This document shows, piece after piece, positions 1 through 64,000 of a stretch of DNA of 64,000 nt; positions within the stretch are counted from its first letter, which is position 1; every line of letters starts with the position of its first letter. The notes below the pieces were generated by a model. The model made no database searches. It was not told the DNA's origin and was given only the letters and a program-made list of their open reading frames with translations. Source of the DNA: an uncultured bacterium (GTDB lineage Bacteria > Hinthialibacterota > Hinthialibacteria > Hinthialibacterales > Hinthialibacteraceae); contig CAZKYC010000004.1 in the NCBI GenBank assembly GCA_964556895.1, positions 11,964 through 75,963 of the forward strand. Direction: 5' to 3'. The translations under genes and the position numbers were made by a program.

Positions 1-75
1 CGCAATCAAAAGCCAATAGATCAATCATAAAGCCTCACAGGTAAAATTCTAGATAGATTGAACGGAGGAACCGCC

Positions 76-819
76 ATGGCAGACAGCATCCGCGTTGTAG
101 TGAACGGCGCCAAAGGGCGTATGGGATCAGAAGCGGTCAAAGCAATCAACCAAGCGCCCGACGCTACCCTGGTGGGCGCGATAGACATGGGAGACGATTT
201 AGCCAAAACGATTGAGGCCGAAAAACCTGATATCGTCGTCGATTTCACGGTCCCAGACAGCGCCTTCACAAACACCTGTATTATCGCCGACTCGCCCGCT
301 GGCGGCGTGATTGGAACCACAGGCTTCTCAACCGAACAGATTCACGAGTTGCGCCAAAAAGCGGCGATGAAAAATCCCGGCGTGATTATCGCCCCCAACT
401 TTTCGATCGGCGCCATCTTGATGATGCACTGCGCTCACATCATCGCCCACCACATGCCCCATGTTGAGATCGTCGAGATGCACCACCCCTTCAAGCTCGA
501 CGCGCCGTCAGGCACCGCGGTCAAAACAGCCGACATGATGGCCCATGCGGTCAAAGACACCGATGTTCCATGTGGAACAAACGAACAACGCTCGCGCGGT
601 GAAGTGAATAATAACATCCCAATTCATAGTATCCGCCTGCCGGGTTACCTCGCCCATCAAGAAGTCATCTTTGGCGCCGACGGCCAGACGTTGACCCTGC
701 GCCATGATACATACCATCGTTCCTGTTACATGCCGGGCGTCATGATGGCCATTCGTGAAGCCATGAACCGCGGCGGCGTAACCTATGGGCTAGAAAACAT
801 CCTGTTTCCGGCGCAATAA
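76..819 (+). CDS. dapB: 4-hydroxy-tetrahydrodipicolinate reductase
   Basis: N-terminal GAKGRMG NAD(P)-binding motif and the E(M)HHxxKxDAPSGTA catalytic motif are both present. Length is about 247 aa. A GGAGGA RBS precedes the ATG at 76 (the track ORF starts earlier, at 58). The stop overlaps the rsmG start in TAATG. Confidence 0.9.
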   Translation: MADSIRVVVNGAKGRMGSEAVKAINQAPDATLVGAIDMGDDLAKTIEAEKPDIVVDFTVPDSAFTNTCIIADSPAGGVIGTTGFSTEQIHELRQKAAMKNPGVIIAPNFSIGAILMMHCAHIIAHHMPHVEIVEMHHPFKLDAPSGTAVKTADMMAHAVKDTDVPCGTNEQRSRGEVNNNIPIHSIRLPGYLAHQEVIFGADGQTLTLRHDTYHRSCYMPGVMMAIREAMNRGGVTYGLENILFPAQ

Positions 820-1538
820 TGGACAAAACCGCCTATTTTCTGGCGTTTGACGCCCATCTAAACCGACAAAACCTCAATGTGGAACCTGCGGCGATAGAAC
901 GTTGCAGGCTCTATTTTTATTTGTTACACAAAGCCAACCAAGCCACTAACCTTACCCGGCTTGATTTGCCTAATGAATGTATCGACTACCATCTCGTTGA
1001 TTCTCTCCATCTCTATGAGGCGTTGAAGACAGAGTCGCTGTCATCACTGATAGATGTCGGTTCTGGAGCGGGCGTTCCTGGAATTCTGATGAAATGCCTC
1101 AATCCAGACATTCGCTTATCTGTCATAGATTCCGTCAAAAAGAAGATGGACTTTGTCAACGCGGCGATTCAACAACTAGAGTTAAGCGAATCAAACGCAA
1201 TCGCTGAACGTGCAGAAGCGTTGGGGCATGATAGCCAACACCGTGAATACTATGACTGCGCCACGGCGCGGGCGCTGGGTTCTCAGTCATATTGTCTAGA
1301 ACTTTGCGCCCCATTTGTGAAGATGGGTGGAGTGGTTGCCTTGTTGCGCAGCGACATCGATGAAACCACCACGCCAGACCAATTTTTTGAAACCCTGGGT
1401 TGTAAGAAAGAAAGCACTCATGAATATCAATTACCTGGGCGAGATAAGGCGTTTCGAGTGGAAATTCACCGAAAAGTTTTAACAACTCAAGAAAAGTTCC
1501 CTCGAAAACCTGTGCAAATCAAAAAGCGTCCTTTATAA
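819..1538 (+). CDS. rsmG: 16S rRNA (guanine527-N7)-methyltransferase RsmG/GidB
   Basis: SAM-binding motif DVGSGAGVPGI and overall GidB-like length and order. Sits immediately upstream of parA-parB, as in the conserved gidB-parAB arrangement. Confidence 0.85.
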   Translation: MDKTAYFLAFDAHLNRQNLNVEPAAIERCRLYFYLLHKANQATNLTRLDLPNECIDYHLVDSLHLYEALKTESLSSLIDVGSGAGVPGILMKCLNPDIRLSVIDSVKKKMDFVNAAIQQLELSESNAIAERAEALGHDSQHREYYDCATARALGSQSYCLELCAPFVKMGGVVALLRSDIDETTTPDQFFETLGCKKESTHEYQLPGRDKAFRVEIHRKVLTTQEKFPRKPVQIKKRPL

Positions 1539-1614
1539 TCGTTTCACTTTGCTTTCGACGCGCCCCTCTGGTGTGTTTTGTTGAATTCATAAGGTTCTAC
1601 ATGGAACATTAACC

Positions 1615-2433
1615 TTGGCGAGAGTTATCTGTATCATCAATCAAAAGGGTGGAGTCGGAAAGACAACATCCGCTGTTAACCTGGCTGCCTGTCTGGCCGC
1701 CAGAGACAACGAAACTCTGTTGATTGATATTGATTCTCAAGGTAACGCTACCAGCGGCTTGGGTCTCAACCGGGCGGAACTGACAAAAACTATTTTTGAT
1801 GTTCTCATCGACGAAGTTCCGTTACACAGCATCTTGAAACCGACCAAACAGGCCAAATTGAGGATCGCGCCAGCCAACAGCGATTTGTTGTCGGCAGAAC
1901 TTCACCTGGCCAGCGACCCCGATGGAAAGCGTTGCCTTAGCCGGGCGGTGGTGAAATACTTTAACGAAACACCGCCAGCGGATCAGCCAAAATACATCAT
2001 CATTGACTGTCCGCCGTCATTAGGACAGTTGTCGATAAATGCCATCTTAACCTCAGATTCGGTGATTATCCCGGTTCAGTGTGAATATTACGCCCTCGAA
2101 GGCCTGACAGATATCTTGACCACCACCACCATGCTGCGGCGGAACTTCAATACGGGATTATCGCTTGAGGGCATTCTTCTCACCATGGCTGACCGCCGCC
2201 TCAACCTCAGCCATCAGGTTGAAGAAGAAATTCGCAGCGTGTATCGTGACTATGTGTTTCAGAGCGTGATTTACCGCAGCGTCCGATTGAGTGAGGCGCC
2301 CAGCCATGGTGCGCCGATTATTCAGTATGATCCACAATCGATTGGCGCCAAAGCCTACATGGCGCTTGCAGAGGAAGTGATTGGTAATGAAACGAAAAGC
2401 CCTCGGCCGTGGCCTCTCCGCCCTTCTGTCTGA
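1615..2433 (+). CDS. parA: chromosome partitioning ATPase ParA/Soj
   Basis: Deviant Walker A KGGVGKTT near the N-terminus and ParA-family length. TTG start. Followed by parB. Confidence 0.85.
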   Translation: MARVICIINQKGGVGKTTSAVNLAACLAARDNETLLIDIDSQGNATSGLGLNRAELTKTIFDVLIDEVPLHSILKPTKQAKLRIAPANSDLLSAELHLASDPDGKRCLSRAVVKYFNETPPADQPKYIIIDCPPSLGQLSINAILTSDSVIIPVQCEYYALEGLTDILTTTTMLRRNFNTGLSLEGILLTMADRRLNLSHQVEEEIRSVYRDYVFQSVIYRSVRLSEAPSHGAPIIQYDPQSIGAKAYMALAEEVIGNETKSPRPWPLRPSV

Positions 2434-3265
2434 TTCAAGCGTAGAGACGGTCGCCGAGCCTCAAGCCAAACGGATCGAAACCATTAAGGTAGGCGCGATA
2501 GAAGCCAACCGCTGGCAGCCGCGCACCCAGTTTGATGATGATCAACTGAAAGAACTCTCAGACTCGATTCGCGCCCAGGGCGTGTTGCAACCGTTGTTGG
2601 TGAGGCGCAAGCCTGACGGCGCTGACGGCTATCAACTCATCGCGGGCGAGCGCCGCCTGCGCGCCTCAAAGCTCGCCGGGCTTGAAAATGTACCGTGCAT
2701 TCTCTTGAAGGCCCAAGAAACCCAGGCGCTCGAGATCGCCCTGGTTGAAAACATCCAACGTAGCAATCTCTCACCAGTCGAAGAAGCCCGCGCTTACAAA
2801 CAGATGTCAGAGCGTTTCAACCTGACGCAAGAAGAGATTGCAGCCAAAGTGGGAAAAAGCCGCTCGGGCGTGACCAATTCGTTGCGCTTGTTACAGCTGC
2901 CCGTTTCTGTGCTGGATATGCTTGACTGCGGCGAATTATCAGTGGGCCACGCCAAGGTGTTGCTGTCACTGAAAGAACCCGACAAGATCGAAGCGATGGC
3001 CAAAAAAGTGGTTGGCGAAGAATTAAGCGTGCGTCAGTTAGAAGACCAGTTACATAGAAAGCCCGCTCTACCGCCTAGGCCCGTCAAACCTGCCCCCGAA
3101 GACAATGACGTTTTTGTTTCTGATATGAAGCGAAAACTCGAAGAAGCCCTCCAAACCAAGGTTGATATACGCATGAAAGGCAAAGACAAAGGGCGTATCG
3201 ACATTCATTTTTATGATTTAGATCAACTTGATCACATTTTATCGTTATGGAAAATTTCACTCTAA
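2387..3265 (+). CDS. parB: chromosome partitioning protein ParB/Spo0J
   Basis: ParB-box motifs are present (GERRLRA, plus an HTH region). An N-terminal KRKALGRGLSALL motif is also present. ATG at 2387 was chosen; an in-frame TTG lies at 2381. Overlaps the parA 3-prime end. Confidence 0.85.
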   Translation: MKRKALGRGLSALLSDSSVETVAEPQAKRIETIKVGAIEANRWQPRTQFDDDQLKELSDSIRAQGVLQPLLVRRKPDGADGYQLIAGERRLRASKLAGLENVPCILLKAQETQALEIALVENIQRSNLSPVEEARAYKQMSERFNLTQEEIAAKVGKSRSGVTNSLRLLQLPVSVLDMLDCGELSVGHAKVLLSLKEPDKIEAMAKKVVGEELSVRQLEDQLHRKPALPPRPVKPAPEDNDVFVSDMKRKLEEALQTKVDIRMKGKDKGRIDIHFYDLDQLDHILSLWKISL

Positions 3266-3321
3266 GGCTATACTCTTAAGTGTAATTTGTTTCGCCATTT
3301 TTGTAGGGGACGGCGATTTAT

Positions 3322-4311
3322 ATGAGCGAAAGCGCCTTTGTGCCTATAACCGTAGATATACTGGAAAGCATTGGGGATTCCAGCGTTGATGTCTACATCC
3401 TTAGAAATGGTGATAAGCGCCCCCTGCTGTTCCGCAGTAAGAACTACCCGCTGAAAGACCGTGACTGGAACGATCTCAAACAACAAGAGAGCCTGCGGCT
3501 GGTTGTTCGCGAAGACGAAGTCGGCAATCTCGACCAGCGCTATGAAGAGACGCTGGTCGATATCGTTAAAGGCGAAAACGTTGAGGTCGAACAAAAATGT
3601 GAAGCGGTCTATAACGTTTCTTATAATTGGATGCAGCGGGTGTTTGAAACCTCAAACCCTGAATATGTGTTTCAGACGTCCGAACAGATGCTTCCTATGG
3701 TGTTGGACGTCATTTTTTCAGACAGCGACGCCGCCCACAATTTTATTGTCAAAGCCAGTGTTGACTATGCGCTCTACTCTCACTCGCTCAACGTGTGTTT
3801 GTTTGGCGTGAGTCTGGCCCATCGTATGATCGGCATATCCAAACAAGAAGCATTGACGCGATACGGCCCGGGGTTTTTGTGGCATGACCTGGGCAAGCTG
3901 TTGTTTCCTAAAGAGCTGTGGGACAAAGAAGAAGACGACGGCGAAGGCGATGACATTGAGACCATTCGCCAACACACCATCAAAGGCGTTGAAATGGTGA
4001 AAGAGTTTACCGACCTGTCTGAGGAGAGCGAGTCAATTATTCTTCATCATCACGAGCGCCTTGACGGCAGCGGCTACCCGTTTGGCTTGCGCGGCGCCGA
4101 CATTTCAGTTGGCGCGCGCATCTGCGCTATCGTTGACCGCTTCGACCACCTCAGCACCAGCAAAGAAGAACATCAGCGGATGGTTTCATTTGAGGCGCTG
4201 CGCGAGATACGCCAAGAAACGCCGCACCGCTTTGACGAAGACGTCTTCAAAGAGTTCGTCAAAATGTTTCTTTCTCCCAGCGAGGCCCAGACCATTCAAC
4301 CAAGCGCATGA
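3322..4311 (+). CDS. HD-GYP domain c-di-GMP phosphodiesterase
   Basis: HD...HHHERLDGSGYPFGL is the classic HD-GYP signature; HDLGK lies upstream of it. The stop overlaps the tsaC start (ATGA). Confidence 0.8.
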   Translation: MSESAFVPITVDILESIGDSSVDVYILRNGDKRPLLFRSKNYPLKDRDWNDLKQQESLRLVVREDEVGNLDQRYEETLVDIVKGENVEVEQKCEAVYNVSYNWMQRVFETSNPEYVFQTSEQMLPMVLDVIFSDSDAAHNFIVKASVDYALYSHSLNVCLFGVSLAHRMIGISKQEALTRYGPGFLWHDLGKLLFPKELWDKEEDDGEGDDIETIRQHTIKGVEMVKEFTDLSEESESIILHHHERLDGSGYPFGLRGADISVGARICAIVDRFDHLSTSKEEHQRMVSFEALREIRQETPHRFDEDVFKEFVKMFLSPSEAQTIQPSA

Positions 4312-4910
4312 GCAAAATCATTCCTGTCAGTTCATCCACAGCGGTAACGGAATGCGCGGCCTGGCTTGACTTGGGCGGGGTGGTCGCGTTGCCAACCGAG
4401 ACGGTGTATGGCTTGGTGTGCCGCCATGACCGCTTTGGCGCGATAGAGAAATTGTTTGAGATCAAAAACCGTCCGGTCGACAAGCCCTTCGCGTTGTTTG
4501 TGAAGTCGTTAGACACAGCGAACGCCTGGATCGAACCCAACCCGGCGGCAGAGAAACTGGCGCAGGCGTTTTGGCCGGGGCCGCTGACCTTGGTGGTTGC
4601 GTCTCACAACAGTTGTCCGGCGGCGTATGATGGGGCGGTAGGGTTGCGGTGTCCTGACTATGGGTTTGTCCAAGACCTGTTAGGCCATTGTGATGGGTCG
4701 CTGGTCAACACCAGCCTCAATGTTAGCGGCGCGCCGCCCACGAGCCGCATCGACCCAAACCACCCGATTGTTGAACGCGTTGATCTCGTGGTTGACGCGG
4801 GCGAGCTGCTGCCCCAGCAACCCTCGGCGGTGGTGGACTGCCGAACCAATCCACCGGAGATTTTGCGCCACGGCCTCATCGAATACAGTGAGATTCTTGA
4901 GGCGTTGTGA
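4308..4910 (+). CDS. tsaC: L-threonylcarbamoyladenylate synthase (YrdC/TsaC family)
   Basis: YrdC-domain motifs are present: PTETVYGL, KNRPxxKPF, and the GPLT region. About 200 aa, single-domain TsaC type. Confidence 0.75.
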   Translation: MSKIIPVSSSTAVTECAAWLDLGGVVALPTETVYGLVCRHDRFGAIEKLFEIKNRPVDKPFALFVKSLDTANAWIEPNPAAEKLAQAFWPGPLTLVVASHNSCPAAYDGAVGLRCPDYGFVQDLLGHCDGSLVNTSLNVSGAPPTSRIDPNHPIVERVDLVVDAGELLPQQPSAVVDCRTNPPEILRHGLIEYSEILEAL

Positions 4911-5017
4911 TCTTTGCTGCTTTGACGGCGCGGCCTAAAAACGATATCTATCCTTATAACACTATCTATTCTAAACTAGTTTGATATTCACCTACGATTA
5001 AAGGCAGGTTTTTTGAG

Positions 5018-6259
5018 ATGAGACAATGCGCATTCGCCGCCGCACTTTTGTTTCTGTGTATGAGCGCCGATGCGTCCTTGCGCAGCCTGCCCCATTTTCG
5101 CGTGCCTGACTGTCTGGGAGTCAACATTCATTTCGTCAACCCTGACCCTGCTGAGATGGACATGATTCAACAGGCGGGGTTCGGCGTGGTGCGTATGGAC
5201 CTGGTCTGGCAGCGGGTCGAAAAAGAAAAAGGCGTGTATGACTTTTCGGGCTATCGCGAGTTGACCGAAGCCATGCGCGAGCGCAACCAGATCCCGCTTT
5301 ACATTCTTGATTACAGCAACCCGCTCTATGAAGACAGCCGCGCGGTCGTCACCGCCGAGGGGCGGCGGGCGTTCGCCCGCTTTGCGGTCGAAGCGATGGC
5401 GCGTCTGGGCCAAGGCCCGGTCATCTGGGAAATTTGGAACGAGCCCAACCATCCCAAATTTTGGGACGTTCAACCCAGCGTCGACGACTATGTCAAGCTG
5501 GTTGAGACCACCTCGAAGCTGATGCGGCGCATCGACCCGCATTGCACCATCGCCGCCCCCGCCACGTCGCAAATCAAAATGGACTATCTGACCGAGTGTT
5601 TTGAAAACGGCCTGTTGCAATGGATTGATGTGGTGAGCGTTCATCCATACCGGACGGCCGAGCCGGAGACGGTGATCGAAGAGTATGACAGGCTGCGCGA
5701 GGCGATTGACCAATACTCGCCCGACCGTTTTGTCCCCATTGTGTCTGGGGAGTGGGGCTATTCGGTTCATGCGTATGGCGACGCCTATATAGACGAAAAA
5801 ACCCAGGCGCGGTATTTGGCGCGCCAATTTTTGACGAACTTTATCTCCGGCGTGCGCGTCAGCATCTGGTATGACTGGAGCAACGACGGCGAAGACCCCG
5901 AAGAACGCGAACACAACTTTGGCACGGTCGACCACAACCTCGAACCCAAGTTGGCCTATTGGGCGGCCAAGACGCTGACCGGGCAGCTGCGCGGCATGAC
6001 CTACATCACCCGGCTCAAAACCGAGCGCGAAGAAGACTATCTGTTACTCTTCAGCAACGGTCAACGCGAAGCCCTCGCCGCCTGGACGACCGGACGCCCT
6101 CATGTTCTTGCGCTCAAACTCGACGCTTCGATCGAAGACGCCGCCACCATGCTGGGCGACCGCATGCCGCTATACCGGGTGGGCGACAAGCTGGAGATCA
6201 AGCTGTCTCAAGACCCGATTTACCTGCAAGCCGAGCGAATCAACCCAACGCTCGATTAG
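5018..6259 (+). CDS. secreted glycoside hydrolase, GH5-like (TIM-barrel cellulase-family fold)
   Basis: N-terminal signal peptide and an IWEIWNEPN (NEP catalytic acid/base) motif typical of GH5-like hydrolases. Family assignment beyond the clan is uncertain. Confidence 0.5.
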   Translation: MRQCAFAAALLFLCMSADASLRSLPHFRVPDCLGVNIHFVNPDPAEMDMIQQAGFGVVRMDLVWQRVEKEKGVYDFSGYRELTEAMRERNQIPLYILDYSNPLYEDSRAVVTAEGRRAFARFAVEAMARLGQGPVIWEIWNEPNHPKFWDVQPSVDDYVKLVETTSKLMRRIDPHCTIAAPATSQIKMDYLTECFENGLLQWIDVVSVHPYRTAEPETVIEEYDRLREAIDQYSPDRFVPIVSGEWGYSVHAYGDAYIDEKTQARYLARQFLTNFISGVRVSIWYDWSNDGEDPEEREHNFGTVDHNLEPKLAYWAAKTLTGQLRGMTYITRLKTEREEDYLLLFSNGQREALAAWTTGRPHVLALKLDASIEDAATMLGDRMPLYRVGDKLEIKLSQDPIYLQAERINPTLD

Positions 6260-6274
6260 AATGTTGTACACTAT

Positions 6275-7768
6275 ATGGGTAGCAAAAATCTAAAATCGAG
6301 ACGCAACCAACCCATGAACCCAAGACGACCCTATAGAGCCTGGTCCGCAGTAGCGCTTTTGTTGTTCAGCGCGGTTTTGTTTCCCATTTGCGCCCAAGAG
6401 AGCGGCGCGCCTATGGTGTATTTTATTCCATTCGAGGGCGAAGTCGAAAACGCCTTGTTGGGCTTTTTGTCGCGCGGCTTTCGCGACGCCGAACAGCAGG
6501 GCGCCCAGCATATCATCTTTGAAATGGACACCCCCGGCGGACGGGTCGACTCGGCGCTCAAGATTGCCGAGCTAATCATCGACTCGCCTGTCCCGGTGAC
6601 GGTCTATGTGACCGGCAACGCCACCTCAGCCGGGGCCATCATCAGCCTGGCGGCTGAGCGCATCTTCATGCGGCAGGGGACCACCATCGGCACCGCCGCG
6701 CCCGTCACCCTAGGGCAAGAAAGCGAGACCATGAACGAAAAAGCGCTTTCGTTTGTGCTCGCCCAGGTGCGCTCAATCTGTGAGAAGCGCGAGTATGATG
6801 AGTTCACCACCCAACTCGCGCTCGCCATGGTTGACAGCGACGTCGAAGTCGTCGACCCCAATGATGAAGAAACCATCATCTCGCCCGCGGGCAAACTGTT
6901 GACCCTCACCGCCCAAGAGGCGCTTGAAGTGGGGCTAGTCAAATCGATCATTGACGCGCCGTTTCCTGAAACGCTTGAACAGGCCGAAGAAGGCCGCGGC
7001 CTGGTGGTGGCCCAACTCGGGCTAAATGAACCCCAGCGCATCTATTTTCGCGAGTCGGCCGCCGAAGCCATCGCGCGGTTTTTGTCGTCGACCTTTGTTT
7101 CGAGCCTGTTATTGACCATCGCCTTTCTTGGGCTGTTCATCGAATTTCGCTCGCCCGGGTTTGGCATCCCCGGCGCCATTGGCGTGATCGCCTTTTTGAT
7201 GTTCTTTTTCAGCCAGTCGATTACCGGCTTGGCGGGGTATGAAGGCCTGGTGCTCTTCATTCTTGGCCTTGCGTTGATGGCGGTCGAAGTGTTTATCCTG
7301 CCAGGGTTTGGCATTGCGGGGCTTGCGGGCATTTTGTGCTTACTCGTCTCGGTGGTGTTGACGCTGTTAGAAACGCCCATCACCGCGCCTGGGTTTTTTG
7401 AAACCTTTGAACCGGGCGACCTGACGCGCCCGATCATGATCACCACCTTCGCGTTTTGTCTGGGCCTGATCGGCGCCATGGCGTCTCCGTTGTTGGTCCC
7501 CATCATGGCTGACCGCCGGATGTTTGGAAACTGGCTGGTACTCAATGATTCGCAAAAACGCGAAGCCGGGTACCATAGCGCCGAAGACGGGCTTGACTCT
7601 CTGGTCGGCCAACGCGGCCTGGCGCGCACCACCCTGCGCCCGGCGGGCATCGCAGAAGTCGGCGGACGCCGCATCGACGTCGTCAGCCAGGGCGGATACA
7701 TCAAAACCAATTCAGCGGTCGAAGTAATAAAAGTCGAAGGACGCCGTATTGTAGTGAAGACGGTATAA
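6275..7768 (+). CDS. NfeD-family membrane-bound serine protease (ClpP-class protease domain + TM + C-terminal OB-fold)
   Basis: The N-terminal domain has a GNATSAGA serine-protease motif. Hydrophobic TM block in the middle. The C-terminal (RPAGxAxxxGxRIDVVSxGxxI...V.V) OB-fold is typical of long-form NfeD. An alternative ATG start is at 6314. Confidence 0.65.
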   Translation: MGSKNLKSRRNQPMNPRRPYRAWSAVALLLFSAVLFPICAQESGAPMVYFIPFEGEVENALLGFLSRGFRDAEQQGAQHIIFEMDTPGGRVDSALKIAELIIDSPVPVTVYVTGNATSAGAIISLAAERIFMRQGTTIGTAAPVTLGQESETMNEKALSFVLAQVRSICEKREYDEFTTQLALAMVDSDVEVVDPNDEETIISPAGKLLTLTAQEALEVGLVKSIIDAPFPETLEQAEEGRGLVVAQLGLNEPQRIYFRESAAEAIARFLSSTFVSSLLLTIAFLGLFIEFRSPGFGIPGAIGVIAFLMFFFSQSITGLAGYEGLVLFILGLALMAVEVFILPGFGIAGLAGILCLLVSVVLTLLETPITAPGFFETFEPGDLTRPIMITTFAFCLGLIGAMASPLLVPIMADRRMFGNWLVLNDSQKREAGYHSAEDGLDSLVGQRGLARTTLRPAGIAEVGGRRIDVVSQGGYIKTNSAVEVIKVEGRRIVVKTV

Positions 7769-7789
7769 GCCTGGGTTCGGGAGGGCGAC

Positions 7790-8266
7790 ATGTTTCTCAC
7801 AATTGTGTTGTTGATGTTGACAGGCGTGTTGTTGATATTCGCTGAGTTGTTTGTGCCCGGCGGCGTGTTGGGCGTCATGGGCGTGATGTTGATGGGCATC
7901 GCGGTCTATCTGTGTTTTGGCGAATACGGCTCGCAGGTCGGCCTCGGCGTGTTGTTGTTTTCGATTCTGTTGACCATCACCGCGGTAGTCAGCGCGTTTA
8001 CCATCTTGCCCAAGACCTATATGGGGCGCGCGTTTATCTTGTCAGACGCCACCTCAAAAGAGCGCGGCTATCACTCTGACTCATACATCGACGACAATTT
8101 GGTCGGTAAGTCAGGCGTCGCCGAAAGCGAACTGCGCCCGGCAGGCATCGCCATCATCGACGGCGCGCGCATCGACGTGGTGACTGACAACGAGTTTGTC
8201 GAACACGGCTCGCGGGTCGAAGTGTTGCGCGTCGACGGCAACCGGGTAGTGGTGAAGCAGGTGTAG
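7790..8266 (+). CDS. NfeD-family short-form protein (TM segments + OB-fold)
   Basis: Two or three N-terminal TM helices. The C-terminal motif LRPAGIAIIDGARIDVVTDNEFVEHGSRVEVLRVDGNRVVV is paralogous to the C-terminus of the upstream gene. Confidence 0.6.
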   Translation: MFLTIVLLMLTGVLLIFAELFVPGGVLGVMGVMLMGIAVYLCFGEYGSQVGLGVLLFSILLTITAVVSAFTILPKTYMGRAFILSDATSKERGYHSDSYIDDNLVGKSGVAESELRPAGIAIIDGARIDVVTDNEFVEHGSRVEVLRVDGNRVVVKQV

Positions 8267-8330
8267 AAGAATGGGCGCCAGGGCAAGACCGAAAATTCGC
8301 CGTGGCGAAGGCAGCCCTTGATTCAATACT

Positions 8331-8378
8331 CTGATCCTGGCTGGCGCCTGACGGCGCCTTCCCCTCTTAAAAACGGTA
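8331..8378. repeat. REP-like GC hairpin element (divergent copy)
   Basis: GATCCTGGCTGGCGCCTGACGGCGCCTTCCCCTCTTAAAAACGG. Confidence 0.55.
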
Positions 8379-8528
8379 GTTCGAAGCGGCGGCTATTTGG
8401 GTCGGTATTAGAGAGGATTGATTTGCCTCCCAGATTTATGGAAGCCTGAACCAGAGGTGGAGATTGATCTGAAAGAAGATGAGCCAAAACGGCTGAGCCG
8501 TCGACGTGAGAACAGATGTTCTATAAGC

Positions 8529-8557
8529 ATTGAAAGAATTCGCGCGGCTTCGTATAC
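8529..8557 (+). promoter_or_regulatory. sigma70-like promoter candidate for rpsU (TTGAAA-N17-TATACT)
   Basis: TTGAAA at 8529-8534, 17-nt spacer, TATACT at 8552-8557. Sits about 75 nt upstream of the rpsU GTG start. Confidence 0.45.
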
Positions 8558-8632
8558 TATGGGCTCGCGTGAGCGGCGCCCATGTCGCGCCGTTAAGCCC
8601 CAACCCCACTATAGAAGGGTGTGTGATAGTTC

Positions 8633-8830
8633 GTGGTTGAAGTTGAAGTCCGTGAAGACGAAGACATACAGTCAGCGCTCAAGCGGTTCAAGCGGAAGTG
8701 TATCAAAGAAGCCATCCCGCAAGATATCCGCAAAAACGCCTATTATGAAAAACCCAGCGTGAAGAAGCGCAAGAAACACCTCAAAGCGGTCAAACGCCAG
8801 AAGAAAAACCGCTTGAAGGTGCGCAACTAA
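8633..8830 (+). CDS. rpsU: 30S ribosomal protein S21
   Basis: VREDEDIQSALKRFKRKC...YYEKPSVKKRKK...KRQKK matches the S21 consensus. GTG start preceded by GAAGGG. 65 aa. Confidence 0.85.
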   Translation: MVEVEVREDEDIQSALKRFKRKCIKEAIPQDIRKNAYYEKPSVKKRKKHLKAVKRQKKNRLKVRN

Positions 8831-8910
8831 CGCGCAAATTAGACGTACCCGGCTTTATCTATCATACGCAGTAAAAAAACTCACGCGTGGAACCAAGTTC
8901 CAAACAATAA

Positions 8911-8940
8911 CCGGAAAGGCATTTTGCCTTTCCGGTTTTC
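8911..8940 (+). terminator. Rho-independent terminator after rpsU
   Basis: CCGGAAAGGC-ATTTT-GCCTTTCCGG perfect 10-bp stem followed by TTTTC. Confidence 0.6.
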
Positions 8941-8980
8941 ATTGTCAGTGTATGGTCATGTATGTTGTAGTGCGTTTAGC

Positions 8981-9035
8981 GGATCCCCCCTGTCCGCTAA
9001 CGCGGACTTCCCCCCTTAAAAAAGGGGGGGCTTTT
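8981..9035. repeat. REP-like GC hairpin element
   Basis: GGATCCCCCCTGTCCGCTAACGCGGACTTCCCCCCTTAAAAAAGGGGGGG. Confidence 0.7.
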
Positions 9036-9142
9036 ATCGCGAGTATCATCCAACCACCCAGAAAATGATTCACACCCATGCCGTACATAACGTGATTCAA
9101 TGAAAAGGGGGCGGGATTTTGTGTCTATGAATCGATCAATAC

Positions 9143-10123
9143 TTATCCGAACTGTTGATAGACCCGCTCGCGCAGCCAGTCTTCTTGGTCGAAGAGTTGG
9201 GTCTGAAGCCCGGCGATTGACTCAAAGCCTTTGGAATCGAGGCTGCGCAGCCAGCGGCTGAGGGCGTATTCGCGCAGGGCGGTCGCGCCTTCCCAGAAGT
9301 TGATGTCTTCGAGGGTCATGCCAAGTTCTTGAACGTAGCGTGCGATGAAATAGTTGGCGAGAGTGCGGTCGTTGATGCGCTGCAGCGACAGCGACGTATA
9401 GGCGGCGTCCCAACGCGGGTCGCCGAAGGCGGCGTGTTCCCAATTGGTGACGCAGCGCACCTGGCCCCGGTTAATCAACAGACAGTCAAGATCGAGGCGG
9501 CCGTGAAGCATCACATAGGTGCAGTCATTGATGTGGGTCATCTGTTTGTGGCATTCGTCAAAACACTTGTTGAGTTTATCGTCGCCGAGCGGTTTGATAC
9601 GCGGTTGAATCTTGTCAAACAGGTCGGTCAGATGGACGGTCGGGATCAACGGATGAGTGGTCGGGGTCTGCAGGTGCATCTGGGCCATCCAGGCTGCCAG
9701 GGTGTCAACCACGTGTTCCTGCATGTGTGACAAACTGTCTTCGCGTTCCCACCAGAAATAGCCGTCGCCTGCGTCCATCAAGATAAAGGGGCGGCCAAAG
9801 GGGCGGCGCGACGGGCTATATGAATAGGGGAACGGCGCCGACAGGCCGCTCTGATAGACATGGCGCATGGCCGAATATTCTTTGGTGATTTTGAGCGGTT
9901 CCGCGCCTTCCCAGAGTGAAAAGAAGCCATATTGTAGCCTCAAGACCAGGTCGGTTTGTGCGTCGTCAGAGACCAGGGTGAAGCTATACTCCAAGTGTGG
10001 GAACACCCGGTGGATGCGCGGCGTCAGGTTTTCAATGCGCAATGAGGAGTCAGTAAACACGCCGCGCGACACGCCAAGCAGCGCGTCTTCTAGCCAGTCA
10101 TACGAGACATGGGTCTGGGTCAT
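9143..10123 (-). CDS. phosphotransferase-family kinase (APH/choline-kinase-like fold)
   Basis: HGRLDLDCLLI catalytic-loop region and NWEHAAFGDP (the D-x-E...GDP motif) are typical of PF01636 phosphotransferases. Substrate unknown. Confidence 0.6.
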   Translation of the reverse strand: MTQTHVSYDWLEDALLGVSRGVFTDSSLRIENLTPRIHRVFPHLEYSFTLVSDDAQTDLVLRLQYGFFSLWEGAEPLKITKEYSAMRHVYQSGLSAPFPYSYSPSRRPFGRPFILMDAGDGYFWWEREDSLSHMQEHVVDTLAAWMAQMHLQTPTTHPLIPTVHLTDLFDKIQPRIKPLGDDKLNKCFDECHKQMTHINDCTYVMLHGRLDLDCLLINRGQVRCVTNWEHAAFGDPRWDAAYTSLSLQRINDRTLANYFIARYVQELGMTLEDINFWEGATALREYALSRWLRSLDSKGFESIAGLQTQLFDQEDWLRERVYQQFG

Positions 10124-10221
10124 ACCGGTTCCTGTTGAAATTAGGTTCCCACAATTAAAACGAATAGGCGATTACTCTTATTTTCGGCGCCTGAAAGACA
10201 GACTCGAGCCGTTTTTGTTAA

Positions 10222-10413
10222 TTACTCTTCGACTAGCCCGCGGCGTCGCGCTTCGATTGATAACAGGTTCATTCTCGTCATTTTAGCGCGTAATTCAGAA
10301 CGGCTGAGGCTTTCTTCGCCCTGTTCAATTTTTTGTTCTTGCTCATGAAGGGTTTGACGCAGCGTGTCGATCTCGTTTGTTAACTGTTGGTCGCTAAGCG
10401 ACTGGGTGTTCAT
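10222..10413 (-). CDS. small coiled-coil protein, possibly DUF465/YdcH-like
   Basis: 63-aa ORF, Glu/Gln/Arg-rich with heptad character. Weak resemblance to the YdcH family. Could be non-coding. Confidence 0.3.
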   Translation of the reverse strand: MNTQSLSDQQLTNEIDTLRQTLHEQEQKIEQGEESLSRSELRAKMTRMNLLSIEARRRGLVEE

Positions 10414-10533
10414 CCTGGCTCCCCGATTTTTCTATAGTATGCCGGGTTTTGGTGAAAAGCGAGGAATTTTTTTGAGAACTCGATCTGCCCGATATACTGG
10501 AATGAGATGTCTATACAAAGGAAGTAAACCAAA

Positions 10534-11613
10534 ATGGCTATACTATGCTCAACTAAATCGTTTTGGCCTCAGGGCCGAGAACGCTATTTCGCGATTGTGC
10601 TGCTCGGCGTCATCGCGTTCGCCTGCTATTTTAGCATAAGCGAGATGAGAGAAAAAGTTGGCGAACAGGCGCTGGCCGTCGCCTCAGGCCCTCCGGTCTT
10701 TGATACAACAACCGCTTCGATTGATCCCCAAAAGATATTCTCCGGCGGCCCGCCTAAAGACGGCATCCCCGCGCTGACAGACCCACGCATGGTCAGCGTT
10801 GACAAGGCGTCATTCATGAAACCCGCCGACCGGGTTGTCGGCGTCTCTTTTGACGGCGAGACGCGGGCGTATCCCCTCAAGATTTTACAGTGGCATGAAA
10901 TAGTAAACGCTTCCGTTGGCGATATTCATTACGCTGTGGTGTACTGTCCGCTATGCGATTCAATCACGGTATTTGACCGTGAGGTTGAAGACGAGGTCTT
11001 GGAATTTGGCGTGTCGGGGTTGCTCTATCAAAGCAACGTATTGTTGTATGACCGCCAGAAAAACGATACAGACGAAAGCCTGTGGTCACAGATGCAAGGC
11101 GAAGCGGTGGCGGGAACGCGAACGGGCCAAAAATTAGCGCAACTGCCCTATCAGTTGGTGACGTGGGACGAGTGGACCCAGCGATACGCCGAAAGCCAGG
11201 TTCTTTCTGTGAAGACAGGCCATGACCGAAACTATGATGGCAATATCTATCAGCACTACTTTGACAACGAATCGCTGATGTTCCCCATCAACCATCATAA
11301 CAAGTTGTTCAACATCAAACAGCCCATTCTTGGGTTGACTGTCAACGGTGAGAGCAAGGCGTATCCGCTGGCGTTGATGAAAAAAGGGTTTGTTATTGAA
11401 GATCAGGTAGGCGGCGAGCCCGTCAAATTAATCAAACAGGGTGACCAACGCGTATGGGTAGACGCCGGGCCCAATGTCAGCGTCACTCACTCATTCTGGT
11501 TTGCCTGGAGTACGTTTTATCCTGAAACCAAGGTCTACGACGGCAGCGCGTTTCAACTCGCTGACTGGAAGCAAAAACAAGAAACAGCCGTGCGAGAAGA
11601 CGCTTCGTACTGA
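10534..11613 (+). CDS. DUF3179 family protein (N-terminal TM anchor)
   Basis: SGGPPKDGIPAL motif followed by a long conserved region characteristic of DUF3179. One N-terminal TM helix. Confidence 0.6.
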   Translation: MAILCSTKSFWPQGRERYFAIVLLGVIAFACYFSISEMREKVGEQALAVASGPPVFDTTTASIDPQKIFSGGPPKDGIPALTDPRMVSVDKASFMKPADRVVGVSFDGETRAYPLKILQWHEIVNASVGDIHYAVVYCPLCDSITVFDREVEDEVLEFGVSGLLYQSNVLLYDRQKNDTDESLWSQMQGEAVAGTRTGQKLAQLPYQLVTWDEWTQRYAESQVLSVKTGHDRNYDGNIYQHYFDNESLMFPINHHNKLFNIKQPILGLTVNGESKAYPLALMKKGFVIEDQVGGEPVKLIKQGDQRVWVDAGPNVSVTHSFWFAWSTFYPETKVYDGSAFQLADWKQKQETAVREDASY

Positions 11614-11623
11614 CCCGAAGCGT

Positions 11624-12571
11624 TTATTCCACCGTTTGGGTTTTTTGCCAATCGACTTGTTGTTTCAACCCCTGATCCAGTGATGTCTTCGGATCATACT
11701 CTAAATACGTTTGCGCTTGTGTGGTGTCAGCGTAGGTATCGCGAACGTCGCCGCGGTTTCTCTCACGGTAGTCGATGTCGGCTTTAACGCCGACGATGGA
11801 TTCAAGTTTTTCAATCACGCCCATCAGTGAGATGCGCGTCCCGCCGCCGAGGTTAAAGACTTTTCCTTCGACAGGCAGTTTTGATGCAGAAATATTAGCG
11901 GTGATGATGTCTTGAACGAACGTAAAGTCGCGGGTTTGCTTGCCGTCGCCTAACACGGTAATGGGTAGGTTATTCAACATCGCTTTGATGAAAATAGTAA
12001 ACGCCATGTCAGGCCGCTGGCGCGGGCCGTACACAGTGAAATAGCGAAGCGACACCACCGGGATGTTGTAATTGTCATGGTACAACATACAAAGTTGTTC
12101 AGCGCTGAGTTTGGTCACGCCGTAAGGCGAATAGGGCCGCGGCAGGGCGGTCTCGCTGGTCGGCAACTGGTCGGTGTTTCCATAGATTGACGATGACGAC
12201 GAATAAACAACCCGAATCGGCTCGCCGGTGGTTCGGACCGACTCTAACAAGCGTTGAGTGGCGAGAACATTGTTTTTGGTGTACTGGTCAAATTGTTGGC
12301 CCCAGCTGCCGCGCACGCCAGGCTGGCCGGCGGTGTGAAACACACAGTCGCATTGCGCCAAAATGGGGACCAAGTTTGTGTGAAGAATGTCGCCTTTGAT
12401 GAAATTAAAGTTGGGATGGTCTTCAATCGTTTCTAGGTTTCGTTTTTTTCGGGCGGGGCTGTAATAATCAGTAAAACAATCCAGCCCAATCACCTCTTCG
12501 CCTTGCTGCAACAACCGCTCGCACAACTGGCTTCCAATAAAACCCGCACAACCTGTTACTAAATACGCCAT
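11624..12571 (-). CDS. NAD-dependent epimerase/dehydratase (extended SDR; UDP-sugar epimerase/decarboxylase family)
   Basis: TGCAGFIGS Rossmann motif, YxxxK region, and about 315 aa length. The exact reaction cannot be assigned. Confidence 0.8.
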   Translation of the reverse strand: MAYLVTGCAGFIGSQLCERLLQQGEEVIGLDCFTDYYSPARKKRNLETIEDHPNFNFIKGDILHTNLVPILAQCDCVFHTAGQPGVRGSWGQQFDQYTKNNVLATQRLLESVRTTGEPIRVVYSSSSSIYGNTDQLPTSETALPRPYSPYGVTKLSAEQLCMLYHDNYNIPVVSLRYFTVYGPRQRPDMAFTIFIKAMLNNLPITVLGDGKQTRDFTFVQDIITANISASKLPVEGKVFNLGGGTRISLMGVIEKLESIVGVKADIDYRERNRGDVRDTYADTTQAQTYLEYDPKTSLDQGLKQQVDWQKTQTVE

Positions 12572-12730
12572 GAGTATCGTGTAGTCTCTTTGTAAGTGGT
12601 TTGAGGGAAACCCTCGTTTTTGTTATACCGACTGTACTTTACTTTCATGCTTAAAAACCGAAACCCCTTTCGGCCTATTTGAAGGGCGCCTATACTTTTT
12701 TTTCGAACCGAGACAGACTCAACCAAATCA

Positions 12731-13840
12731 ATGAAAATCACATTTCTCGCTCTCTGGGCGTATAAACTGTTTGATGAAAACGAGCCAGCCCAGTTTGGCG
12801 GCGCCGAACTTCAGCTCTATCTGCTCGCCAATTATTTGGTCAAACAAAGCGGGACCAAAGTCGAATTTATTACGCGCGGCCAGGGGCCGTTTCGCCGGAT
12901 TACAACCGAAAGCGGCATTGAGGTCATAAAACTGCCCTACCGCTCGTCATCGATATTTCGCTCAATCCTAGGCCTTTGGGATATGTATAAAGCGTGCATT
13001 CGTTCTGACGCAGACGTTCTCATTCAACGCGGAGGAGGCGTCGAAACGGGAGTCGTCGCGAGAGCCGCGACAAAACGGCGAAAGCCGTTTGTGTTTATGT
13101 GTTCATCGATCTGGGACGCTGACCGCGTCAACGAAAAGAAGCGGGGGATTCTTCTTGGCGCCCTCTATCAATACGGGCTGAAACGCTCCTCGACCATCAT
13201 CGCACAAACGGTTGATCAACAAACACTGCTTCAACAAAACTATGGGCGCGAAAGTTTGGTGTTGCGTTCCGCTCACCAAATTCCTGAACAGTTGCCAGAG
13301 CCGACTCGCGAAGTGTTGTGGGTGGGGCGTTGTGACACGACCAAACGCCCCGAACGCTTTTTAGATTTGGCCGAAGCCTTGCCTCACCATACATTCACAA
13401 TGGTTTGTCCGTTGATTCATCCCAATAATGTTCACTTTTCAATGTTTCAAGATTTAGAGAATCGCGCCAAGGGAATGAAGAATGTTGTTTTTTATCCTGG
13501 CGTATCGTTCGAACAGACTGAACAACTCTTTGGCCAACATCGCCTCTCGGTGAATACGTCAGATAAAGAGGGATACCCCAACACCTTCGTGCAGTCGTTC
13601 AAGTGGGCGCGCCCCGTGGTGTCGCTGAATGTGGATCCTGACGAATTATTGACTGACAAACAACTCGGCAAAACAGCCAATGGCGATTGGGACAACTTCA
13701 AACAAACCATTGAGTCTTTACTCGCCAATGATGAAGACTGGCGCCGGCTGAGCCAAAATGCGCGACGGTTCGCAGAAGAACAATACGACATCAACCGAAT
13801 CGGCCAGGCCTTTCTCAACCACATTCAACAGCTTGTGTGA
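12731..13840 (+). CDS. glycosyltransferase, GT4-like (GT-B fold)
   Basis: Size and C-terminal region (EGYPNTFVQS..., E-x7-E-like) are consistent with GT4 family. Divergent from the epimerase gene. Confidence 0.55.
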   Translation: MKITFLALWAYKLFDENEPAQFGGAELQLYLLANYLVKQSGTKVEFITRGQGPFRRITTESGIEVIKLPYRSSSIFRSILGLWDMYKACIRSDADVLIQRGGGVETGVVARAATKRRKPFVFMCSSIWDADRVNEKKRGILLGALYQYGLKRSSTIIAQTVDQQTLLQQNYGRESLVLRSAHQIPEQLPEPTREVLWVGRCDTTKRPERFLDLAEALPHHTFTMVCPLIHPNNVHFSMFQDLENRAKGMKNVVFYPGVSFEQTEQLFGQHRLSVNTSDKEGYPNTFVQSFKWARPVVSLNVDPDELLTDKQLGKTANGDWDNFKQTIESLLANDEDWRRLSQNARRFAEEQYDINRIGQAFLNHIQQLV

Positions 13841-13966
13841 TATTTGATTTAGAAAACTGGCCGTTTAGCGCTTGTTCAATTCGCGGCTGTAATAGCGTCT
13901 TCAGTTAATGGAGGGCCGCTGCGCCAGAGTCATCAGAAATTCAATCATTCAACAATCAAATCACAT

Positions 13967-14773
13967 TTATTTCATCTCTCTCACCACTCTCAGTCCCAAC
14001 AGTTCGAGGCGGCTGGGGTCGGTTTCGGGGTTGCGGGCGGCGCTGCGGGCGTTCCAGGAGAAGTCGAAGAACCCGCCGCCGCGCTTGATTCTTAGCGATC
14101 CTTGATCGACCAGCGGGTCGGTTTTCGGGGCTGCAGTATATGGCGCGTAGTGATCTAGACACCACTCGTTGACGTTGCCGCTCATGTCATACAGCCCCCA
14201 CGGGTTGGGCCGCTTGGAACCGACCGGATGGGTCGAACGCCCGGAGTTATAGTCAAACCAGGCGTGGTCGACCATATCAACAAAATGGGGGTCGTCTCCC
14301 CAATAATAGCGGGTGGAGGTTTTCGCCCGGCAGGCGTATTCCCACTCGGCTTCGGTGGGCAGGCGAAAGGTTCCGACGCCAAGCGAGTTGAGTTTGTCGA
14401 TGAACCGCTGACAGTCGTCCCATAAAACGCTGTCGACCGGGTGGTCGGAGTTTTGGTATTTGGATGGATTGGACGGCATGATCGCAGTCCATTGGTTTTG
14501 GGTGACTTCAAATTGTCCTAAATAAAATGGTTTCGATAGTGTCACTTTATGTTGGGGGTTTTCATCGTCGTCGCGGTCTTTTTCGTCGTCAGGGCTGCCC
14601 ATGGTGAATGCCCCCGCAGGAATCTCAACGAATATCATCTCTATTTCGTCCGGCAGGATAACCGTGATTCCGTTTTCGGTTTTTTCGACCGATGCAGTCT
14701 GTTGAGGCCCGCCGCAGCCAGCAATAATCAGTGTGAAAAAAACCAGCGAAACAGAAGCGATAAATGTTTTCAT
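13967..14773 (-). CDS. formylglycine-generating-enzyme (FGE/SUMF1) domain lipoprotein
   Basis: LPTEAEWEYACR and GNVNEWCLD motifs of the FGE-sulfatase domain. The N-terminus MKTFIASVSLVFFTLIIAGCGG is a lipobox signal. The start was set at ATG 14773 rather than the longer track ORF. Confidence 0.75.
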   Translation of the reverse strand: MKTFIASVSLVFFTLIIAGCGGPQQTASVEKTENGITVILPDEIEMIFVEIPAGAFTMGSPDDEKDRDDDENPQHKVTLSKPFYLGQFEVTQNQWTAIMPSNPSKYQNSDHPVDSVLWDDCQRFIDKLNSLGVGTFRLPTEAEWEYACRAKTSTRYYWGDDPHFVDMVDHAWFDYNSGRSTHPVGSKRPNPWGLYDMSGNVNEWCLDHYAPYTAAPKTDPLVDQGSLRIKRGGGFFDFSWNARSAARNPETDPSRLELLGLRVVREMK

Positions 14774-14786
14774 GCGTTTTTTTGTG

Positions 14787-15401
14787 TTAAAGAACAAAGT
14801 AATTGTCATGGCCGGGCGCGATGACGTCAGCGACTTTGGCAATCTGGTCGATGGAGTTGCGCGCTGCCGGGCGGTCTTCACAGCCGTCGCCGGGGTCGCG
14901 GTTTTCGAAATGGTCAAAGGTCAAAACCGCGTCACCCGCCACTGCCACCACGCCGTCGCGCGTCTCAAACAGATACGCGCTTGAGCCGTGGGTGTGCCCC
15001 GGCGTAGGCAGCAGCTCAATGCCAGGCAGCGAGTGGTCTTCAAATGGTTCGATTCGATTGGCCAGCAGCGACGCATCGCTAGCAGAGTTTGCGGCGCGAA
15101 TCTCTAAGCGCGGCATCAACCAGGTCGAGTTGGCAAACACTTCGAGTTGGCGGTGATGGGCCGGGTCAAAATGAGTCAACAACACCGCGTCAATCTGATC
15201 GGGCATGAGGCCGCTGCGCCGGTTGAGCAATTCACTTGCGGCTTGCGGCGACTCAAACCCCGGGTCAACCAAGACCACGTTGTCGGCGGTTTCGAGCAAG
15301 GTGATGGTGCACAGCGTCTGACGCCGGGGCGATTCTTCGCCCCAGTATGGGTTGCGGCCCAGCGAGCCGATTTGAATGATGCGCCAATGGGGATTCACCA
15401 T
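14787..15401 (-). CDS. MBL-fold metallo-hydrolase
   Basis: THFDPAHH (a variant of HxHxDH) plus downstream His/Asp ligands. About 204 aa. Confidence 0.65.
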   Translation of the reverse strand: MVNPHWRIIQIGSLGRNPYWGEESPRRQTLCTITLLETADNVVLVDPGFESPQAASELLNRRSGLMPDQIDAVLLTHFDPAHHRQLEVFANSTWLMPRLEIRAANSASDASLLANRIEPFEDHSLPGIELLPTPGHTHGSSAYLFETRDGVVAVAGDAVLTFDHFENRDPGDGCEDRPAARNSIDQIAKVADVIAPGHDNYFVL

Positions 15402-15515
15402 TTTATAGTGATTGCCAAAATTCCATGCAGATTGAGTTTTTCATAATAGTCTCTATCGCTGTCCGCCGCGGCGGATACGGGCGCGCTTACCGAACATGCT
15501 TTTGACAAACGCTCT
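15402..15515 (+). repeat. 113-nt interspersed element, copy A
   Basis: Shares about 85-90% identity with copies at 24182-24292, 27540-27654 and 43868-43980, all in the same orientation. Core motif TCGCTGTCCGCCGCGGCGGATACGGGCGCGCTTACCGxACG...TTTTGACAAACGCTCT. Confidence 0.8.
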
Positions 15516-15653
15516 TGATAGTGTACCCGTATTTTTAGGGGGAAAAATCGACGTGAAACCATAAACCTTACGGTCGTGAACATACCCGCTTTCTTGTCTA
15601 CTATATATCTGTGATATAACGAGTTAGATTATAATATGTTTGTATTGTGATTA

Positions 15654-15682
15654 TTGACAAGTTTGATAAAACTTATTAAATA
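15654..15682 (+). promoter_or_regulatory. sigma70-like promoter candidate (TTGACA-N17-TAAATA)
   Basis: Perfect -35 TTGACA at 15654, 17-nt spacer, TAAATA at 15677. About 35 nt upstream of the AGGAGGG RBS and ATG 15716. Confidence 0.45.
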
Positions 15683-15715
15683 GGAAGATTGACCAAAACC
15701 TCAGGAGGGAAATAT

Positions 15716-17188
15716 ATGTTGAGGGCTTCATTTCTTTTTGTAGTAGGAAGTGTCTTGTCGTTCGCCGTGATCAATGCGAGTGCGCAGGACGTGCAGATTT
15801 TGTTGAGTGATGGCAGCGTATTCACCCCGGGTGGTGAAATTGTTGTGGGAGGCCCCGTCGAGGGCGCCTTGACGGCTGTTCCATTTGGAACCGGCCATCT
15901 AGTCGTAACCGAGTATGGCGAGATCATAGGCGTTGGTGTTGATGCGCCGTTTGAGGGTATGACCTTCCCCATGCCCATCATGAAAGATTTTATCTTGAAC
16001 CCAGACGGCTTGGGCGGGTATCTGCTCGACCAATACGGCGGCGTTCACCCCTTGGGCGACGCGGATTTTTTAGGCGCCCAATTTTATGGCACTCCGTTCA
16101 ACCCGCTGACGATTGCGCGTTCTCTCGAATTGGCGCTTGACGCCGCGGGCGAAGTGTTGGGCTATTACTCTCTCAACCGCTATGGGCAGATCAATTCGAA
16201 CGGCGCCGTGCCGATCTTGCCGGATGTTAAAACCAAAGACGCGGTTTCATTAAAGATTTCCCCGACAGGAACAGGCTATGCAATCTTGGATGACAACGGC
16301 TCAATTTTCACCTTTGGTGAAGTTTCTGCGGTTGAGTTAGAGATCGAACTCGAAAAAGGTGTGAAGGTGGTTGACTTTTCATTCACCCCGTCGGGCGAAG
16401 GTTTCTATCTGGTTGACTCATCAGGCGCAATTCACTCGACTGGCGACGCTGAAATTCTTGACGGCCTGCCCGAGTTGGCTGAAGGCGTAACCGTCGCGGG
16501 CATCTTAACCGACGTGCTGCCTGGTTCGGTCGAAAACCTGCCTGACGATGTCTCCCCGGCGCCGACCAACACGCCGACCGCAACGCCGACTCTGGCGCCT
16601 GAAGCGACCTCAACCCCGTTGCCGCCGACGGCGACCCCTGAGCCTGAAGTTCCAACCGTGACGCCTGTTCCGCCGACAGCGACCCCAGAGTCACCGATAA
16701 ATACACCTGTTCCTGGCGCCCCGACATCGACTCCATTGCCGCCAACCGCGACCCCAGTCCCACCGACGGCGACCCCAGCGCCGCCAACCGCTGTTCCTGA
16801 GTCGCCGACTGCCACTCCGACTCCTGAGTCGCCGTTTGGCACGATTGTTCCGCCGGGAATCTATGACAGTTTTCTTGGAACCTGGAACGCGCAGTTTATC
16901 AATAATATGACTGGCCAAGTTACCATGCGCCAGATTCGTATTTCGGTTCAAAACAATAACGTAGTCGCTGAAGATTTAACTTCTCCAACGTTGTTTGGAA
17001 CCAAGACATTAAATGTGATTGATCCAGGCGCGATTGGATTTACCAATGCGGGCACTTCTGGCGTTGAGTCGCTCAACTTCGCCTTAATTGGCGCGAACAC
17101 CGGCTTTACGGGAGGCTATTCGGTTTCAAGCGGCTTCCCGCCGATTCCACAAGTGTGGGCGATCACGGTTGATTTCACCAATCAGTAA
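15716..17188 (+). CDS. secreted protein with repeated beta-rich N-terminal modules, Pro/Thr-rich linker and C-terminal domain
   Basis: Signal peptide MLRASFLFVVGSVLSFAVINASA. An approximately 90-aa PT linker (PTATPTLAPEATSTPLPPTATPEP...). No recognisable catalytic motif. Confidence 0.5.
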   Translation: MLRASFLFVVGSVLSFAVINASAQDVQILLSDGSVFTPGGEIVVGGPVEGALTAVPFGTGHLVVTEYGEIIGVGVDAPFEGMTFPMPIMKDFILNPDGLGGYLLDQYGGVHPLGDADFLGAQFYGTPFNPLTIARSLELALDAAGEVLGYYSLNRYGQINSNGAVPILPDVKTKDAVSLKISPTGTGYAILDDNGSIFTFGEVSAVELEIELEKGVKVVDFSFTPSGEGFYLVDSSGAIHSTGDAEILDGLPELAEGVTVAGILTDVLPGSVENLPDDVSPAPTNTPTATPTLAPEATSTPLPPTATPEPEVPTVTPVPPTATPESPINTPVPGAPTSTPLPPTATPVPPTATPAPPTAVPESPTATPTPESPFGTIVPPGIYDSFLGTWNAQFINNMTGQVTMRQIRISVQNNNVVAEDLTSPTLFGTKTLNVIDPGAIGFTNAGTSGVESLNFALIGANTGFTGGYSVSSGFPPIPQVWAITVDFTNQ

Positions 17189-17219
17189 ATTGGCATAATT
17201 TGATAAGGAGAACATATCA

Positions 17220-18311
17220 ATGAACTATACAGGCCGTATTCTCTTATGTTTGGCAGTCGCCGCCACTGCGCTTGTTCAGCCGGCTGCACAGGCCGACGAC
17301 GCAGAAAGTTATTTCATTCGCCACACGGTGAACCGCTATTTCCCGGTCCACATGACGGCGCGCACCATGGGCATGGGCGGCGCCTTTGTCGCCATTAAGG
17401 GCGACTCAGCCTCGATTCTCGGCAACCCCGCCGGGCTTGGGCCATTGACCGATAGTTTCATGACGGGCGGCCTTCAGTATGGCCAGATCTCGGGCGACGA
17501 CCTCTCAACCTTAGACGGCGTTGATGAAGACCTCTTTGGCGGACTGTTCATGGGCGCCTACCCCATCACGGATCAATTCAGCTTTGGTTGGGGGTTTGTT
17601 CCGACCATCGGTGAAGCCGACGATTCCGCCGACCGCGAGACTGAGAATTTCTATGTTCCGCTCAGCGCCGCGTATGACGTCAGCGACGTGTTCTCAGTGG
17701 GGTATGGCATTGGCTATATCAATGACGATGTTGACGCCGACGGCTTTAACGGCGAGATGGACTTCGCCTTACTTCATCGCGTCGGCGTGTTGTTCGCTGC
17801 GTCAGACGTTCTTGACTTGGGCCTCATGGGAACCTTTGGCCATGGCGACGCCGAATCAAGCGCGGTGAACGGCGCCAGCTTCGACGGCGACCGCGAGTCG
17901 TGGAGCATCCAAGGCGGCCTCGCCTGGATGGCAACCAGCGACCTGCTGTTGGCGTTAGACCTGGCCTATGAAGATATGGAAACCGACGGGACTATCAGCA
18001 ACCGCCTGATCCCGGCGTTCCCATCGGTCGGGTTTGAAGAATCCATCGAATCGATGTCCGTTCGCGCGGGGGCTGAATACGCCTGGAACGAATGTTTGAA
18101 ACTGCGCGGCGGCGCGGGCTATACCGACTATGACTATGAAACCAACGACGCCGCTACGGCCGCATTGGTCGACGGCATTGACGGCGCCCATGTCTCGTCA
18201 GGGTTTGGCTATGAATGGAACGAAAACATCATGACCGACGTGGCGGGCATGATTCGTTTCTTTGATGAAGTCGACTTCTTGGTCGGCGCACAGTTAACCT
18301 ACAAGTTTTAG
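17220..18311 (+). CDS. putative outer-membrane beta-barrel protein
   Basis: Signal peptide. Acidic/Gly-rich alternating pattern. C-terminal ...LTYKF with terminal Phe typical of OMPs. Confidence 0.4.
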   Translation: MNYTGRILLCLAVAATALVQPAAQADDAESYFIRHTVNRYFPVHMTARTMGMGGAFVAIKGDSASILGNPAGLGPLTDSFMTGGLQYGQISGDDLSTLDGVDEDLFGGLFMGAYPITDQFSFGWGFVPTIGEADDSADRETENFYVPLSAAYDVSDVFSVGYGIGYINDDVDADGFNGEMDFALLHRVGVLFAASDVLDLGLMGTFGHGDAESSAVNGASFDGDRESWSIQGGLAWMATSDLLLALDLAYEDMETDGTISNRLIPAFPSVGFEESIESMSVRAGAEYAWNECLKLRGGAGYTDYDYETNDAATAALVDGIDGAHVSSGFGYEWNENIMTDVAGMIRFFDEVDFLVGAQLTYKF

Positions 18312-18392
18312 TTTGACGATGGGCGCAGGGCGGGTAAAAAACGCGGGGCGGTCGATTGACCGCCCCGGTGTTGAGTTGCGGTGGGGGAAAGC

Positions 18393-18445
18393 CTGATCCC
18401 TCCTGGCGCCTTCGGCGCCTTCCCCCCTTAAACAAGGGGAGCAAT
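18393..18445. repeat. REP-like GC hairpin element
   Basis: GATCCCTCCTGGCGCCTTCGGCGCCTTCCCCCCTTAAACAAGGGGAG. Member of a family also seen at 8331-8378, 8981-9035, 27458-27506, 30151-30180, and three times inside the 36.7-37.2 kb tandem array. Confidence 0.7.
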
Positions 18446-18451
18446 AAGCGC

Positions 18452-20242
18452 TTACTTGCTCAAACGGGCTTTGAGTTCTTCCAATTGTTTAGCCATGCGC
18501 GCGGGCAACTTGTCGCCGAACTGTTCGAAATATTCATCCACGCTGGGCATTTCTTCCATCACCGCGGCGTTGTCGACCTTCAATAATTCTTTGACGTCTT
18601 CGCCGGGGATATCGAGACCGCTGAGGTCAAGCGAAGATTCGGTCGGCAGGTTGCCCAGGGCGGTTTCAGTCGCTTCGGCCTTGCCTTCGAGGCGCTCACA
18701 GATCCATTTCAACACGCGGCTGTTGTCGCCAAAGCCCGGCCACAACCACTTGCCGTCTTCGTTTTTACGGAACCAGTTGACGAAGTAAATCTTGGGCGCT
18801 TTGTCGCCCAACCTGTCGCCCATTTCAAACCAATGTTGAAAGTAGTCGCCCATGTTGTAGCCGCAGAACGGCAGCATGGCAAACGGGTCGCGGCGCAGTT
18901 TGCCCTTCACGTCGAGGGCGGCGGCGGTGCGTTCTGAGGCGGCGGTGGCGCCCATATACACGCCGTGGTCCCAGCCGAATGATTCGGTCACGAGTGGGAT
19001 CGTGCTGGCGCGGCGCCCGCCAAAGAGAAACACATCGATGGGGACGCCTTTGGGGTCTTCCCAATCAGGACAGATTACCGGGCACTGGCTGGCTGGCGCG
19101 GTAAAACGCGCATTGGGGTGAGCGCCCTTACGGCCTGATTCGGGCGTCCATTCACGCCCCAGCCAGTTGACGCCGTGGCTGCAGGGTTCGTCCATCTCTT
19201 CCCACCAGACGTCGTCTTGGTCTGTCATGACGCAATTGGTGAAGATCGAATTTGCTTTGATGCTTTCCATCGCCATCGGGTTGGTTTTGTAGCTGGTGCC
19301 GGGGGCGACGCCAAAGAAGCCCGCCTCGGGGTTGATCGCATAGAGGCGGCCGTCGTCGCCGACTTTCATCCAGGCGATGTCGTCGCCGACGCATTCGCAT
19401 TTCCACCCGGGGATGGTCGGCTCCAACATGGCCAGGTTGGTCTTGCCGCAGGCCGAGGGGAACGCCGCTGAGATATGATACTGTTTTCCTTCAGGGCTGG
19501 TGAGGCGCAAGATCAACATGTGTTCGGCCATCCAGCCTTCGCGGCGCGCCATGGCGGAAGCGATGCGCAAGGCCAGGCACTTCTTACCCAACAGCGCGTT
19601 GCCGCCATAACCGGAGCCGTAACTCCAAATCAGGTTTTCTTCAGGGAAATGAGAGATGTATTTCTTTTCAATCGGGGCGCAGGGCCAGGTTGAATCGGCT
19701 TTGCCCTCTTCGAGTGGAGCGCCAATCGAGTGTAAACATGGAATGAAATCACCATCGTCGCCCAGAACTTCGAGAACTTTGTAGCCCACGCGGGTCATGA
19801 TGTGCATGTTGACCACAACATACGCGCTATCGGTAATCTCAACGCCAATTTTGGCGATAGGCGAGCCGATGGGGCCCATACTGAAGGGAATGACATACAT
19901 GGTACGGCCCTTCATGCAGCCATCATACAGTTGCTTCATTGCGGCTTTTAATTCGTCAGGATTCACCCAGTTGTTAGTCGGGCCGGCGTCTTCCTGATTT
20001 TTTGATGCGATATAGGTGCGGTCTTCGACGCGGGCGACGTCTGAGGGGTCAGACCGAAAGAGAAAACTGTTGGGGCGTTTGTTGTCGTCAAGGCGGTGGG
20101 CTTGGCCCGTGTTGACCATGAGGTGCATGAGATCGCCGTATTCTTTTTTGCTGCCGTCACACCAGATGACATCGTCGGGCTTACACATGGCTTCGATTTC
20201 AGCCACCCAGTCAAGCAGTTTCTTGTTGTTTGTCTTGGTCAT
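18452..20242 (-). CDS. pckG: phosphoenolpyruvate carboxykinase (GTP)
   Basis: Kinase-1a/P-loop region [12 protein letters not shown] and overall GTP-PEPCK conservation. The start was set at the ATG preceded by AAGGAG ([10 protein letters not shown]...) rather than the longer track ORF. Confidence 0.9.
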
Positions 20243-20549
20243 GTTGCGCTCCTTTTTTGCGGTTAAACTATCCAAAACTGGATAAATTTTCATCTATTGA
20301 CGTATCAAAGTATGGTTTATAAAAAAAGGGTAAACTTTTTTGTTTTACACAGGAAGGGTTAACTTTATATAAAGCGTATAATTTATGATCTCCAAACAAG
20401 ATAGTTAATTATGTATCTTTCTTTTTGGTTGCTTGATATATGATACCCAGCTTTTCACCAAGTGGAACCGATATGAATTTAGATTTCAGTGAATAATTTA
20501 TGGTACATACGGGTGTTTAACTATATGTTTGATTTTGATTCGATAAAGT

Positions 20550-21503
20550 TTACTGGTTATTTTCACCGCTATCCAGGCTTTTTTTGAGGCTTGTCGAATC
20601 AACGCCCAACAAGCGCCCGTCAAAGGCCATTTTCATAAAGGGCATACCAACCAATGCTAACAGCCAGTAGCCAAAGATTGAATACAACACCCCGACTGCC
20701 AAGTTGGTTTCGTAGGCGGTGAAATTCTGAAACAAATAGATCATGGCGCCGTCGCGTGTGCCCATACCGGCGGTAGTAATTGGTAACAGTCCGACAAAGA
20801 TCGCTATGGGCAGCGCCGCGCAAACATAGGCGAGCGTTACGTCAGCATGAAGGCTTTGATAACACAGCCAGGTTTGTAGATAAGAAGCGAACCAATTCGT
20901 TAACGTAATGATGACAATAAGAATGAACCCAACCGGTGATGAAAACAGCCTTTTTGAGGCGAGAATGACATCGCCGCCAACTGTCTGAAAGCGCTTGGGA
21001 AGCATCTTCGCCAACCCAAATGACAAGAAAGCAAGCGCAAGCAACACCCCACCAAAAATGGCTGATCCGGTGATGGCGATGAGCGGCAAACCAAGAAGAA
21101 CGCCGCCTCCAGCAGCGCTGAGGCTCAATATGGCTACGTCGATGAGGCGTTCTGCGATGAGAAGCCCAGCCGTCTGGCCATAGGGCAGCCTGTCTTTAAG
21201 AAAGATGATTTTTATCAAGTCTCCAGACTTGGCAGGCGTAATCGTCCCTAAGGGCCAGGCGGCCAGAATCAGTTTCAGGCTGTCCCAAAACGAGATGGGC
21301 GCGCCGAGTTGTTTCATGATCAGCTGCCAGCGAACCGCGCTCAACACCGGGAACAACAAGGTCAGCGCCGCCGCCGCTGCCAAGGGAAAGGGCTTGGCGG
21401 ACGTGACCGCCGCCAACGCCAGGGCGGGGTCAACCGCCGAAAACAATAACGCGAATATGACCAATGTTGATAGCCAAAGCAGGAGTTTGTTATATATCTT
21501 CAT
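20550..21503 (-). CDS. polytopic membrane protein, UPF0104/flippase-like (lysyl-PG synthase TM-region family)
   Basis: Eight or more predicted TM helices. The N-terminal loop has a K/R-rich motif with ...GAPISFWDSLKL... resembling the LPG_synthase_TM domain. Confidence 0.4.
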   Translation of the reverse strand: MKIYNKLLLWLSTLVIFALLFSAVDPALALAAVTSAKPFPLAAAAALTLLFPVLSAVRWQLIMKQLGAPISFWDSLKLILAAWPLGTITPAKSGDLIKIIFLKDRLPYGQTAGLLIAERLIDVAILSLSAAGGGVLLGLPLIAITGSAIFGGVLLALAFLSFGLAKMLPKRFQTVGGDVILASKRLFSSPVGFILIVIITLTNWFASYLQTWLCYQSLHADVTLAYVCAALPIAIFVGLLPITTAGMGTRDGAMIYLFQNFTAYETNLAVGVLYSIFGYWLLALVGMPFMKMAFDGRLLGVDSTSLKKSLDSGENNQ

Positions 21504-21685
21504 GGCGCGAACGCTTTCAGTTTGTCTTCAATAGCGCAGCGAATGAATGTAGTTGTATCATACCCATCTCAAAGTAATATTAAGCCGCTGGCTGAAAATT
21601 CTCATCATTTTCTTACATCTCTAGGCGATAATATCAACAAAACAGTTTGGATGTCATTGTTACGCGATTTTTTTCTACTAGACGA

Positions 21686-21713
21686 TTGACTTTTAAGGAT
21701 TTGAGAATACAAT
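21686..21713 (+). promoter_or_regulatory. promoter candidate upstream of fusA (TTGACT-N16-TACAAT)
   Basis: TTGACT at 21686, 16-nt spacer, TACAAT at 21708. Would give a roughly 250-nt leader. Confidence 0.3.
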
Positions 21714-21965
21714 CCTCTGCTTGTGGCTTTAGACCAAAAGCCACCGGAATGGACGATGTAATCAGACGTTGAGTATAGCCTTCTTCGAATCCCCTTCCGT
21801 TTGAGTGGTTGTAATTCCTTGATGTTCCAGTTTCGGGAGATGTAGTGAACCGGTGAGGTCGTGTGTGAACGCGAGCGTGTAGAGCCGTGCGCACGAAACG
21901 ATGAAATTACGAAATATGAAAGAATAGAGGGCGAAGGCCCTACACCCTGTAAACGAGGAAAAATC

Positions 21966-24059
21966 ATGGCAGCAAAGATACCCCTGAATCGCGTACGCAA
22001 CATTGGAATCATGGCGCACATCGACGCCGGCAAAACCACCGTCACAGAACGAATTTTATTTTACACCGGGAAGTCGCACAAAATCGGCGAGGTGCATGAC
22101 GGCGAAGCCACCATGGATTGGATGGAGCAAGAACGCGAGCGGGGAATCACCATCACCTCTGCGGCAACCACCTGTTTTTGGCGCGATCACCGCGTCAACA
22201 TTATTGATACTCCTGGTCACGTTGACTTTACCGTTGAAGTTGAGCGTTCGTTACGCGTTCTTGACGGCGCCATTGCGCTGTTCTGCGGCGTAGCGGGCGT
22301 TGAGCCTCAAACCGAAACGGTTTGGCGCCAGGCCGAAAAATATGAAGTGCCTGTGATTGGCTTCGTCAACAAGATGGACCGCGCCGGGGCCGACTTCTTT
22401 CGCGTTCTTGAAAGTATGGAAGAACAACTCAGCGCTAACCCGGTGCCTATTGTGATTCCGATGATGAACGACGATGGCCTCGACGGCGTCATAGACTTGA
22501 TTCACAACGTCGCCCACTATTATGACGATACCAAGGGCGAGAAACGCCACGACGAGCCTGTGCCGGAAGAGTTTAAAGACGATCGTGACAAATGGTTTAA
22601 AAACCTGGTCGAAAAAGTCAGCGAAACAGACGACGCCTTGTTAGAGAAATTTTGTGAAGGTGAAGAAATCACCGACGAAGAGTTAATTGAGGGAATTCGC
22701 AGGGCGACGCTGGCGCGCGTCATGACCCCGACCCTTTGCGGTACCGCCTTTAAGAACAAAGGCGTGAAGCGCTTGCTCGACGCCGTGGTTGACTTCTTGC
22801 CGTCTCCGATTGACCTGCCTCCGGTGATTGGCTTGCATGAAGAAGAAGAAGTGACCCGCCATCCTGACCCCGACGGCCCCTTGGCGGCGTTGGCCTTTAA
22901 GGTCATGACTGACAAACATATGGGCAAGATGGTGTTCTTCCGCGTGTATTCAGGCACAATGAAAGCGGGTTCATACATTCTCAATTCAACCAAGGGCAAC
23001 AAGCAGCGCATTGGCCGCCTCTTGCAGATGCACGCCATCAAGCAGGAACAAAAAGACCAGATCGATTGCGGCGACATTGGCGTTGCGGTCGGCCTGAGCG
23101 ACACCACCACCGGCGACACGCTGTGCGACGTTAGCCATCCACTTGTTCTTGAAGCGATTGAGTTTCCCGCACCCGTTATTGCGGTCAGCATTCAACCCGA
23201 ATCAAAAGGCGACAGCGACAAACTCGGCATTGGCCTGGGCAAGTTGGCTGAAGAAGACCCGACTTTTGTGGTCAGCTCGGGTGAAGCCGAAGGCGAAACC
23301 GTCATCGCCGGCATGGGCGAACTTCACCTCGATGTCTTGGTCGACCGCCTTAAGCGAGAATTTGGCGTCTCGGCGACGGTTGGCCGCCCAGAGGTCGCCT
23401 ATCGCGAAACCATGACCAAAAATTACGACATGAACCACCGCTATGTGAAACAGTCAGGCGGAAAGGGCGACTTCGCTCACGTCACATTCAAGATCGAACC
23501 CAACCCGCCGGGCGTTGGCTTTGAATTTATCAACGACATCGTGGGCGGCGCGATTCCACGCGAATACATCCCCGCGGTTGAAAAGGGCATGATCGACGTC
23601 ATGCAGCGCGGCTGTTATGCGGGGTACCCCATTGTTGACGTAAAAGTGACGCTGTATGACGGTTCATATCACGATGTAGACTCGTCAGAGCGCGCGTTTC
23701 GCACCTGCGCCAGCCAGGCGTTTAAAGAAGCGTTTTTGAAATCGAAGCCGCAGCTGCTTGAGCCGATTATGCGCGTGTCGGTGACAACGCCGTCAGAATA
23801 CGCCGGTTCGGTCAACGGTAACCTTTCCGGCAAGCGCGGCCGCATCCAGGGCATGGACGCCTTGGGCAACGCCAACATCGTAAAAGCGATGGTGCCATTG
23901 GCTGAAATGTTTGGCTACGCGACCGAATTGCGTACCATCACCTCAGGGCGTGGTTCGTTTGTCATGCAGTTTGAACATTATGAAGCCGTTCCAAATAGCA
24001 TCGCCGAAGAAATTGTTGAAGAACGCAAAGATAAGATCAACCAACGCGGCGCCGCGTAA
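21966..24059 (+). CDS. fusA: translation elongation factor G
   Basis: G-domain motifs [17 protein letters not shown] and NKMD. Full five-domain length (697 aa). The start was set at [14 protein letters not shown] rather than the upstream track ORF start. Not adjacent to rpsL/rpsG/tuf. Confidence 0.9.
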
Positions 24060-24087
24060 TCACTCACCAGCCATACGCAAATCTAAA

Positions 24088-24115
24088 CCGGGCCTATACC
24101 AAGGCCCGGTTTTTT
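24088..24115 (+). terminator. Rho-independent terminator after fusA
   Basis: CCGGGCCT-ATACCA-AGGCCCGG stem-loop followed by TTTTTT. Confidence 0.6.
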
Positions 24116-24181
24116 GTACAGGCGCTCCCAGAGTTGCACCAAAGACGAGCATGGTTTATTTGTTCATGTGACGAATGAGAT

Positions 24182-24292
24182 CTATAGTGGTTGCTAGAAT
24201 TATGTGCGGATTGAGTTTACGTAACTGTATCTATCGCTGTTCGCCGCGGCGGATTCGGGCGTGCTTTACGCACATTTTTTGACAAACGCTCT
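24182..24292 (+). repeat. 113-nt interspersed element, copy B
   Basis: See copy A. Overlaps the stop codon of the convergent aminotransferase gene. Confidence 0.8.
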
Positions 24293-25316
24293 ATCCGGAT
24301 TTTAATGCCTCAATCACCTTTTGGTTCTCTTGTTTCGTCCCGACGCCGATGCGAAGGGCGATCTGTTCACCGCCGACGTTTTTCGTTTGGTTTGAAACAT
24401 AGATGCCCGCTTGTTTCAATCTTTGCGAAGGGTCATTCTCTGGCGGCCACAGCGAAAGAACAAAATTTGCGTACGATACCGGCGCTTCGGCGCCCAGCAG
24501 TCTCAACTGGTCCGCCAGCCATTTTCGTTGTTCGACCAGGGTGACCACCCGCCGTTTCATTTCATCGGCTTCGTCCAGCGCCGCGACGGCCGCCGCTTGG
24601 GCAATGGCGTTTACCGGAAAGGTCAACGCCGCGTTGGCCATTCGTTCGATCAGCGCTTCACCGGCGACTGCATACCCAACGCGCAGCCCCGCCAGAGAAA
24701 AACTCTTCGACAGGCTGCGAAAGATAATCAGGTCGTCGCGCTCATGAATGAGAGGGGCCAGGGTCTTTTCGCTAAATTCAAAATAACACTCGTCAATCAC
24801 TTTGACGCCGGTCAGGCGGTCTAGGATGGATACTAACTGCATGCGCGAGGTGAGTGTACCGGTGGGGTTGTTGGGGTTGGCGATGAAAGTTAAGGCTGAT
24901 TCGCTGGTGATAGACTGCGCGTCCGGTAAATTGAAATCTGGTGTTCGTTCCAGCCGGTCAACCGCGCGGTTATGCCGTTGGGCGGCGAAGCGATAGACAA
25001 AAAAACTCGGCTCAAAGGTCGCGACGGAATCGCCTTCATCGGTTAGCGCAACCACGGCGAGGTCGATCAATTCATCCGAGCCGTTGCCCACGATGATGTT
25101 CTCCGGATTCACATTGGCGCCCACATAGAGCGCCAATTTTTCGCGGAGCGCAAAACAATTTGTGTCTGGATAGCGGTTACAATATAGTGCGGCGTCAGCG
25201 ATGGCGCATTGCACATGCTCTGACGGTGGATACGGGTTCTCGCCCAGGTGTGAATAGACAGCGTTTGGCTCTCGCCAAAACGTGGGGATATCAATTCGCG
25301 GCGGCATGGTTGGCAT
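24291..25316 (-). CDS. hisC: histidinol-phosphate aminotransferase family (class II PLP aminotransferase)
   Basis: SLSKSFSLAGLRVGY (PLP-lysine region) and an NPxNPTG-like motif. 341 aa. Could alternatively be a CobD-type decarboxylase. Confidence 0.55.
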   Translation of the reverse strand: MPTMPPRIDIPTFWREPNAVYSHLGENPYPPSEHVQCAIADAALYCNRYPDTNCFALREKLALYVGANVNPENIIVGNGSDELIDLAVVALTDEGDSVATFEPSFFVYRFAAQRHNRAVDRLERTPDFNLPDAQSITSESALTFIANPNNPTGTLTSRMQLVSILDRLTGVKVIDECYFEFSEKTLAPLIHERDDLIIFRSLSKSFSLAGLRVGYAVAGEALIERMANAALTFPVNAIAQAAAVAALDEADEMKRRVVTLVEQRKWLADQLRLLGAEAPVSYANFVLSLWPPENDPSQRLKQAGIYVSNQTKNVGGEQIALRIGVGTKQENQKVIEALKSG

Positions 25317-25610
25317 GATGAGGGCCTCGTTCGGTAAAATGACATGTGCATCGTAATCCCGTCAGGTCGAAAAGGAAGAAGCCATGCCCGTTAATCGCAG
25401 CGTCGCGGTGTGGCATCTGTATTCGTATGTCAACATCGAGCGGGGGCGCGAAAACTAGAAACCATACACGAAATATTGTAGCACACTGGCGCGGGTTCAT
25501 CTCTGTGAGCGCCTGTGCATAAGAGCCTGATAGCCCGCACTGAAGTGAAGAGAGATGTACACGCGCCAGATTTATCTAAGGGGTTGTGATCGACATATCG
25601 TTAAACGCAC

Positions 25611-27392
25611 TCAGCCCTCGTCACGGCGTTCGCTGATTTTGGCCATCCGCTGTTTTGTCACATGATAGAGAAAACTTGAGGCAGTAATAAAAAAGCCAAT
25701 TTGTAAAAAGAAAACAATAATTAACATTCCTTTGTCGCGGTCTGGCGGATCAATATACTTAAAAGAAGCGAGCCAGGGCGAGACCATTGCCGCCCAAAAA
25801 ATATACCACGAATGGCTCATATCGCGAAATACGGTCATGTGAAGAATGGCGATTATGAGTGGAAACACAAAATAGGTCAGAATGACCGCGCCAAAGCCGA
25901 TGGCGTAGGCGGTGAGGGTCTTGCGGCACACGCTTGAGAGATACAAGCCAAGCATCAAGTAAAAAATTCCCACCCCAAAACATGTTAAAATAACCCAAAA
26001 GACAGTATCAATTTCAAAATAGCGCGGCATGTCGCCCAGCCAAGCCATCCACACGATGATACAAGTCGGGAAGACCAGGTAAGACCAAGCGCGCGTATTT
26101 AATTGCATCCATCCGGCCTGCAGCTTTCCCCACAACAGTTGGTCGATGGTTACTGCGGTGGTGATGAGCAGATCCCAGGTGCGGCGGTCGCGTTCGCCGC
26201 GCACGGCGTTGCAGGCATAGGGCAACACCATCAGCGGGACCAGAATCGGCGCCAGACAAAACACAAAATAGAAATATTCATATTCTTTTCTGAATAATGG
26301 AATCACTAGTATAGGAAAGAAAAACAGTGCGGCCATGGTCATCCATGAGCGAACCCGGTGGCGCCCATGGATGGCGCGGCCTTCTTTGGCGGTTACTGGG
26401 TTTTTATGGTCGGGCAGCAGACGCATGGGCGGCGCCTTGGCGGAGTAACGCTTTTCATTTTGTTTCTTTTCGCGGCGGTCGATCCAGTTGTTGATCTTGT
26501 CCTCCCAGGTGAGGACGCCGTCGCGCTGGGCCAACCGCCAAAATGAAAGCAACAACATCACCACGATCATTAGCGAATACATAATTGCGTGAGCGATGTA
26601 GGGGTGTGCACTGGCGAAATCCGTCCCGCCATAGGGGTTTCGGCCTTCAAAAAAGAAAATATAGGGGTAAACCGGGTTTAACGCCATCACCCATGCTGAG
26701 ATTTCATGAATTTGGAGTTCGTATTTCAAATATAGAGCAAAGACAAGCGAGCCTAAGAAAAAGGTGACGCCGATGATGTACGCCGCTAAGATTGAGCTGA
26801 TCACCCGCTTGCAATAGATTGAACAGGTCAGCCCCAACACCGCCACCAACAGCGACGCCTCGGTCATCATCAAAAAGACGAATAAAATCTCTTTCGGAGC
26901 AATCCCGCCCAGCGGTATTAGAATGGCGTACATCGGCAACAGCGATATGGCAATCAGCCAGATAAACGCGAGTGACGAGACCAACTTGCCAAGTATGATG
27001 CTGCCCAGCGATATATTGGTGGAGATGAGTAGGTCCCAACTATCGCGCTCTTTTTCAAGGTTGATCGCCGATGCGCTTTGTAGCGGGACCAGCAGCAAGA
27101 CGAAACTGACAAAAAACAGGTTGAGCGCCTTAAACATCTCGCGGGTGTAGTTGATCGCTAGGTTGCCCTGCATTTGTTCAAGCGCAACCGCCCAGAATAT
27201 ACAGATCGCGATTGAGCTGGCTAACAAGAATACGCAGAGTTGCCACAGCGTGCTGGGGCTGCGCAGGTGTGAGACCACTTCGCGCAGGATGACCGGGTTA
27301 TTGAATAGATTGGGCCGCTCGCGCCAGAGAAAGTGAAACGCGCGAAACAATTCTGAACGGTTAGTTTGTATAGCCCCGGTTGAATTTGACAT
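25611..27392 (-). CDS. internally duplicated ABC-2-type permease-like membrane protein
   Basis: Two repeats of a six-TM unit, each carrying an ExERDxxTWDLLITT signature (LEKERDSWDLLIST and VRGERDRRTWDLLITT). No ATPase gene adjacent. Confidence 0.4.
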   Translation of the reverse strand: MSNSTGAIQTNRSELFRAFHFLWRERPNLFNNPVILREVVSHLRSPSTLWQLCVFLLASSIAICIFWAVALEQMQGNLAINYTREMFKALNLFFVSFVLLLVPLQSASAINLEKERDSWDLLISTNISLGSIILGKLVSSLAFIWLIAISLLPMYAILIPLGGIAPKEILFVFLMMTEASLLVAVLGLTCSIYCKRVISSILAAYIIGVTFFLGSLVFALYLKYELQIHEISAWVMALNPVYPYIFFFEGRNPYGGTDFASAHPYIAHAIMYSLMIVVMLLLSFWRLAQRDGVLTWEDKINNWIDRREKKQNEKRYSAKAPPMRLLPDHKNPVTAKEGRAIHGRHRVRSWMTMAALFFFPILVIPLFRKEYEYFYFVFCLAPILVPLMVLPYACNAVRGERDRRTWDLLITTAVTIDQLLWGKLQAGWMQLNTRAWSYLVFPTCIIVWMAWLGDMPRYFEIDTVFWVILTCFGVGIFYLMLGLYLSSVCRKTLTAYAIGFGAVILTYFVFPLIIAILHMTVFRDMSHSWYIFWAAMVSPWLASFKYIDPPDRDKGMLIIVFFLQIGFFITASSFLYHVTKQRMAKISERRDEG

Positions 27393-27457
27393 AGTGTATT
27401 CGTTTAAATTATCTAATTGTTCTATGCTGATATCTGCAATCTTATCTTAAGCCTAGA

Positions 27458-27506
27458 TACCTCCTGTCCGCCTGCGGCGGCCTTCCCCGCTTGAAAAGGG
27501 GGGCGC
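27458..27506. repeat. REP-like GC hairpin element
   Basis: CTCCTGTCCGCCTGCGGCGGCCTTCCCCGCTTGAAAAGGGGGGCG. Confidence 0.7.
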
Positions 27507-27539
27507 TCTTCACCATTAACCAAAGCGATAGACCTGGTC

Positions 27540-27654
27540 TATTATAGTGGTTGCCAGAATGATGTTCGGATTGAGCTTACATACCTGTATCTTTCGCTGT
27601 CCGCCTGCGGCGGATAGGGGCGCGCTTACTGCACGCAATTTTGTCAAACGCCCT
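27540..27654 (+). repeat. 113-nt interspersed element, copy C
   Basis: See copy A. Located in a divergent intergenic region 35 nt after a REP-like element. Confidence 0.8.
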
Positions 27655-27756
27655 AGACGTCTCAATTAACGGTTCATCTCACGAAATAGTATCCTAAAAC
27701 TACGCCCTTTGTCGATTTGTTGGTATCATTATTCAATACCGTTGGGACAGAGATCA

Positions 27757-28569
27757 ATGGAGAGCAGACAAAACCAAACAACCTGCGTCGTACACGGCAA
27801 TAAGCCCGTTGCGAACGAGTGCGTCGAGTGCGGGCGCGGGTATTGCGCGGGCTGTCTGATCGAAGTCGAAGGCGAACCCTTTTGTGAGATTTGTTGGGAA
27901 CACACCCTGGCCACACTCAAGCCCGCCCAAGACCCCGAAGTGACCTATACCCCCAGCGTTCCCTGGCTCAACTGGCGCCGCATTGGCGTTTGGAACGCTT
28001 TCTGGGAAACCGCTTTTCAAACCGCCGTTCAACCGCGGGCGTTTTTTTTAAAAATCCAGTCACAGGCCGGTATCGGCGCGGCCCTGATATTCGCCCTGTT
28101 ATGTGTGATGTTTGTCTGGTACCCAATGAACATCATTTATCTGAAGCTGTTGATCCCCCCCATGCTAAACAGCATCACCCAACAAGCGGCTGAAAACCCC
28201 TCGTCGCTCGAAATGGCCGAAGAGTTGCGCGGGCGCATCGAGTCAATCACTTCGCTTGATATTCTTGCGATGCCGATCTTGTTTATTATTAACTACCTGG
28301 TGTTTTCGTCATTGATCCAACAGCTGATGATTCAGCTGATGCAGGGGCGCCAAGGCTATTCGGCAACGCTTCAGGTTCGCTGTTACGCTATGATTTCACA
28401 GGTATTTTTGCTGGTGCCGTTCTTAGGCTACTTTCTGGCAGAAATTTCGACCTTTGTGATTTGCGCGCAGGGATTTCAGTCTGCTCAGGGGCTTTCGCGG
28501 GCGCGGGCGCTGATGGTTGCGCTGGTTCCGGCCATGATTAGCTTGATTGGATTGCCCTTTTCGATATAA
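27757..28569 (+). CDS. membrane protein with N-terminal Cys4 zinc-ribbon and Yip1-like TM domain
   Basis: CVVHG...CVECGRGYCAGC...CEIC cysteine pairs followed by five hydrophobic helices. The start was set at MESRQNQ (ATG 27757). Confidence 0.35.
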   Translation: MESRQNQTTCVVHGNKPVANECVECGRGYCAGCLIEVEGEPFCEICWEHTLATLKPAQDPEVTYTPSVPWLNWRRIGVWNAFWETAFQTAVQPRAFFLKIQSQAGIGAALIFALLCVMFVWYPMNIIYLKLLIPPMLNSITQQAAENPSSLEMAEELRGRIESITSLDILAMPILFIINYLVFSSLIQQLMIQLMQGRQGYSATLQVRCYAMISQVFLLVPFLGYFLAEISTFVICAQGFQSAQGLSRARALMVALVPAMISLIGLPFSI

Positions 28570-28624
28570 GATGACATTCTGAGTCAAGATTTAAAGCCGG
28601 AACAATGGTCGGCTTGGAGGAACA

Positions 28625-30106
28625 ATGGGTCTCAAAGTTTTTTTGGGTAACGGTCCCTGGTTGGTCGATGGATACTACGGCGTGCGCGCGGGTTCGCGTT
28701 GGCCTCACTTAGAAGAAAACGGCAACCAATATCTACCGTTTCCGTTCTATATGGCCTACGCCGCCGCCATGCTTGAAGACAAAGGTCACAAGACCCTCAC
28801 CGTTGACGGCGTCGCCGAGCGCATCCAAGAAGACGCCTACGTTCAACGCGCCACCGAGTTCATCCCTGATGTGTGTATCATCGAAGCCTCGGTCGCATCG
28901 CTGCCGTTAGACCTTCGCCAGGCCCAAAAGATCAAAGCGGTCTGTGCTGACACCAAAATCATCTTTTGCGGCATCCACGTCGACATGTATCGCCCCGAGT
29001 TTATCAATGAACACCCGGTGGTCGATTTTGTGTTGAAGGGCGAATATGACTTGGTCTCGACCAAGTTGATCGACGCCATTGAAGCGAAGGGCGATTATTC
29101 GGCGATACCCAATTTGGTCTATCGCGACCCAGACGGCGTCGCCCGCGAAACCGAAAACGGCGAGATCATCATGGACCTCGACGCGCTGCCCTGGCCGCTG
29201 CGCCGCGATCTGCCCATGCACAACTATTGGGACCTGCCGGGCGGCATCCCCGACCCCAGCCTTCAACTGTGGGCCAGCCGCGGGTGTCCGTTTAAGTGTA
29301 TCTTCTGCGCCTGGCCGCAGATCATGTACGGCAACAACAAATACCGCACCCGCGACGCCAAAGACATCGTCGAAGAGATCGAGTGGTGTGTGAAAGAGTA
29401 CGATTTCAAGTCATTCTATTTTGATGATGATACCTTCAACATCGGCAAGCGCCGCATCATGAATTTCTGTGACGAACTCAACAAACGCAATATCGGCCTG
29501 CCCTGGGCGGCGATGTCGCGGGCGGATACCTCTGACCCTGAGACGTTTAAAGCGATGAAAGACTCTGGCTTGATGGCGATTAAGTTTGGCGTTGAGTCAG
29601 GCTCGCAAGAACTGGTCGACAACGCCGAGAAAAACCTCGACCTCAACAAGGTCGAAGAAGCGGTCACCGTCTGCCACGACCTGGGCATCAACGTTCACCT
29701 CACGTTTAGTTTCGGCCTGCCAGGCGAAACCTGGGAGACCGTTCGCAAGACCATCAACTTCGCCAAGAAACTTGACCCCGAAACGCTGCAGTTCTCAATC
29801 ATGACGCCGTTTCCGGGATCGAGTTTTTATAAGATGCAGGAAGAAGCCGGAAAACTACTCACCAAAGACTGGTCGCAGTATGACGGCGGCACTACCTCGG
29901 TGGTCTGCACCGACGAACTCTCTGGCGAAGATTTACAAAAAGCGCTTAAGATGGCGTACAACGAATGGGACTGGCACAAAACGCTGCGTCCGTTGCGCGA
30001 CTTTCATCACTTCAAGCGCCTGATGAAACGTCCGCGCCATTCGTGGCACACCTTCAAATTTCTCGCCAAGCGCCACATCAAACGAATGATTCACGCCGGC
30101 GCGTGA
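28625..30106 (+). CDS. B12-binding domain radical SAM protein
   Basis: CPFKCIFC (CxxxCxxC) radical SAM cluster motif about 200 aa in, preceded by an N-terminal cobalamin-binding-like domain. 493 aa. Confidence 0.75.
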   Translation: MGLKVFLGNGPWLVDGYYGVRAGSRWPHLEENGNQYLPFPFYMAYAAAMLEDKGHKTLTVDGVAERIQEDAYVQRATEFIPDVCIIEASVASLPLDLRQAQKIKAVCADTKIIFCGIHVDMYRPEFINEHPVVDFVLKGEYDLVSTKLIDAIEAKGDYSAIPNLVYRDPDGVARETENGEIIMDLDALPWPLRRDLPMHNYWDLPGGIPDPSLQLWASRGCPFKCIFCAWPQIMYGNNKYRTRDAKDIVEEIEWCVKEYDFKSFYFDDDTFNIGKRRIMNFCDELNKRNIGLPWAAMSRADTSDPETFKAMKDSGLMAIKFGVESGSQELVDNAEKNLDLNKVEEAVTVCHDLGINVHLTFSFGLPGETWETVRKTINFAKKLDPETLQFSIMTPFPGSSFYKMQEEAGKLLTKDWSQYDGGTTSVVCTDELSGEDLQKALKMAYNEWDWHKTLRPLRDFHHFKRLMKRPRHSWHTFKFLAKRHIKRMIHAGA

Positions 30107-30150
30107 GGCGGGCGCCGCGTGCTGCGCCCGCAAGCGATTGAGATGAATCG

Positions 30151-30180
30151 CTGATCCCCCCTGTCCGCCAGCGGCGGCCC
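30151..30180. repeat. REP-like element, partial (first hairpin only)
   Basis: CTGATCCCCCCTGTCCGCCAGCGGCGGCCC. Lacks the C6-TTAATAA-G6 second hairpin. Confidence 0.5.
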
Positions 30181-30340
30181 TATATTCTAAGGATACGTTC
30201 GAAGGTGATCGTTAGCAGCGTAATTTGCTGTTTCTGCGCGTTGGATTTTCCCAAAAAGCGAGTAAGCCTCTGACGGTTAGGTTTTACTGGCCCTGCGTGT
30301 AAACTGTTTGTTCTCAACCAGTCACAACGTTAGGGCCATT

Positions 30341-31012
30341 ATGCAAACTGTTTATTTTGTCGACTTTGACCACACCATCTCCCGCCAGGACGTATGGGAT
30401 TACATCGTCAAAACCTACGCCTCTCATGTGTGGGAAAACTTGGTGCGCAAGTATATCGACGGCGAATTGACCTCGCGCCAATGTAACCAGCGCGTCGCCG
30501 AAGAACTGGTCATGCCCGAAGACATCGCCCGGCAGGAAATTCTCGGCATCGGCATCGATCCTGCGTTCCCGGCGTTTGCTGAATGGACGCGCAATAACGG
30601 CCTCCCCATGTCGATTGTTTCTGACGGGTACGACTATTACATCGACTTGTTGTTGAAACAGGAAAACTTAGATTGGATCCCTACATTCAGCAACCACATG
30701 AGCTGGAACAACGACCGGGTAGAAGCGGCGTTCCCCTGGAGCCGCTCGGCCTGCGAGCGCGATATGGCGAACTGTAAATGCCAGCATATCGAAAAAGCCG
30801 AAGGCAAGCGGCGGGTGTATGTCGGCGACGGCGTCTCAGACACCTGCGCCGCGCCCAAATGTGAAGTGGTTTACGCCAAGCGGGGTCTGCTCGACCATTG
30901 CGTCAAACATGGCGTTAAACACATTGCGTTTGATTCGTTCGCCGAAATTTTAGACCACGAAAAAGCGTGGCACGAATCACAGGCCCAAGACCCTCGCCTT
31001 AGTTTGACATAA
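30341..31012 (+). CDS. HAD-superfamily phosphatase, MtnX-like subfamily
   Basis: Motif I FVDFDHTIS (DxDxT) sits at residues 6-14 when ATG 30341 is used. C-terminal VGDGVSD is motif IV. Confidence 0.55.
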   Translation: MQTVYFVDFDHTISRQDVWDYIVKTYASHVWENLVRKYIDGELTSRQCNQRVAEELVMPEDIARQEILGIGIDPAFPAFAEWTRNNGLPMSIVSDGYDYYIDLLLKQENLDWIPTFSNHMSWNNDRVEAAFPWSRSACERDMANCKCQHIEKAEGKRRVYVGDGVSDTCAAPKCEVVYAKRGLLDHCVKHGVKHIAFDSFAEILDHEKAWHESQAQDPRLSLT

Positions 31013-31030
31013 CGCGGGTATACTATAGAC

Positions 31031-31900
31031 ATGACGAACCCCCCAAAAATCACGGTTCCAGATTTTCAGCGTATGAAACAACGAGACGAAAAAATCTCGG
31101 TGTTGACTGCGTATGATTACACCTTCGCCAGTTTGATAGACAACGCGGGCGTTGACGCCATTTTGGTGGGCGACTCGCTGGGCATGATCGTCCAGGGGCA
31201 AGACTCGACCGTACCCGTTACCATGGACGACATTGTCTATCACACCCTCGCGGTCAAACGCGGCGTGAACCGCGCGATGATTATCGCCGACCTGCCGTTT
31301 TTGAGTTACCAGATATCTATCGAAGACACCATGAAAAACGCCGCGCGGCTGCTGCAAGAAGGCGGCGCCGACACGGTCAAACTTGAAGGCGGGCTGAGCC
31401 AGGCCGCGACGGTCAAACGGCTGGTCGAAGCGGGCATTCCGGTGATGGGCCATGTCGGCCTGGGACCGCAGTCGATCAAACAACTGGGCAGCCATAAAGT
31501 TCAGGGCAAGACCGCCCAGGCGGCCCAACAGTTAGTTCAAGACGCCTGCGCCCTTCAAGACGCGGGCGCGTTTTCGGTTGTGATCGAGGCCGTGCCCTGG
31601 CCGGCGGCGCAGCGCATCAGCGAGACGCTGACCATCCCGACGATTGGAATCGGCGCCGGGCCTCACTGCGACGGCCAGGTGTTGGTGTTCGCCGACCTGT
31701 TAGGGTTGTTCACCGCGTTTCAGCCTCATTTTGTGCGCCGCTTCGCCCAGTTGGGCGATAAAGCCACCCAGGCGTTTCAAGACTTTAACCGCGCCGTCAA
31801 AGACGGCTCCTTTCCGTCGTATGACGAAAGTTACCCGATGAACGAAGACGAACGCGCCGAGATGGAGCAACGCGCCTTCACGCCGCCCGAACGCCCTTAG
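31031..31900 (+). CDS. panB: 3-methyl-2-oxobutanoate hydroxymethyltransferase
   Basis: LTAYDY, ILVGDSLGM and the GHVGLGPQS region all match PanB. Confidence 0.9.
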   Translation: MTNPPKITVPDFQRMKQRDEKISVLTAYDYTFASLIDNAGVDAILVGDSLGMIVQGQDSTVPVTMDDIVYHTLAVKRGVNRAMIIADLPFLSYQISIEDTMKNAARLLQEGGADTVKLEGGLSQAATVKRLVEAGIPVMGHVGLGPQSIKQLGSHKVQGKTAQAAQQLVQDACALQDAGAFSVVIEAVPWPAAQRISETLTIPTIGIGAGPHCDGQVLVFADLLGLFTAFQPHFVRRFAQLGDKATQAFQDFNRAVKDGSFPSYDESYPMNEDERAEMEQRAFTPPERP

Positions 31901-31915
31901 CGTCTCCATTGAGGG

Positions 31916-32779
31916 ATGGAGAGTTGGAGTCAAGCATTGCAGGTTCTTCGCAGCGTTTCAGACTTACGCCAAACCATCACAAGATGGAAACACAACGGCC
32001 TGTCAATCGGCCTGGCGCCGACCATGGGCTATCTGCACGAAGGCCATCTGTCTCTGGTTCGCGCCGCCAAAGAAAACAACCACCGCACGCTTGCCACCAT
32101 CTTTGTGAACCCCACCCAATTTGTTGAGGGCGAAGACTTTGAGCGCTACCCGCGCGATGAAGAGCGCGACCTTGAGTTGCTTAACCAAGACGGCGCTGAC
32201 GCGGTGTTTATTCCCGGGCCGAGTGATATCTATCCGGATGGGTTCTCGACTTATGTTGAACCGCCCGCGCCGGCCGAGGGGTGGTGCGGCGGTTCGCGGC
32301 CCGGCCATTTTCGCGGCGTGTGTACGGTGGTCTCGATCTTGTTCAACCTGACTCAACCCGACCGCGCGTATTTTGGCCAGAAAGACGCGCAACAGTTAGC
32401 GGTCATTCGCCGCATTACCACCGACTTGGGGTTTCCGGTTGAAATTATCGGCTTGGCGACCGTGCGCGAGCCTGACGGCCTGGCGATGTCGTCGCGCAAC
32501 GCCTACTTAAGTGATGAACAACGCAAGCAGGCGCTCATTCTCACCCAAACCCTTCAACAAGGCATTGAACAGTTTCGGTCTGGCGCCAAAGACGCGCAGG
32601 CGATTCTCGCCGAAGGGACAAAAGCAATTGAATCAACTGACGGCGTCCGGCTGGACTACCTGGGCGTAGTCGATGAGAATACATTTAGATCTGTTACTGT
32701 CATTCAGAATGGGAACCTTTATATCGGCGCGATGGTTGTGGGCAACACCCGCCTCATCGACAATCGCGCGTTTGAGTGA
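31916..32779 (+). CDS. panC: pantoate--beta-alanine ligase
   Basis: PTMGYLHEGHLSLV (HIGH-like motif) and the FGQKDAQQ region. Confidence 0.9.
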   Translation: MESWSQALQVLRSVSDLRQTITRWKHNGLSIGLAPTMGYLHEGHLSLVRAAKENNHRTLATIFVNPTQFVEGEDFERYPRDEERDLELLNQDGADAVFIPGPSDIYPDGFSTYVEPPAPAEGWCGGSRPGHFRGVCTVVSILFNLTQPDRAYFGQKDAQQLAVIRRITTDLGFPVEIIGLATVREPDGLAMSSRNAYLSDEQRKQALILTQTLQQGIEQFRSGAKDAQAILAEGTKAIESTDGVRLDYLGVVDENTFRSVTVIQNGNLYIGAMVVGNTRLIDNRAFE

Positions 32780-32788
32780 GTAACTATC

Positions 32789-33175
32789 ATGCAGCGCATC
32801 ATGTTGAAGTCAAAAATCCACGAAGCCCGGGTCACCGGTAGGGAACTTCACTACGCGGGCAGCCTGGCGTTGGATGAAGAATTGATGGATGCCGCCGACC
32901 TGGCCTGCGGCGAACAGGTTCACCTGTTAAACGTCAGCAACGGCGAGCGCATTGTCACCTATGTGTTCCCGGCCAAAAAAGGCTCGGGCGTTGTCTCAGT
33001 GAAAGGCGCGGCGGCGCGCCTGTTTGATGACAAGGATTTGATTTTGGTGTTGTCTTACGCCCATTATGATGAAGACGAACTGGAGTCGTATTCGCATCGC
33101 ATCGTTTATGTCGACGACAAAAACAATCTGGTGCGCGTCGAAAACCGGACCGAAGAAGACTATCTCGAAGCCTAA
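32789..33175 (+). CDS. panD: aspartate 1-decarboxylase (pyruvoyl-dependent)
   Basis: MLKSKIHEARVTG...YAGS (Gly-Ser self-cleavage site). 128 aa. Confidence 0.85.
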   Translation: MQRIMLKSKIHEARVTGRELHYAGSLALDEELMDAADLACGEQVHLLNVSNGERIVTYVFPAKKGSGVVSVKGAAARLFDDKDLILVLSYAHYDEDELESYSHRIVYVDDKNNLVRVENRTEEDYLEA

Positions 33176-33196
33176 CCCACGGCGGCTGTTGTCACC

Positions 33197-34816
33197 ATGA
33201 AAATACAGACCAGCGACTTTCTCATCATTGGCTCCGGCGTCGCCGGGTTACACACCACCCTCAACGCCGCCCAATCGGGCAGCGTCAACCTGGTCACCAA
33301 AAAAGACGATTTTGAATCGAACACCAACTACGCCCAGGGCGGCATCGCCTCAGTACTCGACCGCCATGACTCGTTTGACTCGCATGTACGCGACACCCTC
33401 GAAGCGGGCGCGGGCCTGTGCCGCCGCGACGCGGTCGAACTTATCGTCGAGCACGGGCCTGAAGCGATCCAATCGCTGATCGATATCGGGGTCGAGTTTA
33501 CCCGCCGCCGCGACGGCGAACTCGAACTAGGGCGCGAAGGCGGCCATTCGTACCGGCGCATCGTCCACGCCAAAGACCTGACCGGGCGCGAAGTCGAACG
33601 CGCCCTGTTGAAAAAGGTGCGCAGCCTCGACAACGTCACAATCTTTCAGTATTACTTCGCTGTTGATTTGATCGTCGACGATGCCGGCCGTTGTTGGGGC
33701 GCCTGGGTGTGGGATGAAAAGAGCGAAGAGGCCATCGCCTTTCTGGCGAGCGTCACGCTGATGTGTTCGGGCGGCTGCGGCCTGGTCTACCAACACAGCA
33801 CCAACCCGTCAATCGCCACCGGCGACGGCGTCGCCATGGGGTTTCGCGCCGGCGCGCCCATCGCCAATATGGAGTTCATTCAGTTTCACCCAACGGCGTT
33901 TTATCGCCCGGACGCCAATGACGCCCCGTTTTTAATTTCTGAAGCGGTGCGCGGCGAAGGGGCCATACTTCGCAAGCGCGACGGCGAAGCCTTCATGGAG
34001 CGCTACCACCCGCTCAAAGACCTGGCGCCCCGCGACATCGTCGCCCGGGCCATCGACGCCGAAACCAAACAAAGCGGCGACCCCTATTGTTATCTCGACG
34101 TTAGCCACATTGAGTTTGATTTCTTTCAATCGCGTTTTCCCAACATCACCGCCTATTGCGAGTCAAACGGCGTCAAGCTGCCGTTTGACTCGATCCCGGT
34201 GGTCCCGGCGGCCCATTATATGTGCGGCGGGGTGTTGTCTGACCTCAACGGCGCTACCAACATCACAGGGTTTTTCGTGATTGGCGAAGCCGCCTGTACG
34301 GGCGTTCACGGCGCCAACCGTCTGGCCAGCAACTCGATCTTAGAAGCGCTGATCTTCAGCCGCCGCGCGCTGGAAGTGATTACAGAACAATCACTCTTAC
34401 AACCGCCGCCCGACGCCTTGGGCCTCGATTGGAACAAACCCAAGCCGACCGAGCGCATCGAAAGCATACAGTTCGTCAATTGCCGCCAGACGCTCAGCAA
34501 ATTGATGTGGGATTACGTCGGAATTGTTCGCTCAGACGAGCGGCTTCACCTCGCCCACAAACGCATCAAAGTGTTAAAAGAAGAAATTGATGGATACTAC
34601 GAGTCGGGCTACATCAACCGCCAGGTGTTAGAATTGCGCAATCTGGTTCAAACCGCTGACTTGATCATTCATTGCGCCTGGCAGCGTAAAGAAAGCCGCG
34701 GCTTACACTACAACCTCGACTATCCACAAATTCTCGCCGACCCGTTCGATTCGGTCATTACCCGCAACGAATACGGCCGCCCTCACATCGAAAGCCGCCC
34801 GGTTGCGTCTATTTAA
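33197..34816 (+). CDS. nadB: L-aspartate oxidase
   Basis: N-terminal FAD motif IIGSGVAG, AQGGIA, and fumarate-reductase-family conservation. 539 aa. Confidence 0.9.
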   Translation: MKIQTSDFLIIGSGVAGLHTTLNAAQSGSVNLVTKKDDFESNTNYAQGGIASVLDRHDSFDSHVRDTLEAGAGLCRRDAVELIVEHGPEAIQSLIDIGVEFTRRRDGELELGREGGHSYRRIVHAKDLTGREVERALLKKVRSLDNVTIFQYYFAVDLIVDDAGRCWGAWVWDEKSEEAIAFLASVTLMCSGGCGLVYQHSTNPSIATGDGVAMGFRAGAPIANMEFIQFHPTAFYRPDANDAPFLISEAVRGEGAILRKRDGEAFMERYHPLKDLAPRDIVARAIDAETKQSGDPYCYLDVSHIEFDFFQSRFPNITAYCESNGVKLPFDSIPVVPAAHYMCGGVLSDLNGATNITGFFVIGEAACTGVHGANRLASNSILEALIFSRRALEVITEQSLLQPPPDALGLDWNKPKPTERIESIQFVNCRQTLSKLMWDYVGIVRSDERLHLAHKRIKVLKEEIDGYYESGYINRQVLELRNLVQTADLIIHCAWQRKESRGLHYNLDYPQILADPFDSVITRNEYGRPHIESRPVASI

Positions 34817-34868
34817 CAGCCATCTCGAATGAATGAGTACGAATTAGGATCCAGACTTATCAATAAAT

Positions 34869-34985
34869 GAGGCTCATCCGGGATTTGGATACGTTCTCTC
34901 AAATTGAATTAAAAGTTCCCGACACGATCTCAAGGATGATTTTTTTATGGTTGTATTTGGCATGGGTACAACTCTGCTCGCTTCA
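34869..34985 (+). repeat. 120-bp direct repeat, left copy flanking bioA
   Basis: GGCTCATCCGGGATTTGGATACGTTCTCTCAAATTGAATTAAAAGTTCC...GGCATGGGTACAACTCTGCTCGCTTC. About 93% identical to 36634-36752. Confidence 0.8.
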
Positions 34986-35146
34986 GTGCGGCTCCGCCTT
35001 TTTGCACAGGCGCTCACAGAGTTGCACCCATGCCTGAGTTGGATTGTCTATTATTGATAGGACGAATATCGTTTTTTGCCCCAATCCCAGGTCATCCAGC
35101 AAGGGAAGTACTCAAATATCGGAAGAACCATAAATGACAACTCTTT

Positions 35147-36547
35147 TTAGGCCTGGGCGCCAGATTCTGCCAGCGTTTTGCCATCCAAGACCTCAGCCAT
35201 CGACTCTTCGAGCGCGTCGAACAAGAAATCAATTTCTTCGGGGGTGGTGATGAGCGGCGGAATTACCACCAGCGTATTGCCCAACGGCCGCAGCCACACC
35301 CCGCGGGTTCGCATGGCGAAGCACACCTTCGCGCCCATCTTCTGTTCGATGGGATAGGCGCGTTTCTGCGAGCGGCTTTCGGCGATGTCGATGCCCGCGA
35401 TTAACCCGATGGCGTGAATATCAGCGACGTGGTCGCTTGAGTCATACAATTGGTCAAGGCGAGTTTGCATGCGCTCGACGGCGGGCCGCATGGCGTTGAG
35501 CGAGTTGTCTTTGTCAAACAGGTCTAAACTGGCCAGCGCCGCCGCGCAGCCCATCTGGTTGCCAGTGTATGAATGGCCATGGAAGAAGGTTTTAAACTCG
35601 CCATAGTCTCCGAGAAACGATTGATAGATCGCGTCGGTCGCCAACGTCGCCGCTAGAGGCAGGTAGCCGCCGGTGATGCCCTTCGCCAGGCACAACAAGT
35701 CGGGTGTGACGCCTTCTTGTTGGCAGCCAAACAGGGCCCCGGTGCGGCCAAAGCCGACAAACACCTCGTCGCAGATTAAGAGAATATTGTATTGGCCGCA
35801 GAGTTGGCGCAGCCCCTTCAAGAAGCCAGGCGCCTGGGTTCGCAGGCCCGAGGCGCCCTGAACAATCGGCTCGATGATTACCGCCGCGCATTTCGTCGCG
35901 TGCTCTTTAAGCACAGCCTCGCAGGCGTCCAGCGCCTGTTGACTGACGGCCTCTGGGCCTTCTGGGTTGGCGTATTTTGAATAGACCGGATACGGCGCGC
36001 GATAGGTTTTGAAGAGCAACGGCCCAAAAACGCTGTGAAACAGGTCAATGCCGCCCACGCTGACGCTGCCGATGGTGTCGCCGTGGTAGGCGCCTTCAAA
36101 GGTGATAAACGAACAGCGGTTGAGGTCAGGATTCTCTTTTTGCCGCCATGATTGAAACGCCATTTTGAGGGCGACTTCAACCGAGGTCGAGCCGTTATCT
36201 GAATAAAACACTTTTGACAGTCCATCCGGCGCGGCCTCAACCAGGCGTTTCGCCAATTCAATTGCGGGCGCGTTAGACGGTCCCAATAGCGTTGAGTGGG
36301 CGATGCGTTGCGCCTGGTCATGCATCGCTTGGTTCATCTCTGGCCGGGCGTGGCCGTGAAGGTTCACCCACAGCGATGAATTGCCGTCGAAGTATTTGTT
36401 TCCCTCAGCGTCATAGAGATACACTCCCTCGCCGCGCTCGACGATGAGCGGCGGTTCGTTGGCGTAGTCTTGCATCTGAGTGAACGGGTGCCAGAGATAT
36501 TGCTTGTCCCAGTCGGCGAGAATAGATGGTTTGATTGGTTTGGTCAT
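35147..36547 (-). CDS. bioA: adenosylmethionine-8-amino-7-oxononanoate aminotransferase
   Basis: Class-III aminotransferase with BioA-specific N-terminus (WHPFTQM) and a PLP-lysine region. Confidence 0.9.
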   Translation of the reverse strand: MTKPIKPSILADWDKQYLWHPFTQMQDYANEPPLIVERGEGVYLYDAEGNKYFDGNSSLWVNLHGHARPEMNQAMHDQAQRIAHSTLLGPSNAPAIELAKRLVEAAPDGLSKVFYSDNGSTSVEVALKMAFQSWRQKENPDLNRCSFITFEGAYHGDTIGSVSVGGIDLFHSVFGPLLFKTYRAPYPVYSKYANPEGPEAVSQQALDACEAVLKEHATKCAAVIIEPIVQGASGLRTQAPGFLKGLRQLCGQYNILLICDEVFVGFGRTGALFGCQQEGVTPDLLCLAKGITGGYLPLAATLATDAIYQSFLGDYGEFKTFFHGHSYTGNQMGCAAALASLDLFDKDNSLNAMRPAVERMQTRLDQLYDSSDHVADIHAIGLIAGIDIAESRSQKRAYPIEQKMGAKVCFAMRTRGVWLRPLGNTLVVIPPLITTPEEIDFLFDALEESMAEVLDGKTLAESGAQA

Positions 36548-36633
36548 GGTTTGATTTTGATTGTTTTATATTAACGATGTAGGGGCGCAGCGCGCTGCAC
36601 CCCGAATGAACAAGAACCCATCTCAAAAATACT

Positions 36634-36752
36634 GGCTCATCCCGGATTTGGATTCGTTCTCTCAAATTGAATTAAAATTTCCTGACACGATCTCAAGGAT
36701 GATTTTTTTATCGTTGTATGTGGCATGGGTATAACTCTGCTCGCTTCGCAGC
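36634..36752 (+). repeat. 120-bp direct repeat, right copy flanking bioA
   Basis: See 34869-34985. Runs directly into the tandem array. Confidence 0.8.
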
Positions 36753-37201
36753 CGCTCACTATTCCCCAGCAATTGCTGCGAAATCGGCAGCCCTTGTGAA
36801 ATATCTTGATCCCCCCTGTCCGCCGATGGCGGCCTTCCCCCCTTAATAAGGGGGGTGTCTAGCCCCTGTTTATTTTTGAGACGGCTTCTAACTTGCTTAT
36901 TCTCACTCGTTTCGCAGCCGCTCACTATTCCCCAGCAATTGCTGCGAAATCGGCAGCCCTTGTGAAATATCTTGATCCCCCCTGTCCGCCGATGGCGGCC
37001 TTCCCCCCTTAATAAGGGGGGTGTCTAGCCCCTGTTTATTTTTGAGACGGCTTCTAACTTGCTTATTCTCACTCGTTTCGCAGCCGCTCACTATTCCCCA
37101 GCAATTGCTGCGAAATCGGCAGCCCTTGTGAAATATCTTGATCCCCCCTGTCCGCCGATGGCGGCCTTCCCCCCTTAATAAGGGGGGTGTCTAGCCCCTG
37201 T

Positions 37202-37204
<3 letters not shown>
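36736..37204. repeat. tandem direct repeat, 166-bp unit x 2.8
   Basis: Unit ...CGCAGCCGCTCACTATTCCCCAGCAATTGCTGCGAAATCGGCAGCCCTTGTGAAATATCTTGATCCCCCCTGTCCGCCGATGGCGGCCTTCCCCCCTTAATAAGGGGGGTGTCTAGCCCCTGTTTATTTTTGAGACGGCTTCTAACTTGCTTATTCTCACT. Copies are essentially identical. Each contains one REP-like hairpin. The last copy is truncated exactly at the bioD stop codon. Confidence 0.85.
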
Positions 37205-37969
<765 letters not shown>

Positions 37970-37989
37970 TTATATAGTAAACGAGAGTA

Positions 37990-39198
37990 TTACGCGGCCA
38001 ATGGAGCAGGCAACGCAACACCCATCACCCCAGACAAGACGACCAATAAAATCGCCACAACGGCTGCGACGATCATACTGTCTTTGATGGTCTTGCCTTC
38101 GCCGCTCGAAATCGAGCCCATCCAGGCCGGGACGAAGATCGCGCCCAAGAGGCCGATGGCGAAGATAATGCTGAAGCCTGTGCCTGCCATTTCACCCGGC
38201 ACGCGAGCAAACATCAGTCCGGCGATTGTCGGGAAGATTGGCGCGAACAATAAGCCAAGCAGGATGACGCAAATTGTCGCTGCGCCTTTGCTGTTGATGC
38301 CCTTCATCGCGAACAAAACGACTGCGGAAACAGCCGCAAGCACCAGAATAAACCAAGGGCCGTTTGCGCCTGAAAGAACAATCATTTGGCCCACCACCAA
38401 CGCTGTAAAGAGCCGGCCAGCCATGATCGCGACTGAGAAGAATGACAGGTTTGTATTGGCTTGCGTGTCAGTTGCGCCCACGCTGGTCATATAGGTGGTG
38501 ATCCACCCCGCCATCGACACTTCAAGCGCAATGTAGAACATGAGACCCAACGCACAAAGAATAATCGTTGGGTCGGTGATCAAACCACTCGCCGCGGATG
38601 CGCTGAAGTTTCCGCCTGATTCGGGAAAGGTTGCCATGAAAGCAATCACTAAAGGAACCACAAGCAACAGGCCTAAAATCGTCAAAGACCCGCCGAATGA
38701 CATGCGTTTAAACAGAAAAGCAGAGAGCATCGGCGTAACAAATGCGCCCACGCCAAAGAACACGTTGCCCAAGTTGCCAGACTGGCCTGGGTCAGGAAAA
38801 ACAATGGCCGGGTTGCCAAGAAGGACGTTGCCCGCCGTGTTCATAAACATACTACCGACGCCCAAGAACAAGCAGGCGACGACTGCGATGGCATAGGTTT
38901 TCGCCTGGCCCATAAAGAGCATCGATGCAATGCCCGCAGCGAAACCAATAATGGCGCAGGTTTGATAACCAAAGTTATCGGTGACAATTCCCGCGACTAA
39001 GACAAACACTAAATTGCTGAAGTTGTAGACAGAAAACAATTTGCCCATTTGGGCGTCGTTGATGCCTAGGGTTTCTGTCAGTTTTAATTTAATGCTTCCC
39101 AATAAAAACATGGTAAGCCCGAGGCCAAATACGCTGGTTACGGCCACGATATTCGCAAACATCATGTTTTGATCTTCCATTTGCGCAGTTCCTCCCAA
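37990..39198 (-). CDS. MFS transporter
   Basis: Twelve hydrophobic helices. GIVTDNFG (motif-A-like) between TM2 and TM3. Confidence 0.6.
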   Translation of the reverse strand: MGGTAQMEDQNMMFANIVAVTSVFGLGLTMFLLGSIKLKLTETLGINDAQMGKLFSVYNFSNLVFVLVAGIVTDNFGYQTCAIIGFAAGIASMLFMGQAKTYAIAVVACLFLGVGSMFMNTAGNVLLGNPAIVFPDPGQSGNLGNVFFGVGAFVTPMLSAFLFKRMSFGGSLTILGLLLVVPLVIAFMATFPESGGNFSASAASGLITDPTIILCALGLMFYIALEVSMAGWITTYMTSVGATDTQANTNLSFFSVAIMAGRLFTALVVGQMIVLSGANGPWFILVLAAVSAVVLFAMKGINSKGAATICVILLGLLFAPIFPTIAGLMFARVPGEMAGTGFSIIFAIGLLGAIFVPAWMGSISSGEGKTIKDSMIVAAVVAILLVVLSGVMGVALPAPLAA

Positions 39199-39534
39199 GC
39201 CAAGATATGCTTGCTGGTTACACAGCAGGCGAGGCGATTATTACATACCCCAAGTTGAGTATCAACGGGCGGAGACCGAAACCGCCCTACATTTTTGTAG
39301 GGCGCGTGCGACGCGATTGCCTATCCCCAAAATTGGCAAATGCATAGAAACACGGTGGTGAATGATTCTCTTGGGTATTTGTCCGTTGTACTTCGATGAG
39401 TTTTTAATTAGTCGTGATCCCTCACAAAATCTAAACCAAGCCCTAAGCATCTTCTAATAACGGTTTAATTCGCTTCCAACATTGAGATGGATACTGGTAA
39501 CAGCAACATCTAACCAAAATTTGGAGGCAGTAGT

Positions 39535-41460
39535 ATGCAACGTATTTTCATCTTAATGATGGCCATCATGTGTCTGGCCGCCGGCGGCTGGGCAGCAACC
39601 AACAATTCTGGCAACCCCCCGACGTTTCTTCATTTAGACATCTGCACCAACGGTCTCGGCGACAACACCAGCGGCGTTGCCTTCCCTCGAATGGAAGCGG
39701 GCGTATTTGACGTTGGCGTCGACCTCGACGCTGACGGAACCATCGATCGTTGGTTGTCAGAAGAAAAGACCGAGTTTTTGGGCCGCGACAACCAAGACAA
39801 CATCAGCATCGACGGCTGGCGCCGGTTTTATATTCGGCTTGACGCCGACGCGGGCAAGATGGCGAAAATTCGCATCGTCGACCTTAGCGACGCGTTTTAC
39901 ATCGCGGTCAACGCCATCCGCCTGAACTACGCTGATGGGACCGTCGTCGCCAATGAAGTGCCCAATGGGTTCTTCGAAGACGAAGCTCCGTTGAACGGCT
40001 GGACGGTCTTAGAAGGCTCAGTCACCGACCCCGCCGCGCTCATCATCAATGACGAAAACGGCCAATACAACATGTACAGCACCAAGTTTTTCTCGTCGCG
40101 CACAGACGTCTTGAGCGCCGACAACTCAGAAACCGTCGTGATCGAATCAGACGCCTTTGAACTCAAAGCCCCCACCAGTTTTGTCTATGGCATGGTCTCG
40201 GGCGGCGGCTCTGAACTGTTCAACGTTCCCGAAGCGGGCTTGTCAGACAACGCCAGCGGCGTATTTCTCGACATCGAACCGCTCAACGGCGAATATGACG
40301 AAGGCCGCGACGTTCCTCTCACCGGCTTCTACGGCGGCAAGATCGACAACGTGCGCAACCAGATGCACCCCGTCTTTCTCAACACCTCCGGCCAAGAAGG
40401 CAAGCAATGCCAGATCGTCGCGATTGATAACTCAGAGTTTTATCACATCGGTCTCGATAGTTTTCGCATGAACTGGGACCTCGACATCATCCGCAACGGC
40501 GGGTTTGACGAAGGCGTACCGACTCCTGAAGAAGACCCCGACGCAGTCGAATGGTTTTCTGAACAAGTCATCGAACACACCCTTCACCCCAGCGGCGGCA
40601 TCCCCGGCTGGTCCGTCGAAAGCGACGCGGGCGACCCGGTTTATTACTTTGACGACGCCAGCCACGGCAGCCAGTTTTCAGGCCGAACCTTCATCGGCAC
40701 GGCTGGCAGCACCGAAGGCCGCTTCTTCACAGGAATGAAAGTGGTTTCCGACCCGTTCGCCATCACCGCCTTGCCTGACCCGGCCAACAGCATCTTCTTA
40801 CAGTTCGCGTCCGCCCAAGGCTCCGCCCGCGAGCGCTACACCGACGACGGCGGTTCAAAAGAATACGGCACCGTCGAACTTCACGTCGACGTCAACGGCA
40901 ACGGCAACTTTGACGACGCCGAAGACGCCAACTATCGTCAAATCCATCAGGGCATGGGCCAGAACTTCAACACCAGCAATATGGACTTATGGTCATACCC
41001 CGAATATCGCTTCTACATCAAGCCCGAACACTACGGCATGCCCGCCCGCATCTTTGTCGAAGACACCATGGGCCCCAGCCGCGGCAGCTATGGCTGGATG
41101 TGCGTCGACGACTTCTTTATCTGGAACGGCAGTGAAGCGGTCTTGCCTTTCCCCAACTCAGACTTTGAATTGGGCAGCATGGAAAACTGGAACGAAGAAA
41201 CCAACATCAACGGCGGCGAGCTCGACTCATGGTTGTCAGGCTCTGGCGAACTGTGGATTGACGGCTTGATCTGCCGCGATAGCAGCTGCCAGGCGGGCCA
41301 CTACGCCATGAACAACCGCCACGGTATGGCCGACGGCAACTTCGCGGCTGACTCAGCCCCCAACGAATACGCCAACGGCGACGCTGGCACAGGCACGCTG
41401 ATCTCAACCACCTTTGACTTGCCGACATTGACCACCGTTGACGAATGGAGCCTGTTCTAA
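39535..41460 (+). CDS. secreted protein with three CBM4/9-like (galactose-binding-like) modules
   Basis: Signal peptide. Three modules each begin with an NG(G)F(E/D)xxxxxxW pattern (EVPNGFFEDEAPLNGW, IIRNGGFDEGVP, FPNSDFELGSMENW) as in CBM_4_9 beta-sandwiches. Confidence 0.4.
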   Translation: MQRIFILMMAIMCLAAGGWAATNNSGNPPTFLHLDICTNGLGDNTSGVAFPRMEAGVFDVGVDLDADGTIDRWLSEEKTEFLGRDNQDNISIDGWRRFYIRLDADAGKMAKIRIVDLSDAFYIAVNAIRLNYADGTVVANEVPNGFFEDEAPLNGWTVLEGSVTDPAALIINDENGQYNMYSTKFFSSRTDVLSADNSETVVIESDAFELKAPTSFVYGMVSGGGSELFNVPEAGLSDNASGVFLDIEPLNGEYDEGRDVPLTGFYGGKIDNVRNQMHPVFLNTSGQEGKQCQIVAIDNSEFYHIGLDSFRMNWDLDIIRNGGFDEGVPTPEEDPDAVEWFSEQVIEHTLHPSGGIPGWSVESDAGDPVYYFDDASHGSQFSGRTFIGTAGSTEGRFFTGMKVVSDPFAITALPDPANSIFLQFASAQGSARERYTDDGGSKEYGTVELHVDVNGNGNFDDAEDANYRQIHQGMGQNFNTSNMDLWSYPEYRFYIKPEHYGMPARIFVEDTMGPSRGSYGWMCVDDFFIWNGSEAVLPFPNSDFELGSMENWNEETNINGGELDSWLSGSGELWIDGLICRDSSCQAGHYAMNNRHGMADGNFAADSAPNEYANGDAGTGTLISTTFDLPTLTTVDEWSLF

Positions 41461-41495
41461 GCCTCGCTGCTTAGGACGTCCTTTCAACAACTCAC

Positions 41496-41528
41496 GCTCC
41501 CATCGCCCCGGCGGTGGGAGCGTTTTTT
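41496..41528 (+). terminator. Rho-independent terminator
   Basis: GCTCCCA-TCGCCCCGGCGG-TGGGAGC followed by GTTTTTT. Confidence 0.55.
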
Positions 41529-41621
41529 ATGTGCGTGGCGCGGGCTATAATTGTCGTTCTGGTTACATTGAGATATTTATACTCATAACGCGTTTTTCGA
41601 TTCATTTTGACCGAAGGCCAA

Positions 41622-43850
41622 ATGAAAAATTTTTTTCTAGCCGGTATCGCTCTTTTATCGTTACTCTCTTCGCTCCATTCACATGCCTTTGAGCGAGTGG
41701 TATTCGCCCCGGCGGAGACGTTTGAACTCACGCCGCTGAACCCCGCCCATTTTACTGAATACATTTATTGGGCGCCGGAGGCCTTCGCCGACTTCAACGG
41801 CGACCCGTTTGAAGACTTGTTGTCGGCGTCGGGCGTAGACAACAAATTAGAATTATTTCTTCGCATTCCAAACGGCGGTTTTGAGTCGGGAAAGCTGGTG
41901 TTTCAAGCGACGCAGCCAATCGAAAGCCTCGCTGTCGGCGATTGGAACCTAGACGGCCATTCTGATTTCGCCGTTGGTTTGTTACACGATGAGACCGTCA
42001 TTGCTCTCAACCAGGGCAATGCAACATTCACGTTTATCAAAGGCCAATATGGCAGCCAAGTCGCTTCGGGCGATCTTAACAACGACGGCGCCATTGACTT
42101 GGTCGCGCTAAAAGACGGCTTTCTCTCTTGGCGTTTCGCCGCACCGGGTGAATGGAACAACAACGCCTGGCTTGAAACCCCATCAACCCTCCGCCCTCAA
42201 AGCATAGAACTGGCCGATTTTAATGGAGACGGAATTCTTGATGTTGGATCGGGAACAATAATCTATTCCATTTTTTACGGCGATGGGAATGGAGCATTTT
42301 CTGCACCCGTTGATTCTCCTTATGCCAGTCTTGGAACGATTTATCTTTCCTACACAGCCGCAGACTTAAACGGCGATGGGATGTCTGATTTATTTGGATT
42401 TCATACGCGAGACTTATACATCCCTTCTTTACAAATTTTCAATTATCTGGGTGAAGGCCTATTCAGCGACCCGTCAGAGTTTGACTTTCCCTGGATTTCT
42501 CACCAGGACCAATACGCGGTCTCTGATTTTAACGCTGACGGATTTGACGACATCGCAGCAACCATTCTCGGCGAATCAGGCCAGGGCAGCCGGGTCAGAA
42601 TCATGTATGGCCCCTACGATAACGGCTTTCAATGGATCGACGATCTCTATCAAAGCGGTTCGCAACCACTGGGGATATACGCCATCAATACGCTGCCCAA
42701 TGGCGCCGCCGACCTGATGGTGATTTTATCTGAACCTAGCCAAGCGGTGTATTTTCGCTGGATTGGCCTTCAACCAACAACGCAAAATCGCGAAGCAACG
42801 ACCCTGCGCGTCCCCGAAGACGTATTGACCTTGTCGCAGGCGCTGCGCGAGTCGATTGAAGGCGACGTCATCTCGCTGGCGCAAGGCCAGTATGACGACA
42901 ACATCGTCATCAACAACGCAACCACAACCATCAGCGGGCGGCTCAATGAAGGCCTGCCGCTTATCACAGGCGAATGGAACATCTCCAACAGCGCGATCAA
43001 CATCGACCTGATTGAGACAAACGAGACGACCATAACGGCTGACAATTCGCGGTTGAATATTTCTAGATCAAAACTCGGTGGAAGAAGTTCTGTCAGAGGC
43101 TTCCCGCGATCAACGATGCTTGGCGTCCCAAGCCGCCCTGCGCTGGTTGTAACAAACGTCAGTGGTGAAACTCTCGCTCTCGCTCATTGTGAAATACGCG
43201 GCGGTCAGGTTCTTGAGACGCCGGGTGAACCAAGTGAGGATTCAGCAAAACCCGAGAACGAAAGCAACGCCGGCGCTGCGGTTTTGATTGAGAACAACAC
43301 AAACACAGTGGCTCAATTGACAGATACGAAAATCATCGGCGGTAAAGGCTCAGCGACGGGCAATGATATTCACCTCTCGCTGCCCGGCGGGACGGGCGTG
43401 TTGGTGAGAGATTCAATGAATATTCAGCTGATGCTCAATGAATCGACGTTATCAGGCGGCGCCGGGGCTGATGTGTTTGGATATATCCCAAAAGGCGCGT
43501 CTGTTCAATACTTCTTCACTGCCACACAGCCCGGCGGGCCTTCGATTCGGTCAATACGCTCAACCGTTGAATTCCACACAGGACGCCTCGACGGCGGTGT
43601 TGGCGGCGCCGGCGGAGAGTTTCAGACGACCATCTTCAAAGACGCCGAATCTGTATTTCTCGACGGCGCAACGGGCGGCGCGGGCGCGCAAGCGTTTGAC
43701 CATTCAAGCGTCATCATTCGCGAGAGCATCCTCAACGGCGGTCTGGGCGGCGCACCCAACGGTGAATACGGCCCGCAATTCGAAACAGACGAGACCTCAA
43801 CCATTGAGCTCATCAACACAACCGCGGTAGAAAATTGGTTTTTGTATTAA
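41622..43850 (+). CDS. secreted FG-GAP/VCBS-repeat protein with C-terminal parallel beta-helix-like region
   Basis: Signal peptide MKNFFLAGIALLSLLSSLHSHA. Multiple DxNxDGxxD calcium-binding FG-GAP motifs (DWNLDGHSDF, DLNNDGAIDL, DFNGDGILDV, DLNGDGMSDL, DFNADGFDDI). The C-terminal 350 aa are Gly/Asn-rich repetitive. Confidence 0.55.
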   Translation: MKNFFLAGIALLSLLSSLHSHAFERVVFAPAETFELTPLNPAHFTEYIYWAPEAFADFNGDPFEDLLSASGVDNKLELFLRIPNGGFESGKLVFQATQPIESLAVGDWNLDGHSDFAVGLLHDETVIALNQGNATFTFIKGQYGSQVASGDLNNDGAIDLVALKDGFLSWRFAAPGEWNNNAWLETPSTLRPQSIELADFNGDGILDVGSGTIIYSIFYGDGNGAFSAPVDSPYASLGTIYLSYTAADLNGDGMSDLFGFHTRDLYIPSLQIFNYLGEGLFSDPSEFDFPWISHQDQYAVSDFNADGFDDIAATILGESGQGSRVRIMYGPYDNGFQWIDDLYQSGSQPLGIYAINTLPNGAADLMVILSEPSQAVYFRWIGLQPTTQNREATTLRVPEDVLTLSQALRESIEGDVISLAQGQYDDNIVINNATTTISGRLNEGLPLITGEWNISNSAINIDLIETNETTITADNSRLNISRSKLGGRSSVRGFPRSTMLGVPSRPALVVTNVSGETLALAHCEIRGGQVLETPGEPSEDSAKPENESNAGAAVLIENNTNTVAQLTDTKIIGGKGSATGNDIHLSLPGGTGVLVRDSMNIQLMLNESTLSGGAGADVFGYIPKGASVQYFFTATQPGGPSIRSIRSTVEFHTGRLDGGVGGAGGEFQTTIFKDAESVFLDGATGGAGAQAFDHSSVIIRESILNGGLGGAPNGEYGPQFETDETSTIELINTTAVENWFLY

Positions 43851-43867
43851 GCGCCCCGCCAGTCGCT

Positions 43868-43980
43868 TATATAATGGTTGCCAGAATTATGTGGGGATTG
43901 AGCTTAGGTAACTGTATCTTTCGCTGTCCGCCGCGGCGGATACGGGCGCGCTTACCGCACGCAATTTTGTCAAACGCTCT
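43868..43980 (+). repeat. 113-nt interspersed element, copy D
   Basis: See copy A. Followed at 44017-44040 by a CCTCCCCCAACTTGGGGGAGG hairpin just after the PmoA-family gene stop. Confidence 0.8.
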
Positions 43981-44054
43981 AAACCTATTGATGCACTCAG
44001 CCTTTCAGACAACCCCCACCCAGCCTCCCCCAACTTGGGGGAGGGGTAGGTTGT

Positions 44055-44945
44055 CTACTTCACCCAGTCGTCAAACAGCTGATTAAGATCGTCTGGGTCA
44101 GGTTCGCCTGAAAACACAACAGTTCGGTATTTTAGATTGAGCGTGTCACCTTTGTTGAACTGCCAGGGTTGTTCCAAAAAGTTCAAATTGGTCGGCGAGA
44201 AAAATCCGTAGTTGCGCGTAAACCACTTCGCCGGGAACCACGGGTTTTTGGGGTGGTCAAATATCGCCAGACCTTCGGTGGCTCCCAGGCGGTTTCCAAA
44301 ATAGGCCATCCACTCTGACTCGACGCTCAAGGTGGCCTTTTCGCCTTTGTGTCCCTGTTTGTTGACTAAAGTTCCGCCTGAGTTGACGCATAGTTCCGGC
44401 GCCATGCGGGCCGAAAACAGCGAGTGGTTGGTGCGCTCGATCTTCACTTTCATCTGGGCGACGAGCGTGATATCAAAATCAATCACGCGCAATGACTCAT
44501 TAGGCGCGGTGATGGTGACGCGGCGTTCGTCGATGAAGGGCATGGGCGCGCCGGGCCTGACCCATTCACAGCGCTGGATAAACACCACGCGGTCGCCGCC
44601 CGCTTCGATGAGTTTCATTTTGTTTGAGATGATTTGCCCTCGCTCGAGCGTGTCTTGCCAGTAGTTGCCGCCGTTGACCTTGTCACAGCCAAAGAACAGC
44701 GAGTGATGATGGGGATACGGCTCAGAGGTCTGGGTGGTGACGCTGAGGCCCGTCGCGGGGCCGTTGACTGGATAAAAATACGGGTATTTTTCGTTGGTAG
44801 CGTAGCGATAATCAGTAAACACTTCGCCATCGACGGTCACCCGAACAACATCGTCAAGTTTGACCGCACCGACCGTTTGAGGTTGAGCGGCGGCGGTCGA
44901 AACAAATACACAGATCGCTGTCATGGCTAGAATGCAAATACGCAT
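44055..44945 (-). CDS. PmoA-family (DUF6807) protein, secreted
   Basis: Signal peptide. PYPHHHSLFFGCDKVNGGNYWQ matches the conserved HHxSLWFxHGDVNG block of the PmoA-like family. Confidence 0.55.
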   Translation of the reverse strand: MRICILAMTAICVFVSTAAAQPQTVGAVKLDDVVRVTVDGEVFTDYRYATNEKYPYFYPVNGPATGLSVTTQTSEPYPHHHSLFFGCDKVNGGNYWQDTLERGQIISNKMKLIEAGGDRVVFIQRCEWVRPGAPMPFIDERRVTITAPNESLRVIDFDITLVAQMKVKIERTNHSLFSARMAPELCVNSGGTLVNKQGHKGEKATLSVESEWMAYFGNRLGATEGLAIFDHPKNPWFPAKWFTRNYGFFSPTNLNFLEQPWQFNKGDTLNLKYRTVVFSGEPDPDDLNQLFDDWVK

Positions 44946-44948
44946 GGC

Positions 44949-46148
44949 TTAGGCCTCCCACATCTTTCGCTGTTTGGCGTCGTATTTCATTACTTTATTG
45001 CGGCGAATCGACTGGGCCGTCATGATGCCCGCGACCGAATGGGCTAGGCCCATCTCGACCGGGGTGCGCGGGTCTTGGCGCGAGCGCAGGCATTCGATCC
45101 AGTTCCACATATGGCTGGTGGTTTTGGCGGGCGGTAGCGTTTTTTCACCTTCGATCTTGTTTGCGCCGCCGCCGTCGCCTGATACGACCGCTTTCCACAT
45201 ATCGAGTTTGCCGTTGGTCCCATAGGCGATGCAGTGAGTGTCGGCTTCGTTGCACAGGCTCATGGTGAAATTAAGTTGGAAGCCAGATGGATATTGGGCG
45301 ATGACGCCGATGGTGTCAAAGGTCTCGCGCCCGTCTTCGCCCCAGAAATAGACGCCGCCGCCGCCGCACAGCGTATGAGGAAACGGGTCGTTCATGGCGT
45401 AGGCGATCAGGTTGTAATAGTGTGACATCCACAGGCCGGGCAGCCCGTTGGTATAGTCGCGGTAGAGATACCAGCGCTTAAAGCGCTTGGGGTCGAAGGC
45501 TTTTTTGGGGCGGTGCATCTGAAAGTTGTCCCACTCAACGTCAGCCTGTTTGACGTCGTCGTAGGGTTTGCGCCAGCGCGGTTGGTTGAAGTTTTGTGAA
45601 ATCGAGACGCGGGTGATTTTGCCCAATTCACCCGACTGGGCCGCCTCGGCGCAGGCGATAAAGCGGCCGTCGCTGCGCCATTGGGTGCCTACCTGGACGA
45701 CACGCTTCTTCTCGCGCACCGCGTCAACGGCAGCGATGGCTTCGTCAAAGTCGATCGCCATGGGTTTTTCACAGTAGGCGTCTTTGCCAGCGTCGGCGGC
45801 TTCTTTCAAAATCTTGGCGTGGCCAAAGTCGGGCGTGGCGATGACCACCGCGTCAATCGACGGGTCGGCCAATACTTCCTCATAGTTGTCGTAAGTTTTT
45901 GGGGGCGAGTCTTGATTGTCATGCACCTTGGCGGCGGCTTTTTCGAGCGTCGGCTTCCACACGTCACAGACCGCGCCGATCTCGACGTTTAATTCGCTGC
46001 AGGCGTGAATGTCGTTGATGTGTTGCATGCCGCGCACGCCGCAGCCCAACACCGCCAGGCGCAGCGTGTCGTTCGCGCTGGCGGCGCGTGGAACCTGTAA
46101 GGCCAGCGCAGACAAAGCGCCGCTTTGAATAACGGTTCTGCGTTTCAT
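44949..46148 (-). CDS. Gfo/Idh/MocA family oxidoreductase with twin-arginine signal
   Basis: MKRRTVIQSGALSALAL Tat motif, then a LAVLGCGVRG Rossmann motif and a GFIA C-terminal domain. Confidence 0.75.
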   Translation of the reverse strand: MKRRTVIQSGALSALALQVPRAASANDTLRLAVLGCGVRGMQHINDIHACSELNVEIGAVCDVWKPTLEKAAAKVHDNQDSPPKTYDNYEEVLADPSIDAVVIATPDFGHAKILKEAADAGKDAYCEKPMAIDFDEAIAAVDAVREKKRVVQVGTQWRSDGRFIACAEAAQSGELGKITRVSISQNFNQPRWRKPYDDVKQADVEWDNFQMHRPKKAFDPKRFKRWYLYRDYTNGLPGLWMSHYYNLIAYAMNDPFPHTLCGGGGVYFWGEDGRETFDTIGVIAQYPSGFQLNFTMSLCNEADTHCIAYGTNGKLDMWKAVVSGDGGGANKIEGEKTLPPAKTTSHMWNWIECLRSRQDPRTPVEMGLAHSVAGIMTAQSIRRNKVMKYDAKQRKMWEA

Positions 46149-46276
46149 GGTTTCTCCCCTTTAATGGACGACGTCTGATTTATTTAAGGGGGAGGGCGAA
46201 CCTCCCGGTGAGCCGCATACAATGAACATGTTTCTAAACAAATCGGCTCGTCAGGAGACTCGCCCTCCCCCAATCA

Positions 46277-46798
46277 TTATGAATTTGAATAGGTCTCGGC
46301 GAATTGATGGATCGCGTCTTCTTGCCAATGGGTTTCGATCGCGCTGGGGCGGCAGCGGCGCACCTCGGCGATGGCCTGTTCCGCCGAACGCCCCTGAGTA
46401 ACCAAGTAACAGGCGATCATGGCGCCGGTGCGGCCCGACCCGCCCAGGCAATGCAACACAATGGGTTTGTCGTTTTTGATGTTTTCATTTGCGAACGAGA
46501 TAAACTCGTTTATCTGAGATGGAGTCGGCGCGGTCATGTCAGGCACAGGGATATGAATACAGCGGATGCCCGCTTCTTCGATGCGGTCGTGGGCGATGGG
46601 GGCTTCGGTCAGGCTGACTAGGGCGCCGATACCTTTGACTAGTAACTCTTCAATCTCGCGGTTGAGTTCTTCATCAGCGGCGTTGTCGGCGTCTTCTAAA
46701 TAGAGATAGGCGCGCGAACCCGTAGGCAGCCCCATGCCGGCGATGACGTTCTCAATGACCCAGTAAAAGTTTGATAACATCCAATCCCGTCCCATCAA
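46277..46798 (-). CDS. dual-specificity / protein-tyrosine phosphatase
   Basis: HCLGGSGRTG (the CX5R P-loop) about 110 aa in. 173 aa. Confidence 0.65.
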   Translation of the reverse strand: MMGRDWMLSNFYWVIENVIAGMGLPTGSRAYLYLEDADNAADEELNREIEELLVKGIGALVSLTEAPIAHDRIEEAGIRCIHIPVPDMTAPTPSQINEFISFANENIKNDKPIVLHCLGGSGRTGAMIACYLVTQGRSAEQAIAEVRRCRPSAIETHWQEDAIHQFAETYSNS

Positions 46799-46879
46799 TG
46801 GTTCTCCTATAGTGTACTAAAAAGTGGGCGCGTGTCCAATTGGCGGGGCGGCCTTCACGCCTGATGTGTTTGTGCGCTA

Positions 46880-47224
46880 TCAGTATGGTCGGCCCCAGCA
46901 ACCTGAATACCCTGTTGGAGTTGATCCCGCCTTATTGGCAGCCTTGAGACCAAGCGCGAGATGGTAGAAGAGCGCTCGTCGCTCAACAGTGCTGATCACA
47001 TTGTCATCCCCTTGATGATCGCCAAGGGCGCCAACGACCCGCGCGTGAAACAGGCTGAGAGCGAACCGATCGTCGACGCGCTCAAAGAAAAGGGCAAAGA
47101 CGTGGTGTATTTGTTGTATGAAGACGAAGGCCACGGTCTGCTCAAGCAGGAAAACCGCCTTCACTTCTATACTGAAATGGAAGAGTTACTCGCCAAACAC
47201 CTCGGCGGAAGGGTAGAAAAGTAA
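46880..47224 (+). pseudogene. 3-prime remnant of an S9 (prolyl oligopeptidase / dipeptidyl-peptidase) family peptidase gene
   Basis: The intact C-terminal 87-aa ORF has ...PLMIAKGANDPRV...YEDEGHGL..., which carries the catalytic Asp and His region of S9 alpha/beta hydrolases. Upstream, ...NLNTLLELIPPYWQP stops (TGA at 46937-46939) and must shift frame to continue. No N-terminal domain or catalytic Ser. Confidence 0.5.
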
Positions 47225-47391
47225 GTCGTAACGCAGCAGGGGGTGCAGCAAACTGCACCCCCTGATTAAAGCATAAGAGAAACGCAACTCTCTATTTATA
47301 CTTGCTTGAATGTGATCTAAGTTAGCCAAAAATACTTGAGCTTTCATTATGATTATTCAAAACAGATCACAGCGCCGCCTGGGCTTCGCGT

Positions 47392-49287
47392 CTAGGCGGC
47401 GTTTCTGTCTTGGTGTTTATTGGCGATTGAAACAAATTGCTCTTCTAATGCGATGAATGCATCGACGATATCAGGATCAAATTGCGTCTCTCTTCCATCA
47501 AGAATAATCTCTTTGGCTTTTTGATGAGAGAACGCTTCTTTATAAACCCGTTTGCTGGTCAGGGCGTCATAAACGTCTGCAATCGCCATCAATCTGGCAG
47601 AGACAGGAATCTCTTCTTCCTTTAATCCATAAGGATACCCTTTGCCGTCCCAGCGTTCGTGGTGTGCGTAGGCAATTTCACTGGCGATTTTAAGAAATGA
47701 ATCCGATCCGAGTTGTTCGACGGCGCGTTGCAGCGTGTCGCCGCCGTAGATGGTATGTTTCTTCATGATCTCAAATTCTTCATCCGTAAGACGCCCTGGC
47801 TTCAACAAAATCGTATCAGGGACGCCTACTTTTCCAATATCATGCAACGGCGCTGATTTGTACAATTGTTCAATTGCTTTCGATGTTAATTCATTTTGAA
47901 AACGGGTATTGTCCTGCAAAAATTCTGCAATAATTTTAACGTACAGCCGAGTTCGCTGCAGATGTTCGCCTGTCTCTGGGTCGCGCGTTTCAGCAAGCCC
48001 GGCCAGGCATAATATCGTAATGTCTTGAGTATTGTTTAAATCTGCCGTTCGTTGTTCCACTTGATCTTCAAGATGAAGGTTTGCGTTCAGCAACATTTCT
48101 TCCATCTTGCGGATATGGGTAATGTCGCGTCCAGCAATAATGACTGCAGGTTCTTGTTCGAAACACGACAGTACATATTCCATATAACGCCCCTGGATTT
48201 CAGTCTGGACTGTCTTGCTTGAATCAACTCCTGCTGCTAACGCGCTTTGTATCACTTGTAGAATGTTTGGCGGAAGGATCTTCTTTGCGTCTGTCTTATC
48301 AAATCCAAAGTGAGTGAGCAGTTGTTGTGCGGCAGGATTACAATATAACACTTCACCAAGTGAATTCATCTTGATAACGGGATTTCGATCTGCTTCGGGA
48401 AAACGAGAGAGGCTTGATACTTTATCGATGTATTTACGAATTAATTGGTCGCGATGTTCACGGTCATATCTTAAAGAACCAATCGTGCGGATAATCGTCC
48501 ATATTCCAACAGTTATGAATAAAGATAAACTAATCCAAATTCCAAACGCTAGACTTGGATTAGTATAAATCAGGGTTGAAAACAGCACACAAATAAAGGC
48601 GTAAATTCCTGCTGCTGGCAATGCTGCGTTAAACAATGCGCGATGGTCTTGAAAGTGTTTCTGATGGTTGATAAAAGATGAAATGAAGCGGGAAAATGCG
48701 AGTTCGCAATACGAATATTTGACGACAAATTTTCTTTCGTGAGCAATAAAACGCATTTCAGAACAAAACTTATGAATGCCGCCATCACTCAACAACCGGG
48801 CCGTAAGTTGGCTTTTCTTCCATGAAAAGCGCTGTTGAATTGTCTCTGGAGTTGCTGTGAGTTGATCAATGCAATAAAATAAAATCAGCATAGATTCAAG
48901 AATCTGATTGTTTTCAAGTAATACATCAAATTCAACTTCTTCGATGTTGTTTGAAATTAGAAAATCTGCCAGCAGGTTTGAATTTGATAACTGAAATGTC
49001 TGTTTGGCTGATATCCCAGTAATCTCGTTTCTATCAGGCCTGAGAATGAGCCGGTCGGTTTGGCTCTGTTGCAGAAACGGAAAAATATCTTTTTCTAAAT
49101 GGTCTGCAATCGGCCGCAGTTGAGCCATCATCTTTCGATATTTAGTACGCAGCCTGTATAAAAGCCATTCACCTTGTAAGAGCGCGGCGCCTGACCTGGC
49201 GCATTCAAAAACGCCGATTGGATGTTGAACATTGGTATGTTCTTGATGGTCAACATATTGGCTCTTGGCAGCATTCATAATAGCCAT
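47392..49287 (-). CDS. membrane-associated sensor HD-GYP domain protein
   Basis: C-terminal HDIGK...HHERWDGKGYPYGL HD-GYP signature. The central region has TM helices and a PAS-like segment. The N-terminal half is markedly AT-rich. Confidence 0.75.
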   Translation of the reverse strand: MAIMNAAKSQYVDHQEHTNVQHPIGVFECARSGAALLQGEWLLYRLRTKYRKMMAQLRPIADHLEKDIFPFLQQSQTDRLILRPDRNEITGISAKQTFQLSNSNLLADFLISNNIEEVEFDVLLENNQILESMLILFYCIDQLTATPETIQQRFSWKKSQLTARLLSDGGIHKFCSEMRFIAHERKFVVKYSYCELAFSRFISSFINHQKHFQDHRALFNAALPAAGIYAFICVLFSTLIYTNPSLAFGIWISLSLFITVGIWTIIRTIGSLRYDREHRDQLIRKYIDKVSSLSRFPEADRNPVIKMNSLGEVLYCNPAAQQLLTHFGFDKTDAKKILPPNILQVIQSALAAGVDSSKTVQTEIQGRYMEYVLSCFEQEPAVIIAGRDITHIRKMEEMLLNANLHLEDQVEQRTADLNNTQDITILCLAGLAETRDPETGEHLQRTRLYVKIIAEFLQDNTRFQNELTSKAIEQLYKSAPLHDIGKVGVPDTILLKPGRLTDEEFEIMKKHTIYGGDTLQRAVEQLGSDSFLKIASEIAYAHHERWDGKGYPYGLKEEEIPVSARLMAIADVYDALTSKRVYKEAFSHQKAKEIILDGRETQFDPDIVDAFIALEEQFVSIANKHQDRNAA

Positions 49288-49431
49288 TCTGTCAGATTAA
49301 GATGATATTTTTTACATAGCAAGTCGTGACAGGATGTATCTGTTATTGTATGCCCTCAATTGTGAATGCCAAAAAATAGAGAAGCGAAGAGTTTGTCGGA
49401 ATTTTTACAGACCCGAATAAATGTTGCCCCT

Positions 49432-50736
49432 CTAATCAATGTTCAATCCAATTTCGACTTGTCCTTTTGAATTATTTGTGATTTTAGCCCCTCCTGAAAA
49501 ACGGTTGCCAATAATTGAAGCGGAACGTACACCGCTCTTTAACCTTATATGCTGTTTTTCTTCATCAATAAAATCACACCCATTAACAATTATACTTCCG
49601 CCATTCGCTATAATCGCTGGCGATTCATACTCTTTTTTTCCCCATCCTTGAAAATGGCAGGAAGAGAATATTACGGTTCCGTGGCCATCTATCAACGCAT
49701 GATAATCAGTAGTAGGAGTGCCCCAAAAACCGCAATTTGAAAATTTCACCGGGCCTCTATTGGTTTCGCTGACTTCTATACCAGCCATCATCTGACAGTT
49801 TGAGAACGCAAGGCCTGCGTGGCGTTGAGAATCATCTACACGAACCGCTACCGGCCCTATATCCGAACCGCATTGAGTTAAAACGACGTTGGGGGCGCCG
49901 GCTTCAGTACGGACAAAGTGAAATCCGATTTTGGGGAAGATCACGAAGCAGTTCATCATGTACTCCCAATCGGTCTTTCCAATCCGAAAACCGACTAAGT
50001 GATCCATCAAATAAGTGAGCAACTTGTTCCAATCCTCACTCCCCTCTCTGGGAGGATTAGGGATATCGGCGCGCGCCCAAGAATGAGGGTTAAAATGGAC
50101 GTTTTCGATTCTACCGATATCAGTTGTTTGATTGATGAAAATTCCTTCACGCAGCGGACAGCCAAACACATTTCGGACGTGATGGAGTTCGTTGGGCTTC
50201 GTACCGAAATCAATCCCTCGGTAAGGGTTCACTAGCGTCACGTCAATTACGCTGCAAAACATGCCTTGTCCTCTAATCGTCCAAGGATAGGGCTGTATTG
50301 ATTTCGCTTCCTGCTCTGGATAAAAGATGGTAAGGCCTCGTATACAACTGCTTTGATTTAAGGTGATGAAGGGGTCTCCATTTTCATCGCCTTTGCCTGC
50401 GACGACGAATAACTGGCTGCCGCGTCCAATATCCGCATGATGCATCGATTCCCAGACGCCCCGCAAGGTTACGCCGGAAGGAATCACAATGTTCCCGGAA
50501 AATAAATATTGGCCTGAAGGAACGGCGACAATTCCACCCCCTTTTTCAGAAGCAAAATCTAAGGCTTTCTGAAAAGAGTTTGTGCAGTTTGTCTTCCCGT
50601 CCGCAACGGCGCCGTGATCCAAAACCGAAGTAAGAACCAAAGGGTCTTGTTCGATTTGCGCAAAAACCCCGAAACTACAAGCAGCGCATAAGGTGAAGAT
50701 TATAGAGATTCGGATCATCATATGCCTCCAACCCAA
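49432..50736 (-). CDS. secreted right-handed beta-helix protein (pectate-lyase-superfamily / GH28-like)
   Basis: Signal peptide. LDHGAVADGKTNCTNSFQKALDFA matches the N-terminal Pectate_lyase_3 motif (YGAxGDGxTDDTxAIQxAI). Repetitive beta-helix rungs follow. Confidence 0.5.
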   Translation of the reverse strand: MGWRHMMIRISIIFTLCAACSFGVFAQIEQDPLVLTSVLDHGAVADGKTNCTNSFQKALDFASEKGGGIVAVPSGQYLFSGNIVIPSGVTLRGVWESMHHADIGRGSQLFVVAGKGDENGDPFITLNQSSCIRGLTIFYPEQEAKSIQPYPWTIRGQGMFCSVIDVTLVNPYRGIDFGTKPNELHHVRNVFGCPLREGIFINQTTDIGRIENVHFNPHSWARADIPNPPREGSEDWNKLLTYLMDHLVGFRIGKTDWEYMMNCFVIFPKIGFHFVRTEAGAPNVVLTQCGSDIGPVAVRVDDSQRHAGLAFSNCQMMAGIEVSETNRGPVKFSNCGFWGTPTTDYHALIDGHGTVIFSSCHFQGWGKKEYESPAIIANGGSIIVNGCDFIDEEKQHIRLKSGVRSASIIGNRFSGGAKITNNSKGQVEIGLNID

Positions 50737-51022
50737 TCAGAAGTGTCTTATTGTTATGGTCTGATATTGAAGATATGTTAACATTCTTCTATGAGTACTC
50801 GAATAGCGCTGTGTGTTTCATTCACATATCGTTTCTTATCTCTCACCAGAGAAGCGGCTGAAATCGCCTCTCTCTGTGAATTGAAACTTGCAGAGCGATT
50901 TGATAGATTTGTTAACGATACTTAGAAAGTGAATTGGCTCAGAAATTTGGGACGGCGTGCAGATGAACAAAGCGATGTAGTGGACTACTGATCTTTGCCG
51001 TTATGCCCATGAAAGGGAATCC

Positions 51023-52657
51023 ATGTTACCGATATGTAAACAAACACTGGCTTTTCGAATGCGATCTGGAGTGATGACGAGAGGGCTAGGCGTGGTAGCC
51101 GCGGTCATGACTCTGTATCTTTTTATGCACGATCCGCTCATCTGCTCCGCAATGCCTTCGGAGGAAAGCGTCAAGTTAGGCAAAGACGTCGTCTTGTATG
51201 GAGAATTTGGCGCACGCGGTGATGGCGTGTCTGACGATATCGACGCCATTGCCAAGGCCCATGAATTCGCCAACCAGCACGGCCTCCCGGTGAGGGCCGA
51301 CGATGAGGCGACATATTACATCGGTGGGAAAGATAAGACGGTTGTCATACAGACCGACACCAATTTCGGATCGGCCAGGTTTATCATTGATGACACTTCT
51401 GTCGAAAACCGCAGTTCACACATCTTCGAGGTTCCATCGACACAGAAGTCATTTGACCTGAAAGGGATTTCCTCCCTAAAGAGAAACCAGTCCAAGATCA
51501 ATGTCTTGTTGCCCGATACCTGCCTGGTCCGCGTCACCAATTCTGGCGTCAAACACTATATCAGGTATGGCGCCAACCGTAACAATGGAACCTCGCAAAC
51601 AGATATCTTCATCGCTGACAAACAGGGCAATGTCGACATGAATGCCCCGATTGTTTGGGATTTCGACACGATTACGCGCATCACTGCCCAACCGATCGAC
51701 AAGACCCCATTGACAATCACCGGAGGACATTTCACCACCATGGCTAACAACGCTGAGTCGACCTACGCCTACTACGCACGCGGGATCGCGATACGCCGCT
51801 CTTCTGTTGTGGTCGATGGTTTAGAGCACCACATCATTGGCGAGGGAGACCACGGCGCACCCTATGGCGGATTCATCAACATTAGCAACTGCGTCAACGT
51901 GACGGTTCAGAACACCGTTTTGACCGGACACAAGACGTATCGAACAATCGGTTCTGGGGGAGTTGGAGTCTCCATGGGGACCTATGACATTTTACTCAAC
52001 CGGGCCCTGAATGTTTCCTTCATAAACTGCCGTCAGACCAATGATATCAAGGACCGCACATACTGGGGAATCATGGGTTCCAACTTCTGCAAGAACCTTC
52101 TATTCGACAATTGCACCTTCTCTCGTTTTGACGCCCACCAAGGTGTTGCCAATGCGACGATCCGCCATTCGACTCTGGGTCATATGGGAATCAACGCGAT
52201 TGGCAGTGGAACGTTCCTCGTGGAGAACACCACTGTCTATGGAAGAAGCTTCATCAACCTGCGTTCAGATTACGGCAGTACATGGCGTGGTGAGTTCGTA
52301 ATTCGAAACTGCACCTTTACGCCCGCGGGCGGCAACCCGGTCACCGCCAGTCTGATTGGCGGGTCTTACTCTGGGCAGCACGATTTTGGTTACACCTGTT
52401 ACATGCCTGAACAAATCACTATCGATACCCTTCACATCGACGACACCCAGCACCCTGATAATTACCCCGGGCCAGCCATCTTCTCGAATTTTAACCGGCG
52501 TTTCACAGATGGTTCTTATGTGGAGAAATATCCGTACATCAAGACCAAAGAAGTCATACTCAAGAACGTGACGACCGCCAGTGGCAAGCCCCTGAGGCTA
52601 AGCGACAACCCCTTCATGTTCAAAGATGTGACAGTTCGATTCATCAACCACGAGTGA
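51023..52657 (+). CDS. secreted right-handed beta-helix protein (pectate-lyase-superfamily)
   Basis: GEFGARGDGVSDDIDAIAKAHEFA, the same Pectate_lyase_3-type motif. Many NxT/NxS-rich rungs. Start uncertain: 51023 or the internal Met at 51062/51077. Confidence 0.5.
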   Translation: MLPICKQTLAFRMRSGVMTRGLGVVAAVMTLYLFMHDPLICSAMPSEESVKLGKDVVLYGEFGARGDGVSDDIDAIAKAHEFANQHGLPVRADDEATYYIGGKDKTVVIQTDTNFGSARFIIDDTSVENRSSHIFEVPSTQKSFDLKGISSLKRNQSKINVLLPDTCLVRVTNSGVKHYIRYGANRNNGTSQTDIFIADKQGNVDMNAPIVWDFDTITRITAQPIDKTPLTITGGHFTTMANNAESTYAYYARGIAIRRSSVVVDGLEHHIIGEGDHGAPYGGFINISNCVNVTVQNTVLTGHKTYRTIGSGGVGVSMGTYDILLNRALNVSFINCRQTNDIKDRTYWGIMGSNFCKNLLFDNCTFSRFDAHQGVANATIRHSTLGHMGINAIGSGTFLVENTTVYGRSFINLRSDYGSTWRGEFVIRNCTFTPAGGNPVTASLIGGSYSGQHDFGYTCYMPEQITIDTLHIDDTQHPDNYPGPAIFSNFNRRFTDGSYVEKYPYIKTKEVILKNVTTASGKPLRLSDNPFMFKDVTVRFINHE

Positions 52658-52947
52658 TCACAAGAGGCCACTGGCCGCTTGGTTAAACTGTAGGTAGTTT
52701 TTTTCTGGTCGTCAGCGCCGCGTGGCGGCGACTCTCTCAAAAGCGCAGGAAGCCACGGCGTCCGTCCGCGTCAACAGATATCGATCCGGGATGTGGCTGA
52801 TGAAGATCAGGCCGTAGGGCCCGTAAGTTTGGTCAGCACGCGATAGAGCGAAAGCGTTTCGATTCTACGCGGTTCGTCAGGAGGTTCGCCTTGCCCCATG
52901 CTTCAGTCGCTAGCGCTTCATCACACTTTTGTTCTTTACGGTTATAT

Positions 52948-53508
52948 TCAATCCAACAACAAGATGGCCAGGGCGACGACGGTGATGTAGCCGCCTTTTT
53001 TGTTGATGGCGGCTTGGGTGATGTTGCGGGTGTGGACGATCTTTCCGCTAAACTTAAAGACTTCTTCTTTTTCGTCCCACGATTTGTCTTCGTCAAACTC
53101 GACGCCCAGCGTTGACGCGAGCATGGCGGCGGCCAGGTCTTCGGCGTAGTTGCCCGCTTCGTGGTTGTTCATACCAAAGCCGTGGTATTCGCTGAGGTAG
53201 CCGTAGTGGTCTTTTTGGGTGGGCAGCGCCAGCCCGATCGACGCGCACAGTTGCCGCCGCGGCTCATTGGTCGACGCCCGCGCCTGGACGGCGAAAGTAA
53301 TCGCCCCTGGCTGAAGCGCCTTAACGCCCTCTTTTTTTGAGATGATCTTACAATGCGGCGGAAAGATGCTCGACACGTTCACCAGGTTACAAACCTGAAC
53401 GCCTGCGTCGCGCAGGGCCAACTCATACGAGCGCAATTCTTCTTTGTGAAACCCTACGCCTTTGGTGAAAAACATCCGCTTGGGGATCAGGTTCGATAAT
53501 GGGCGCAT
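52948..53508 (-). CDS. pdaD: pyruvoyl-dependent arginine decarboxylase
   Basis: N-terminus MFFTKGVGFHKEELRSYELALRDAGVQVCNLVNVSSIFPP matches the PvlArgDC family, including the SS self-cleavage site. 186 aa. Confidence 0.7.
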   Translation of the reverse strand: MRPLSNLIPKRMFFTKGVGFHKEELRSYELALRDAGVQVCNLVNVSSIFPPHCKIISKKEGVKALQPGAITFAVQARASTNEPRRQLCASIGLALPTQKDHYGYLSEYHGFGMNNHEAGNYAEDLAAAMLASTLGVEFDEDKSWDEKEEVFKFSGKIVHTRNITQAAINKKGGYITVVALAILLLD

Positions 53509-53616
53509 GGCTGATTGTTCCTTAATCTAAATGAGTTGTTCGCCCCACTCCAAGCAGGCCAAGCGGAGAAATAGTATTGTAGGAAAAATAGCAAAACAAG
53601 CCCTGAGAATAAAAAA

Positions 53617-54369
53617 TTACGCCAGAAACGCCTTTTGTATCTCTTCGGGGGTGAGCAGGTCGTGGTCTAACAAGCCAGCGGCTTCTTCGGCTTCTAAAAC
53701 GCCTTTATTTTCGAGGATTTTGATCAGCGTGACCAACATACAACTGTTGGCGTAAATCACTTCGTCGGTTTCAAACCGGTTTTTGACTTCTCGCGCTTCG
53801 CTCGCTGATATCGGCCTGGGCTTCTCGGCGGCGCTTGGCTCTTCGGCTGGCTCATACGACTGTGGTACAGCGACAGGCTTTTCTGTCTTTTTATTATTAA
53901 CGATATAGGCCGCGTGCTCTGTGGCGGAAGGACGCGCAGGCGCCGCAGCCGAAGGTTGGGAGGCGTCGGGTTGCGCTTGAGTAGAGGCTGTGGCGTCAGG
54001 TTTTTTGTCAGGCTCTTTGGTTATCACATCGTCATACGATTTGACCGCCTCGGCGCGGGAGGAGAAGATTTCAAAGATTTCAAAGATGCGGTTTTGTTTG
54101 AGATATTCGACAACTTTGCGCTGGGGGTTGAGAAACTTGATGTTGCCGCCCGCCGCGCGCATCTCTTTCAGGTTTGAGATCAACACGCTGATGGTCTGGT
54201 TGCCGATAAAGCGCAGCATGGAGACATCAAGCACGACTTTGTAGATTCCGCTTTGGCAAAGCGCTTTGAGGTTCTTGTCGAGCTGCATATTGCTGCGCGA
54301 GTCCATATCGCCTGACATCGACAACACTGCGACGTCGCCGACTTGTTGCGTCTGAATCTTTATTCCCAT
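53617..54369 (-). CDS. STAS-domain protein (anti-sigma-factor-antagonist-like) with low-complexity linker and C-terminal domain
   Basis: The N-terminal 110 aa match the SpoIIAA/STAS fold pattern (VAVLSMSGDMD...LDVS...FIGNQ). An Ala/Pro/Ser-rich linker follows. Confidence 0.5.
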   Translation of the reverse strand: MGIKIQTQQVGDVAVLSMSGDMDSRSNMQLDKNLKALCQSGIYKVVLDVSMLRFIGNQTISVLISNLKEMRAAGGNIKFLNPQRKVVEYLKQNRIFEIFEIFSSRAEAVKSYDDVITKEPDKKPDATASTQAQPDASQPSAAAPARPSATEHAAYIVNNKKTEKPVAVPQSYEPAEEPSAAEKPRPISASEAREVKNRFETDEVIYANSCMLVTLIKILENKGVLEAEEAAGLLDHDLLTPEEIQKAFLA

Positions 54370-54501
54370 GAGACCAACCTCAGGCTTCCAGATAAATAGT
54401 TTGACCTACACACACGTCAAATTCACAAAGACCAAAAACCCCTAAGGGAACGAGATATCGCCTCAGGGGTTTGGGGGGTCGACCAATGAAAGAACGACGG
54501 C

Positions 54502-54714
54502 TTATGGTTCTTTGTTTTCTTCGATCTTGGCCGCGTCTTTTTCAGACTCTTTCTTTTCGCTGTCGTCTTCGTTAATGGCGCTGATTGACTTTTTAAACTC
54601 GCGGATCCCGGTACCGAGCGATTTGCCCATTTCAGGAAGACGCTTGGCGCCAAATAGCAGTAACACGATGGTCAAGATGATGAGTAGTTCCCAAGGGCCC
54701 ATGTTCCAAGGCAT
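54502..54714 (-). CDS. tatA: Sec-independent translocase subunit TatA/E
   Basis: [38 protein letters not shown] is the canonical TatA TM-plus-amphipathic-helix sequence. 70 aa. Confidence 0.75.
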
Positions 54715-54950
54715 TGTTTTTCTCCTTGCTCGAGAGGCCGGTTGGACGGCTGGAGGGTTCCAAAGCCGCTAAACGGCGCTGGTTGGTCGCCGTCGGAATT
54801 CTGTTTCAAGCCTCTTCACAGCTTAGTTATCATACTTGTCATGGGCGCCAAGTCAAGGATTTTCACACCCCGCCGCCCGTTTGCGCTTCACGCCAAGAGG
54901 AAGCATTATATACTACGCTTTCAGAACATACGAATAGTAAAGCGACCATT

Positions 54951-57047
54951 ATGACTGTGCGCAGCCGCCTGTTAGGCATCGACATCGATTCATTGACCGC
55001 CGAAGAGTTTCTCATACGCATCGATGACTACGTCATTTCTAAAACGCCGCACCAGATTTCGTACCTGAACGCCGACTGTCTCAACAAGTGTTGGTCAGAC
55101 CGGGCGTATCGCGAAACCATCGCGGCCTCAGACCTGGTCTACGCCGACGGCATGGGCGTCGTGTGGGCGTCGCGGCTGTTTGGCCATCCGCTGCCTGAGC
55201 GGCTCAACGCCAACGACCTGTTGCCTGAGTTTTGCCGCCGCGCCGAAGACAAAGGCCATCGCATCTTCCTGCTCGGCGGCGAACCGGGGGTCGCCGAAAA
55301 AGCGGCGGAGGATTTTCAACGCCGCCACCCCAATTTACAAATCGCCGGCCATCATCACGGCTATTTTTCAGAGAAAGAAGAAGCCGAGGTCATCGCCAAG
55401 GTTGGTGAATCGAAAGCCGACATCTTGATCGTCGGCATGGGCGCGCCCAAACAAGAACTATGGATTCAAAAAAACCTCAAAGCGCTGGGCGTCCCGGTGG
55501 CGTGGGGCGTGGGCGGGCTGCTCGATTATACCGCCAAAGACATCAAGCGCGCTCCGGTTTGGATGCGCAATGCGGGCATGGAGTGGCTTTGGCGCTTGTG
55601 TCTAGAACCAGGCCGCTTATGGAAACGCTATTTATTGGGCAATATTCTTTTCACATTCCGCGTCGGCATTCTGGTGTTCACCGACGCGCTGATGGCGTCG
55701 ATCGCTTGGGCGGCGGCCTACGCCATTCGCGCCTATGTGTTCCCGTCGCTTGAATTTTTGCCAGATTTTTTACAGCGTCCGCTCAATCCATTCACCAATT
55801 ATTTATACGCGCTGCCGGTCATTGTGTCGGTCTGGGTGTTGATCTGCGCCTCGTTGGATTTATATCGGCGGCAGTATATGAGCGCCGCGCTCGACGAGTT
55901 GTCAAACATCGTCAAGATGGTGTTTTTGTTTTTGATCACATCCATGGCGGTGGCCTTTTTATTGAAAGAGCTTGACCCGGGCCGGGCGGTGTTGATTCTC
56001 TCCGCCGTGTTGGCCTTCTTCTTGATCGTCGCCTCGCGCATGACCTGGGGCTATCTTGAAAAGAAGATGTTTGAAGAAGGCATCGGCCGCATCCGCGCCC
56101 TGGTGGTAGGCGACGGCGAACCGGCGGGCCGGGTGATTCAAAGCCTGCGCGCCCAGCCCCAAGGCAAGTATGAAGTGTTGGGCCTTCTCACTGATGAACA
56201 TGAAGTGGGCGAGATCATTCAAGAATGTCCGGTTCTGGGGCCGTCGGCGCAGCTGCCCGACTGGTCAAACACTTTAGTCGTCGACGAAGTATTTTTTGCC
56301 GACTCGCGGCTCGAGAAACGCGAACTGCTCAACCTGGTGGTGTCTTGCGGCGAACAGACCAACGTGCGCCAGTTTAATATTCTCACCGATATGTTTGGCA
56401 TGATCACTGACCGGGCGCTGTTTGACAGCGTTGACGACATCCCGTTTAAAGCGTTGCGTAAGCGCCAGCTCTCGCCATTTGAACAAGCCTGCAAACGCTC
56501 GGTTGACGTCGCTTGCGCCGGGTCGCTGCTGTTGCTCGCTGCGCCGTTCTTTCCGATTATTTGTCTGATGATTCGCCTGTGTTCGAAGGGGCCGTCGATC
56601 TTTAGTCATGAGCGCATCGGCAAAGACGGCAAGCCGTTTATCATGTATAAGTTTCGCACCATGTACCGCAACGTCAACGAATATCAGGAAGCGCCGATAC
56701 GCAAAGACGACCCGCGGGTGTTGCCCTTAATTGGCCGCATTCTTCGCCGCACCAGTTTGGACGAGTTGCCTCAACTATGGAACGTGTTCAAAGGCGAGAT
56801 GAGTATGGTGGGGCCGCGGCCTGAGATGCCCTTCATAGTCAAGTCGTATGAACCCTGGCAGCGCCAGCGGTTGTCGGTGCTGCCCGGCATCACCGGGTTG
56901 TGGCAGATCAGCGGGCGAAAAGACCTGCCGCTTCATTCAAATTTAGAATACGATTTTTATTACATTCAAAACCAGTCGCTGTTGTTTGACCTGATTATTC
57001 TTCTCAAGACAGTCCCCGTCGTCCTCTTCGGTAAAGGTGCGTATTAG
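54951..57047 (+). CDS. fusion protein: GT26 (WecG/TagA/CpsF) glycosyltransferase domain + WbaP-type polyprenyl-phosphate phosphoglycosyltransferase
   Basis: Residues 1-250 span the whole GT26 fold (GIDIDSLT...ADGMGVVWASR...FLLGG...GMGAPKQELWI...EWLWRL). Then four TM helices and a RALVVGDGE Rossmann-like domain. The C-terminal Bac_transf domain has PRPEMPFIV...LPGITGLWQISGR. ATG 54951 was chosen because the longer track ORF overlaps tatA. Confidence 0.7.
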   Translation: MTVRSRLLGIDIDSLTAEEFLIRIDDYVISKTPHQISYLNADCLNKCWSDRAYRETIAASDLVYADGMGVVWASRLFGHPLPERLNANDLLPEFCRRAEDKGHRIFLLGGEPGVAEKAAEDFQRRHPNLQIAGHHHGYFSEKEEAEVIAKVGESKADILIVGMGAPKQELWIQKNLKALGVPVAWGVGGLLDYTAKDIKRAPVWMRNAGMEWLWRLCLEPGRLWKRYLLGNILFTFRVGILVFTDALMASIAWAAAYAIRAYVFPSLEFLPDFLQRPLNPFTNYLYALPVIVSVWVLICASLDLYRRQYMSAALDELSNIVKMVFLFLITSMAVAFLLKELDPGRAVLILSAVLAFFLIVASRMTWGYLEKKMFEEGIGRIRALVVGDGEPAGRVIQSLRAQPQGKYEVLGLLTDEHEVGEIIQECPVLGPSAQLPDWSNTLVVDEVFFADSRLEKRELLNLVVSCGEQTNVRQFNILTDMFGMITDRALFDSVDDIPFKALRKRQLSPFEQACKRSVDVACAGSLLLLAAPFFPIICLMIRLCSKGPSIFSHERIGKDGKPFIMYKFRTMYRNVNEYQEAPIRKDDPRVLPLIGRILRRTSLDELPQLWNVFKGEMSMVGPRPEMPFIVKSYEPWQRQRLSVLPGITGLWQISGRKDLPLHSNLEYDFYYIQNQSLLFDLIILLKTVPVVLFGKGAY

Positions 57048-57093
57048 GGCTTTACGCGTCTTGTTATCCTAATAGCCGATTGGCCTCAGTTCC

Positions 57094-58206
57094 TCACTCT
57101 CTCACTTGCAGGTAATGCCAAATCTGTTCGCTGGCGCCGTCTTGGGTGACAACGCGGATGCGATAGGCCAGGCCCTGATGGTTGCGCATCGGCGGCAGGC
57201 CCCATATCGCGTATTGAGATTCAGCGTCATGAAAGCGCACCGGCTTGGGCAGCGCCTCAAACGGCAAGCGCAAGCCGTATTGAACCTCACAAATGATTGA
57301 TTCAATCTTGAACTCACGCGGCAGTTGAGCGTAGAGCCTGACCGCGCTTTCAGTCGTGGGGCGGGTTGGTTCATGATAAACAGAAAATGTCGAGAAAAGA
57401 TCGCTGCGGTCAATTTGGGTTGGCGTCCAATTGAGCGCCTGTTTTTGGTCGTCATCGACCCAGGCCGCTTGAATCGAATCGACGTATTGCGCCAGGCCCA
57501 TCACCGAATTGTTGATCGGCTCGGGGTGAGGCAGGCCGATAGCGTGGCCGATGCCCTCGTGATAAGTGACGCCGTCAGTGCCTTTGATAGGGACGCGCCA
57601 ACCGTCAGCCGTGACCAGGCCCAGGCCAATGTGTTTATCGGGCCAATAGACCGACCGCGACCCGCCCGCCCGCGTACCGGGGCGGTCTTCGCCGTTGCTG
57701 ATGACAAAGCCGTCACAACGGCTGTGAGGCGGCCCCAAGAAACAGCGCGTCGGGTCGCAAGCGCGCATCCAATCGTCGTAACCAGGCGAAAAATTACAAT
57801 CAGCCATCACCAACAAGATCGGGAAGGCGCCGTCTCTCCACGCGACGGCGCCTGAATGCCGCACCTCATTCATGATCTGCCAATAAAACGTGTTGACGTC
57901 GTCTTGGGGGAACCCGTTTGGCGTGGCCGAAGCGACGAACGGCCCAGCCATTATGTTGTATGTAAACCGTGACTGCCCGGCGAATTCTCGTTGATGAAAT
58001 TTTTTACTTCGCTCGAGGTGATAGTTTACCCGCTCGCGCCAGTCGGGCAGCGGCACCGCGCCTTGAGCGATGTAATACACCACCTGAACGTCGATTTCAT
58101 CGATGGCGTCGTCGCCGTTGAAGGCGTGCATCTGAGACACCGACGCCGGAGCAGCGAACACGAAAATACAGATAGCCAACAGGGCAACTCGTAAAAACCG
58201 TTTCAT
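57094..58206 (-). CDS. secreted protein with HExxH zinc-metallopeptidase-like motif
   Basis: Signal peptide. HEGIGHAIGLPH (HExxH plus a downstream His) near residue 215. Confidence 0.4.
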   Translation of the reverse strand: MKRFLRVALLAICIFVFAAPASVSQMHAFNGDDAIDEIDVQVVYYIAQGAVPLPDWRERVNYHLERSKKFHQREFAGQSRFTYNIMAGPFVASATPNGFPQDDVNTFYWQIMNEVRHSGAVAWRDGAFPILLVMADCNFSPGYDDWMRACDPTRCFLGPPHSRCDGFVISNGEDRPGTRAGGSRSVYWPDKHIGLGLVTADGWRVPIKGTDGVTYHEGIGHAIGLPHPEPINNSVMGLAQYVDSIQAAWVDDDQKQALNWTPTQIDRSDLFSTFSVYHEPTRPTTESAVRLYAQLPREFKIESIICEVQYGLRLPFEALPKPVRFHDAESQYAIWGLPPMRNHQGLAYRIRVVTQDGASEQIWHYLQVRE

Positions 58207-58739
58207 GGGCCTTCTTTCATTTCCTCTTTGATTTGCCTCATCATCAATTTACGAATTTCTTCAAAGTCGTTGCGGTGGCCCCAATAATCGCCGTAGGTCC
58301 AGGGCAGCCGCGTAAATGAATCGTGTTCATAGAGCATGGTGACTTCACCATACACCCCGCGGCCCATATACACCCGGTGGCTGAAATCCTTACAACTGGC
58401 GAGCACCAGCTTGGCGCCATGAAGAAATCCCGGGTCGAGGTTGATGGTGCGCTTGCCATCCGCGCGGGTCTCGTCTTCCCACTGGTTTGACATGTGTTTC
58501 ATGTAGACCAACGCGCCGGGGTAGATCAGCGGTTGCAGCGAAAAATAGCGCCGGGTCAATCCTTCACCCATTTCGTCTTGGTAATAGCCGGTCTCGTCGA
58601 AGGGATATTCTGGGCTGAAATAATCCGCTGGGCCGAAATGGGCTTCGATGCGCGGCATGAGGTTCGCCAGCGCGGCGGCGTCCTGATAGATCGCGCCAAA
58701 CACCGGCTTGACTTTGATCGGCGGTTTCGCAGCGGTCAT
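58203..58739 (-). CDS. DUF4416 family protein
   Basis: GDGKRTINLDPGFL...KLVLASCKDFSHRVYMGRGVYGEVTMLY...LPWTYGDY matches the conserved DUF4416 core. Overlaps the downstream gene start by 4 nt. Confidence 0.5.
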   Translation of the reverse strand: MTAAKPPIKVKPVFGAIYQDAAALANLMPRIEAHFGPADYFSPEYPFDETGYYQDEMGEGLTRRYFSLQPLIYPGALVYMKHMSNQWEDETRADGKRTINLDPGFLHGAKLVLASCKDFSHRVYMGRGVYGEVTMLYEHDSFTRLPWTYGDYWGHRNDFEEIRKLMMRQIKEEMKEGP

Positions 58740-58824
58740 TTTCTCGCCTCACATGAATTGCCTTCCCCTCGCCCATTATGTAAGGTGTTGTGGTTGAGAT
58801 AAAGAGCATGGCTAGCGTGATTCT

Positions 58825-60435
58825 ATGAAGAGCTCAATTCAATCTAATTTAGCGTTTGCGTTGCCGCTTACGGTCATGGCGTTGGTCGTATTCGCCATTG
58901 TAGGCCAGTCCTATTCGGTTGCTACCCGCGTACTCTACCCGATAGACGACCCCTACATTCATTTGGCGATGGCGCGCCATTTCGCTGAACATGGCCTATG
59001 GGGCGTGTCGCTCGCCGGGTTTAGCGCGAGTTCGTCTTCACCCGGATGGACCGCTCTGTTAGCCAGCGGGTTTTATCTGTTCGGTTCTCAAGAATGGCTG
59101 CCGCTCGCGCTCAACATGGCCGCTGGTCTTGCCCTCATCTGGCTGTTTTGCGTCTATTTGATCCACCAACAATGGCATTGGGCCGCTGCAGGCGCAACCG
59201 CAACGCTTGTGTGTTTTGTTCTTCCCCTGCCCGCCTTGGTTTGTTTGGGCATGGAGCATACCGTTCATGTTTTGTTCGCCGCGTTGCTGGCCTATCTGGC
59301 GGCGCGGCAGCAAACTGAAAGCCCAGATTCTTCCCCCAGTTTGTTGTTTTGCACAGCGGCCGTCGCCACCGCCTTTCGTTTTGAAACCGTCTTTGTGGTT
59401 GCTCCACTGGCGTTGATGTTTATCGCGCGAAAGCAATGGAAGACCGCGCTGGGCGCGACCATCTTTAGCGCGCTGCCGATTGTCGTCATGGGCGCAATTC
59501 AACTCGCCAACGGATGGGAATTTTTCCCGGCGTCTATTGTACGCAAGAGCGTCTTGGGCCAAGCCGGACTGGCGTTTTATTCGCAACTATACACGCGCTT
59601 GTTTGGGCAATTGTTTAACACCGGGCATCTACTGGTTCCGTATGTGTTGTGTCTGGTGGTGTTCTGGCGTAAGAGCGGCCGACCCTGGAGCCAAGAGCGC
59701 GTATTGAGCGGGGTGTATTTGTGCGCCGCGCTGCTGCATTGCGCCGCCGCGTCGATTGGTTGGTTTTACCGCTACGAAGCCTACCTGTTGGCCATCGCCT
59801 TTCTGGCGCTGGCGCCGCTGGGGCCAGAACTCTGGCAAAAATGGAAGACGCTCGCCAGCGAATCTTCATTCACCGAGCGTTGGACGCTCAGGGCCCTTGC
59901 GCTGGCGGCGGCGATTCTACTCACGACGCCCTATGTCTGGAACGCATCGTCAATCGCCAAAATCGCGCCCGGTTCTACCAACCTGTTTCAACAGCAATAC
60001 CAAATGGGATTGTTTTTGCGCGAGTATTATCAGGGCGAAACCGTGGCCGCCAATGACATTGGCGCGATCAACTTTCTGGCTGACATTCGTTGTCTTGATG
60101 GGATGGGTCTGGGCAGCCGCGAGCCGTCGCTGGCGGCGCAGCGCGGGCGCCTCAACGCGGATTTCATTGACACATGGGCGCGCCAAGAACAAGCGGCGAT
60201 CGCGGTCATCTATGAAAATTGGTGGGACGGACGGCTGCCCGCCAGTTGGATCAAGATGGGCGAGTGGACCGTTGACCAAAAAGTGTCGGTCGCTGAGCCG
60301 ACGGTATCATTCTATGCAACTGCCCCGCTTGAGGCTGAACGGTTATACGCCTGTTTAAAGCAATTCACCCCGCGCCTGCCCGACGGGGTATCGGTCGTTT
60401 TGGCCGAGAAAGACGTCCCGGCGCCGACACAGTAA
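58825..60435 (+). CDS. polytopic membrane protein, GT-C-fold glycosyltransferase-like (ArnT/PMT-like)
   Basis: Twelve or more TM helices. The first extracytoplasmic loop has a YPIDDPYIH acidic motif reminiscent of the GT-C DD/DE motif. Large C-terminal soluble domain. Confidence 0.35.
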   Translation: MKSSIQSNLAFALPLTVMALVVFAIVGQSYSVATRVLYPIDDPYIHLAMARHFAEHGLWGVSLAGFSASSSSPGWTALLASGFYLFGSQEWLPLALNMAAGLALIWLFCVYLIHQQWHWAAAGATATLVCFVLPLPALVCLGMEHTVHVLFAALLAYLAARQQTESPDSSPSLLFCTAAVATAFRFETVFVVAPLALMFIARKQWKTALGATIFSALPIVVMGAIQLANGWEFFPASIVRKSVLGQAGLAFYSQLYTRLFGQLFNTGHLLVPYVLCLVVFWRKSGRPWSQERVLSGVYLCAALLHCAAASIGWFYRYEAYLLAIAFLALAPLGPELWQKWKTLASESSFTERWTLRALALAAAILLTTPYVWNASSIAKIAPGSTNLFQQQYQMGLFLREYYQGETVAANDIGAINFLADIRCLDGMGLGSREPSLAAQRGRLNADFIDTWARQEQAAIAVIYENWWDGRLPASWIKMGEWTVDQKVSVAEPTVSFYATAPLEAERLYACLKQFTPRLPDGVSVVLAEKDVPAPTQ

Positions 60436-60489
60436 CTCGCACTCCATACACCAAACAGCGCATGTGTACCGCCGAGTTTCACCGACGCC

Positions 60490-63400
60490 TTATTCAACAG
60501 TAAAGCGAAAGGTGTTGTTCTGGTGGGTCTCTTCGTCGACCCGTTCATCGGGGTCGATGACGATTTCGAAATATTGAATATTGGCCGGGATGCGAATTCG
60601 GTTGGCGGTATAGCGCTGGCCAGGGCCTAGGCTAACGATCTCTGGAACGTAATGCTTCAGCCGTTTGTCAGACCCCTGATAGGCGAAGGCCATTTCGATC
60701 AATAGTTTCTCTACCGGACTTTCGCCATTGTTGATGATTGAAAAGTCGACGCGAACGCGCTTGCCGTCTTCGATGGGGGTCAACTGAAAGCGGTCTTCTT
60801 CGACCAACAGGTCGGCCTTGCGGCGAACCGTGACAGCCGCGTCATGAGTATTGTTATCGTCGTTGTCTTCTTCAATCTGGCCGAACGGGTCGACCGTCAT
60901 CTCAAGGTCAAAGCGCCCGGGGTTGGCGGTTGGGTCCCAGCGCAAGCGCACGGGTTTTGATTCGCCCGGGTCGAGCCGTTCAATTCTCTCGCCGCGCTGG
61001 CCGACCACGACATGAAAGGGCGCTTTCTTTTGGCCAACTGGCGCCTGACTGCCCTGAACAAACACATCTAACGCAGTCGCGCCGCCTTTGTTTTCGATCA
61101 CGCCGCTGAGAAAAATGGTCTCGCCCGACCGCGGCGAGGGTGGCGTCACCCTGACCGAACCCGGCTGTATAACGAGATCAGGCAAGCGCCCGGTTGTGGG
61201 TTCGATGATGGCGGGCGCCTCGCGCTCGAAGGGCTGAGCGCCGTGTGAGACGACGATTCGCCCGTCGCGTTTTGACAGCGCTTCGGCCCCAACAATGAGG
61301 CCGTCATGGCCAATCATATCAAACTGCGCAGCGATTGGTTCTAATTTGTTTTGCATGGTGGCGTAGTAGACCACATCGCTGCCGCTGCGCGCCCAGGCGG
61401 CGGCGTGTTGAGGGAGACGATTAAATGAGCGGCCGTCTTGTTGAAGATCTATCTGGGAACCTTGTAGGTTTACAGCCAGTTGAAGCGGGCGAAACTCTGG
61501 AAGCCGAATGGTCGGGTCGCCCAAAAAACAAAACTGGTCAGCGGGTTCAAACACTTGTTGATAGGCCAAGCCGATCAGGTTGCCCGCGAGCAACACCTGC
61601 CCCATGGTTGACAGGCCATAGTGAAACAGCGCTTCGTGAATGCCCCGCGCCAGAATGATGTGGTCATGCGGGTAGCCCCGCCCCGCCGCGCCCAATAGGC
61701 CCACCGCGCCGCCATTGGGGTGAATCAACAGATCTTCGCCGATAGAGATGTTCCATTTTTGGCGTGGATAGTCAAAGGTAGTGGTCTCGCAGCTGAACGA
61801 CCAAAACAGAAAGGGCCGCTCTTGGTTGGTCAGCTTTTTTACATCGGTGAAGCGCGACCCGCCGCCAAAAAACAGGCGCTCGTTGCCCACTACATTAGGC
61901 GCGCCGTGGCCAAAAAACTGCATTAGCCAGACGCCTTCGTTCAAGATGCGAATCACGTCGCGGGTGGCGGCCAGGCTGGTCTTGGCGCGGTTAGCGGCGC
62001 GCAGTTTTTCAGGCAGGTAGATGTTGTCAATCAACGGATACTCTTTGACATGGCGCTGGGCCAGCCGAAACCCTTGGGGGATCCATTCGTCGACGAGTTC
62101 TTCCGTAAAACGGTCAAACCCGTGGTCGGTCAAAACAAACATTTTGTTTAGCCACGGCGCTGGCTCGATCTCTTCTTTGTAGCGGACCGTCTTATGAATC
62201 AATGTTGCGAGTTCGTCTTTCGAACGCAGCGGCCAACGCCCGATCATCATGTCCGGCGCCGCGTCGCCCTCGCCGTCTAAACAGACAAACCAGTTTTCGA
62301 CCGCGTAGTTGGGATGAGCGCGATAGCCGGGAACATAGTTCTTTACGCCAACCCCATAGCGGTTGTGGTAGTCCCACGAGGCGTCGCCGATCAGCAAGAC
62401 ATACGACGGCGAGGGGCGCTTCCAGGTTTGGTAGGCGTAGCGCAAAAACTCGCGCACGGCGAACGGAGACAAGCCCCCATCGCCAAAGCGGTCATAGATG
62501 GCTTCGATGGAGGCGGTCCTCACGGTATACCCCAGCCTCATGAGCGAATCGCGAAACGGCGCCAGGGTTGAACGCCAATCTGACGGCGCAATCAATACGA
62601 CATCAGACTGAGACAGATTTAACAAATCGTTGACGGCGAGGCTGGTTGGGTCATAGAGTTTGAGTCGGGGGCGAGTGATAAAACGGTTTGCCTTATCCAC
62701 ATATAAATCGCCGGCGCCATATGAATAGATTACTGAATCGTTATTTGAAATGGTCGCTGGCTGGCTCTCATCATCAGGCAGCCAAATCGCGCGTGAGAGG
62801 TCTGGCAATGGTATGACTAACTCGCCAGGCGGGGTTTGATAGGCGTTTGTCGACGGTAGTATGTTTGTCGCATAACTCACGTCAAACCAGTCAAGATAGA
62901 GTTCGTCAAATACCCGTTGAGTGGTCGCAGAATCAACGCCTTTGAATGAAAGACGATGGGTGTGTTTTGTGATTAAATCTCGCGATACATCACCGGTTGC
63001 GGTGATATAGCCTGTCCCGGTTGAGACTGTCCAGTCAATAAGGGTTCCATCAAGGGCCGGGGTGACATGTTTGACCAACAATTCAGAGCGGACATTGCCG
63101 ATATAAAAGCGCATTTTAATTGCGCCGGTTGCCGAAAAGGCAGTCTCATTGAAGCGGTAGTCAAACTCTGGCGTCGCTTGATTGAGAAGGTCGGCCCACA
63201 TCCAATGTTGGTTTTGTTCTTCATTGGTAGACTTTCCGTCAATAAAAATATGGTCTTGTTCTAACCGTTTGGTTTGGAGGAGAGGGACGACTCGGTCTGA
63301 TTGTTTTTTCTGTGTAGTTTCTTCAAACACGCGGGCCGACTCTGGGTCGACAGCAAACCAAGTCACGGTTTCGGTGGCGAAGGCGCTGTCTGACGCAGGC

Positions 63401-63963
63401 GCATGAAACACGATTGAGTCACCGTCAGTTAACAAGCCCTGTCGTTTGACGGCGCCATCATTGTTAATTATCGCCCGCGGGATTGGCTCGCCCTGTTGAA
63501 ACAGCGCCAGGCGCGATGAGTCTAAATCTTGTTCAAAGACGCCTAACAAGTCGCTGGCGCGCAGTGAGACGGCGCCCTGGGTTTGATGGACCAACTTCAC
63601 CGCCCGTGTTTCATGATAGGGCGCGACGGCAAACTCTTTGGTTGACGCAATCGTTCTCAGCGGTTCATTCAACAGCAACGCGCTGGCGATTGGCGCAATA
63701 TCATTCGGGAACCCATCAAACCGCATGGGATCAAGTTGATTAAATTGGACGCGAATCTTGCCGTTCGGGAACGAGACGGTGTCCTCCGCCGCGCTGGAGT
63801 AGTAAAAACGCAGCTGCATCGACGCGATGCGCGCGCCCGCCAGATAGCCCAGTTCATGAATGGTCAAGCGAGGTTGGGTCCGGCGCGGGTTCTTTTTTTT
63901 AAAATCCGCCTGGTCGCCTGACTGAGGGGTAGCGCCGTGAACCTGCCAATCAAACGAAACCAC
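60490..63963 (-). CDS. large peptidase C25 (gingipain)-like domain protein, 5-prime end beyond window
   Basis: Central region has ...LLIGDASWDY..., FFGHGAPN (candidate catalytic His) and FSCETT (candidate catalytic Cys) in gingipain-like spacing. Ig-like beta-rich regions flank it. No signal peptide at the first in-window Met, so the true start probably lies beyond 64000. Confidence 0.45.
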   Translation of the reverse strand: MVSFDWQVHGATPQSGDQADFKKKNPRRTQPRLTIHELGYLAGARIASMQLRFYYSSAAEDTVSFPNGKIRVQFNQLDPMRFDGFPNDIAPIASALLLNEPLRTIASTKEFAVAPYHETRAVKLVHQTQGAVSLRASDLLGVFEQDLDSSRLALFQQGEPIPRAIINNDGAVKRQGLLTDGDSIVFHAPASDSAFATETVTWFAVDPESARVFEETTQKKQSDRVVPLLQTKRLEQDHIFIDGKSTNEEQNQHWMWADLLNQATPEFDYRFNETAFSATGAIKMRFYIGNVRSELLVKHVTPALDGTLIDWTVSTGTGYITATGDVSRDLITKHTHRLSFKGVDSATTQRVFDELYLDWFDVSYATNILPSTNAYQTPPGELVIPLPDLSRAIWLPDDESQPATISNNDSVIYSYGAGDLYVDKANRFITRPRLKLYDPTSLAVNDLLNLSQSDVVLIAPSDWRSTLAPFRDSLMRLGYTVRTASIEAIYDRFGDGGLSPFAVREFLRYAYQTWKRPSPSYVLLIGDASWDYHNRYGVGVKNYVPGYRAHPNYAVENWFVCLDGEGDAAPDMMIGRWPLRSKDELATLIHKTVRYKEEIEPAPWLNKMFVLTDHGFDRFTEELVDEWIPQGFRLAQRHVKEYPLIDNIYLPEKLRAANRAKTSLAATRDVIRILNEGVWLMQFFGHGAPNVVGNERLFFGGGSRFTDVKKLTNQERPFLFWSFSCETTTFDYPRQKWNISIGEDLLIHPNGGAVGLLGAAGRGYPHDHIILARGIHEALFHYGLSTMGQVLLAGNLIGLAYQQVFEPADQFCFLGDPTIRLPEFRPLQLAVNLQGSQIDLQQDGRSFNRLPQHAAAWARSGSDVVYYATMQNKLEPIAAQFDMIGHDGLIVGAEALSKRDGRIVVSHGAQPFEREAPAIIEPTTGRLPDLVIQPGSVRVTPPSPRSGETIFLSGVIENKGGATALDVFVQGSQAPVGQKKAPFHVVVGQRGERIERLDPGESKPVRLRWDPTANPGRFDLEMTVDPFGQIEEDNDDNNTHDAAVTVRRKADLLVEEDRFQLTPIEDGKRVRVDFSIINNGESPVEKLLIEMAFAYQGSDKRLKHYVPEIVSLGPGQRYTANRIRIPANIQYFEIVIDPDERVDEETHQNNTFRFTVE

Positions 63964-64000
63964 CGACTGGGTGGCGTGTTGAATCGGCCCCGGCAGCGCC

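Follow-up and report, generated by a model that had tools for sequence, protein, structure and literature searches.

Bacterial MITEs are non-coding elements of less than 200 bp that end in 5'-TA-3', carry inverted repeats at both termini and are flanked by duplications of the target site (PMC2229807; PMC10969869). The Correia element of Neisseria (CREE/NEMIS) is likewise non-coding and small (about 107–155 bp), and its ends are inverted repeats of about 26 nt with TA termini; its dispersed copies are mostly intergenic, and no cognate transposase is known for it. Size variants of Correia differ by an internal block (PMC2229807; PMC10969869), and the same is seen for the repeat described here. 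RUP of pneumococcus, which is linked to IS630-Spn1, is by its description a non-coding element of about 107 bp with terminal inverted repeats, insertion at TA, TA termini and a high intergenic copy number (PMC2229807). ERIC/IRU and YPAL of enterobacteria are imperfect palindromes of 100–170 bp, which are often located just downstream of genes, are co-transcribed and can alter mRNA stability (PMC10969869; PMC2229807). REPINs, finally, consist of an inverted conserved pair within about 130 bp, reach high copy numbers and persist in related species.

We analyzed a window of 64,000 nucleotides from an uncultured bacterium, which contains four copies of a repeat sharing many of these properties. 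We consider it likely that these 113-base repeats constitute a MITE, that is a non-coding, non-autonomous DNA transposon family of about 90–128 bp. It would be an ordinary kind of element, which as far as we found has not been described earlier in this lineage. The hosts of the family are Hinthialibacter-like bacteria (candidate phylum Hinthialibacterota, formerly OLB16). The likeness to the known systems is incomplete in each case. Correia is found in another host phylum and has an IHF site, internal promoters and RNase III cleavage, and the interior of our element has no evident likeness to the Correia repeat as published, for which the comparison covered the end repeats. For RUP a parent IS with matching ends is known, whereas none was found for the window element. 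ERIC/IRU and YPAL can be likened to it by description in size, imperfect palindrome and gene-end position, but ERIC has very short (7 bp) terminal repeats and YPAL lacks TA termini and shows variable duplications. REP units are short hairpins tied to a RAYT gene, and neither was seen here.

Copies in the window and structure of their ends

A profile built from the four copies matched the window at 15404–15515 (c1, 112 nt), 24183–24293 (c2, 111 nt), 27543–27655 (c3, 113 nt) and 43870–43981 (c4, 112 nt) only, in all cases on the + strand and with E values of 1e-34 to 1e-37; a rebuilt profile agreed. The resemblance of the four copies far exceeds chance: the 19-nt left end alone has four window matches at up to three mismatches, compared to 0.01 expected. 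The preliminary description of this DNA had reported four same-strand copies, and all of them proved real, with refined ends. Its length of about 113 nt holds closely (about 112 nt), whereas the identity range of 85–90% has to be widened to 78–91% for the pairwise comparisons.

Two copies are located between divergent starts and two between convergent ends, as had been noted before. In the former group c1 separates a metallo-beta-lactamase-fold gene (14787–15401, - strand) from a gene for a 499-aa protein (about 15716–17188, + strand), and c3 separates an ABC-2 permease gene (25611–27392, - strand) from a Yip1 gene (about 27709–28569, + strand). In the latter, c2 lies between the genes for EF-G (21861–24059, + strand) and a hisC-like aminotransferase (24291–25316, - strand), and c4 between an FG-GAP protein gene (41607–43850, + strand) and a DUF6807/PmoA-family gene (44055–44945, - strand). 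The element was also said to carry a perfect 14-nt palindrome, TCCGCCGCGGCGGA, and a TTGACA hexamer on the opposite strand. The palindrome is perfect in c1 and c4 only, while c2 deviates by a mismatch and c3 by an inserted T; the hexamer is indeed on the - strand in c3 and c4 but on the + strand in c1 and c2. Neither palindrome nor hexamer is a family-conserved feature. As to the statement that the element has no ORF, open frames differ among the copies and are shifted by indels, so that none is conserved.

The arms of the consensus form imperfect 27-nt terminal inverted repeats with 19 of 27 positions matching and one gap, which was equaled by none of 2000 shuffles; in most single copies at most 3 of 2000 shuffles equaled the match. 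In c4 the left repeat is found at 43870–43896 on the + strand and reads TATAATGGTTGCCAGAATTATGTGGGG, the same 27 nt opening every copy, and the right repeat at 43955–43981 reads TAGAGCGTTTGACAAAATTGCGTGCGG on the - strand. This relation of the two ends had been missed in the preliminary description. The left arm opens with TA-TAGTGGTTGCCAGAATTATGTGCGG and the right arm, its imperfect inverted repeat, ends with CCGCACAT..TTTTGNCAAACGCTC-TA, the match from arm to arm being only about 70%. The part in between is variable and GC-rich and is replaced or lost in some copies. The outermost TA is present at the left end in 10 of 13 copies and at the right end in at least 9 of 12, and direct repeats longer than TA were not seen. 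Since TA occurs at both ends of most copies, it could belong to the element itself rather than to a duplication. The base 5' of the left end is T in eight copies, C in three and A in two. Conservation across species is strong over the left 57 nt, well past the inverted repeat, which a requirement for the ends only fails to explain.

Distribution in related genomes and the site of copy 1

The family was also met, at other loci, in related uncultured bacteria, namely Candidatus Hinthialibacter antarcticus and relatives, with a total of at least four genomes. Beyond the window we found at least nine full or near-full copies in five other sources, plus fragments, with a copy length across the family of 90–128 nt. 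Two copies are contained in 20.9 kb of Ca. H. antarcticus (L028), one full and one half copy in L036, one full and one decayed copy in L041, and the element occurs in each of four JGI contigs (L031–L034); L029, L030 and L040 hold fragments. Three contigs (L022, L033, L039) end inside the element, among them a Logan contig, L022, which stops 26 nt into the copy at the c2 locus. Such breaks are expected when a multi-copy repeat is assembled. The two L028 copies are 15 kb apart and oppositely oriented, so the strict orientation claimed from the window does not extend to the family; four of four copies on one strand have a chance of 1/8. The ends are kept in copies with a replaced centre (L028a, L032, L034, L036) as well as in those with a deleted one (L028b, L031). 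The Yip1/ABC-2 spacers orthologous to that of c3 lack the element in L036, L038 and L039.

A recurrent property of the insertions is the contact with stop codons. The overlap reported for one window copy was confirmed, as the last three bases of c2, CTA, make the TAG stop of the hisC-like gene (24291–24293, - strand). The right-end CTA likewise provides the stop of the convergent gene in L028a, L028b and L032; the L032 ORF ending at the element has a match to the GHMP kinase family. A stop (TAA) is also formed by a truncated copy in L040, and perhaps one by L031, so that four to six cases are counted. At least 4 of 12 were observed versus 6.9% expected (P ~0.007), which fits a TA-targeted insertion rebuilding a stop.

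The spacer of c1, between the beta-lactamase-fold and the 499-aa genes, could be aligned on both flanks between the window and Ca. H. antarcticus (L040). L040 is without 110–111 nt relative to the window, and the best-fit breakpoints, 15404/5–15514/5, are the element's own ends. The element is thereby shown to act as a discrete insertion/deletion unit at this orthologous locus. The sequence at the empty site, TTTTTATAGTTT, would agree with a TA duplication, but the TA may equally be the element's own. A third genome, L041, holds a decayed orthologous copy (L041a, at 566–676) which has derived bases in common with c1. Judged by protein identities, Ca. H. antarcticus is the sister of the genome with this decayed copy, which makes the empty site a secondary loss, by excision or deletion, rather than a site that was never occupied. 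Identity is 66% for the orthologous pair c1/L041a and 53–58% for the spacer DNA next to it, with flanking proteins at 68–78% between these genomes, as compared to 84–86% for non-orthologous copies between species. Copies at different loci in different species are thus more alike than orthologous copies or spacer, which speaks for activity of the element after speciation.

Weighing of rival explanations

In the preliminary description the repeat was regarded as more typical of a structured RNA or a MITE than of generic REP debris, and it is the MITE that is supported, by the inverted repeats, presence and absence at an orthologous site, dispersal and internal variants. The RNA option would mean that the copies are genes of small structured RNAs, or RNA modules acting in cis, that are transcribed from the + strand, with the paired ends as a long stem. 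The ends do pair as a long imperfect hairpin on the + strand, for three of the four copies folding is somewhat favored over shuffles (z -1.5 to -1.8, within single-copy scores of 0 to -1.8) whereas this is not so on the - strand, the left 57 nt are conserved between species, and the window copies share one strand. Two of the checks that had been proposed turned out negative for an RNA: an Rfam search gave no match at the gathering score and nothing overlapping the copies at E≤10, and the RNAalifold consensus fold of -5.7 kcal/mol has a covariation term of -0.11, essentially none, with 1 of 22 pairs compensatory. No consistently placed promoter or terminator was found inside the element. Swapped or deleted centres in relatives, both orientations in L028, unrelated contexts including stop codons, and the clean loss at the orthologous site also speak against an RNA, which we regard as highly improbable. 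A regulatory module recruited by the host and kept by selection, either an mRNA-stability element in 3' ends and leaders or a promoter carrier, would be compatible with a MITE origin. It would account for the right ends at stop codons far above expectation and for a TTGACA located 9 nt from the right end, and effects on promoters and RNase processing have been described for Correia and ERIC (PMC10969869). The strand that carries TTGACA changes from copy to copy, though, promoter- and terminator-like sites are not consistent within the element, and the contexts are mixed (divergent starts, convergent ends and tandem genes). Decay in L041 to 66% and loss in Ca. H. antarcticus further argue that there is no strong selection at the c1 site, and we consider selection for such a role very unlikely to explain the family.

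Transposition of another type has to be considered as well, namely of a REPIN, an inverted REP pair moved by RAYT, or of a palindrome-associated element derived from IS200/IS605, both single-stranded and dependent on an HUH (Y1) transposase. The location of the one-strand window copies in a gidB-parA-parB region, which is usually near the origin, would fit a replication-strand bias; in L028, though, copies only 15 kb apart are oppositely oriented. Inverted conserved arms less than 130 bp apart correspond to the operational search rule for REPINs (bioRxiv 10.1101/2021.07.10.451892), but the arms have no internal dyad symmetry or GTAG-type head and only the dispensable centre is palindromic. That centre has GC-rich hairpins, one of them, CTGTCCGCC..GGCGG, being common to another repeat family of the window; the central GC segments nevertheless fold no better than shuffles, and copies lacking them persist. 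Elements derived from IS200/IS605 have subterminal hairpins in place of terminal inverted repeats and insert 3' of a fixed 4–5-nt target with no duplication. Here terminal inverted repeats are present and no fixed tetranucleotide precedes the left end, both in conflict with IS200/IS605, and no Y1/RAYT-like protein was detected among window ORFs of at least 150 aa. We give this origin little credence.

Proposed mobilization and the likeness to Correia

For the favored MITE, a transposase encoded elsewhere would move the element in trans by binding both arms. Integration probably occurs at TA dinucleotides with duplication of the TA, and by analogy to RUP/IS630-Spn1 and other TA-ended bacterial MITEs the transposase would most likely be a DDE enzyme of the IS630/Tc1-mariner type. 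Insertions that survive may be the harmless ones, either in intergenic spacers or at the TA of a stop codon with the right end facing the gene; in this orientation TA plus G(AGCG...) would restore TAG. Effects on neighboring genes are possible, by hairpins in 3' UTRs and leaders or by hybrid promoters from the TTGACA near the right end. No transposase-family match was obtained among window ORFs of at least 150 aa, and gene calls from about 210 kb of related loci included neither a transposase nor a full-length parent with these ends. A metagenome scan with the left-end pattern returned MITE copies only.

We also compared the arms to a published Correia repeat, tatagtggattaacaaaaaccggtacgg (PMC5039591), a comparison that was picked after the fact and covers the end repeats. 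The left arm resembles one Correia variant: it agrees in the first 8 nt, TATAGTGG, and at 19 positions with one gap, which none of 5000 shuffles equaled. The right arm did not match above chance, as 367–3763 of 5000 shuffles did as well. The likeness to Correia thus concerns one end only and may serve as a lead, not as proof of a shared transposase. A more specific reading would combine a stop-codon-seeking transposon, with a right end (TA followed by GAGCG) made to regenerate TAG and thus to allow a position exactly at the ends of genes, a left end, TATAGTGG..., homologous to that of the Neisseria Correia element, and an interchangeable central GC hairpin, common to another local repeat family, marking recombination between repeat families. 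We think this combination unlikely; if the left ends were homologous, this would point to one transposase family common to distant phyla that moves both elements.

With a GC content of 46–51%, in comparison to about 53% for the window, the element is not rich in A+T, which sets it apart from most described bacterial MITEs. Among the window copies c1 looks the oldest and has an irregular right junction, where CGCTCT is followed by TGATAG. A different repeat is located at 27453–27503, 40 nt from c3.

Copies of the element in the window and their anatomy

A profile built from the four copies of the repeat (c1–c4, in order of position) matched the window at exactly four places, each time on the + strand and with E-values between 1e-34 and 1e-37. 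In alignments including the flanks, likeness between copies sets in abruptly at TATAG and ends at CGCTCTA. After refinement, c1 lies at 15404–15515, c2 at 24183–24293, c3 at 27543–27655 and c4 at 43870–43981. This confirms the four copies of about 113 nt recognized in the preliminary description, with refined coordinates and no further copy. The gene contexts described there also held: c1 and c3 each separate genes with divergent starts, c2 and c4 genes with convergent ends, and the hisC-like gene has its TAG stop in the terminal three bases of c2. Pairwise identity among the four copies is 78–91%, and a search for the left 19 nt with up to 3 mismatches gives four occurrences in the window, compared to 0.01 expected. 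GC content of the element (46–51%) is slightly under the window average of about 53%. Reading frames are not conserved from copy to copy, in agreement with the absence of an ORF noted before. Other features proved less general: the perfect 14-nt palindrome is present in c1 and c4 but not in c2 and c3, and the opposite-strand TTGACA hexamer holds for c3 and c4 (− strand) but not for c1 and c2 (+ strand). Strict orientation could not be upheld, as all four copies would share a strand by chance with a probability of 1/8 and the two copies in L028, a sequence of Candidatus Hinthialibacter antarcticus, are opposed. The window is a chromosomal housekeeping region (dapB, gidB, parA and parB at 58–3265; PEPCK, EF-G, hisC, panBC, nadB, bioAD), and no window ORF of at least 150 aa matched a transposase family.

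The two ends of the element are inverted repeats of each other, a feature absent from the preliminary description. The left end reads TATAGTGGTTGCCAGAATTATGTGCGG and the right end, as reverse complement, TAGAGCGTTTGNCAAAA(A/T)..TGTGCG; TA opens both. Aligned with one gap, the consensus arms agree at 19 of 27 positions, a score that none of 2000 shuffles reached. An alignment of 12 copies shows conservation at both ends, over the left 57 nt and over roughly the right 40 nt, but not in the centre. It consists of TCCGCC-GC-GGCGGA in the window copies and in the well-preserved copy of the relative L041 (L041b), of a different GC-rich block in the copies L032, L034 and L028a, and of a third block in L036; L028b and L031 are without a central block. 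We rejected the centre as a selected hairpin, since the central segments of the variants folded no more stably than composition-matched shuffles (z +0.9 to −1.6).

Occurrence in relatives and filled and empty sites

The proteins flanking the copies are 68–78% identical to those of Ca. H. antarcticus and three metagenomic genomes, which assigns the window to the candidate phylum Hinthialibacterota (OLB16; PMC9324843). We searched about 250 kb around the homologous genes of these genomes with the profile. The L028 sequence carries its two copies, in opposite orientations, inside 20.9 kb; L036/L037 hold one full copy and one right half, L041 one excellent and one decayed copy, and L040, L029 and L030 fragments. 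The fragments in L040 (Ca. H. antarcticus) are a central piece and a right half at 12680–12903, both in the one spacer that separates an outer-membrane protein gene from that of polyphosphate kinase. A scan with the left-end pattern detected the element in each of four short contigs of JGI metagenome Ga0222672. The contigs L022, L033 and L039 terminate within the element, as expected where an assembler meets a multi-copy repeat. The element breaks short-read assemblies of these organisms and should be masked or modelled when they are binned and annotated. Within 1–1135 of L036, the full copy and the start of a Mu-type phage portal gene are 29 nt apart, so that a prophage borders this copy.

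In 42 kb from two more distant genomes (L042 and L043; 48–57% protein identity) no copy was found, which weakly suggests a narrow host range. A scan of the genome collection with the central palindrome gave 21 matches, all chance GC-rich sequence, and the profile found partial matches to the central stretch there, none spanning the element. The metagenome scan with a window-specific core gave no match, the plasmid, phage and viral collections no real match, and a literature search for the exact left-end sequence no paper. The word "transposase" is absent from the paper describing Ca. H. antarcticus, in which Hinthialibacterota is candidate phylum OLB16 (PMC9324843), and the lineage goes unmentioned in a MITE survey of 183,232 genomes (PMC11602168). 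The element adds a repeat family to this candidate phylum, which is known only from metagenome-assembled genomes.

The spacer holding c1, between a metallo-beta-lactamase-fold gene and a gene for a 499-aa protein, is syntenic in the window, L040 and L041. Both flanks of c1 align with L040, where the element is absent and the junction reads ACCATGTTTTTATAGTTTACCC. The best-scoring removal comprises 110–111 nt at 15404/5–15514/5, the very ends defined by the multi-copy alignment. The decayed copy in L041 occupies the same place and orientation as c1 and has derived bases in common with it (GAACAyGCTTT). Proteins of Ca. H. antarcticus and the L041 genome are 81–84% identical, each being 72–76% identical to those of the window, which makes these two genomes sisters. 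The c1 insertion is therefore old and was lost almost exactly in Ca. H. antarcticus. This orthologous pair is 66% identical, with adjoining spacer DNA at 53–58%, whereas copies at unrelated loci of different species are 84–86% identical, so the family was still spreading, or was exchanged, after the species split.

The copy c3 is absent from the orthologous Yip1/ABC-2 permease spacer in L036, L038 and L039, where the DNA is too diverged for exact breakpoints; around c4 and c2 synteny is lost in the relatives. The Logan contig L023 was considered as an empty site for c4 and rejected: the contig (relevant stretch 2003–2124) matches the window without a difference as far as 44005, beyond which its sequence is unrelated. 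The break comes 24 nt rightward of the element and directly after a different hairpin repeat, and reflects either a repeat-induced assembly junction or a rearrangement (structural variant). A hairpin repeat, CCTCCCCCAACTTGGGGGAGG, is located at 44005–44054 directly downstream of the DUF6807 gene.

Stop codons at the right end and class of the element

Four copies supply, with the CTA at their right end, the TAG stop of a gene that runs toward them: hisC for c2, an FGE-sulfatase family gene for L028a, NusG for L028b and an ORF matching the GHMP kinase family for L032. The truncated right half in L040 likewise abuts the TAA of polyphosphate kinase, and L031 may be a sixth case. Under a null model of random TA hits in spacers and stop codons, 6.9% would fall in stop codons, and at least 4 of 12 copies doing so has P ~0.007. 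The pattern is most simply read as integration at TA. Insertion into TAA or TAG would survive with the right end toward the gene because TA plus the G of the element restores TAG; the left end toward the gene would yield TAT and lengthen the protein. Such stop-restoring insertion could account for part of the orientation pattern. Since the element provides the stop codons of several genes, annotators should not take it for part of a 3' UTR signal.

The preliminary description had offered a structured RNA or a MITE. No Rfam family matched at the gathering score, nor did any overlap the copies at E<=10, and covariation over ten copies was scarce (covariation term −0.11, 1 of 22 pairs compensatory). 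The consensus fold of the ten copies has −5.7 kcal/mol; single copies reach z of 0 to −1.8 on the + strand and on the − strand do no better than shuffles. Pairing of the arms is expected of any inverted repeat and so cannot separate the two readings. The RNA option was not borne out, and built-in promoters or terminators were rejected as well, scans showing nothing consistent within the element. Terminal inverted repeats, a discrete unit of presence or absence and dispersed copies speak for a MITE. Bacterial MITEs are described as shorter than 200 bp and non-coding, with terminal inverted repeats, TA termini, target duplication, dispersed copies and size variants (PMC2229807; PMC10969869). By these criteria the element qualifies, with TA duplication presumed and no parent IS found in the loci searched. 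It is quite probably a MITE family of Hinthialibacter-like bacteria, which would be mobilized by an IS630/Tc1-mariner-like transposase and would duplicate TA.

Among known elements, RUP of pneumococcus, with its TA target and IS630-Spn1, offers the best parallel in mechanism. REPIN/RAYT and IS200/IS605-derived elements were rejected on arm structure and because there is no fixed 5' target. The Neisseria Correia element comes closest in form: its published repeat tatagtggattaacaaaaaccggtacgg (PMC5039591) has TATAGTGG, and 19 positions with one gap, in common with the left arm, a match better than all of 5000 shuffles in a comparison chosen after the fact. For the right arm the match is no better than chance, and for both reasons we do not class the element as a Correia member. 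No cognate IS of the Correia element had been identified as of a 2007 review (PMC2229807), and the left-end likeness is a cheap lead to its transposase, should a full-length parent be found in these genomes. This likeness and the stop-codon habit are the sole points beyond the ordinary in what is otherwise an ordinary selfish element.

Neighbouring repeats and conserved sites

Another repeat family of about 51 nt consists of two GC hairpins, CCTGTCCGCC..GGCGG followed by CCCCCCTTAATAAGGGGGG, and occurs at 8329–8379, 8979–9029, 27453–27503, 36805–36855, 36971–37021 and 37137–37187. The first of these hairpins is almost identical to the one at the centre of the MITE copies in the window, and the copy at 27453 has an identical 17-mer, CTGTCCGCCTGCGGCGG, in common with the adjoining c3. 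In L036 (2070–2155) the right half of the MITE, beginning at the central hairpin, comes immediately after a CCCCCCTTTTTTAGGGGGG hairpin, an arrangement that looks like a junction of the two families. A tandem array at 36740–37205, in which a 166-nt unit recurs 2.8 times (99% matches) and each unit contains one two-hairpin repeat, lies in the spacer between the bioA-like (35147–36547, −) and bioD-like (37202–37921, −) genes. The bioA-like gene is flanked by a 135-nt direct repeat of 88% identity (34860–34994 and 36623–36757), the latter copy extending into the start of the array.

A block in the Yip1/ABC-2 spacer at 27686–27716 (−), AAATCGACAAAGGGCGT....TACTAT, is invariant in four genomes (window, L036, L038, L039) and resembles a promoter (TCGACA-N18-TACTAT) directed at the ABC-2 gene; c3 and a two-hairpin repeat sit between this block and the gene. 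Upstream of the 499-aa gene, at about 15640–15690, TTATTGACA..(17 nt)..TAAATA is conserved in the window, L040 and L041 and resembles a sigma-70 promoter some 125 nt downstream of c1. The genes gidB (rsmG), parA and parB follow in a row at 819–3265; they are usually found close to the chromosomal replication origin, and judging by their position all of the window may belong to a single replication arm.

Follow-up and report, generated by a model that had tools for sequence, protein, structure and literature searches.

The window (the entire 64-kb stretch of DNA that was analysed) carries the biotin genes bioD and bioA on its minus strand, with an MFS transporter gene upstream of bioD (Table 1). 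Both biotin genes scored above the cut-offs of curated models, and the first-pass annotation was right to place between them a tandem array of about 2.8 near-identical 166-bp units. Tandem Repeats Finder returned this array as a single tract (36740-37205) with a period of 166, 2.8 copies, 99% matches, no indels and a score of 925, every other tandem array in the window scoring 79 or less. The copies differ at one position only (36744, C vs T), and copy-to-copy identity stops at 37205, one base beyond the bioD stop codon. Because the units follow one another directly, without spacers, and are the same over their whole length, the array is not a CRISPR. We consider the unit to be non-coding, since its length leaves a remainder on division by three (166 mod 3 = 1) and the ORFs that cross the array are all short and shift frame between units. 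Rfam searches yielded no family at E <= 1 for positions 34000-40000 or for two contigs from relatives (L002 and L005), and nothing at the gathering score for the whole window.

Table 1. Genes, repeats and predicted signals in and around the bioD-bioA spacer (positions are those of the window)
Feature	Coordinates	Strand	Remarks
bioA (adenosylmethionine-8-amino-7-oxononanoate transaminase, 466 aa)	35147-36547	minus	TIGR00508, 530 bits (cut-off 405)
bioD (dethiobiotin synthase, 239 aa)	37202-37921	minus	TIGR00347, 157 bits (cut-off 83)
MFS transporter gene	37990-39198		upstream of bioD
166-bp tandem array	36740-36905, 36906-37071, 37072-37205		third copy 134 nt; repeat finding and self-BLAST, 99-100% identity
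Private unit interior, ~60 nt	36749-36807, again at +166 and +332		no homolog found
Double-hairpin (DH) module, 48 nt, GATCCCCCCTGTCCGCCGATGGCGGCCTTCCCCCCTTAATAAGGGGGG	36808-36855, 36974-37021, 37140-37187	+
S module, 36 nt, TTATTTTTGAGACGGCTTCTAACTTGCTTATTCTCA	36870-36905, 37036-37071	+	absent from the incomplete third copy
Inverted, diverged S-like segment	36604-36632	-	17/19 complementary; DNA search with 2 mismatches; directly left of the half MITE
Half MITE of family H (copy B), 5' half	36634-36748	+	fused to the array at CTCGYTTC
Complete MITE of family H (copy A), 259 bp	34871-35129	+	ends 17 nt from the bioA stop
GTAG-tagged palindrome GTAGGGGCGCAGCGCGCTGCACCCC (canonical REP type)	36578-36603	+	~30 nt before the bioA start codon; occurs once in the window
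Promoter-like TTGAGA-16-TATTCT	36876-36903, 37042-37069	+	consensus scan
Terminator-like GGGGGTGTCTAGCCCCT followed by a T-run	36851-36877, 37017-37043, 37183-37209	+	consensus scan

Read on the plus strand (copy 36906-37071), the unit consists of five parts: the opening segment CTCGTTTCG, a private interior of about 60 nt, a double-hairpin (DH) module, a short linker (TGTCTAGCCCCTGT) and the S module, to which the linker joins DH. The private interior holds a 12-nt perfect palindrome, CAGCAATTGCTG (36767-36778), and a 9-bp stem, TTTCGCAGC/GCTGCGAAA. The unit interior had no match in the JGI metagenomes and no homolog among the 51 loci that were fetched. The GTDB representative genomes (596 Gb) yielded a single match, in a Christensenella MAG (L001), which was judged to be due to chance, as it spans 23 nt and its flanks are unrelated. 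The palindrome CAGCAATTGCTG was also considered as a bio operator and rejected, since in the window it is confined to the array and lies near no promoter region.

Each unit contains the hairpin CCCCCCTTAATAAGGGGGG, which has 10 matches in the window where chance would give 0.01. This hairpin is a portion of the longer DH module, with the layout GATCCCCCC-TG-(stem-loop)-TT-CCCCCC-TTAATAA-GGGGGG, which is found at other sites too. Outside the array, DH occurs at three intergenic sites of the window (8982-9030, 27453-27503 and a half copy near 30152) and at six sites in the contigs of relatives, including L002 (1778, 4482 and 8671), L005 (6913-6952) and L011 (3041). The first stem varies in sequence between copies and covaries, such that its pairing is kept; the C6/G6 hairpin is conserved. 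The dispersed copies face both ways relative to the neighbouring genes; the three copies in the array have one orientation and are spaced 166 bp apart. Small dispersed repeats are abundant in the intergenic DNA of the window in general. DH is a short, G+C-rich, imperfect palindrome that is extragenic and dispersed over the 64-kb window and the contigs of relatives, and in these respects it corresponds to a REP element. REP palindromes bear a conserved GTAG (or CGTC) tetranucleotide at one end (PMC3733652), and no GTAG or CTAC tag was found on DH, which starts with GATCCCCCC and ends with GGGGGG. The description of the unit as carrying one REP-like hairpin therefore stands as far as dispersal, extragenic location and palindromic nature are concerned, but the element is a double hairpin, it lacks the tag and it is uniformly oriented in the array.

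The homopolymer blocks of DH are C6, C6 and G6, the first two being parted by about 20 nt that form a hairpin of their own. Intrastrand triplex motifs, defined by three consecutive homopurine/homopyrimidine blocks of 6-15 nt with loops of 1-6 nt, have been tied to genomic instability (PMC4666352). We rejected DH as a motif of this type (BoxC/TM; ITxF), because its loop of about 20 nt falls outside the 1-6-nt range. By analogy, the triplex-like C6/C6/G6 layout might nevertheless have driven the duplication, a suggestion that we regard as speculative.

The array directly abuts one half of a MITE, and the surrounding DNA is a patchwork of mobile-element fragments that the first-pass annotation had overlooked. 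The family to which this MITE belongs, here called H, was traced through a shared motif, GGCATGGGTAYAACTCTGCTCGCTTC, in the contig of a relative, at a second site in the window and in one metagenome scan. The scan gave 46 matches, about 33 of which came from sample Ga0222672 (containing a Candidatus Hinthialibacter antarcticus population), and this sample holds at least 33 copies of the family. H is an element of about 260 bp with terminal inverted repeats of about 25 bp (GGTTCWTCCGGTATTTGGATAC and GTACTCACTTACCGGATGAACC at the two ends) that begin with GGTTCTTCCGG. It is flanked by AT-rich, 8-bp target-site duplications, which were identical at all eight positions in six elements, including copy A (ATAAATGA at 34863-34870 and 35130-35137), and at seven of eight in three more. 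With its small size, lack of coding capacity, terminal inverted repeats, target-site duplications and many copies, H is, on its sequence features, a bona fide MITE, and it constitutes a previously undescribed family in Hinthialibacterota. An ISL3-like enzyme may be its mobiliser, a guess from the features of ISL3 elements (ends starting with GG and 8-bp duplications); for the hairpins, the candidate would be a Y1/RAYT enzyme. Copy B, the half element next to the array, is 94% identical to positions 34871-34984 of copy A and comprises the part between the 5' terminal inverted repeat and the 5' arm of the central hairpin, both included; its 3' partner repeat was not detected.

The centre of H is an 84-nt hairpin, which also occurs on its own. 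Its 18-bp outer stem covaries, with compensatory changes at eight pairs and 92% of the cells paired, and none of 500 shuffles reached the covariation score. The hairpin family displays strand-specific G-U pairing, a pattern that suggests transcription of the plus orientation. A conserved GGCATGGGTACAAC motif was evaluated as a sigma-54 or sigma-70 promoter and discarded, given that the spacings do not fit and that the motif is an arm of the covarying stem. A covariance model of the hairpin (R1), run with the filters off, found copies A (86 bits) and C in the window and no hairpin in or beside the array, and the unit was therefore rejected as a diverged H hairpin.

Sequence matches indicate that the S module also occurs outside the array. 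Many H MITEs contain its reverse complement as an internal module, and S-like copies lie 25-60 nt downstream of H MITE hairpins in L002 (12444-12464) and L048 (~1183-1210). The 166-bp unit itself is not a MITE: terminal inverted repeats and a target-site duplication are lacking, and no full-length copy was found outside the array.

At its other end, the array reaches bioD, and it had been proposed that the truncated last copy supplies the stop codon of this gene. The last copy does overlap the TAA (tta on the plus strand, 37202-37204), but the stop has not been moved: BioD and its 69%-identical homolog P0003 both have 239 aa and share the position of their C-terminus, and the tail of BioD starts past the final conserved Trp, which is also the case in all homologs. 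Shortening or lengthening of BioD by the array is ruled out by this agreement in C-terminal length. The sequence shared at the end of bioD comprises ATAA only, after which the unit follows. As the stop is not displaced, ATAA is better read as junction microhomology, and this comparison of homologs argues that the stop codon was not newly supplied by the repeat in any functional sense.

The closest BioD homolog besides the source record (73% identity) is from Candidatus Hinthialibacter antarcticus, phylum Candidatus Hinthialibacterota, a taxon described from Ace Lake MAGs (PMC9324843). In this relative (L002), the gene order is MFS-bioD-bioA, and the bioD-bioA spacer of 183 bp contains a different palindrome, made of two BoxC-like motifs in inverted orientation. 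In L005, a relative with 69% identity, a TPR gene rather than bioA follows MFS-bioD, and a DH copy is located about 190 nt past the bioD stop, in the same orientation as in the array. The view that bioD and bioA are normally contiguous therefore holds loosely for the former, where bioA comes after the 183-bp spacer, but not for the latter. The comparison of relatives for presence of the array, as had been proposed, showed that the array is absent at bioD in both. It is not conserved, since the L002 spacer is only 183 bp long and has a different element, although members of the group commonly carry some hairpin element past bioD. Tandem arrangements occur elsewhere in these genomes: L030 has two H copies in tandem (period 224, 95% identity), and L002 has two tandem copies of these elements at 12080-12460. 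Local duplication of such modules is therefore a habit of these genomes.

We believe, with a probability of roughly two in three, that the array arose when a 166-bp non-coding mosaic was recently amplified in tandem at this site, that it was later trimmed at microhomologies, and that it has no dedicated function. The amplified segment is a composite of about 60 private nucleotides, the lineage-wide REP-like DH module and the 36-nt S module that is tied elsewhere to the H MITE. The ancestral order on the plus strand would have been an H MITE, then S, then a 134-nt segment including DH (hereafter V) and finally the bioD stop. S plus V (166 bp) would then have undergone two duplications, through slippage in replication or unequal recombination. 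A later deletion between CTCGCTTC, at the end of the 5' arm of the MITE hairpin, and CTCGTTTC, at the start of V, would have taken away the 3' half of the MITE together with the leftmost S, leaving the array against a half MITE and with 2.8 rather than 3.0 copies because this S was lost. Homology to the MITE extends to 36747 and the periodicity of the array starts at 36740, giving an 8-nt overlap, CTCGYTTC, in which the C at 36744, the sole base that differs among the copies, agrees with the MITE consensus, which is what one expects of a junction at a microhomology. The order of these steps, the way in which the duplication came about and any influence on expression are inferred, and so is the deletion, a second event that the 2.8-copy state requires and that was not observed. 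The proposed history leaves the inverted S-like segment beside the half MITE unexplained. The array is young rather than maintained, because its units are 100% identical, and the recent expansion or ongoing slippage that had been deduced from this identity is plausible.

The position of the array in the biotin operon raises the question of its consequences for the mRNA. Bio-sense (minus-strand) RNA of one unit has a predicted folding energy of -60.3 kcal/mol (z = -3.7), with none of 200 shuffles folding as well, and that of the whole 676-nt spacer is -243 kcal/mol (z = -4.4); the plus-strand unit is unremarkable (z = -1.5). In terms of predicted folding, these values agree with the earlier suggestion that strong hairpins would lie inside any bioD-bioA transcript. 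Such strongly negative z-scores could hint at selection, although G+C-rich palindromic repeats reach them without any function. A consensus scan found no terminator-like site on the minus strand, so read-through from bioD to bioA is possible. A read-through transcript would carry three blocks of very stable hairpins as a passive consequence of the amplification, the first predicted structure beginning 3-14 nt past the bioD stop.

Of comparable arrays, the most thoroughly studied is REP325 of Escherichia coli, located between yjdM and yjdN and built of six tandem units with two hairpins each (twelve in all). It makes the upstream mRNA more stable and dampens transcription of the downstream gene to some degree, an attenuation that depends in part on Rho (bioRxiv 10.64898/2026.03.23.713779). 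By analogy with the E. coli REP arrays, the hairpin blocks would shield the bioD mRNA from 3' decay and partly attenuate bioA, and a REP325-like effect of this kind is likely here as a passive consequence, neither demonstrated nor selected. Alternatively, selection might have made the array a cis-regulatory device of the bio mRNA, and its copy number would then tune the BioD:BioA ratio. Such a device would act in the manner of REP325, stabilising the bioD message and partly terminating or attenuating transcription into bioA, and it might possibly also stall terminating ribosomes, as the first structure lies less than 15 nt past the stop codon. This would fit with the stronger folding of the minus-strand RNA relative to shuffles and to the plus strand, with the DH copy similarly oriented downstream of bioD in L005, with the strong palindromic element after bioD in all three relatives and with the precedent of REP325. 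However, the array and the unit interior are conserved in no relative, DH faces both ways relative to neighbouring genes, and the identity of the units speaks for an event in the very recent past and against a maintained architecture. We therefore regard a selected device as unlikely; any such effect is in addition compatible with amplification of the mosaic, of which it could be a by-product.

It is also conceivable that the array is partly or wholly an artefact of assembly, with a true copy number of one or some other value and arbitrary looping by the assembler. The array was seen in a single metagenome-assembled contig of 95,166 bp, such that the figure of 2.8 copies, and indeed any number above two, is provisional, and look-ups of the exact BioD and BioA sequences and of the identical BioD record P0001 found no second, independent assembly of the locus. 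Perfect units of 166 bp exceed common k-mer sizes and are close to short-read length, and short reads alone cannot fix their copy number; the locus is likely to be misassembled by short-read assemblers. However, at least two copies are real, because the S-to-V junction must occur in the reads for the assembler to build a loop. Furthermore, a period of 166 fits no usual k-mer or overlap artefact length, and tandem arrangements of the same elements are present at related loci in other assemblies. An artefact accounting for the array is, for these reasons, quite unlikely.

It is highly improbable that each unit is a plus-strand small RNA gene, antisense to the bio transcript, with TTGAGA-16-TATTCT driving an RNA of about 135 nt that ends in GGGGGTGTCTAGCCCCT and the T-run, and with the first copy driven from the half MITE: the promoter-like and terminator-like matches keep the same register across all units, the -35 of a unit overlaps the T-run of the one before it, and the half MITE, from a family with strand-specific G-U pairing in its hairpin, is directed into the array, but the matches number only 3 promoter-like sites vs 1.4 +/- 1.2 and 3 terminator-like sites vs 1.5 +/- 1.3 in shuffles (within range in both cases, repeats not being independent instances), TTGAGA is part of S, which elsewhere occurs in both orientations without a following -10, the plus-strand fold is unremarkable, the unit interior has no homolog in relatives and no Rfam match, and the T-run of the third copy is degraded. 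Tandem small RNA genes form arrays such as those of NsiR1 in Nostoc and LhrC in Listeria, and their periodicity, their overlap of a T-run with the next -35 and the presence of a promoter-like and a terminator-like element per unit on one strand resemble what is seen here, but the array described here differs in its lack of conservation and in having motif matches at chance level.

Among known repeat systems, the array resembles bacterial intergenic minisatellites or VNTRs, such as the mycobacterial MIRU-VNTRs, which presumably arise and vary by slippage or unequal recombination. It shares with them the head-to-tail arrangement, the constant period, the high identity and the location of a non-coding unit between the genes of an operon. 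The defining property of a VNTR is copy-number polymorphism. The array differs in that its unit is a mosaic of other dispersed repeats and not a member of a dispersed VNTR family. It also resembles the BIME-2/REP arrays of E. coli, including REP325, as a tandem, hairpin-bearing, non-coding unit between co-oriented genes (PMC2817692, PMC3333891), with a hairpin module that is dispersed in extragenic DNA and with upstream stabilisation and partial attenuation likely in both. However, BIMEs are made of successive REPs in alternating orientation with short conserved linkers (PMC2817692), their unit of about 80-100 bp having two alternating REPs and the GTAG/CTAC tag, whereas the unit described here is 166 bp long, with one double hairpin in a single orientation, no GTAG tag, about 60 private nucleotides and a MITE-associated module. 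As for MITE derivatives of the Correia/NEMIS and ERIC type (PMC3184786), the likeness lies in the fact that the array abuts a true MITE family and shares a module with it, and in the tandem or truncated MITE pairs of the related contigs L030 and L002. We conclude that this is a minisatellite or BIME-like array, a product of ordinary genome instability and not a new system.

A copy-number 'dial' in the biotin operon, built from the mobile hairpin modules of the lineage, or a set of unit-wise antisense RNAs, is decidedly improbable. If it were true, expansion and contraction in steps of 166 bp would tune BioD:BioA, either by stabilising and attenuating the mRNA or by way of plus-strand antisense RNAs from each unit, and the C6/C6/G6 double hairpin would be a local instability hotspot behind the expansions. 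The array itself matters little, being one more tandem amplification in repeat-rich intergenic DNA. It nonetheless provides a clean case of REP-like hairpins and MITE fragments that recombine to form mosaic arrays within an operon, and it comes from a phylum without cultured members. The H MITE is a better subject for follow-up than the array, because its 84-nt hairpin covaries, is strand-specific and also stands alone.

The dispersed repeat H, whose truncated 5' half adjoins the 166-bp tandem array in the bioD-bioA spacer, is a MITE family not recognised before. Its elements are about 260 bp long, with terminal inverted repeats of ~25 bp beginning GGTTCTTCCGG and AT-rich target-site duplications of 8 bp; in terminal repeats and duplication length H presumably resembles the ISL3-family insertion sequences. 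A single JGI metagenome, which includes Ca. Hinthialibacter antarcticus, holds at least 33 copies.

The 84-nt central hairpin of H is also present as solitary copies that lack the arms of the MITE. Covariation is seen in the outer stem of the hairpin, with compensatory changes at 8 pairs (0/500 shuffles), and one strand is favoured, as seen from G-U pairs and from model scores of 86–90 versus 25–41 bits. The loop is near-invariant, which was in part imposed by the search pattern used, and comparison of the hairpin with Rfam yielded no match. This hairpin could be a structured RNA or, alternatively, a hairpin module at the DNA level that the MITE carries. In the relatives, H and its hairpin were also found in tandem or near-tandem at further sites, as was a direct repeat flanking the module described next (see table).

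DH, the 48-nt double hairpin found once per array unit, is likewise dispersed. Its first stem covaries across genomes: the window has GTCCGCC/GGCGGAC, the Ca. H. antarcticus contig L002 has GGCGC/GCGCC, and L005, a relative, has GGCGTC/GACGCC. The C6-TTAAnAA-G6 hairpin of DH is conserved. In L002, DH sits within a longer common element of ~100 nt. A further dispersed intergenic family, X, consists of copies of ~115 bp with 77–90% identity and contains a hairpin (CTGTCCGCC-GCGGCGGA) whose stem core is identical to that of the first DH hairpin in the array.

Coordinates of repeats, palindromes and ORFs in the window and related contigs (L006–L050, Ga0222672 contigs)
Feature	Location	Strand
H MITE, complete	window 34871-35129	
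H MITE, 5' half	window 36634-36748	
H MITE	L002 ~9000-9260, 12080-12460; L006-L050	
Two H MITEs, period 224, 3' end missing from first	L030 402-820	
Two H hairpin units, spacing about 200 bp	L002 12080-12460	
84-nt H hairpin	window 34957-35036	+
84-nt H hairpin	window 25486-25569	-
84-nt H hairpin, weak candidate	window 46187-46272	-
84-nt H hairpin	L009, L014, L023, L025, L040, L043, L046, L048	
46-nt direct repeat, 161 bp apart, DH between copies	L002 8579-8624, 8740-8785	
DH	window 8982-9030, 27453-27503, 30152-30175	
DH	L002 1778-1818, 4482-4523, 8671-8713	
DH	L005 6913-6952	
DH	L011 3041-3084	
X	window 15401-15518, 24183-24293, 27542-27658, 43867-43984	
Inverted motif pair, bioD-bioA spacer	L002 6790-6880	
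GTAG/CTAC palindrome, bioA	window 36578-36603	
CTAC...GTAG palindrome, MFS	window ~39285-39310	
641-aa ORF, divergent from MFS-bioD	window 39535-41460	+
641-aa gene	L005 2479-4404	

The 641-aa ORF beside the MFS transporter gene and bioD had no match in Pfam or NCBIfam. L005 has a gene of 641 aa at the corresponding position, with no Pfam hit on record.

The bioD-bioA spacer of Ca. H. antarcticus contains an inverted motif pair of the CCCTCTCCC / GGGAGAGGG / GGGTGAGGG type, which we take to resemble the BoxC or triplex motifs of E. coli; Rfam searches of this spacer returned only sub-threshold microRNA models, judged to be spurious. In the window, a canonical GTAG/CTAC-tagged palindrome of the REP type (GTAGGGGCGCAGCGCGCTGCACCCC) precedes the start of bioA by about 30 nt, and a second REP-type palindrome, with a CTAC...GTAG pair, is found in the upstream region of the MFS gene. 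These GTAG/CTAC palindromes suggest that the genome may have a RAYT-type system.

Follow-up and report, generated by a model that had tools for sequence, protein, structure and literature searches.

Small genomic islands and islets are blocks of genes that were acquired horizontally and are atypical in composition; typical genomic islands also have an integrase or transposase, a tRNA target and flanking repeats. Among the proteins relevant to such cargo, the HD-GYP proteins RpfG (Xanthomonas), PmGH (PDB 4mcw) and PA4781 (PDB 4r8z) use a REC receiver as their input module, and right-handed parallel beta-helices are found in the A-module of the mannuronan C5-epimerase AlgE4, in GH28 galacturonases, in phage tailspikes and in the Vibrio cholerae lyase RbmB. 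We analysed a window of 64,000 nt (the whole stretch of DNA under study, hereafter 64 kb) from an uncultured relative of Candidatus Hinthialibacter (phylum Ca. Hinthialibacterota, formerly OLB16). The window contains a low-GC block that, in the manner of small islands and islets, has sharp bounds and atypical codon usage, carries accessory signalling and carbohydrate-active genes and is missing from the corresponding locus of relatives; unlike typical genomic islands, it is very small (3.8 kb, two genes) and has no integrase or transposase, tRNA target or flanking repeats. The reading that we favour, and consider likely, is that positions 47260-51060 are a ~3.8-kb two-gene genomic islet which came by horizontal transfer from a lower-GC donor, and which did not truncate the S9 peptidase pseudogene next to it. 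The block, its two genes and the gene to its right are as follows:

47260-51060, no strand: low-GC block, putative horizontally acquired islet (GC 0.43; two genes)
47392-49287, minus strand: 631-aa membrane-anchored HD-GYP protein (Pfam HD_5, E 2e-31; PDB matches; motifs)
49432-50736, minus strand: 434-aa secreted right-handed parallel beta-helix protein of the pectate-lyase-like superfamily (PF12708, AlphaFold2, Foldseek)
51023-52657, plus strand: second beta-helix protein of 544 aa, akin to phage tailspike/tail-fibre depolymerases (phrog_23059, E 9e-45, residues 52-496)

A two-change-point maximum-likelihood segmentation of 40-58 kb placed the edges of the block at 47260 and 51060 (log-likelihood gain 75.5), with GC contents of 0.547, 0.431 and 0.537 for the left segment, the block and the right segment, respectively. 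In 500-nt windows the GC content was 0.36-0.45 between 47.25 and 49.75 kb, relative to a mean of 0.530 over the 64 kb, and the tetranucleotide KL of 2-kb windows reached a robust z of 9-11 over 47-50 kb; elsewhere in the 64 kb it was at most 3.6, so that the block is the only strong outlier. All three measures agree with the first-pass annotation, which had described an AT-rich block starting at about 47.25 kb; the 55-65% GC that it gave for housekeeping regions was too high, the native background being ~0.50-0.58. It had also proposed a comparison of codon usage with the housekeeping genes. Relative to the GC3 of 46 ORFs in the 64 kb, taken as the native reference (0.644 ± 0.077), both block genes are low (HD-GYP 0.397, 434-aa beta-helix protein 0.455), and in the HD-GYP gene GC1 and GC2 are lowered too, i.e., the bias is not confined to the third codon position. 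The compositional deviation spans both genes together with the intergenic DNA and has sharp edges. Some native heterogeneity does exist, as the GC3 of the housekeeping gene rsmG (819-1538) is just as low, at 0.458, but the tetranucleotide z around rsmG is ~0.2 as against 9-11 in the block. The 544-aa gene, earlier described as being of intermediate GC, has a GC of 0.512 and a GC3 of 0.628, which is within the native range. Its product is ~31% identical to SPO1-like Bacillus phage proteins; being native-like in composition, the gene is not demonstrably part of the islet.

The first gene of the block had been called a membrane sensor HD-GYP protein, and the call holds. In Pfam, HD_5 scored 109.3 bits (cut-off 27.2) and HD 66.1 bits (cut-off 22), the protein has two hydrophobic segments, and the signature motifs are kept, with HD at residue 482, HHE at 542 and GYP at 550 (AYAHHERWDGKGYPYG). 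The protein starts with ~210 residues that match no known domain; then come two transmembrane helices (~218-270), a stretch with a weak resemblance to PAS (~300-400), for which PAS_9 scored only E 0.08, and the HD-GYP domain (413-627). The closest PDB structure is the c-di-GMP phosphodiesterase 4r8z (E 1.3e-54, residues 413-627), with further matches to 4mcw (E 5.3e-46, residues 413-627) and 5z7c (E 8e-28). Over its last 215 residues the protein can be aligned with the full length of the solved HD-GYP domains of PA4781 and PmGH, whereas the REC receiver of RpfG, PmGH and PA4781 is replaced here by the unannotated ~210 residues, the two transmembrane helices and the weak PAS-like stretch. This architecture is common to ~45 unnamed metagenomic proteins, full-length homologues that are 40-47% identical. 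The protein is predicted to break down c-di-GMP by hydrolysis when a signal is sensed by its N-terminal and PAS-like region. Since 5z7c is a cGAMP-specific enzyme, the substrate is not readable from homology alone, and c-di-GMP and 3'3'-cGAMP (as for V-cGAP3, PDB 5z7c) are both candidates. Homologues in three other genomes are host-like in composition, with a GC of 0.55-0.56 in loci of 0.57, and the L102 locus is uniformly ~0.57; the family is therefore not intrinsically AT-rich.

The 434-aa protein is, as had been proposed, a secreted protein of the pectate-lyase fold. It has an N-terminal hydrophobic signal-like segment and a PF12708 match (E 8.5e-12) that is restricted to its N-terminus, and its AlphaFold2 model (pLDDT 91.9, pTM 0.88) is a beta-helix. 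The best Foldseek matches of the model in the PDB were the AlgE4 A-module, the Sf6 tailspike, GH28 enzymes and RbmB, and the probability of 1.0 against 2pyh, 4urr, 3jur and 9ozd assigns it to the right-handed parallel beta-helix fold. The model thus has its fold, together with the PF12708 motif, in common with the epimerase, galacturonases, tailspikes and lyase introduced above, but sequence identity to those enzymes is only 10-15%, TM-scores are 0.3-0.6, and the sequence matches to characterised enzymes cover just residues ~20-105. At E<=1e-30 the family counts 970 representatives, of which the nearest is 56% identical. We take the protein to be a putative polysaccharide-active enzyme.

To the left, the block adjoins a remnant of an S9 (prolyl oligopeptidase family) gene and, beyond it, a conserved cluster:

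44055-44945, minus strand: DUF6807 protein (Pfam PF14100, E 2e-60)
44949-46148, minus strand: GFO/IDH/MocA oxidoreductase (PF01408, E 4e-21)
46277-46798, minus strand: dual-specificity protein phosphatase (PTPase), native left-hand anchor of the locus (Pfam PF22785/PF22784/DSPc; GC3 0.66)
46808-46846, no strand: conserved PTPase upstream region, ending ...CCAATTGGC; left edge of the S9 deletion (three-way DNA alignment)
46850-47224, plus strand: S9 pseudogene remnant, ~125 codons from the 3' end of a ~610-codon gene (PF00326)
47237-47264, no strand: perfect 12-bp GC-rich hairpin just 3' of the S9 stop codon, at the left compositional edge, 47260 (inverted-repeat search)

In the relatives L002, L013 and L015 the DUF6807 and GFO genes again lie in synteny with the PTPase gene (52-83% amino-acid identity), and in L013 and L015, the latter being Candidatus Hinthialibacter antarcticus (GCA_030765645.1), the whole PTPase-GFO-DUF6807 cluster is kept at 73-85% amino-acid identity, with PTPase orthologues that are 85% and 81% identical, respectively. 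A promoter-like site lies upstream of the PTPase gene on the minus strand (46838-46811), and DNA alignment of this locus with L013 and L015 is conserved to the end of 46808-46846 and diverges beyond. Past the PTPase gene, both relatives carry a 74-aa gene and mnmE and have no HD-GYP or beta-helix gene; here, the stretch right of the remnant has neither the 74-aa gene nor mnmE, and the genes at 51-64 kb are non-syntenic with L013 and L015. To either side of the DUF6807-GFO-PTPase cluster the compared genomes show poor synteny, so that the lack of the block at this locus in the relatives speaks only weakly for a gain; a search for genomes closer than these relatives returned none. L013 has a different AT-rich insert a few hundred bp away, 3139 bp long and bounded by a 40-nt direct repeat, which is the classical island signature that 47260-51060 does not have.

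The S9 remnant comprises a frameshifted piece (46868-46952), which reads 'ISMVGPSNLNTLLELIPPYWQP*', and an 87-aa ORF (46961-47224). The ORF matches positions 130-212 of the 213 positions of PF00326 and the whole remnant matches 124-212, and BLASTP of the joined remnant gave 58% identity to S9 C-termini (P0003), the alignment having a gap of 11 residues. This bears out the earlier description of 87 codons behind a stop and a frameshifted upstream piece, with no N-terminal domain. Like peptidases of the S9 dipeptidyl aminopeptidase/acylaminoacyl peptidase type, the remnant keeps the Asp (GANDPRV) and His (EDEGHG) regions; unlike them, it has no N-terminal beta-propeller, no complete catalytic triad and no uninterrupted ORF of ~600 aa or more. 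The GGSYGG serine motif lies ~23 residues upstream of the remnant's start point in S9 homologues, and no frame of 46799-46960 contains it. Although NCBI-derived and Logan data list the 87-aa ORF as a called protein, it should be treated as a pseudogene fragment; the GC3 of the remnant is host-like (0.67).

The first-pass annotation attributed the loss of this gene to the block, as an insertion that destroyed it. Remnant and block are indeed physically adjacent, and the locus right of the remnant differs from that of the relatives. However, the block lies beyond the S9 stop codon (47222-47224), which is intact and faces the block together with the hairpin (47237-47264), whereas the missing 5' part of the gene, including the Ser nucleophile, is on the side away from the block and borders on the conserved DNA of native GC upstream of the PTPase gene. 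Moreover, L015 has no low-GC block but carries at the same site a ~115-nt remnant of the same S9 3' end (tblastn E 5e-6; local DNA alignment score 49, relative to 9.8 ± 1.2 in shuffles), which is shorter and more decayed and contains both a frameshift and an in-frame stop; past the S9 stop codon, the homology to L015 tails off within tens of nt. The annotation had itself named, as evidence against its reading, relatives with the same truncated fragment and the same neighbours at normal GC, and the comparison nearly amounts to this: the truncated fragment does occur in L015, but only the left-hand neighbours are common to the two genomes. The internal 11-codon deletion and the frameshift of the remnant here point to gradual decay. 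Remnant topology and the L015 comparison therefore largely refute the block as the cause of truncation, and it is very improbable that a low-GC insertion, or a deletion tied to it, truncated a formerly intact S9 gene. Knowing which end of the remnant faces the block, and comparing one relative, makes the two events separable: the S9 fragment would be an older pseudogene, whittled by deletions at the locus independently of the islet. As a matter of method, an island of unusual composition is not necessarily what broke a gene whose remnant adjoins it.

Horizontal acquisition of the block, which the annotation had also proposed, is supported by the sharp edges, the bias at codon positions 1 and 2, the host-like GC of HD-GYP homologues and the absence from the orthologous position in two relatives, L013 and L015 (79-85% amino-acid identity), the last point being weakened by poor synteny; the block is thus probably foreign in origin. 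Counting against transfer, no donor is nameable; the nearest homologues are 47% (HD-GYP) and 56% (beta-helix protein) identical. It might be argued that both genes are native, vertically inherited and merely atypical, through low expression, an AT-biased protein composition or a local mutational bias. The core gene rsmG is similarly low in GC3, comparison with such poorly syntenic relatives does not prove a gain, and signatures of mobility were not found: no ORF of at least 150 aa scanned in 31-64 kb matched an integrase or transposase (those at 57094-58206 and 58825-60435 matched no family), there is no tRNA gene in the whole 64 kb, and around the islet no flanking direct or inverted repeats above chance were detected, edge-to-edge alignment being no better than shuffles. 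We nevertheless hold this reading to be unlikely: the deviation covers intergenic regions as well as both genes and ends abruptly, its tetranucleotide contrast exceeds anything elsewhere in the window, rsmG included, and homologues of the HD-GYP gene fit the GC of their hosts. Quite improbable, too, is a history with no simple insertion, in which L013 and L015 lost a block of older date, or a larger rearrangement with its breakpoint at the end of the S9 remnant brought the block to this position. The non-syntenic genes at 51-64 kb and the missing 74-aa gene and mnmE would fit such a history, and rearrangement is evidently frequent in the lineage, but the strong, unameliorated contrast indicates a fairly recent foreign origin whatever the route. 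That the AT-rich segment of another organism was mis-joined into the contig is scarcely credible. The Logan contigs of run SRR7048222 do have breaks at 47311-47329 and 51124, near the compositional edges, but contig L007 (run SRR7048221; 46085-47525) runs unbroken from the GFO gene into the HD-GYP gene across the left junction, and contig L001 (47311-51124) extends ~100 nt into the native-GC 544-aa gene across the right junction, both at 100% identity. For the favoured islet, illegitimate recombination or recombination through flank homology would be the default guess for the route of arrival. It would sit in the poorly conserved stretch right of the DUF6807-GFO-PTPase cluster, and its cargo would be a secreted beta-helix glycan-active enzyme followed directly downstream, on the same strand, by the membrane-anchored HD-GYP protein. 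The locus would then record one likely case in which genes for c-di-GMP signalling and glycan processing were gained horizontally in Ca. Hinthialibacterota, an uncultured phylum of polysaccharide degraders, and its significance is mostly one of annotation, as an ordinary small islet beside an unrelated old pseudogene.

In L102, a 39%-identical beta-helix homologue, split by an IS, shares its strand with a 43%-identical HD-GYP homologue; the last of its matching segments is ~2.7 kb upstream of the latter. This arrangement hints that HD-GYP and beta-helix genes may travel together, but the adjacency is missing in two of the three other contexts sampled. The two islet genes may be co-expressed and may have a joint role in control of a polysaccharide matrix or biofilm. 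A bolder proposal is that they form a mobile, functionally coupled 'matrix-remodelling' cassette, i.e., a c-di-GMP phosphodiesterase with an exopolysaccharide-cleaving or -modifying enzyme, and that the flank of the PTPase cluster in Hinthialibacterota is a hotspot for integrase-less AT-rich cassettes; we regard this as distinctly unlikely. Two observations were raised with it: the same gene order and orientation in the unrelated, 57%-GC L102, and the 3.1-kb cassette of L013 with its 40-nt att-like repeats.

The low-GC block and the genes that adjoin it comprise these features:

46961–47224, plus strand: S9 tail ORF of 87 aa, matching the end of Pfam Peptidase_S9
47392–49287, minus strand: HD-GYP protein of 631 aa, with the HD-GYP domain at its C-terminus
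49432–50736, minus strand: beta-helix protein of 434 aa, with a signal-like N-terminus and a PF12708 N-terminal motif
51023–52657, plus strand: second beta-helix protein of 544 aa, with a membrane or signal segment at its N-terminus

The mean GC of the window is 0.530, and in 500-nt windows it falls to 0.36–0.49 between ~47.25 and 51.0 kb. Two-change-point likelihood segmentation of the 40–58 kb region placed the edges of the block at 47260 and 51060, with GC values of 0.547, 0.431, and 0.537 for the left segment, the block, and the right segment, and a log-likelihood gain of 75.5 relative to a single segment. Tetranucleotide divergence from the whole window, assessed in 2-kb windows, reached a robust z of 9–11 at 47–50 kb and was 3.6 at most elsewhere in the 64 kb. 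Compared to the 46 long ORFs of the window, with a GC3 of 0.644 ± 0.077, the HD-GYP ORF (0.397) and the beta-helix ORF (0.455) are low; their codon-choice divergence from the remaining ORFs is 0.176 and 0.173, and in the HD-GYP gene GC1 and GC2 are depressed too. Given these deviations in segmentation, tetranucleotides and codons, the anomaly is real and far above chance. Thus, the AT-rich block that the first-pass annotation placed from ~47.25 kb is borne out, also by the codon-usage comparison it had proposed. Its figure of 55–65% GC for the background was too high, the native background being ~0.50–0.58, and the beta-helix gene at 51.0–52.7 kb, which it took to be intermediate in GC, is native-like (51023–52657; GC 0.512, GC3 0.628). 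The housekeeping gene rsmG (819–1538, plus strand; TIGR00138, E 2e-38) has a GC of 0.463 and a GC3 as low as that of the islet beta-helix gene, and its surroundings are no tetranucleotide outlier.

The 631-aa protein matched HD_5 (Pfam, E 2e-31) and the PDB entries 4r8z (1e-54), 4mcw (5e-46), and 5z7c (8e-28). It carries the HD (residue 482), HHE (542), and GYP (550) motifs and two hydrophobic helices at ~218–270, and the domain match, motifs and helices support its reading as a membrane HD-GYP protein. No Pfam family matched its first ~210 residues, and residues ~300–335 gave only a sub-threshold PAS_9 match (E 0.08). Judged by sequence, the protein has the features that define the family, with an input module that is non-canonical and uncharacterised. 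The whole architecture is common to about 45 unnamed metagenomic proteins at 40–47% identity, and there was no closer homologue among 5.8 billion sequences. PADLOC gave no meaningful defence-model match for the islet genes, the only matches being weak Cas3-type (HD-domain) ones to the HD-GYP protein (E 0.003–0.01).

A structural model of the 434-aa protein (AlphaFold2, 17-sequence alignment) reached a pLDDT of 91.9, and its Foldseek matches are right-handed beta-helix polysaccharide enzymes: it resembles the A-module of the AlgE4 epimerase, the Sf6 and HK620 tailspikes, GH28 exo-galacturonases, and the RbmB lyase. As modelled, the protein is a member of the pectate-lyase-like fold class and, with PF12708 and the signal-like N-terminus, this is consistent with the secreted pectate-lyase-fold protein originally described in the block. 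Over residues 52–496, the 544-aa protein is homologous to phrog_23059 (E 9e-45), a family of phage tail-fibre/tailspike proteins, and it is ~31% identical to SPO1-like Bacillus phage proteins. No other phage genes were found near its gene, which probably encodes a cellular depolymerase whose family also occurs in phages.

Horizontal acquisition of the block, as the first-pass annotation proposed, is likely. Composition supports it, as do the host-like GC of HD-GYP homologues in three other loci (L009, L020, and L102) and the absence of the block at the relatives' locus. Four findings limit the argument. Gene order in this lineage is poorly conserved to either side of the three-gene cluster that forms the native left side of the locus (DUF6807, GFO, and PTPase genes), and rsmG, within the same window, has a GC3 of 0.458. 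The islet yielded neither an integrase or transposase nor a tRNA gene or flanking repeat, a boundary-to-boundary comparison showing nothing shared above chance, and the homologues of either gene identified no donor. Rfam gave no matches over the window. As genomic islets go, the block is small and ordinary, and it differs from classical genomic islands in lacking their mobility hallmarks. A block of deviating composition could also be produced by chimeric assembly into the contig, and the Logan contigs L001 and L008 from run SRR7048222 do break at 47311–47329 and 51124, within ~50–65 nt of both compositional edges. However, Logan contigs drawn from two sequencing runs (SRR7048221 and SRR7048222) are 100% identical to the window, both across the left junction (L007, 46085–47525), which is contiguous in SRR7048221, and where the block passes into the 544-aa gene of native-like composition (L001, 47311–51124), making a chimera unlikely. 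The breaks in SRR7048222 may reflect strain-level presence or absence of the islet, or an assembly accident.

The first-pass annotation further held that the insertion had destroyed a peptidase gene. Its description of the remnant stands: Pfam and the joined alignment confirmed that only the last 87 codons of an S9 peptidase are left, with a frameshifted upstream piece and no N-terminal domain. Upstream of the 87-aa ORF, in a different frame, the translation reads 'ISMVGPSNLNTLLELIPPYWQP*', and the joined remnant aligns with S9 C-termini at 58% identity, leaving a gap of 11 residues where the frame shifts. In homologues the nucleophile motif GGSYGG sits about 23 residues before the start of the remnant, from which the motif and all sequence N-terminal to it are missing. 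Judged on these features, the fragment, with a host-like GC3 of 0.67, fails all tests of a functional peptidase. NCBI-derived and Logan data list the 87-aa ORF as a called protein (P0001); the appropriate annotation is a pseudogene fragment. It is the intact end of the remnant, with its stop codon (47222–47224) and a perfect 12-bp hairpin (47237–47264), that faces the low-GC block, and its truncated 5′ edge (~46846) borders the DNA upstream of the phosphatase gene, which has native GC. Loss of the 5′ four-fifths of the peptidase gene therefore cannot be explained by an insertion at the present position of the block.

The relatives' loci bear on the same point. Synteny was assessed via the GFO protein in GTDB species representatives, the nearest of which are 56–62% identical, share at most the three-gene cluster and are too distant; closer genomes were obtained by searching for homologues of the neighbouring phosphatase. 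These are a metagenome contig from ENA (L013; ERZ28505417 contig_78242) and GCA_030765645.1 (L015), named Candidatus Hinthialibacter antarcticus at NCBI, an Ace Lake organism of the phylum Ca. Hinthialibacterota, formerly OLB16, that is described as degrading polysaccharides and proteins (PMC9324843). Both keep DUF6807–GFO–PTPase at 73–85% amino-acid identity to the window. Past the phosphatase gene, a 74-aa gene (L013:9585–9809; L015:9443–9667; proteins 88% identical between the two, no Pfam match) and then mnmE follow in both relatives. The window contains neither of these genes, and the relatives lack an HD-GYP or beta-helix gene at this place. Between the phosphatase and 74-aa genes of L015, ~115 nt align to the S9 3′ end (window 47105–47223) at ~71% identity, with a local alignment score of 49 vs 9.8 ± 1.2 (maximum 15) for shuffles and a tblastn E of 5e-6; the translation, '...QDEGRGL / ENRLRF*SHMEGFLAKHLGGRAGK*', contains a frameshift and an in-frame stop. 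Nothing of the remnant was detectable in L013. Since L013 and L015 are closest to each other (83–89% identity, each more distant from the window) and L015 shares the S9 stretch, an S9 gene or pseudogene at this site is ancestral to all three. S9 decay went on in a lineage that never held the low-GC block at the site, which defeats the reading that the insertion destroyed the peptidase, and we regard the decay as very probably independent of the block. At this site a truncated S9 fragment was found in L015 and an intact S9 gene in neither relative, nor was one found beside the PTPase orthologues of the more distant relatives L002, L017, and L018. Exact matches to window proteins came solely from short Logan contigs of this strain, and on the right flank the 777-aa WecG/sugar-transferase protein had, in JGI metagenomes, only one fairly close match (61%, on a 2.7-kb contig).

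As to function, the beta-helix protein would be exported and act on polysaccharide. The HD-GYP protein would lie in the membrane, its two helices linked by a very short loop and its N-terminal region and PAS-like/HD-GYP part on the same side, presumably cytoplasmic; when the input region is triggered, it would lower cyclic dinucleotide levels. The two genes lie on the same strand, 144 bp apart, and because the strongest promoter-like site in the region falls within this gap, their co-transcription is uncertain. In L102 (653–3297; Logan SRR29366194), a 39%-identical beta-helix homologue, interrupted at ~residue 268 by the gene of an IS4-type DDE transposase (1436–2605), shares the strand of a 43%-identical HD-GYP homologue, with the last matching segment ending ~2.7 kb upstream of the latter. 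The HD-GYP homologues of L009 and L020 have no beta-helix neighbour. Because the pair is near in L102 and missing in L009 and L020, functional coupling, e.g., matrix polysaccharide remodelling with c-di-GMP-driven dispersal, is possible but weakly supported. The combined reading, in which the glycanase and HD-GYP genes form a mobile cassette and the DNA next to the phosphatase cluster is a hotspot that captures cassettes, is improbable. A conserved pairing of S9 and HD-GYP genes, considered from an S9-like hydrolase beside the HD-GYP homologue of L009, was rejected: that pair is divergent whereas the window pair is convergent, the L009 protein is a different hydrolase of 305 aa, and L020 and L102 lack the pairing.

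L013 carries an AT-rich insert distinct from the islet, 3139 bp long, between the 74-aa gene and mnmE (6348–9526; GC 0.30–0.37, GC3 0.25). Its three genes (202, 345, and 437 aa), with hydrophobic, signal-like N-termini by eye, had no Pfam, PADLOC or PHROG match, and it contains no integrase. The two copies of a 40-nt direct repeat that flank the insert are 85% identical over their length and match exactly in a 27-nt core, and L015 has a single repeat copy and no insert; the L013 insert thus shows the signature of site-specific integration. In this it is unlike the window islet, which has no flanking repeats, and the att-like motif of L013 was absent from the window.

A 36-nt similarity between 46188–46223 and 52862–52897 was considered as island ends and rejected, because the pair also brackets the PTPase gene, which is ancestral. 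The left copy belongs to a long hairpin (46188–46271; 28-nt arms, 28-nt loop) between the GFO and PTPase genes. One of its arms is ~78% similar to the intergenic right copy, downstream of the 544-aa gene, and with just two copies in 64 kb the pair may represent a short repeated palindromic element.

Follow-up and report, generated by a model that had tools for sequence, protein, structure and literature searches.

In the stretch of DNA analysed here, 64,000 nucleotides long and hereafter called the window, one gene encodes a GT26 glycosyltransferase (GT) and a WbaP-type large monotopic phosphoglycosyltransferase (Lg-PGT) as a single polypeptide. A preliminary description of the window had read the gene in this way, and profile, sequence and predicted-fold comparisons bear this reading out: the Pfam families Glyco_tran_WecG, CoA_binding_3 and Bac_transf, by which the domain boundaries were to be checked, all match in this order, the catalytic residues of both halves are intact and the predicted folds are those of GT26 enzymes and Lg-PGTs. 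[quoted passage not shown] The features of the gene and its surroundings are listed in Table 1. Proteins with 91% identity to the window protein are labelled Candidatus Hinthialibacter (phylum Hinthialibacterota).

Table 1. The GT26-LgPGT fusion gene, its domains and its neighbours, in positions of the window.
Feature	Position	Strand	Residues	Basis or remark
GT26-LgPGT fusion CDS	54951-57047	+	698 aa + stop	ORF table, Pfam, NCBIfam, equal-length homologues, codon check
GT26 / GT-E core	54951-55532	+	1-194	TagA alignment, Foldseek, invariant residues
GT26 C-terminal appendage	55533-55640	+	195-230	aligned to TagA residues 194-225
Four-helix TM bundle, large-PGT type	55641-56048	+	231-366	hydropathy, AF2, TIGR03025, WbaP alignment
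Cytoplasmic Rossmann-like domain (PF13727 CoA_binding_3 / 'DUF' of Lg-PGTs)	56049-56465	+	367-505	Pfam, AF2, Foldseek
Monotopic PGT catalytic domain	56466-57044	+	506-698	PF02397, WbaP/PglC alignment, Foldseek
Re-entrant membrane helix	56499-56588	+	517-546	hydrophobic, with Pro (hydropathy)
Asp604-Glu605 dyad	56760-56765	+	604-605	within LDELPQ
tatA/fusion divergent intergenic region	54715-54950			236 bp
tatA	54502-54714	-		TIGR01411, 72.8 bits; divergent neighbour of fusion gene
Long STAS-domain protein	53617-54369	-	250 aa	downstream of tatA; PF01740, alignments
Secreted protein downstream	57094-58206	-		carries HEGIGHAIGLPH (HExxxH)

According to the ORF table, the forward-strand frame that contains the gene is free of stops from 54714 to 57047. 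Translation from the ATG at 54951 yields a protein of 698 aa, which agrees in length and N-terminus with its homologues (696-703 aa, 100% coverage), and the GTG at 54957, the start used by the 91%-identity homologue P0001, is an alternative. A start at the TTG at 54714, giving 777 aa with an extension that overlaps the region divergent to tatA, was rejected, because the homologues start at the position of the ATG at 54951 or at most two codons from it.

The complete GT26 domain that had been assigned to the N-terminal part is evident from the Glyco_tran_WecG profile (PF03808), of which all positions are covered (1-168 of 168; aa 60-227, E 9.7e-68, 227.7 bits against a cut-off of 27.4). The NCBIfam model TIGR00696 (wecG_tagA_cpsF) matches aa 55-230 with 148 bits against a cut-off of 69, and the core aligns without gaps to T. 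italicus TagA (7mpk, E 3.7e-48). The structure predicted by AF2 has the GT-E fold, with a pLDDT of about 90 over aa 10-200, and Foldseek superposes it on TagA/TarA with TM-scores of 0.94-0.96 and an rmsd of 1.1-1.4 Å at about 38% identity. In TagA, D65 serves as the catalytic base, T37 contacts the C6-OH of ManNAc and R221 is the leaving-group arginine; catalysis requires the C-terminal appendage, through which the membrane activates the enzyme (PMC6493773). In the window protein, Asp66 (55146-55148) aligns with D65 and is the predicted catalytic base, Arg222 (55614-55616), one of the three appendage arginines together with Arg215 and Arg226, aligns with Arg221, and Tyr38 (55062-55064) occupies the position of Thr37. 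Among 33 homologues at 41-91% identity, residues Y38, D66, R84 and Q168/E169 are invariant, as are R215, R222, L223, W224, R226 and Y227 in the appendage, the final helix of which passes without a break into TM1 in the AF2 model. Position 38 can be T, Y, F, V, H or N across clearly functional GT26 subfamilies and therefore behaves as expected of a specificity residue. Because Thr37 is replaced by an invariant Tyr38 and the equivalog scores lie below every cut-off (TarA, NF041710, 136.8 bits against 350; WecG, NF002980, 112.8 bits against 323), comparison at the sequence level shows the GT26 half to be no equivalent of TagA or WecG, which are UDP-ManNAc(A):Und-PP-GlcNAc transferases. Since the residue that contacts ManNAc in TagA is an invariant Tyr in the fusion family, the second sugar is probably not ManNAc.

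The rest of the protein is organised like an Lg-PGT, with the four TM helices and the Rossmann-like domain that the preliminary description had placed before the catalytic domain. Hydropathy locates the TM segments at about aa 231-259, 283-304, 319-339 and 346-366, and the corresponding helices of the AF2 bundle span aa 220-266, 281-301, 313-337 and 345-375. CoA_binding_3 (PF13727) matches aa 301-463 (E 1e-12), strands and helices alternate over aa 381-477 in the AF2 model and the Rossmann-like domain has weak Foldseek matches to nucleotide-binding folds. Bac_transf (PF02397) covers aa 515-692 over profile positions 1-178 of 179 (E 1e-60, 204.8 bits), and TIGR03025 (EPS_sugtrans) extends over aa 248-698 with 395 bits against a cut-off of 296. 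The alignment to WbaP (8t53) spans aa 261-698 (E 2e-41), the PGT domain also aligns to PglC, and its Foldseek matches include 8t53 and 8g1n, WbaP and PglC being ranked best. The motifs quoted earlier are present (GPRPE at 56811-56825, LDELPQ and GLWQISGR), and residues D519, D604, E605, P607, Q608 and G621-E625 (GPRPE) are invariant in the 33 homologues. The protein thus combines the features of the monotopic PGT superfamily, namely PF02397, a re-entrant helix, an Asp-Glu dyad and a PRP motif, with those of the Lg-PGT class, a four-TM bundle and PF13727. The AF2 model of the whole protein has a mean pLDDT of 84.3 and a pTM of 0.68. An assignment of the sugar from the NCBIfam equivalogs was rejected, as every equivalog score lies under its cut-off, including those of WbaP (UDP-Gal; TIGR03022, 281 against 403) and WcaJ (UDP-Glc; TIGR03023, 331 against 411). 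As the WcaJ and WbaP models are the top-scoring ones, though under their cut-offs, the first sugar is probably a hexose.

We propose that, in the first step, the C-terminal PGT domain, which would be kept at the cytoplasmic face by the re-entrant helix and the four-helix bundle, moves a sugar-1-phosphate from a UDP-sugar onto polyprenyl phosphate. In the second step, the GT26 (GT-E) domain would attach a second sugar, derived from a nucleotide sugar, to the polyprenyl-PP-monosaccharide, with Asp66 acting as the base and Arg222 of the appendage stabilising the departing UDP. The helix that runs straight into TM1 would take the place of the membrane-binding appendage of GT26 enzymes. The number of TM helices is even (four) and the PGT domain is cytoplasmic, and the GT26 domain should therefore be cytoplasmic as well. 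The continuity of the appendage helix with TM1 suggests that the active site of the GT26 domain stays at the membrane beside the PGT domain at all times, unlike that of free TagA, which is recruited from the cytosol. The consecutive course of the two reactions, a local transfer of the intermediate (channelling) and the fate of the product are inferred. The order of the two steps, which was already part of the preliminary description, appears reasonable and is indirectly supported by separate GT26 and PGT neighbour genes in relatives and by published pairs of a PHPT and a WecG-family enzyme (PMC11340318). Among the four unfused Lg-PGT loci that are closest, three (L010, L012 and L045; Lg-PGTs at 40-42% identity) have a separate GT26 gene within about 3 kb, as expected of a Rosetta-stone fusion. 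A biochemical characterisation of any member with the GT26-LgPGT architecture was not found in the literature.

The chance that a GT26 gene and a neighbouring large PGT gene have merely been joined by a frameshift or a lost stop during sequencing or assembly is negligible. Nothing was found in favour of such an artefact; some relatives do have separate GT26 and PGT genes close together, and the ancestral state was therefore probably two genes. Against it stand the frame, which is open over its whole length, and 78 clusters (90% identity) from independent assemblies (NCBI, JGI, ENA and Logan), in which the order GT26-4TM-PF13727-PGT is collinear at 41-91% identity, a count that leaves out GT26-GT26 tandems such as P0129, which also give two-stretch matches. 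The GT26/TM1 junction is without indels across the clusters and is one of the best-conserved stretches of the protein, with residues R222, L223, W224, R226, Y227, G230, F234 and R237 invariant in the 33 homologues, and in the AF2 model it is a single continuous helix (aa 220-266). The conserved collinear architecture, together with the stop-free frame, rules out the frameshift or stop in the linker that had been raised as a concern about the preliminary reading. In addition, dN/dS values of 0.03-0.16 were obtained against the 91% and 78% orthologues for the GT26 core, the TM bundle and the PGT domain, with dS near saturation in these comparisons and saturated for the short appendage segment, and the Rossmann-like segment, for which dS could be estimated against the 78% orthologue, falls within the same range. 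Purifying selection acts on all segments with an estimable dS.

If only one half were catalytic, the GT26 half could be a pseudo-enzyme, serving as a scaffold, a sensor of lipid-linked sugars or a regulator of the PGT, or the PGT half could be an inert anchor. One might read Tyr38, which replaces the ManNAc-contacting Thr of TagA, and the apparent extra or degenerate copies in the wider family, such as PGT-GT26-PGT and GT26-GT26, in this way, but D66, the appendage arginines and the QE motif of the GT26 half are invariant, and so are the Asp-Glu dyad, the GPRPE motif and the Asp of the re-entrant helix in the PGT half. The low dN/dS in both halves alike and the variation at position 38 described above, which fits a specificity residue, further make this very improbable. 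It also seems unlikely that both halves are active in non-consecutive reactions, in which the GT26 domain uses another lipid-linked acceptor, for example a WecA-type Und-PP-HexNAc, or catalyses a later step, and the benefit of the fusion lies in co-localisation or stoichiometry and not in a hand-over from step one to step two. WecG indeed uses Und-PP-GlcNAc made by a polytopic PGT (PMC11340318), and the surroundings of the orphan gene do not point to a pathway. However, HfsJ and PrmH, both GT26 enzymes, are thought to act on the PHPT product UndPP-Glc (PMC11340318). Moreover, fusions between GT26 and monoPGT domains have arisen recurrently and independently, in both orders and with small and large PGTs, and GT26 genes adjoin the closest unfused Lg-PGTs, which argues for a direct functional pairing.

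For the two consecutive reactions proposed here, the preliminary description had drawn on characterised pathways in which a PGT makes the Und-PP-sugar and the second sugar comes from a separate GT26 enzyme. TagA and WecG, the GT26 enzymes that have been characterised best, act downstream of polytopic WecA/TagO-type primers (Und-PP-GlcNAc). For a monoPGT partner, the relevant precedents are the pairs HfsE/HfsJ, PrmA/PrmH and GumD/GumM, and GumM is a member of GT26. WecG-family GTs attach the second sugar to UndPP-monosaccharides, and HfsJ uses the UndPP-Glc that is made by the PHPT HfsE (PMC11340318). In the Caulobacter holdfast (HfsE/HfsJ), Sphingomonas promonan (PrmA/PrmH) and xanthan (GumD/GumM) pathways, a monoPGT makes UndPP-Glc, to which a GT26 enzyme then adds the second sugar (PMC11340318), the two-step logic that we propose for the fusion. 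Each pair consists of separate polypeptides, the genes of which lie in or close to polysaccharide clusters, whereas the window has one polypeptide encoded by an orphan gene. The GT26 half shares the GT-E fold, the catalytic Asp, Arg84 and the appendage arginines with the founding GT26 / GT-E enzymes, TagA/TarA (T. italicus TagA, PDB 5wb4 and 7mpk) and E. coli WecG. Free TagA is peripheral: in the cytosol it is an inactive dimer, and its appendage turns it into an active monomer on the membrane (PMC6493773). In the window protein, by contrast, the appendage is joined firmly to TM1, Tyr38 stands in place of Thr37 and the partner is a monoPGT instead of a WecA/TagO-type polytopic PGT. With WbaP/WcaJ-type Lg-PGTs (S. 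enterica WbaP, PDB 8t53) it has the TM bundle, PF13727, the re-entrant helix, the Asp-Glu dyad and GPRP in common, and it differs from them by the additional 230-aa N-terminal GT26 domain.

Bifunctional monoPGTs (Bi-PGTs) have been described as a class (O'Toole, Imperiali & Allen 2021, as summarised in PMC11257628 and PMC10942596), in which, according to these summaries, the monoPGT domain is covalently joined to another pathway enzyme and GTs are named as N- and C-terminal partners. The Bi-PGT and Lg-PGT classes are separate in this published scheme as summarised, whereas the window protein belongs to both: it contains a complete large PGT, with its four TM helices and PF13727, to which a GT is joined N-terminally. 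The feature that defines Bi-PGTs in these summaries, a further catalytic domain on the same chain as the monoPGT core, is found in all 78 clusters. A description of the exact GT26-LgPGT architecture (PF03808 and PF02397) was not found in the literature searched, which included the two summaries of O'Toole 2021. GT26-PGT fusions exist in several arrangements and in several phyla, including cultured Shewanella and Desulfogranum, and proteins with the GT26-LgPGT architecture are already present in RefSeq and metagenome databases under generic names. Such a fusion is hence neither rare nor new, being frequent in databases and falling within the published Bi-PGT class as outlined in the two summaries. 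The Shewanella and Desulfogranum proteins, named 'WecB/TagA/CpsF family glycosyltransferase' in RefSeq, likewise carry GT26 N-terminal to Bac_transf, and their GT26 domains are 41-49% identical to that of the window protein, but they are GT26-SmPGT fusions without the four-TM bundle and PF13727. They also have an additional N-terminal region of 200-290 aa, in which some members show a weak second Bac_transf match, and their genes are located in syp-like Wza/Wzx/Wzy loci that also contain genes for STAS proteins, kinases and phosphatases. The genes of the fused homologues at 44-45% identity lie inside Wzx/GT loci and have a Wzy_C gene immediately after them.

In the window, as in close relatives, the fusion gene is an orphan without a flippase, a polymerase or a further GT nearby. 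This agrees with the earlier statement that it lies outside a classical polysaccharide locus: Pfam detected no domain of Wzx, Wzy, Wza or Wzz in 45 window ORFs of at least 150 aa, a scan that did not include five ORFs at 37.7-46.8 kb. The idea that another part of the window holds a polysaccharide locus was rejected, as the ORFs scanned include only an isolated epimerase and a GT4 gene, about 41 kb away. Of the flanking genes named in the preliminary description, tatA and the STAS gene on one side were correctly identified, whereas the motif of the secreted protein on the other side is not HExxH but the non-canonical HExxxH, and this protein has no Pfam or NCBIfam match. A functional tie to the downstream genes (the HExxxH protein, DUF4416 and a 536-aa membrane protein) was rejected, as every relative has other genes downstream. 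Weak sigma-70-like matches lie in the intergenic region at 54887-54914 (+) and 54856-54829 (-); with four matches against 2.0 +/- 1.1 in shuffled sequences, the promoter scan of this region is not above expectation, and a terminator scan likewise gave nothing above shuffled expectation.

The only conserved neighbours of the fusion gene in this lineage are tatA and the gene for the long STAS protein. tatA occupies the matching divergent position in loci L001, L003, L007, L091, L094 and L096, and the order [long STAS]-[tatA]<>[GT26-LgPGT] persists while the surrounding genes are reshuffled; a metagenome scan with the alignment of the long STAS protein yielded short contigs only and was informative for three loci. 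In the long STAS protein, a linker rich in P, A and E connects the STAS domain (aa 4-107) with a conserved helix at the C-terminus. In the alignment it has FIGNQT where F-x-DSSG is usual and therefore lacks the phospho-acceptor Ser. Kinase and phosphatase domains were not detected among the window ORFs scanned with Pfam, and these ORFs accordingly do not provide the combination of a phosphorylatable Ser, a HATPase_c_2 kinase and a SpoIIE phosphatase that would mark partner-switching control, whereas Shewanella-type fusion loci carry the full STAS/kinase/phosphatase module. By STAS HMM, two groups of GT26-PGT fusions that are unrelated to each other have adjoining STAS genes, and the approximately 68 plain Lg-PGT loci have none. 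The modules beside the Shewanella-type fusions hint at STAS control of the PGT. In the cyanobacterial STAS-PGT proteins Anabaena All4160 and Synechocystis XssP, phosphorylation of the STAS domain controls polysaccharide synthesis (bioRxiv 10.64898/2026.04.08.717354). These proteins also link STAS to a Bac_transf PGT and are a precedent for the adjoining STAS gene of the window, but their STAS domain is fused and has a phosphorylatable Ser, whereas the window STAS is a separate protein without this Ser, encoded in the tatA operon. Reading the conserved module together with these STAS-regulated fusions, one might speculate that [long STAS]-[tatA]<>[GT26-LgPGT] is a conserved unit, in which the long STAS protein acts as a direct, phosphorylation-independent regulator of the priming enzyme, an idea that we regard as rather doubtful.

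Taken together, the fusion opens no new category, and its practical value is modest, consisting of an improved annotation and a candidate for biochemistry. As a natural 'Rosetta stone', it links a GT26 enzyme and a monotopic PGT as probable consecutive partners, a pairing that aids the assignment of acceptor substrates for the large number of GT26 enzymes still uncharacterised. Being a single chain, it could also serve as a construct for studying how a lipid-linked intermediate is passed on at the membrane, and in it the appendage is fixed to a TM helix, as opposed to the reversible membrane switch of free TagA. The part that might reward follow-up is the STAS linkage. If the long STAS protein is such a regulator, 'partner-switching-like' control of polysaccharide initiation would extend to a candidate phylum, and the priming enzyme would be a candidate target for orphan STAS regulators such as V. 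fischeri SypA.

The plus-strand reading frame 54714-57047 is free of stop codons, and the ATG at 54951 gives a product of 698 aa. As homologues of 696-703 aa align over 100% of this product and start at this ATG or at most two codons away, we place the gene at 54951-57047. The preliminary description had proposed that one ORF encodes a GT26 glycosyltransferase, four transmembrane (TM) helices, a Rossmann-like domain and a phosphoglycosyltransferase (PGT); the last three correspond to a large PGT (LgPGT; PMC10942596). Every structural detail of this order agrees with Pfam, NCBIfam and hydropathy analyses, in which Glyco_tran_WecG is complete and is followed by CoA_binding_3 and Bac_transf, and the interpretation of the protein was essentially right. 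With an even number of TM helices and PGT catalysis on the cytoplasmic face, the topology would place the GT26 domain in the cytoplasm, where nucleotide sugars are available.

Features of the fusion protein (aa), of the window (nt) and of the loci of fused homologues with 44-45% identity
Feature	Position	Evidence or description
Glyco_tran_WecG (PF03808)	aa 60-227	Pfam, full profile 1-168/168, E 9.7e-68
TIGR00696 (wecG_tagA_cpsF)	aa 55-230	NCBIfam, 148 bits vs cut-off 69
Four TM segments	aa ~231-259, 283-304, 319-339, 346-366	Hydropathy
TIGR03025 (EPS polyprenyl glycosylphosphotransferase)	aa 248-698	NCBIfam, 395 bits vs cut-off 296
CoA_binding_3 (PF13727)	aa 301-463	Pfam, E 1e-12
Bac_transf (PF02397)	aa 515-692	Pfam, profile 1-178/179, E 1e-60
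Hydrophobic re-entrant helix of PGT domain	aa 517-546	Hydropathy
dapB, rsmG (gidB), parA, parB	58-3265	Consecutive
Surface protein cluster, pectate-lyase-like (PF12708)	49432-50736 (-)	Likely secreted/surface
Surface protein cluster, no Pfam match	51023-52657 (+)	Likely secreted/surface, 544 aa
Surface protein cluster, Peptidase_C25 (gingipain-type)	60490-63963 (-)	Likely secreted/surface, 1157 aa, CARDB domains
Long STAS protein	53617-54369 (-)	250 aa
tatA	54502-54714 (-)
Protein with HExxxHxxGxxH motif	57094-58206 (-)	370 aa, signal peptide
Polytopic membrane protein	58825-60435 (+)	536 aa
L005	10001-14164	Fusion locus
L089	4927-8873	Fusion locus
L090	8001-12213	Fusion locus

A frameshift or stop in the linker, by which two genes would appear as one, is ruled out as the source of this arrangement: the ORF is uninterrupted, and an alignment of 33 homologues contains no indels at the GT26/TM junction. 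This junction is among the best-conserved stretches of the alignment, with R222, L223, W224, R226, Y227, G230, F234 and R237 invariant. A protein search returned 439 relatives at E <= 1e-10, among which P0001-P0076, from independent NCBI, JGI, ENA and Logan assemblies, match over the full length with 41-91% identity; all contain PF03808 and PF02397, and nearly all PF13727. Codon comparisons with the 91% and 78% orthologues gave dN/dS values of 0.03-0.16 for the GT26 core, TM bundle and PGT domain, and values within this range for the Rossmann-like segment from the 78% orthologue only; these values are rough, as dS is near saturation (~1-1.5) and reaches it in the short appendage segment and, in the 91% comparison, in the Rossmann-like segment. 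Purifying selection clearly acts on both enzymatic halves and, judged by its conservation, the GT26-LgPGT fusion is genuine and under selection and no artefact.

Residues 1-227 give an ungapped alignment to Thermoanaerobacter italicus TagA (PDB 7mpk; E 3.7e-48). In TagA, Asp65 serves as base in catalysis, the C6-OH of ManNAc is positioned by Thr37, and Arg221, located in the C-terminal appendage that serves as membrane anchor and active-site component, stabilises the UDP leaving group (PMC6493773). These residues correspond to Asp66, Tyr38 and Arg222 in the fusion protein, and all three, together with R84, Q168/E169, R215 and R226, are invariant among the 33 homologues. Position 38 is occupied by T, Y, F, V, L, H or N depending on the GT26 subgroup, as expected of a donor-specificity residue, and the presence of Tyr38 argues that UDP-ManNAc is probably not the donor. 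The scores of the GT26 half below the NCBIfam thresholds of the TarA and WecG equivalogs fit this reading.

For the C-terminal part, alignments were obtained with WbaP (8t53 and others; E ~1e-41) and PglC (8g1n; E 1e-31), and the LDELPQ motif with the Asp604-Glu605 dyad and the GPRP motif are identical to those of WbaP/PglC and invariant across the 33 homologues. The top sugar-specific NCBIfam models, WcaJ (331 bits) and WbaP (281 bits), both remain under cut-off. An AlphaFold2 model calculated from the 33-sequence alignment (mean pLDDT 84.3, pTM 0.68) retrieved WbaP first in a Foldseek search against the PDB, then TagA/TarA chains (target-normalised TM 0.94-0.96, 1.1-1.4 A) and then PglC. Both halves therefore look catalytically competent in sequence and model. 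Residues 220-266 are predicted to form a single unbroken helix, so that the final appendage helix of the GT26 domain would continue directly into the large-PGT bundle as its TM1. As a free protein, TagA alternates between a soluble dimer, which is inactive, and a membrane-bound monomer, which is active (PMC6493773), whereas the appendage of the fusion protein is anchored on a TM helix.

The most economical reading of the fusion is that the PGT half would make a polyprenyl-PP-sugar, to which the GT26 half would attach a second sugar to give a polyprenyl-PP-disaccharide. With its appendage fixed to a TM helix, the GT26 site would be kept permanently docked at the membrane beside the PGT. A scan with one genome per species recovered mostly plain large PGTs, and independent support for the pairing of the two steps comes from unfused loci and from the literature on the WecG family. 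At three of the four loci with the closest unfused large PGTs (40-42% identity), a separate GT26 gene lies within ~3 kb of the PGT gene (L010, L012, L045), and the fourth, L011, has none within this distance. WecG-family enzymes are seen as adding the second sugar onto UndPP-monosaccharide, and HfsJ and PrmH are thought to use UndPP-Glc from the PHPTs HfsE and PrmA (PMC11340318). At L005, L089 and L090, the fusion gene is located inside Wzx/glycosyltransferase/methyltransferase clusters and is directly followed by a Wzy_C(-TPR) gene. At L005 and L090, it lies between such a cluster and type IV pilus genes (N_methyl pilins, PilM, T2SSE/F), a layout that recalls systems for the O-glycosylation of pilins, or for general O-glycosylation, with a Wzy_C enzyme of the PglL/TfpO type.

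GT26-PGT fusions are very common and neither rare nor new in kind. Sorted by architecture using the window protein's own domains, the 267 classified proteins include 78 with the window architecture (GT26-4TM/PF13727-PGT), 79 direct GT26-PGT, 13 PGT-GT26, three PGT-GT26-PGT and 12 GT26-GT26 proteins as well as 69 plain large PGTs. The GT26-GT26 tandems (among them P0129, P0142, P0109 and P0116; ~495-760 aa) are a separate architecture, which can be mistaken for GT26-PGT fusions if only matched stretches are counted. After clustering at 50%, the window architecture forms a small family, whose full-length representatives number about five (P0028, P0066, P0121, P0211), plus a few truncated proteins; among the top 150 matches, 40 or more representatives are direct fusions with a small PGT (GT26-SmPGT). 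In some of the direct fusions, the N-terminal region of 200-290 aa shows a weak second Bac_transf match, possibly a degenerate PGT domain. Fused genes occur in MAGs labelled Hinthialibacterota or 'Omnitrophota', Acidobacteriota, SAR324, Chloroflexota and Cyanobacteria, in Gammaproteobacteria (cultured Shewanella, an Oceanospirillaceae MAG) and in the Desulfobacterota member Desulfogranum japonicum, and RefSeq names only one half, as 'exopolysaccharide biosynthesis polyprenyl glycosylphosphotransferase' or 'WecB/TagA/CpsF family glycosyltransferase'. A class of 'bifunctional monoPGTs', in which a glycosyltransferase is joined N- or C-terminally to the PGT core, is recognised (PMC11257628, PMC10942596), and purification of several of its members is under way (PMC12776464); no specific description of the GT26-LgPGT arrangement was found in the literature searched, the original survey by O'Toole et al. 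(2021) aside.

The window is ordinary chromosome (dapB, rsmG, parA, parB, EF-G, PEPCK, panBC, bioAD etc.), the dapB-rsmG-parA-parB row suggests proximity to the replication origin, and the closest homologues are labelled Candidatus Hinthialibacter. That the gene lies outside a classical polysaccharide locus, as previously stated, is borne out by the lack of Wzx/Wzy/Wza/Wzz domains among the 45 window ORFs of >=150 aa scanned, a set from which five ORFs at 37.7-46.8 kb were left out, and relatives at 51-91% identity likewise lie outside such loci; genes for an epimerase and a GT4 enzyme are located ~41 kb away. The fusion gene and the gene downstream of it converge; the secreted product of the latter had been described as an HExxH protein, but the actual motif is HExxxH (HEGIGHAIGLPH), which exceeds the metzincin HExxHxxGxxH by one residue. 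Neither Pfam nor NCBIfam gives a match for this protein, and it is not kept beside the fusion gene in relatives. The polytopic membrane protein further downstream, possibly a GT-C-like enzyme, has no Pfam match and no synteny with the fusion in relatives, its sole match being weak (NF047440, LA_3751/LA_3752 putative glycosyltransferase family; E 0.024).

On its other side, the fusion gene is divergent from tatA over a 236-bp spacer, in which promoter-like matches show no excess over chance. The downstream genes vary in every relative (the HExxxH protein in the window; TrpD, GFO_IDH, MetY and UPF0150 elsewhere), as do the genes past STAS (PvlArgDC, DNA methylase, SprT). The arrangement of one or two STAS genes and tatA, divergent from the fusion, is kept in the window, L001 (78%), L091 (70%), L003 (60%) and L007 (91%), and is missing at L009 (73%). 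A reciprocal metagenome scan with a long-STAS alignment yielded three orthologous loci; tatA lies directly upstream in each, and the divergent fusion gene is present in both contigs that reach far enough. As far as contigs reach, long-STAS orthologues were found only beside tatA/divergent GT26-LgPGT (L001, L003, L007, L091, L094-L096). The window STAS gene shares its strand with tatA and follows it downstream. Its product has FIGNQT in place of F-x-DSSG, and thus lacks the phospho-acceptor serine, in comparison with SpoIIAA; further features are a linker rich in P, A and E and a C-terminal helix that is conserved (ANSCML-TLIK-LE-KG; ANSCMLVTLIKILENKG).

All three loci examined with direct GT26-SmPGT fusions of the Shewanella/Desulfogranum type, L006 (Shewanella baltica), L092 (Desulfogranum japonicum) and L093 (JGI metagenome), are syp-like EPS clusters, with a module of STAS, HATPase_c_2 kinase and RR/SpoIIE phosphatase. 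At L092 and L093, a canonical STAS gene directly follows the fusion and is succeeded by a hexapeptide/Bac_transf protein, a second STAS gene, the HATPase_c_2 kinase and GT2, with the RR-SpoIIE phosphatase and Wza nearby; at L006, the RR, SpoIIE, HATPase_c_2 and STAS genes are located ~7 kb upstream of the fusion, ahead of Wza. No STAS ORF was detected within 10 kb at ~68 plain large-PGT loci using a STAS HMM trained on the positive loci, which may stem from no more than two independent evolutionary events. According to a 2026 preprint, STAS-Bac_transf proteins are widespread in cyanobacteria, and one of them, Anabaena All4160, is controlled via phosphorylation of its STAS domain; the target of Vibrio fischeri SypA is described as still unknown (PMC4517449). 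In this light, a direct regulatory link from STAS to PGT is plausible but unproven, and we regard it as rather unlikely. The linkage with STAS and tatA is the sole aspect of the fusion that might lead somewhere unexpected.
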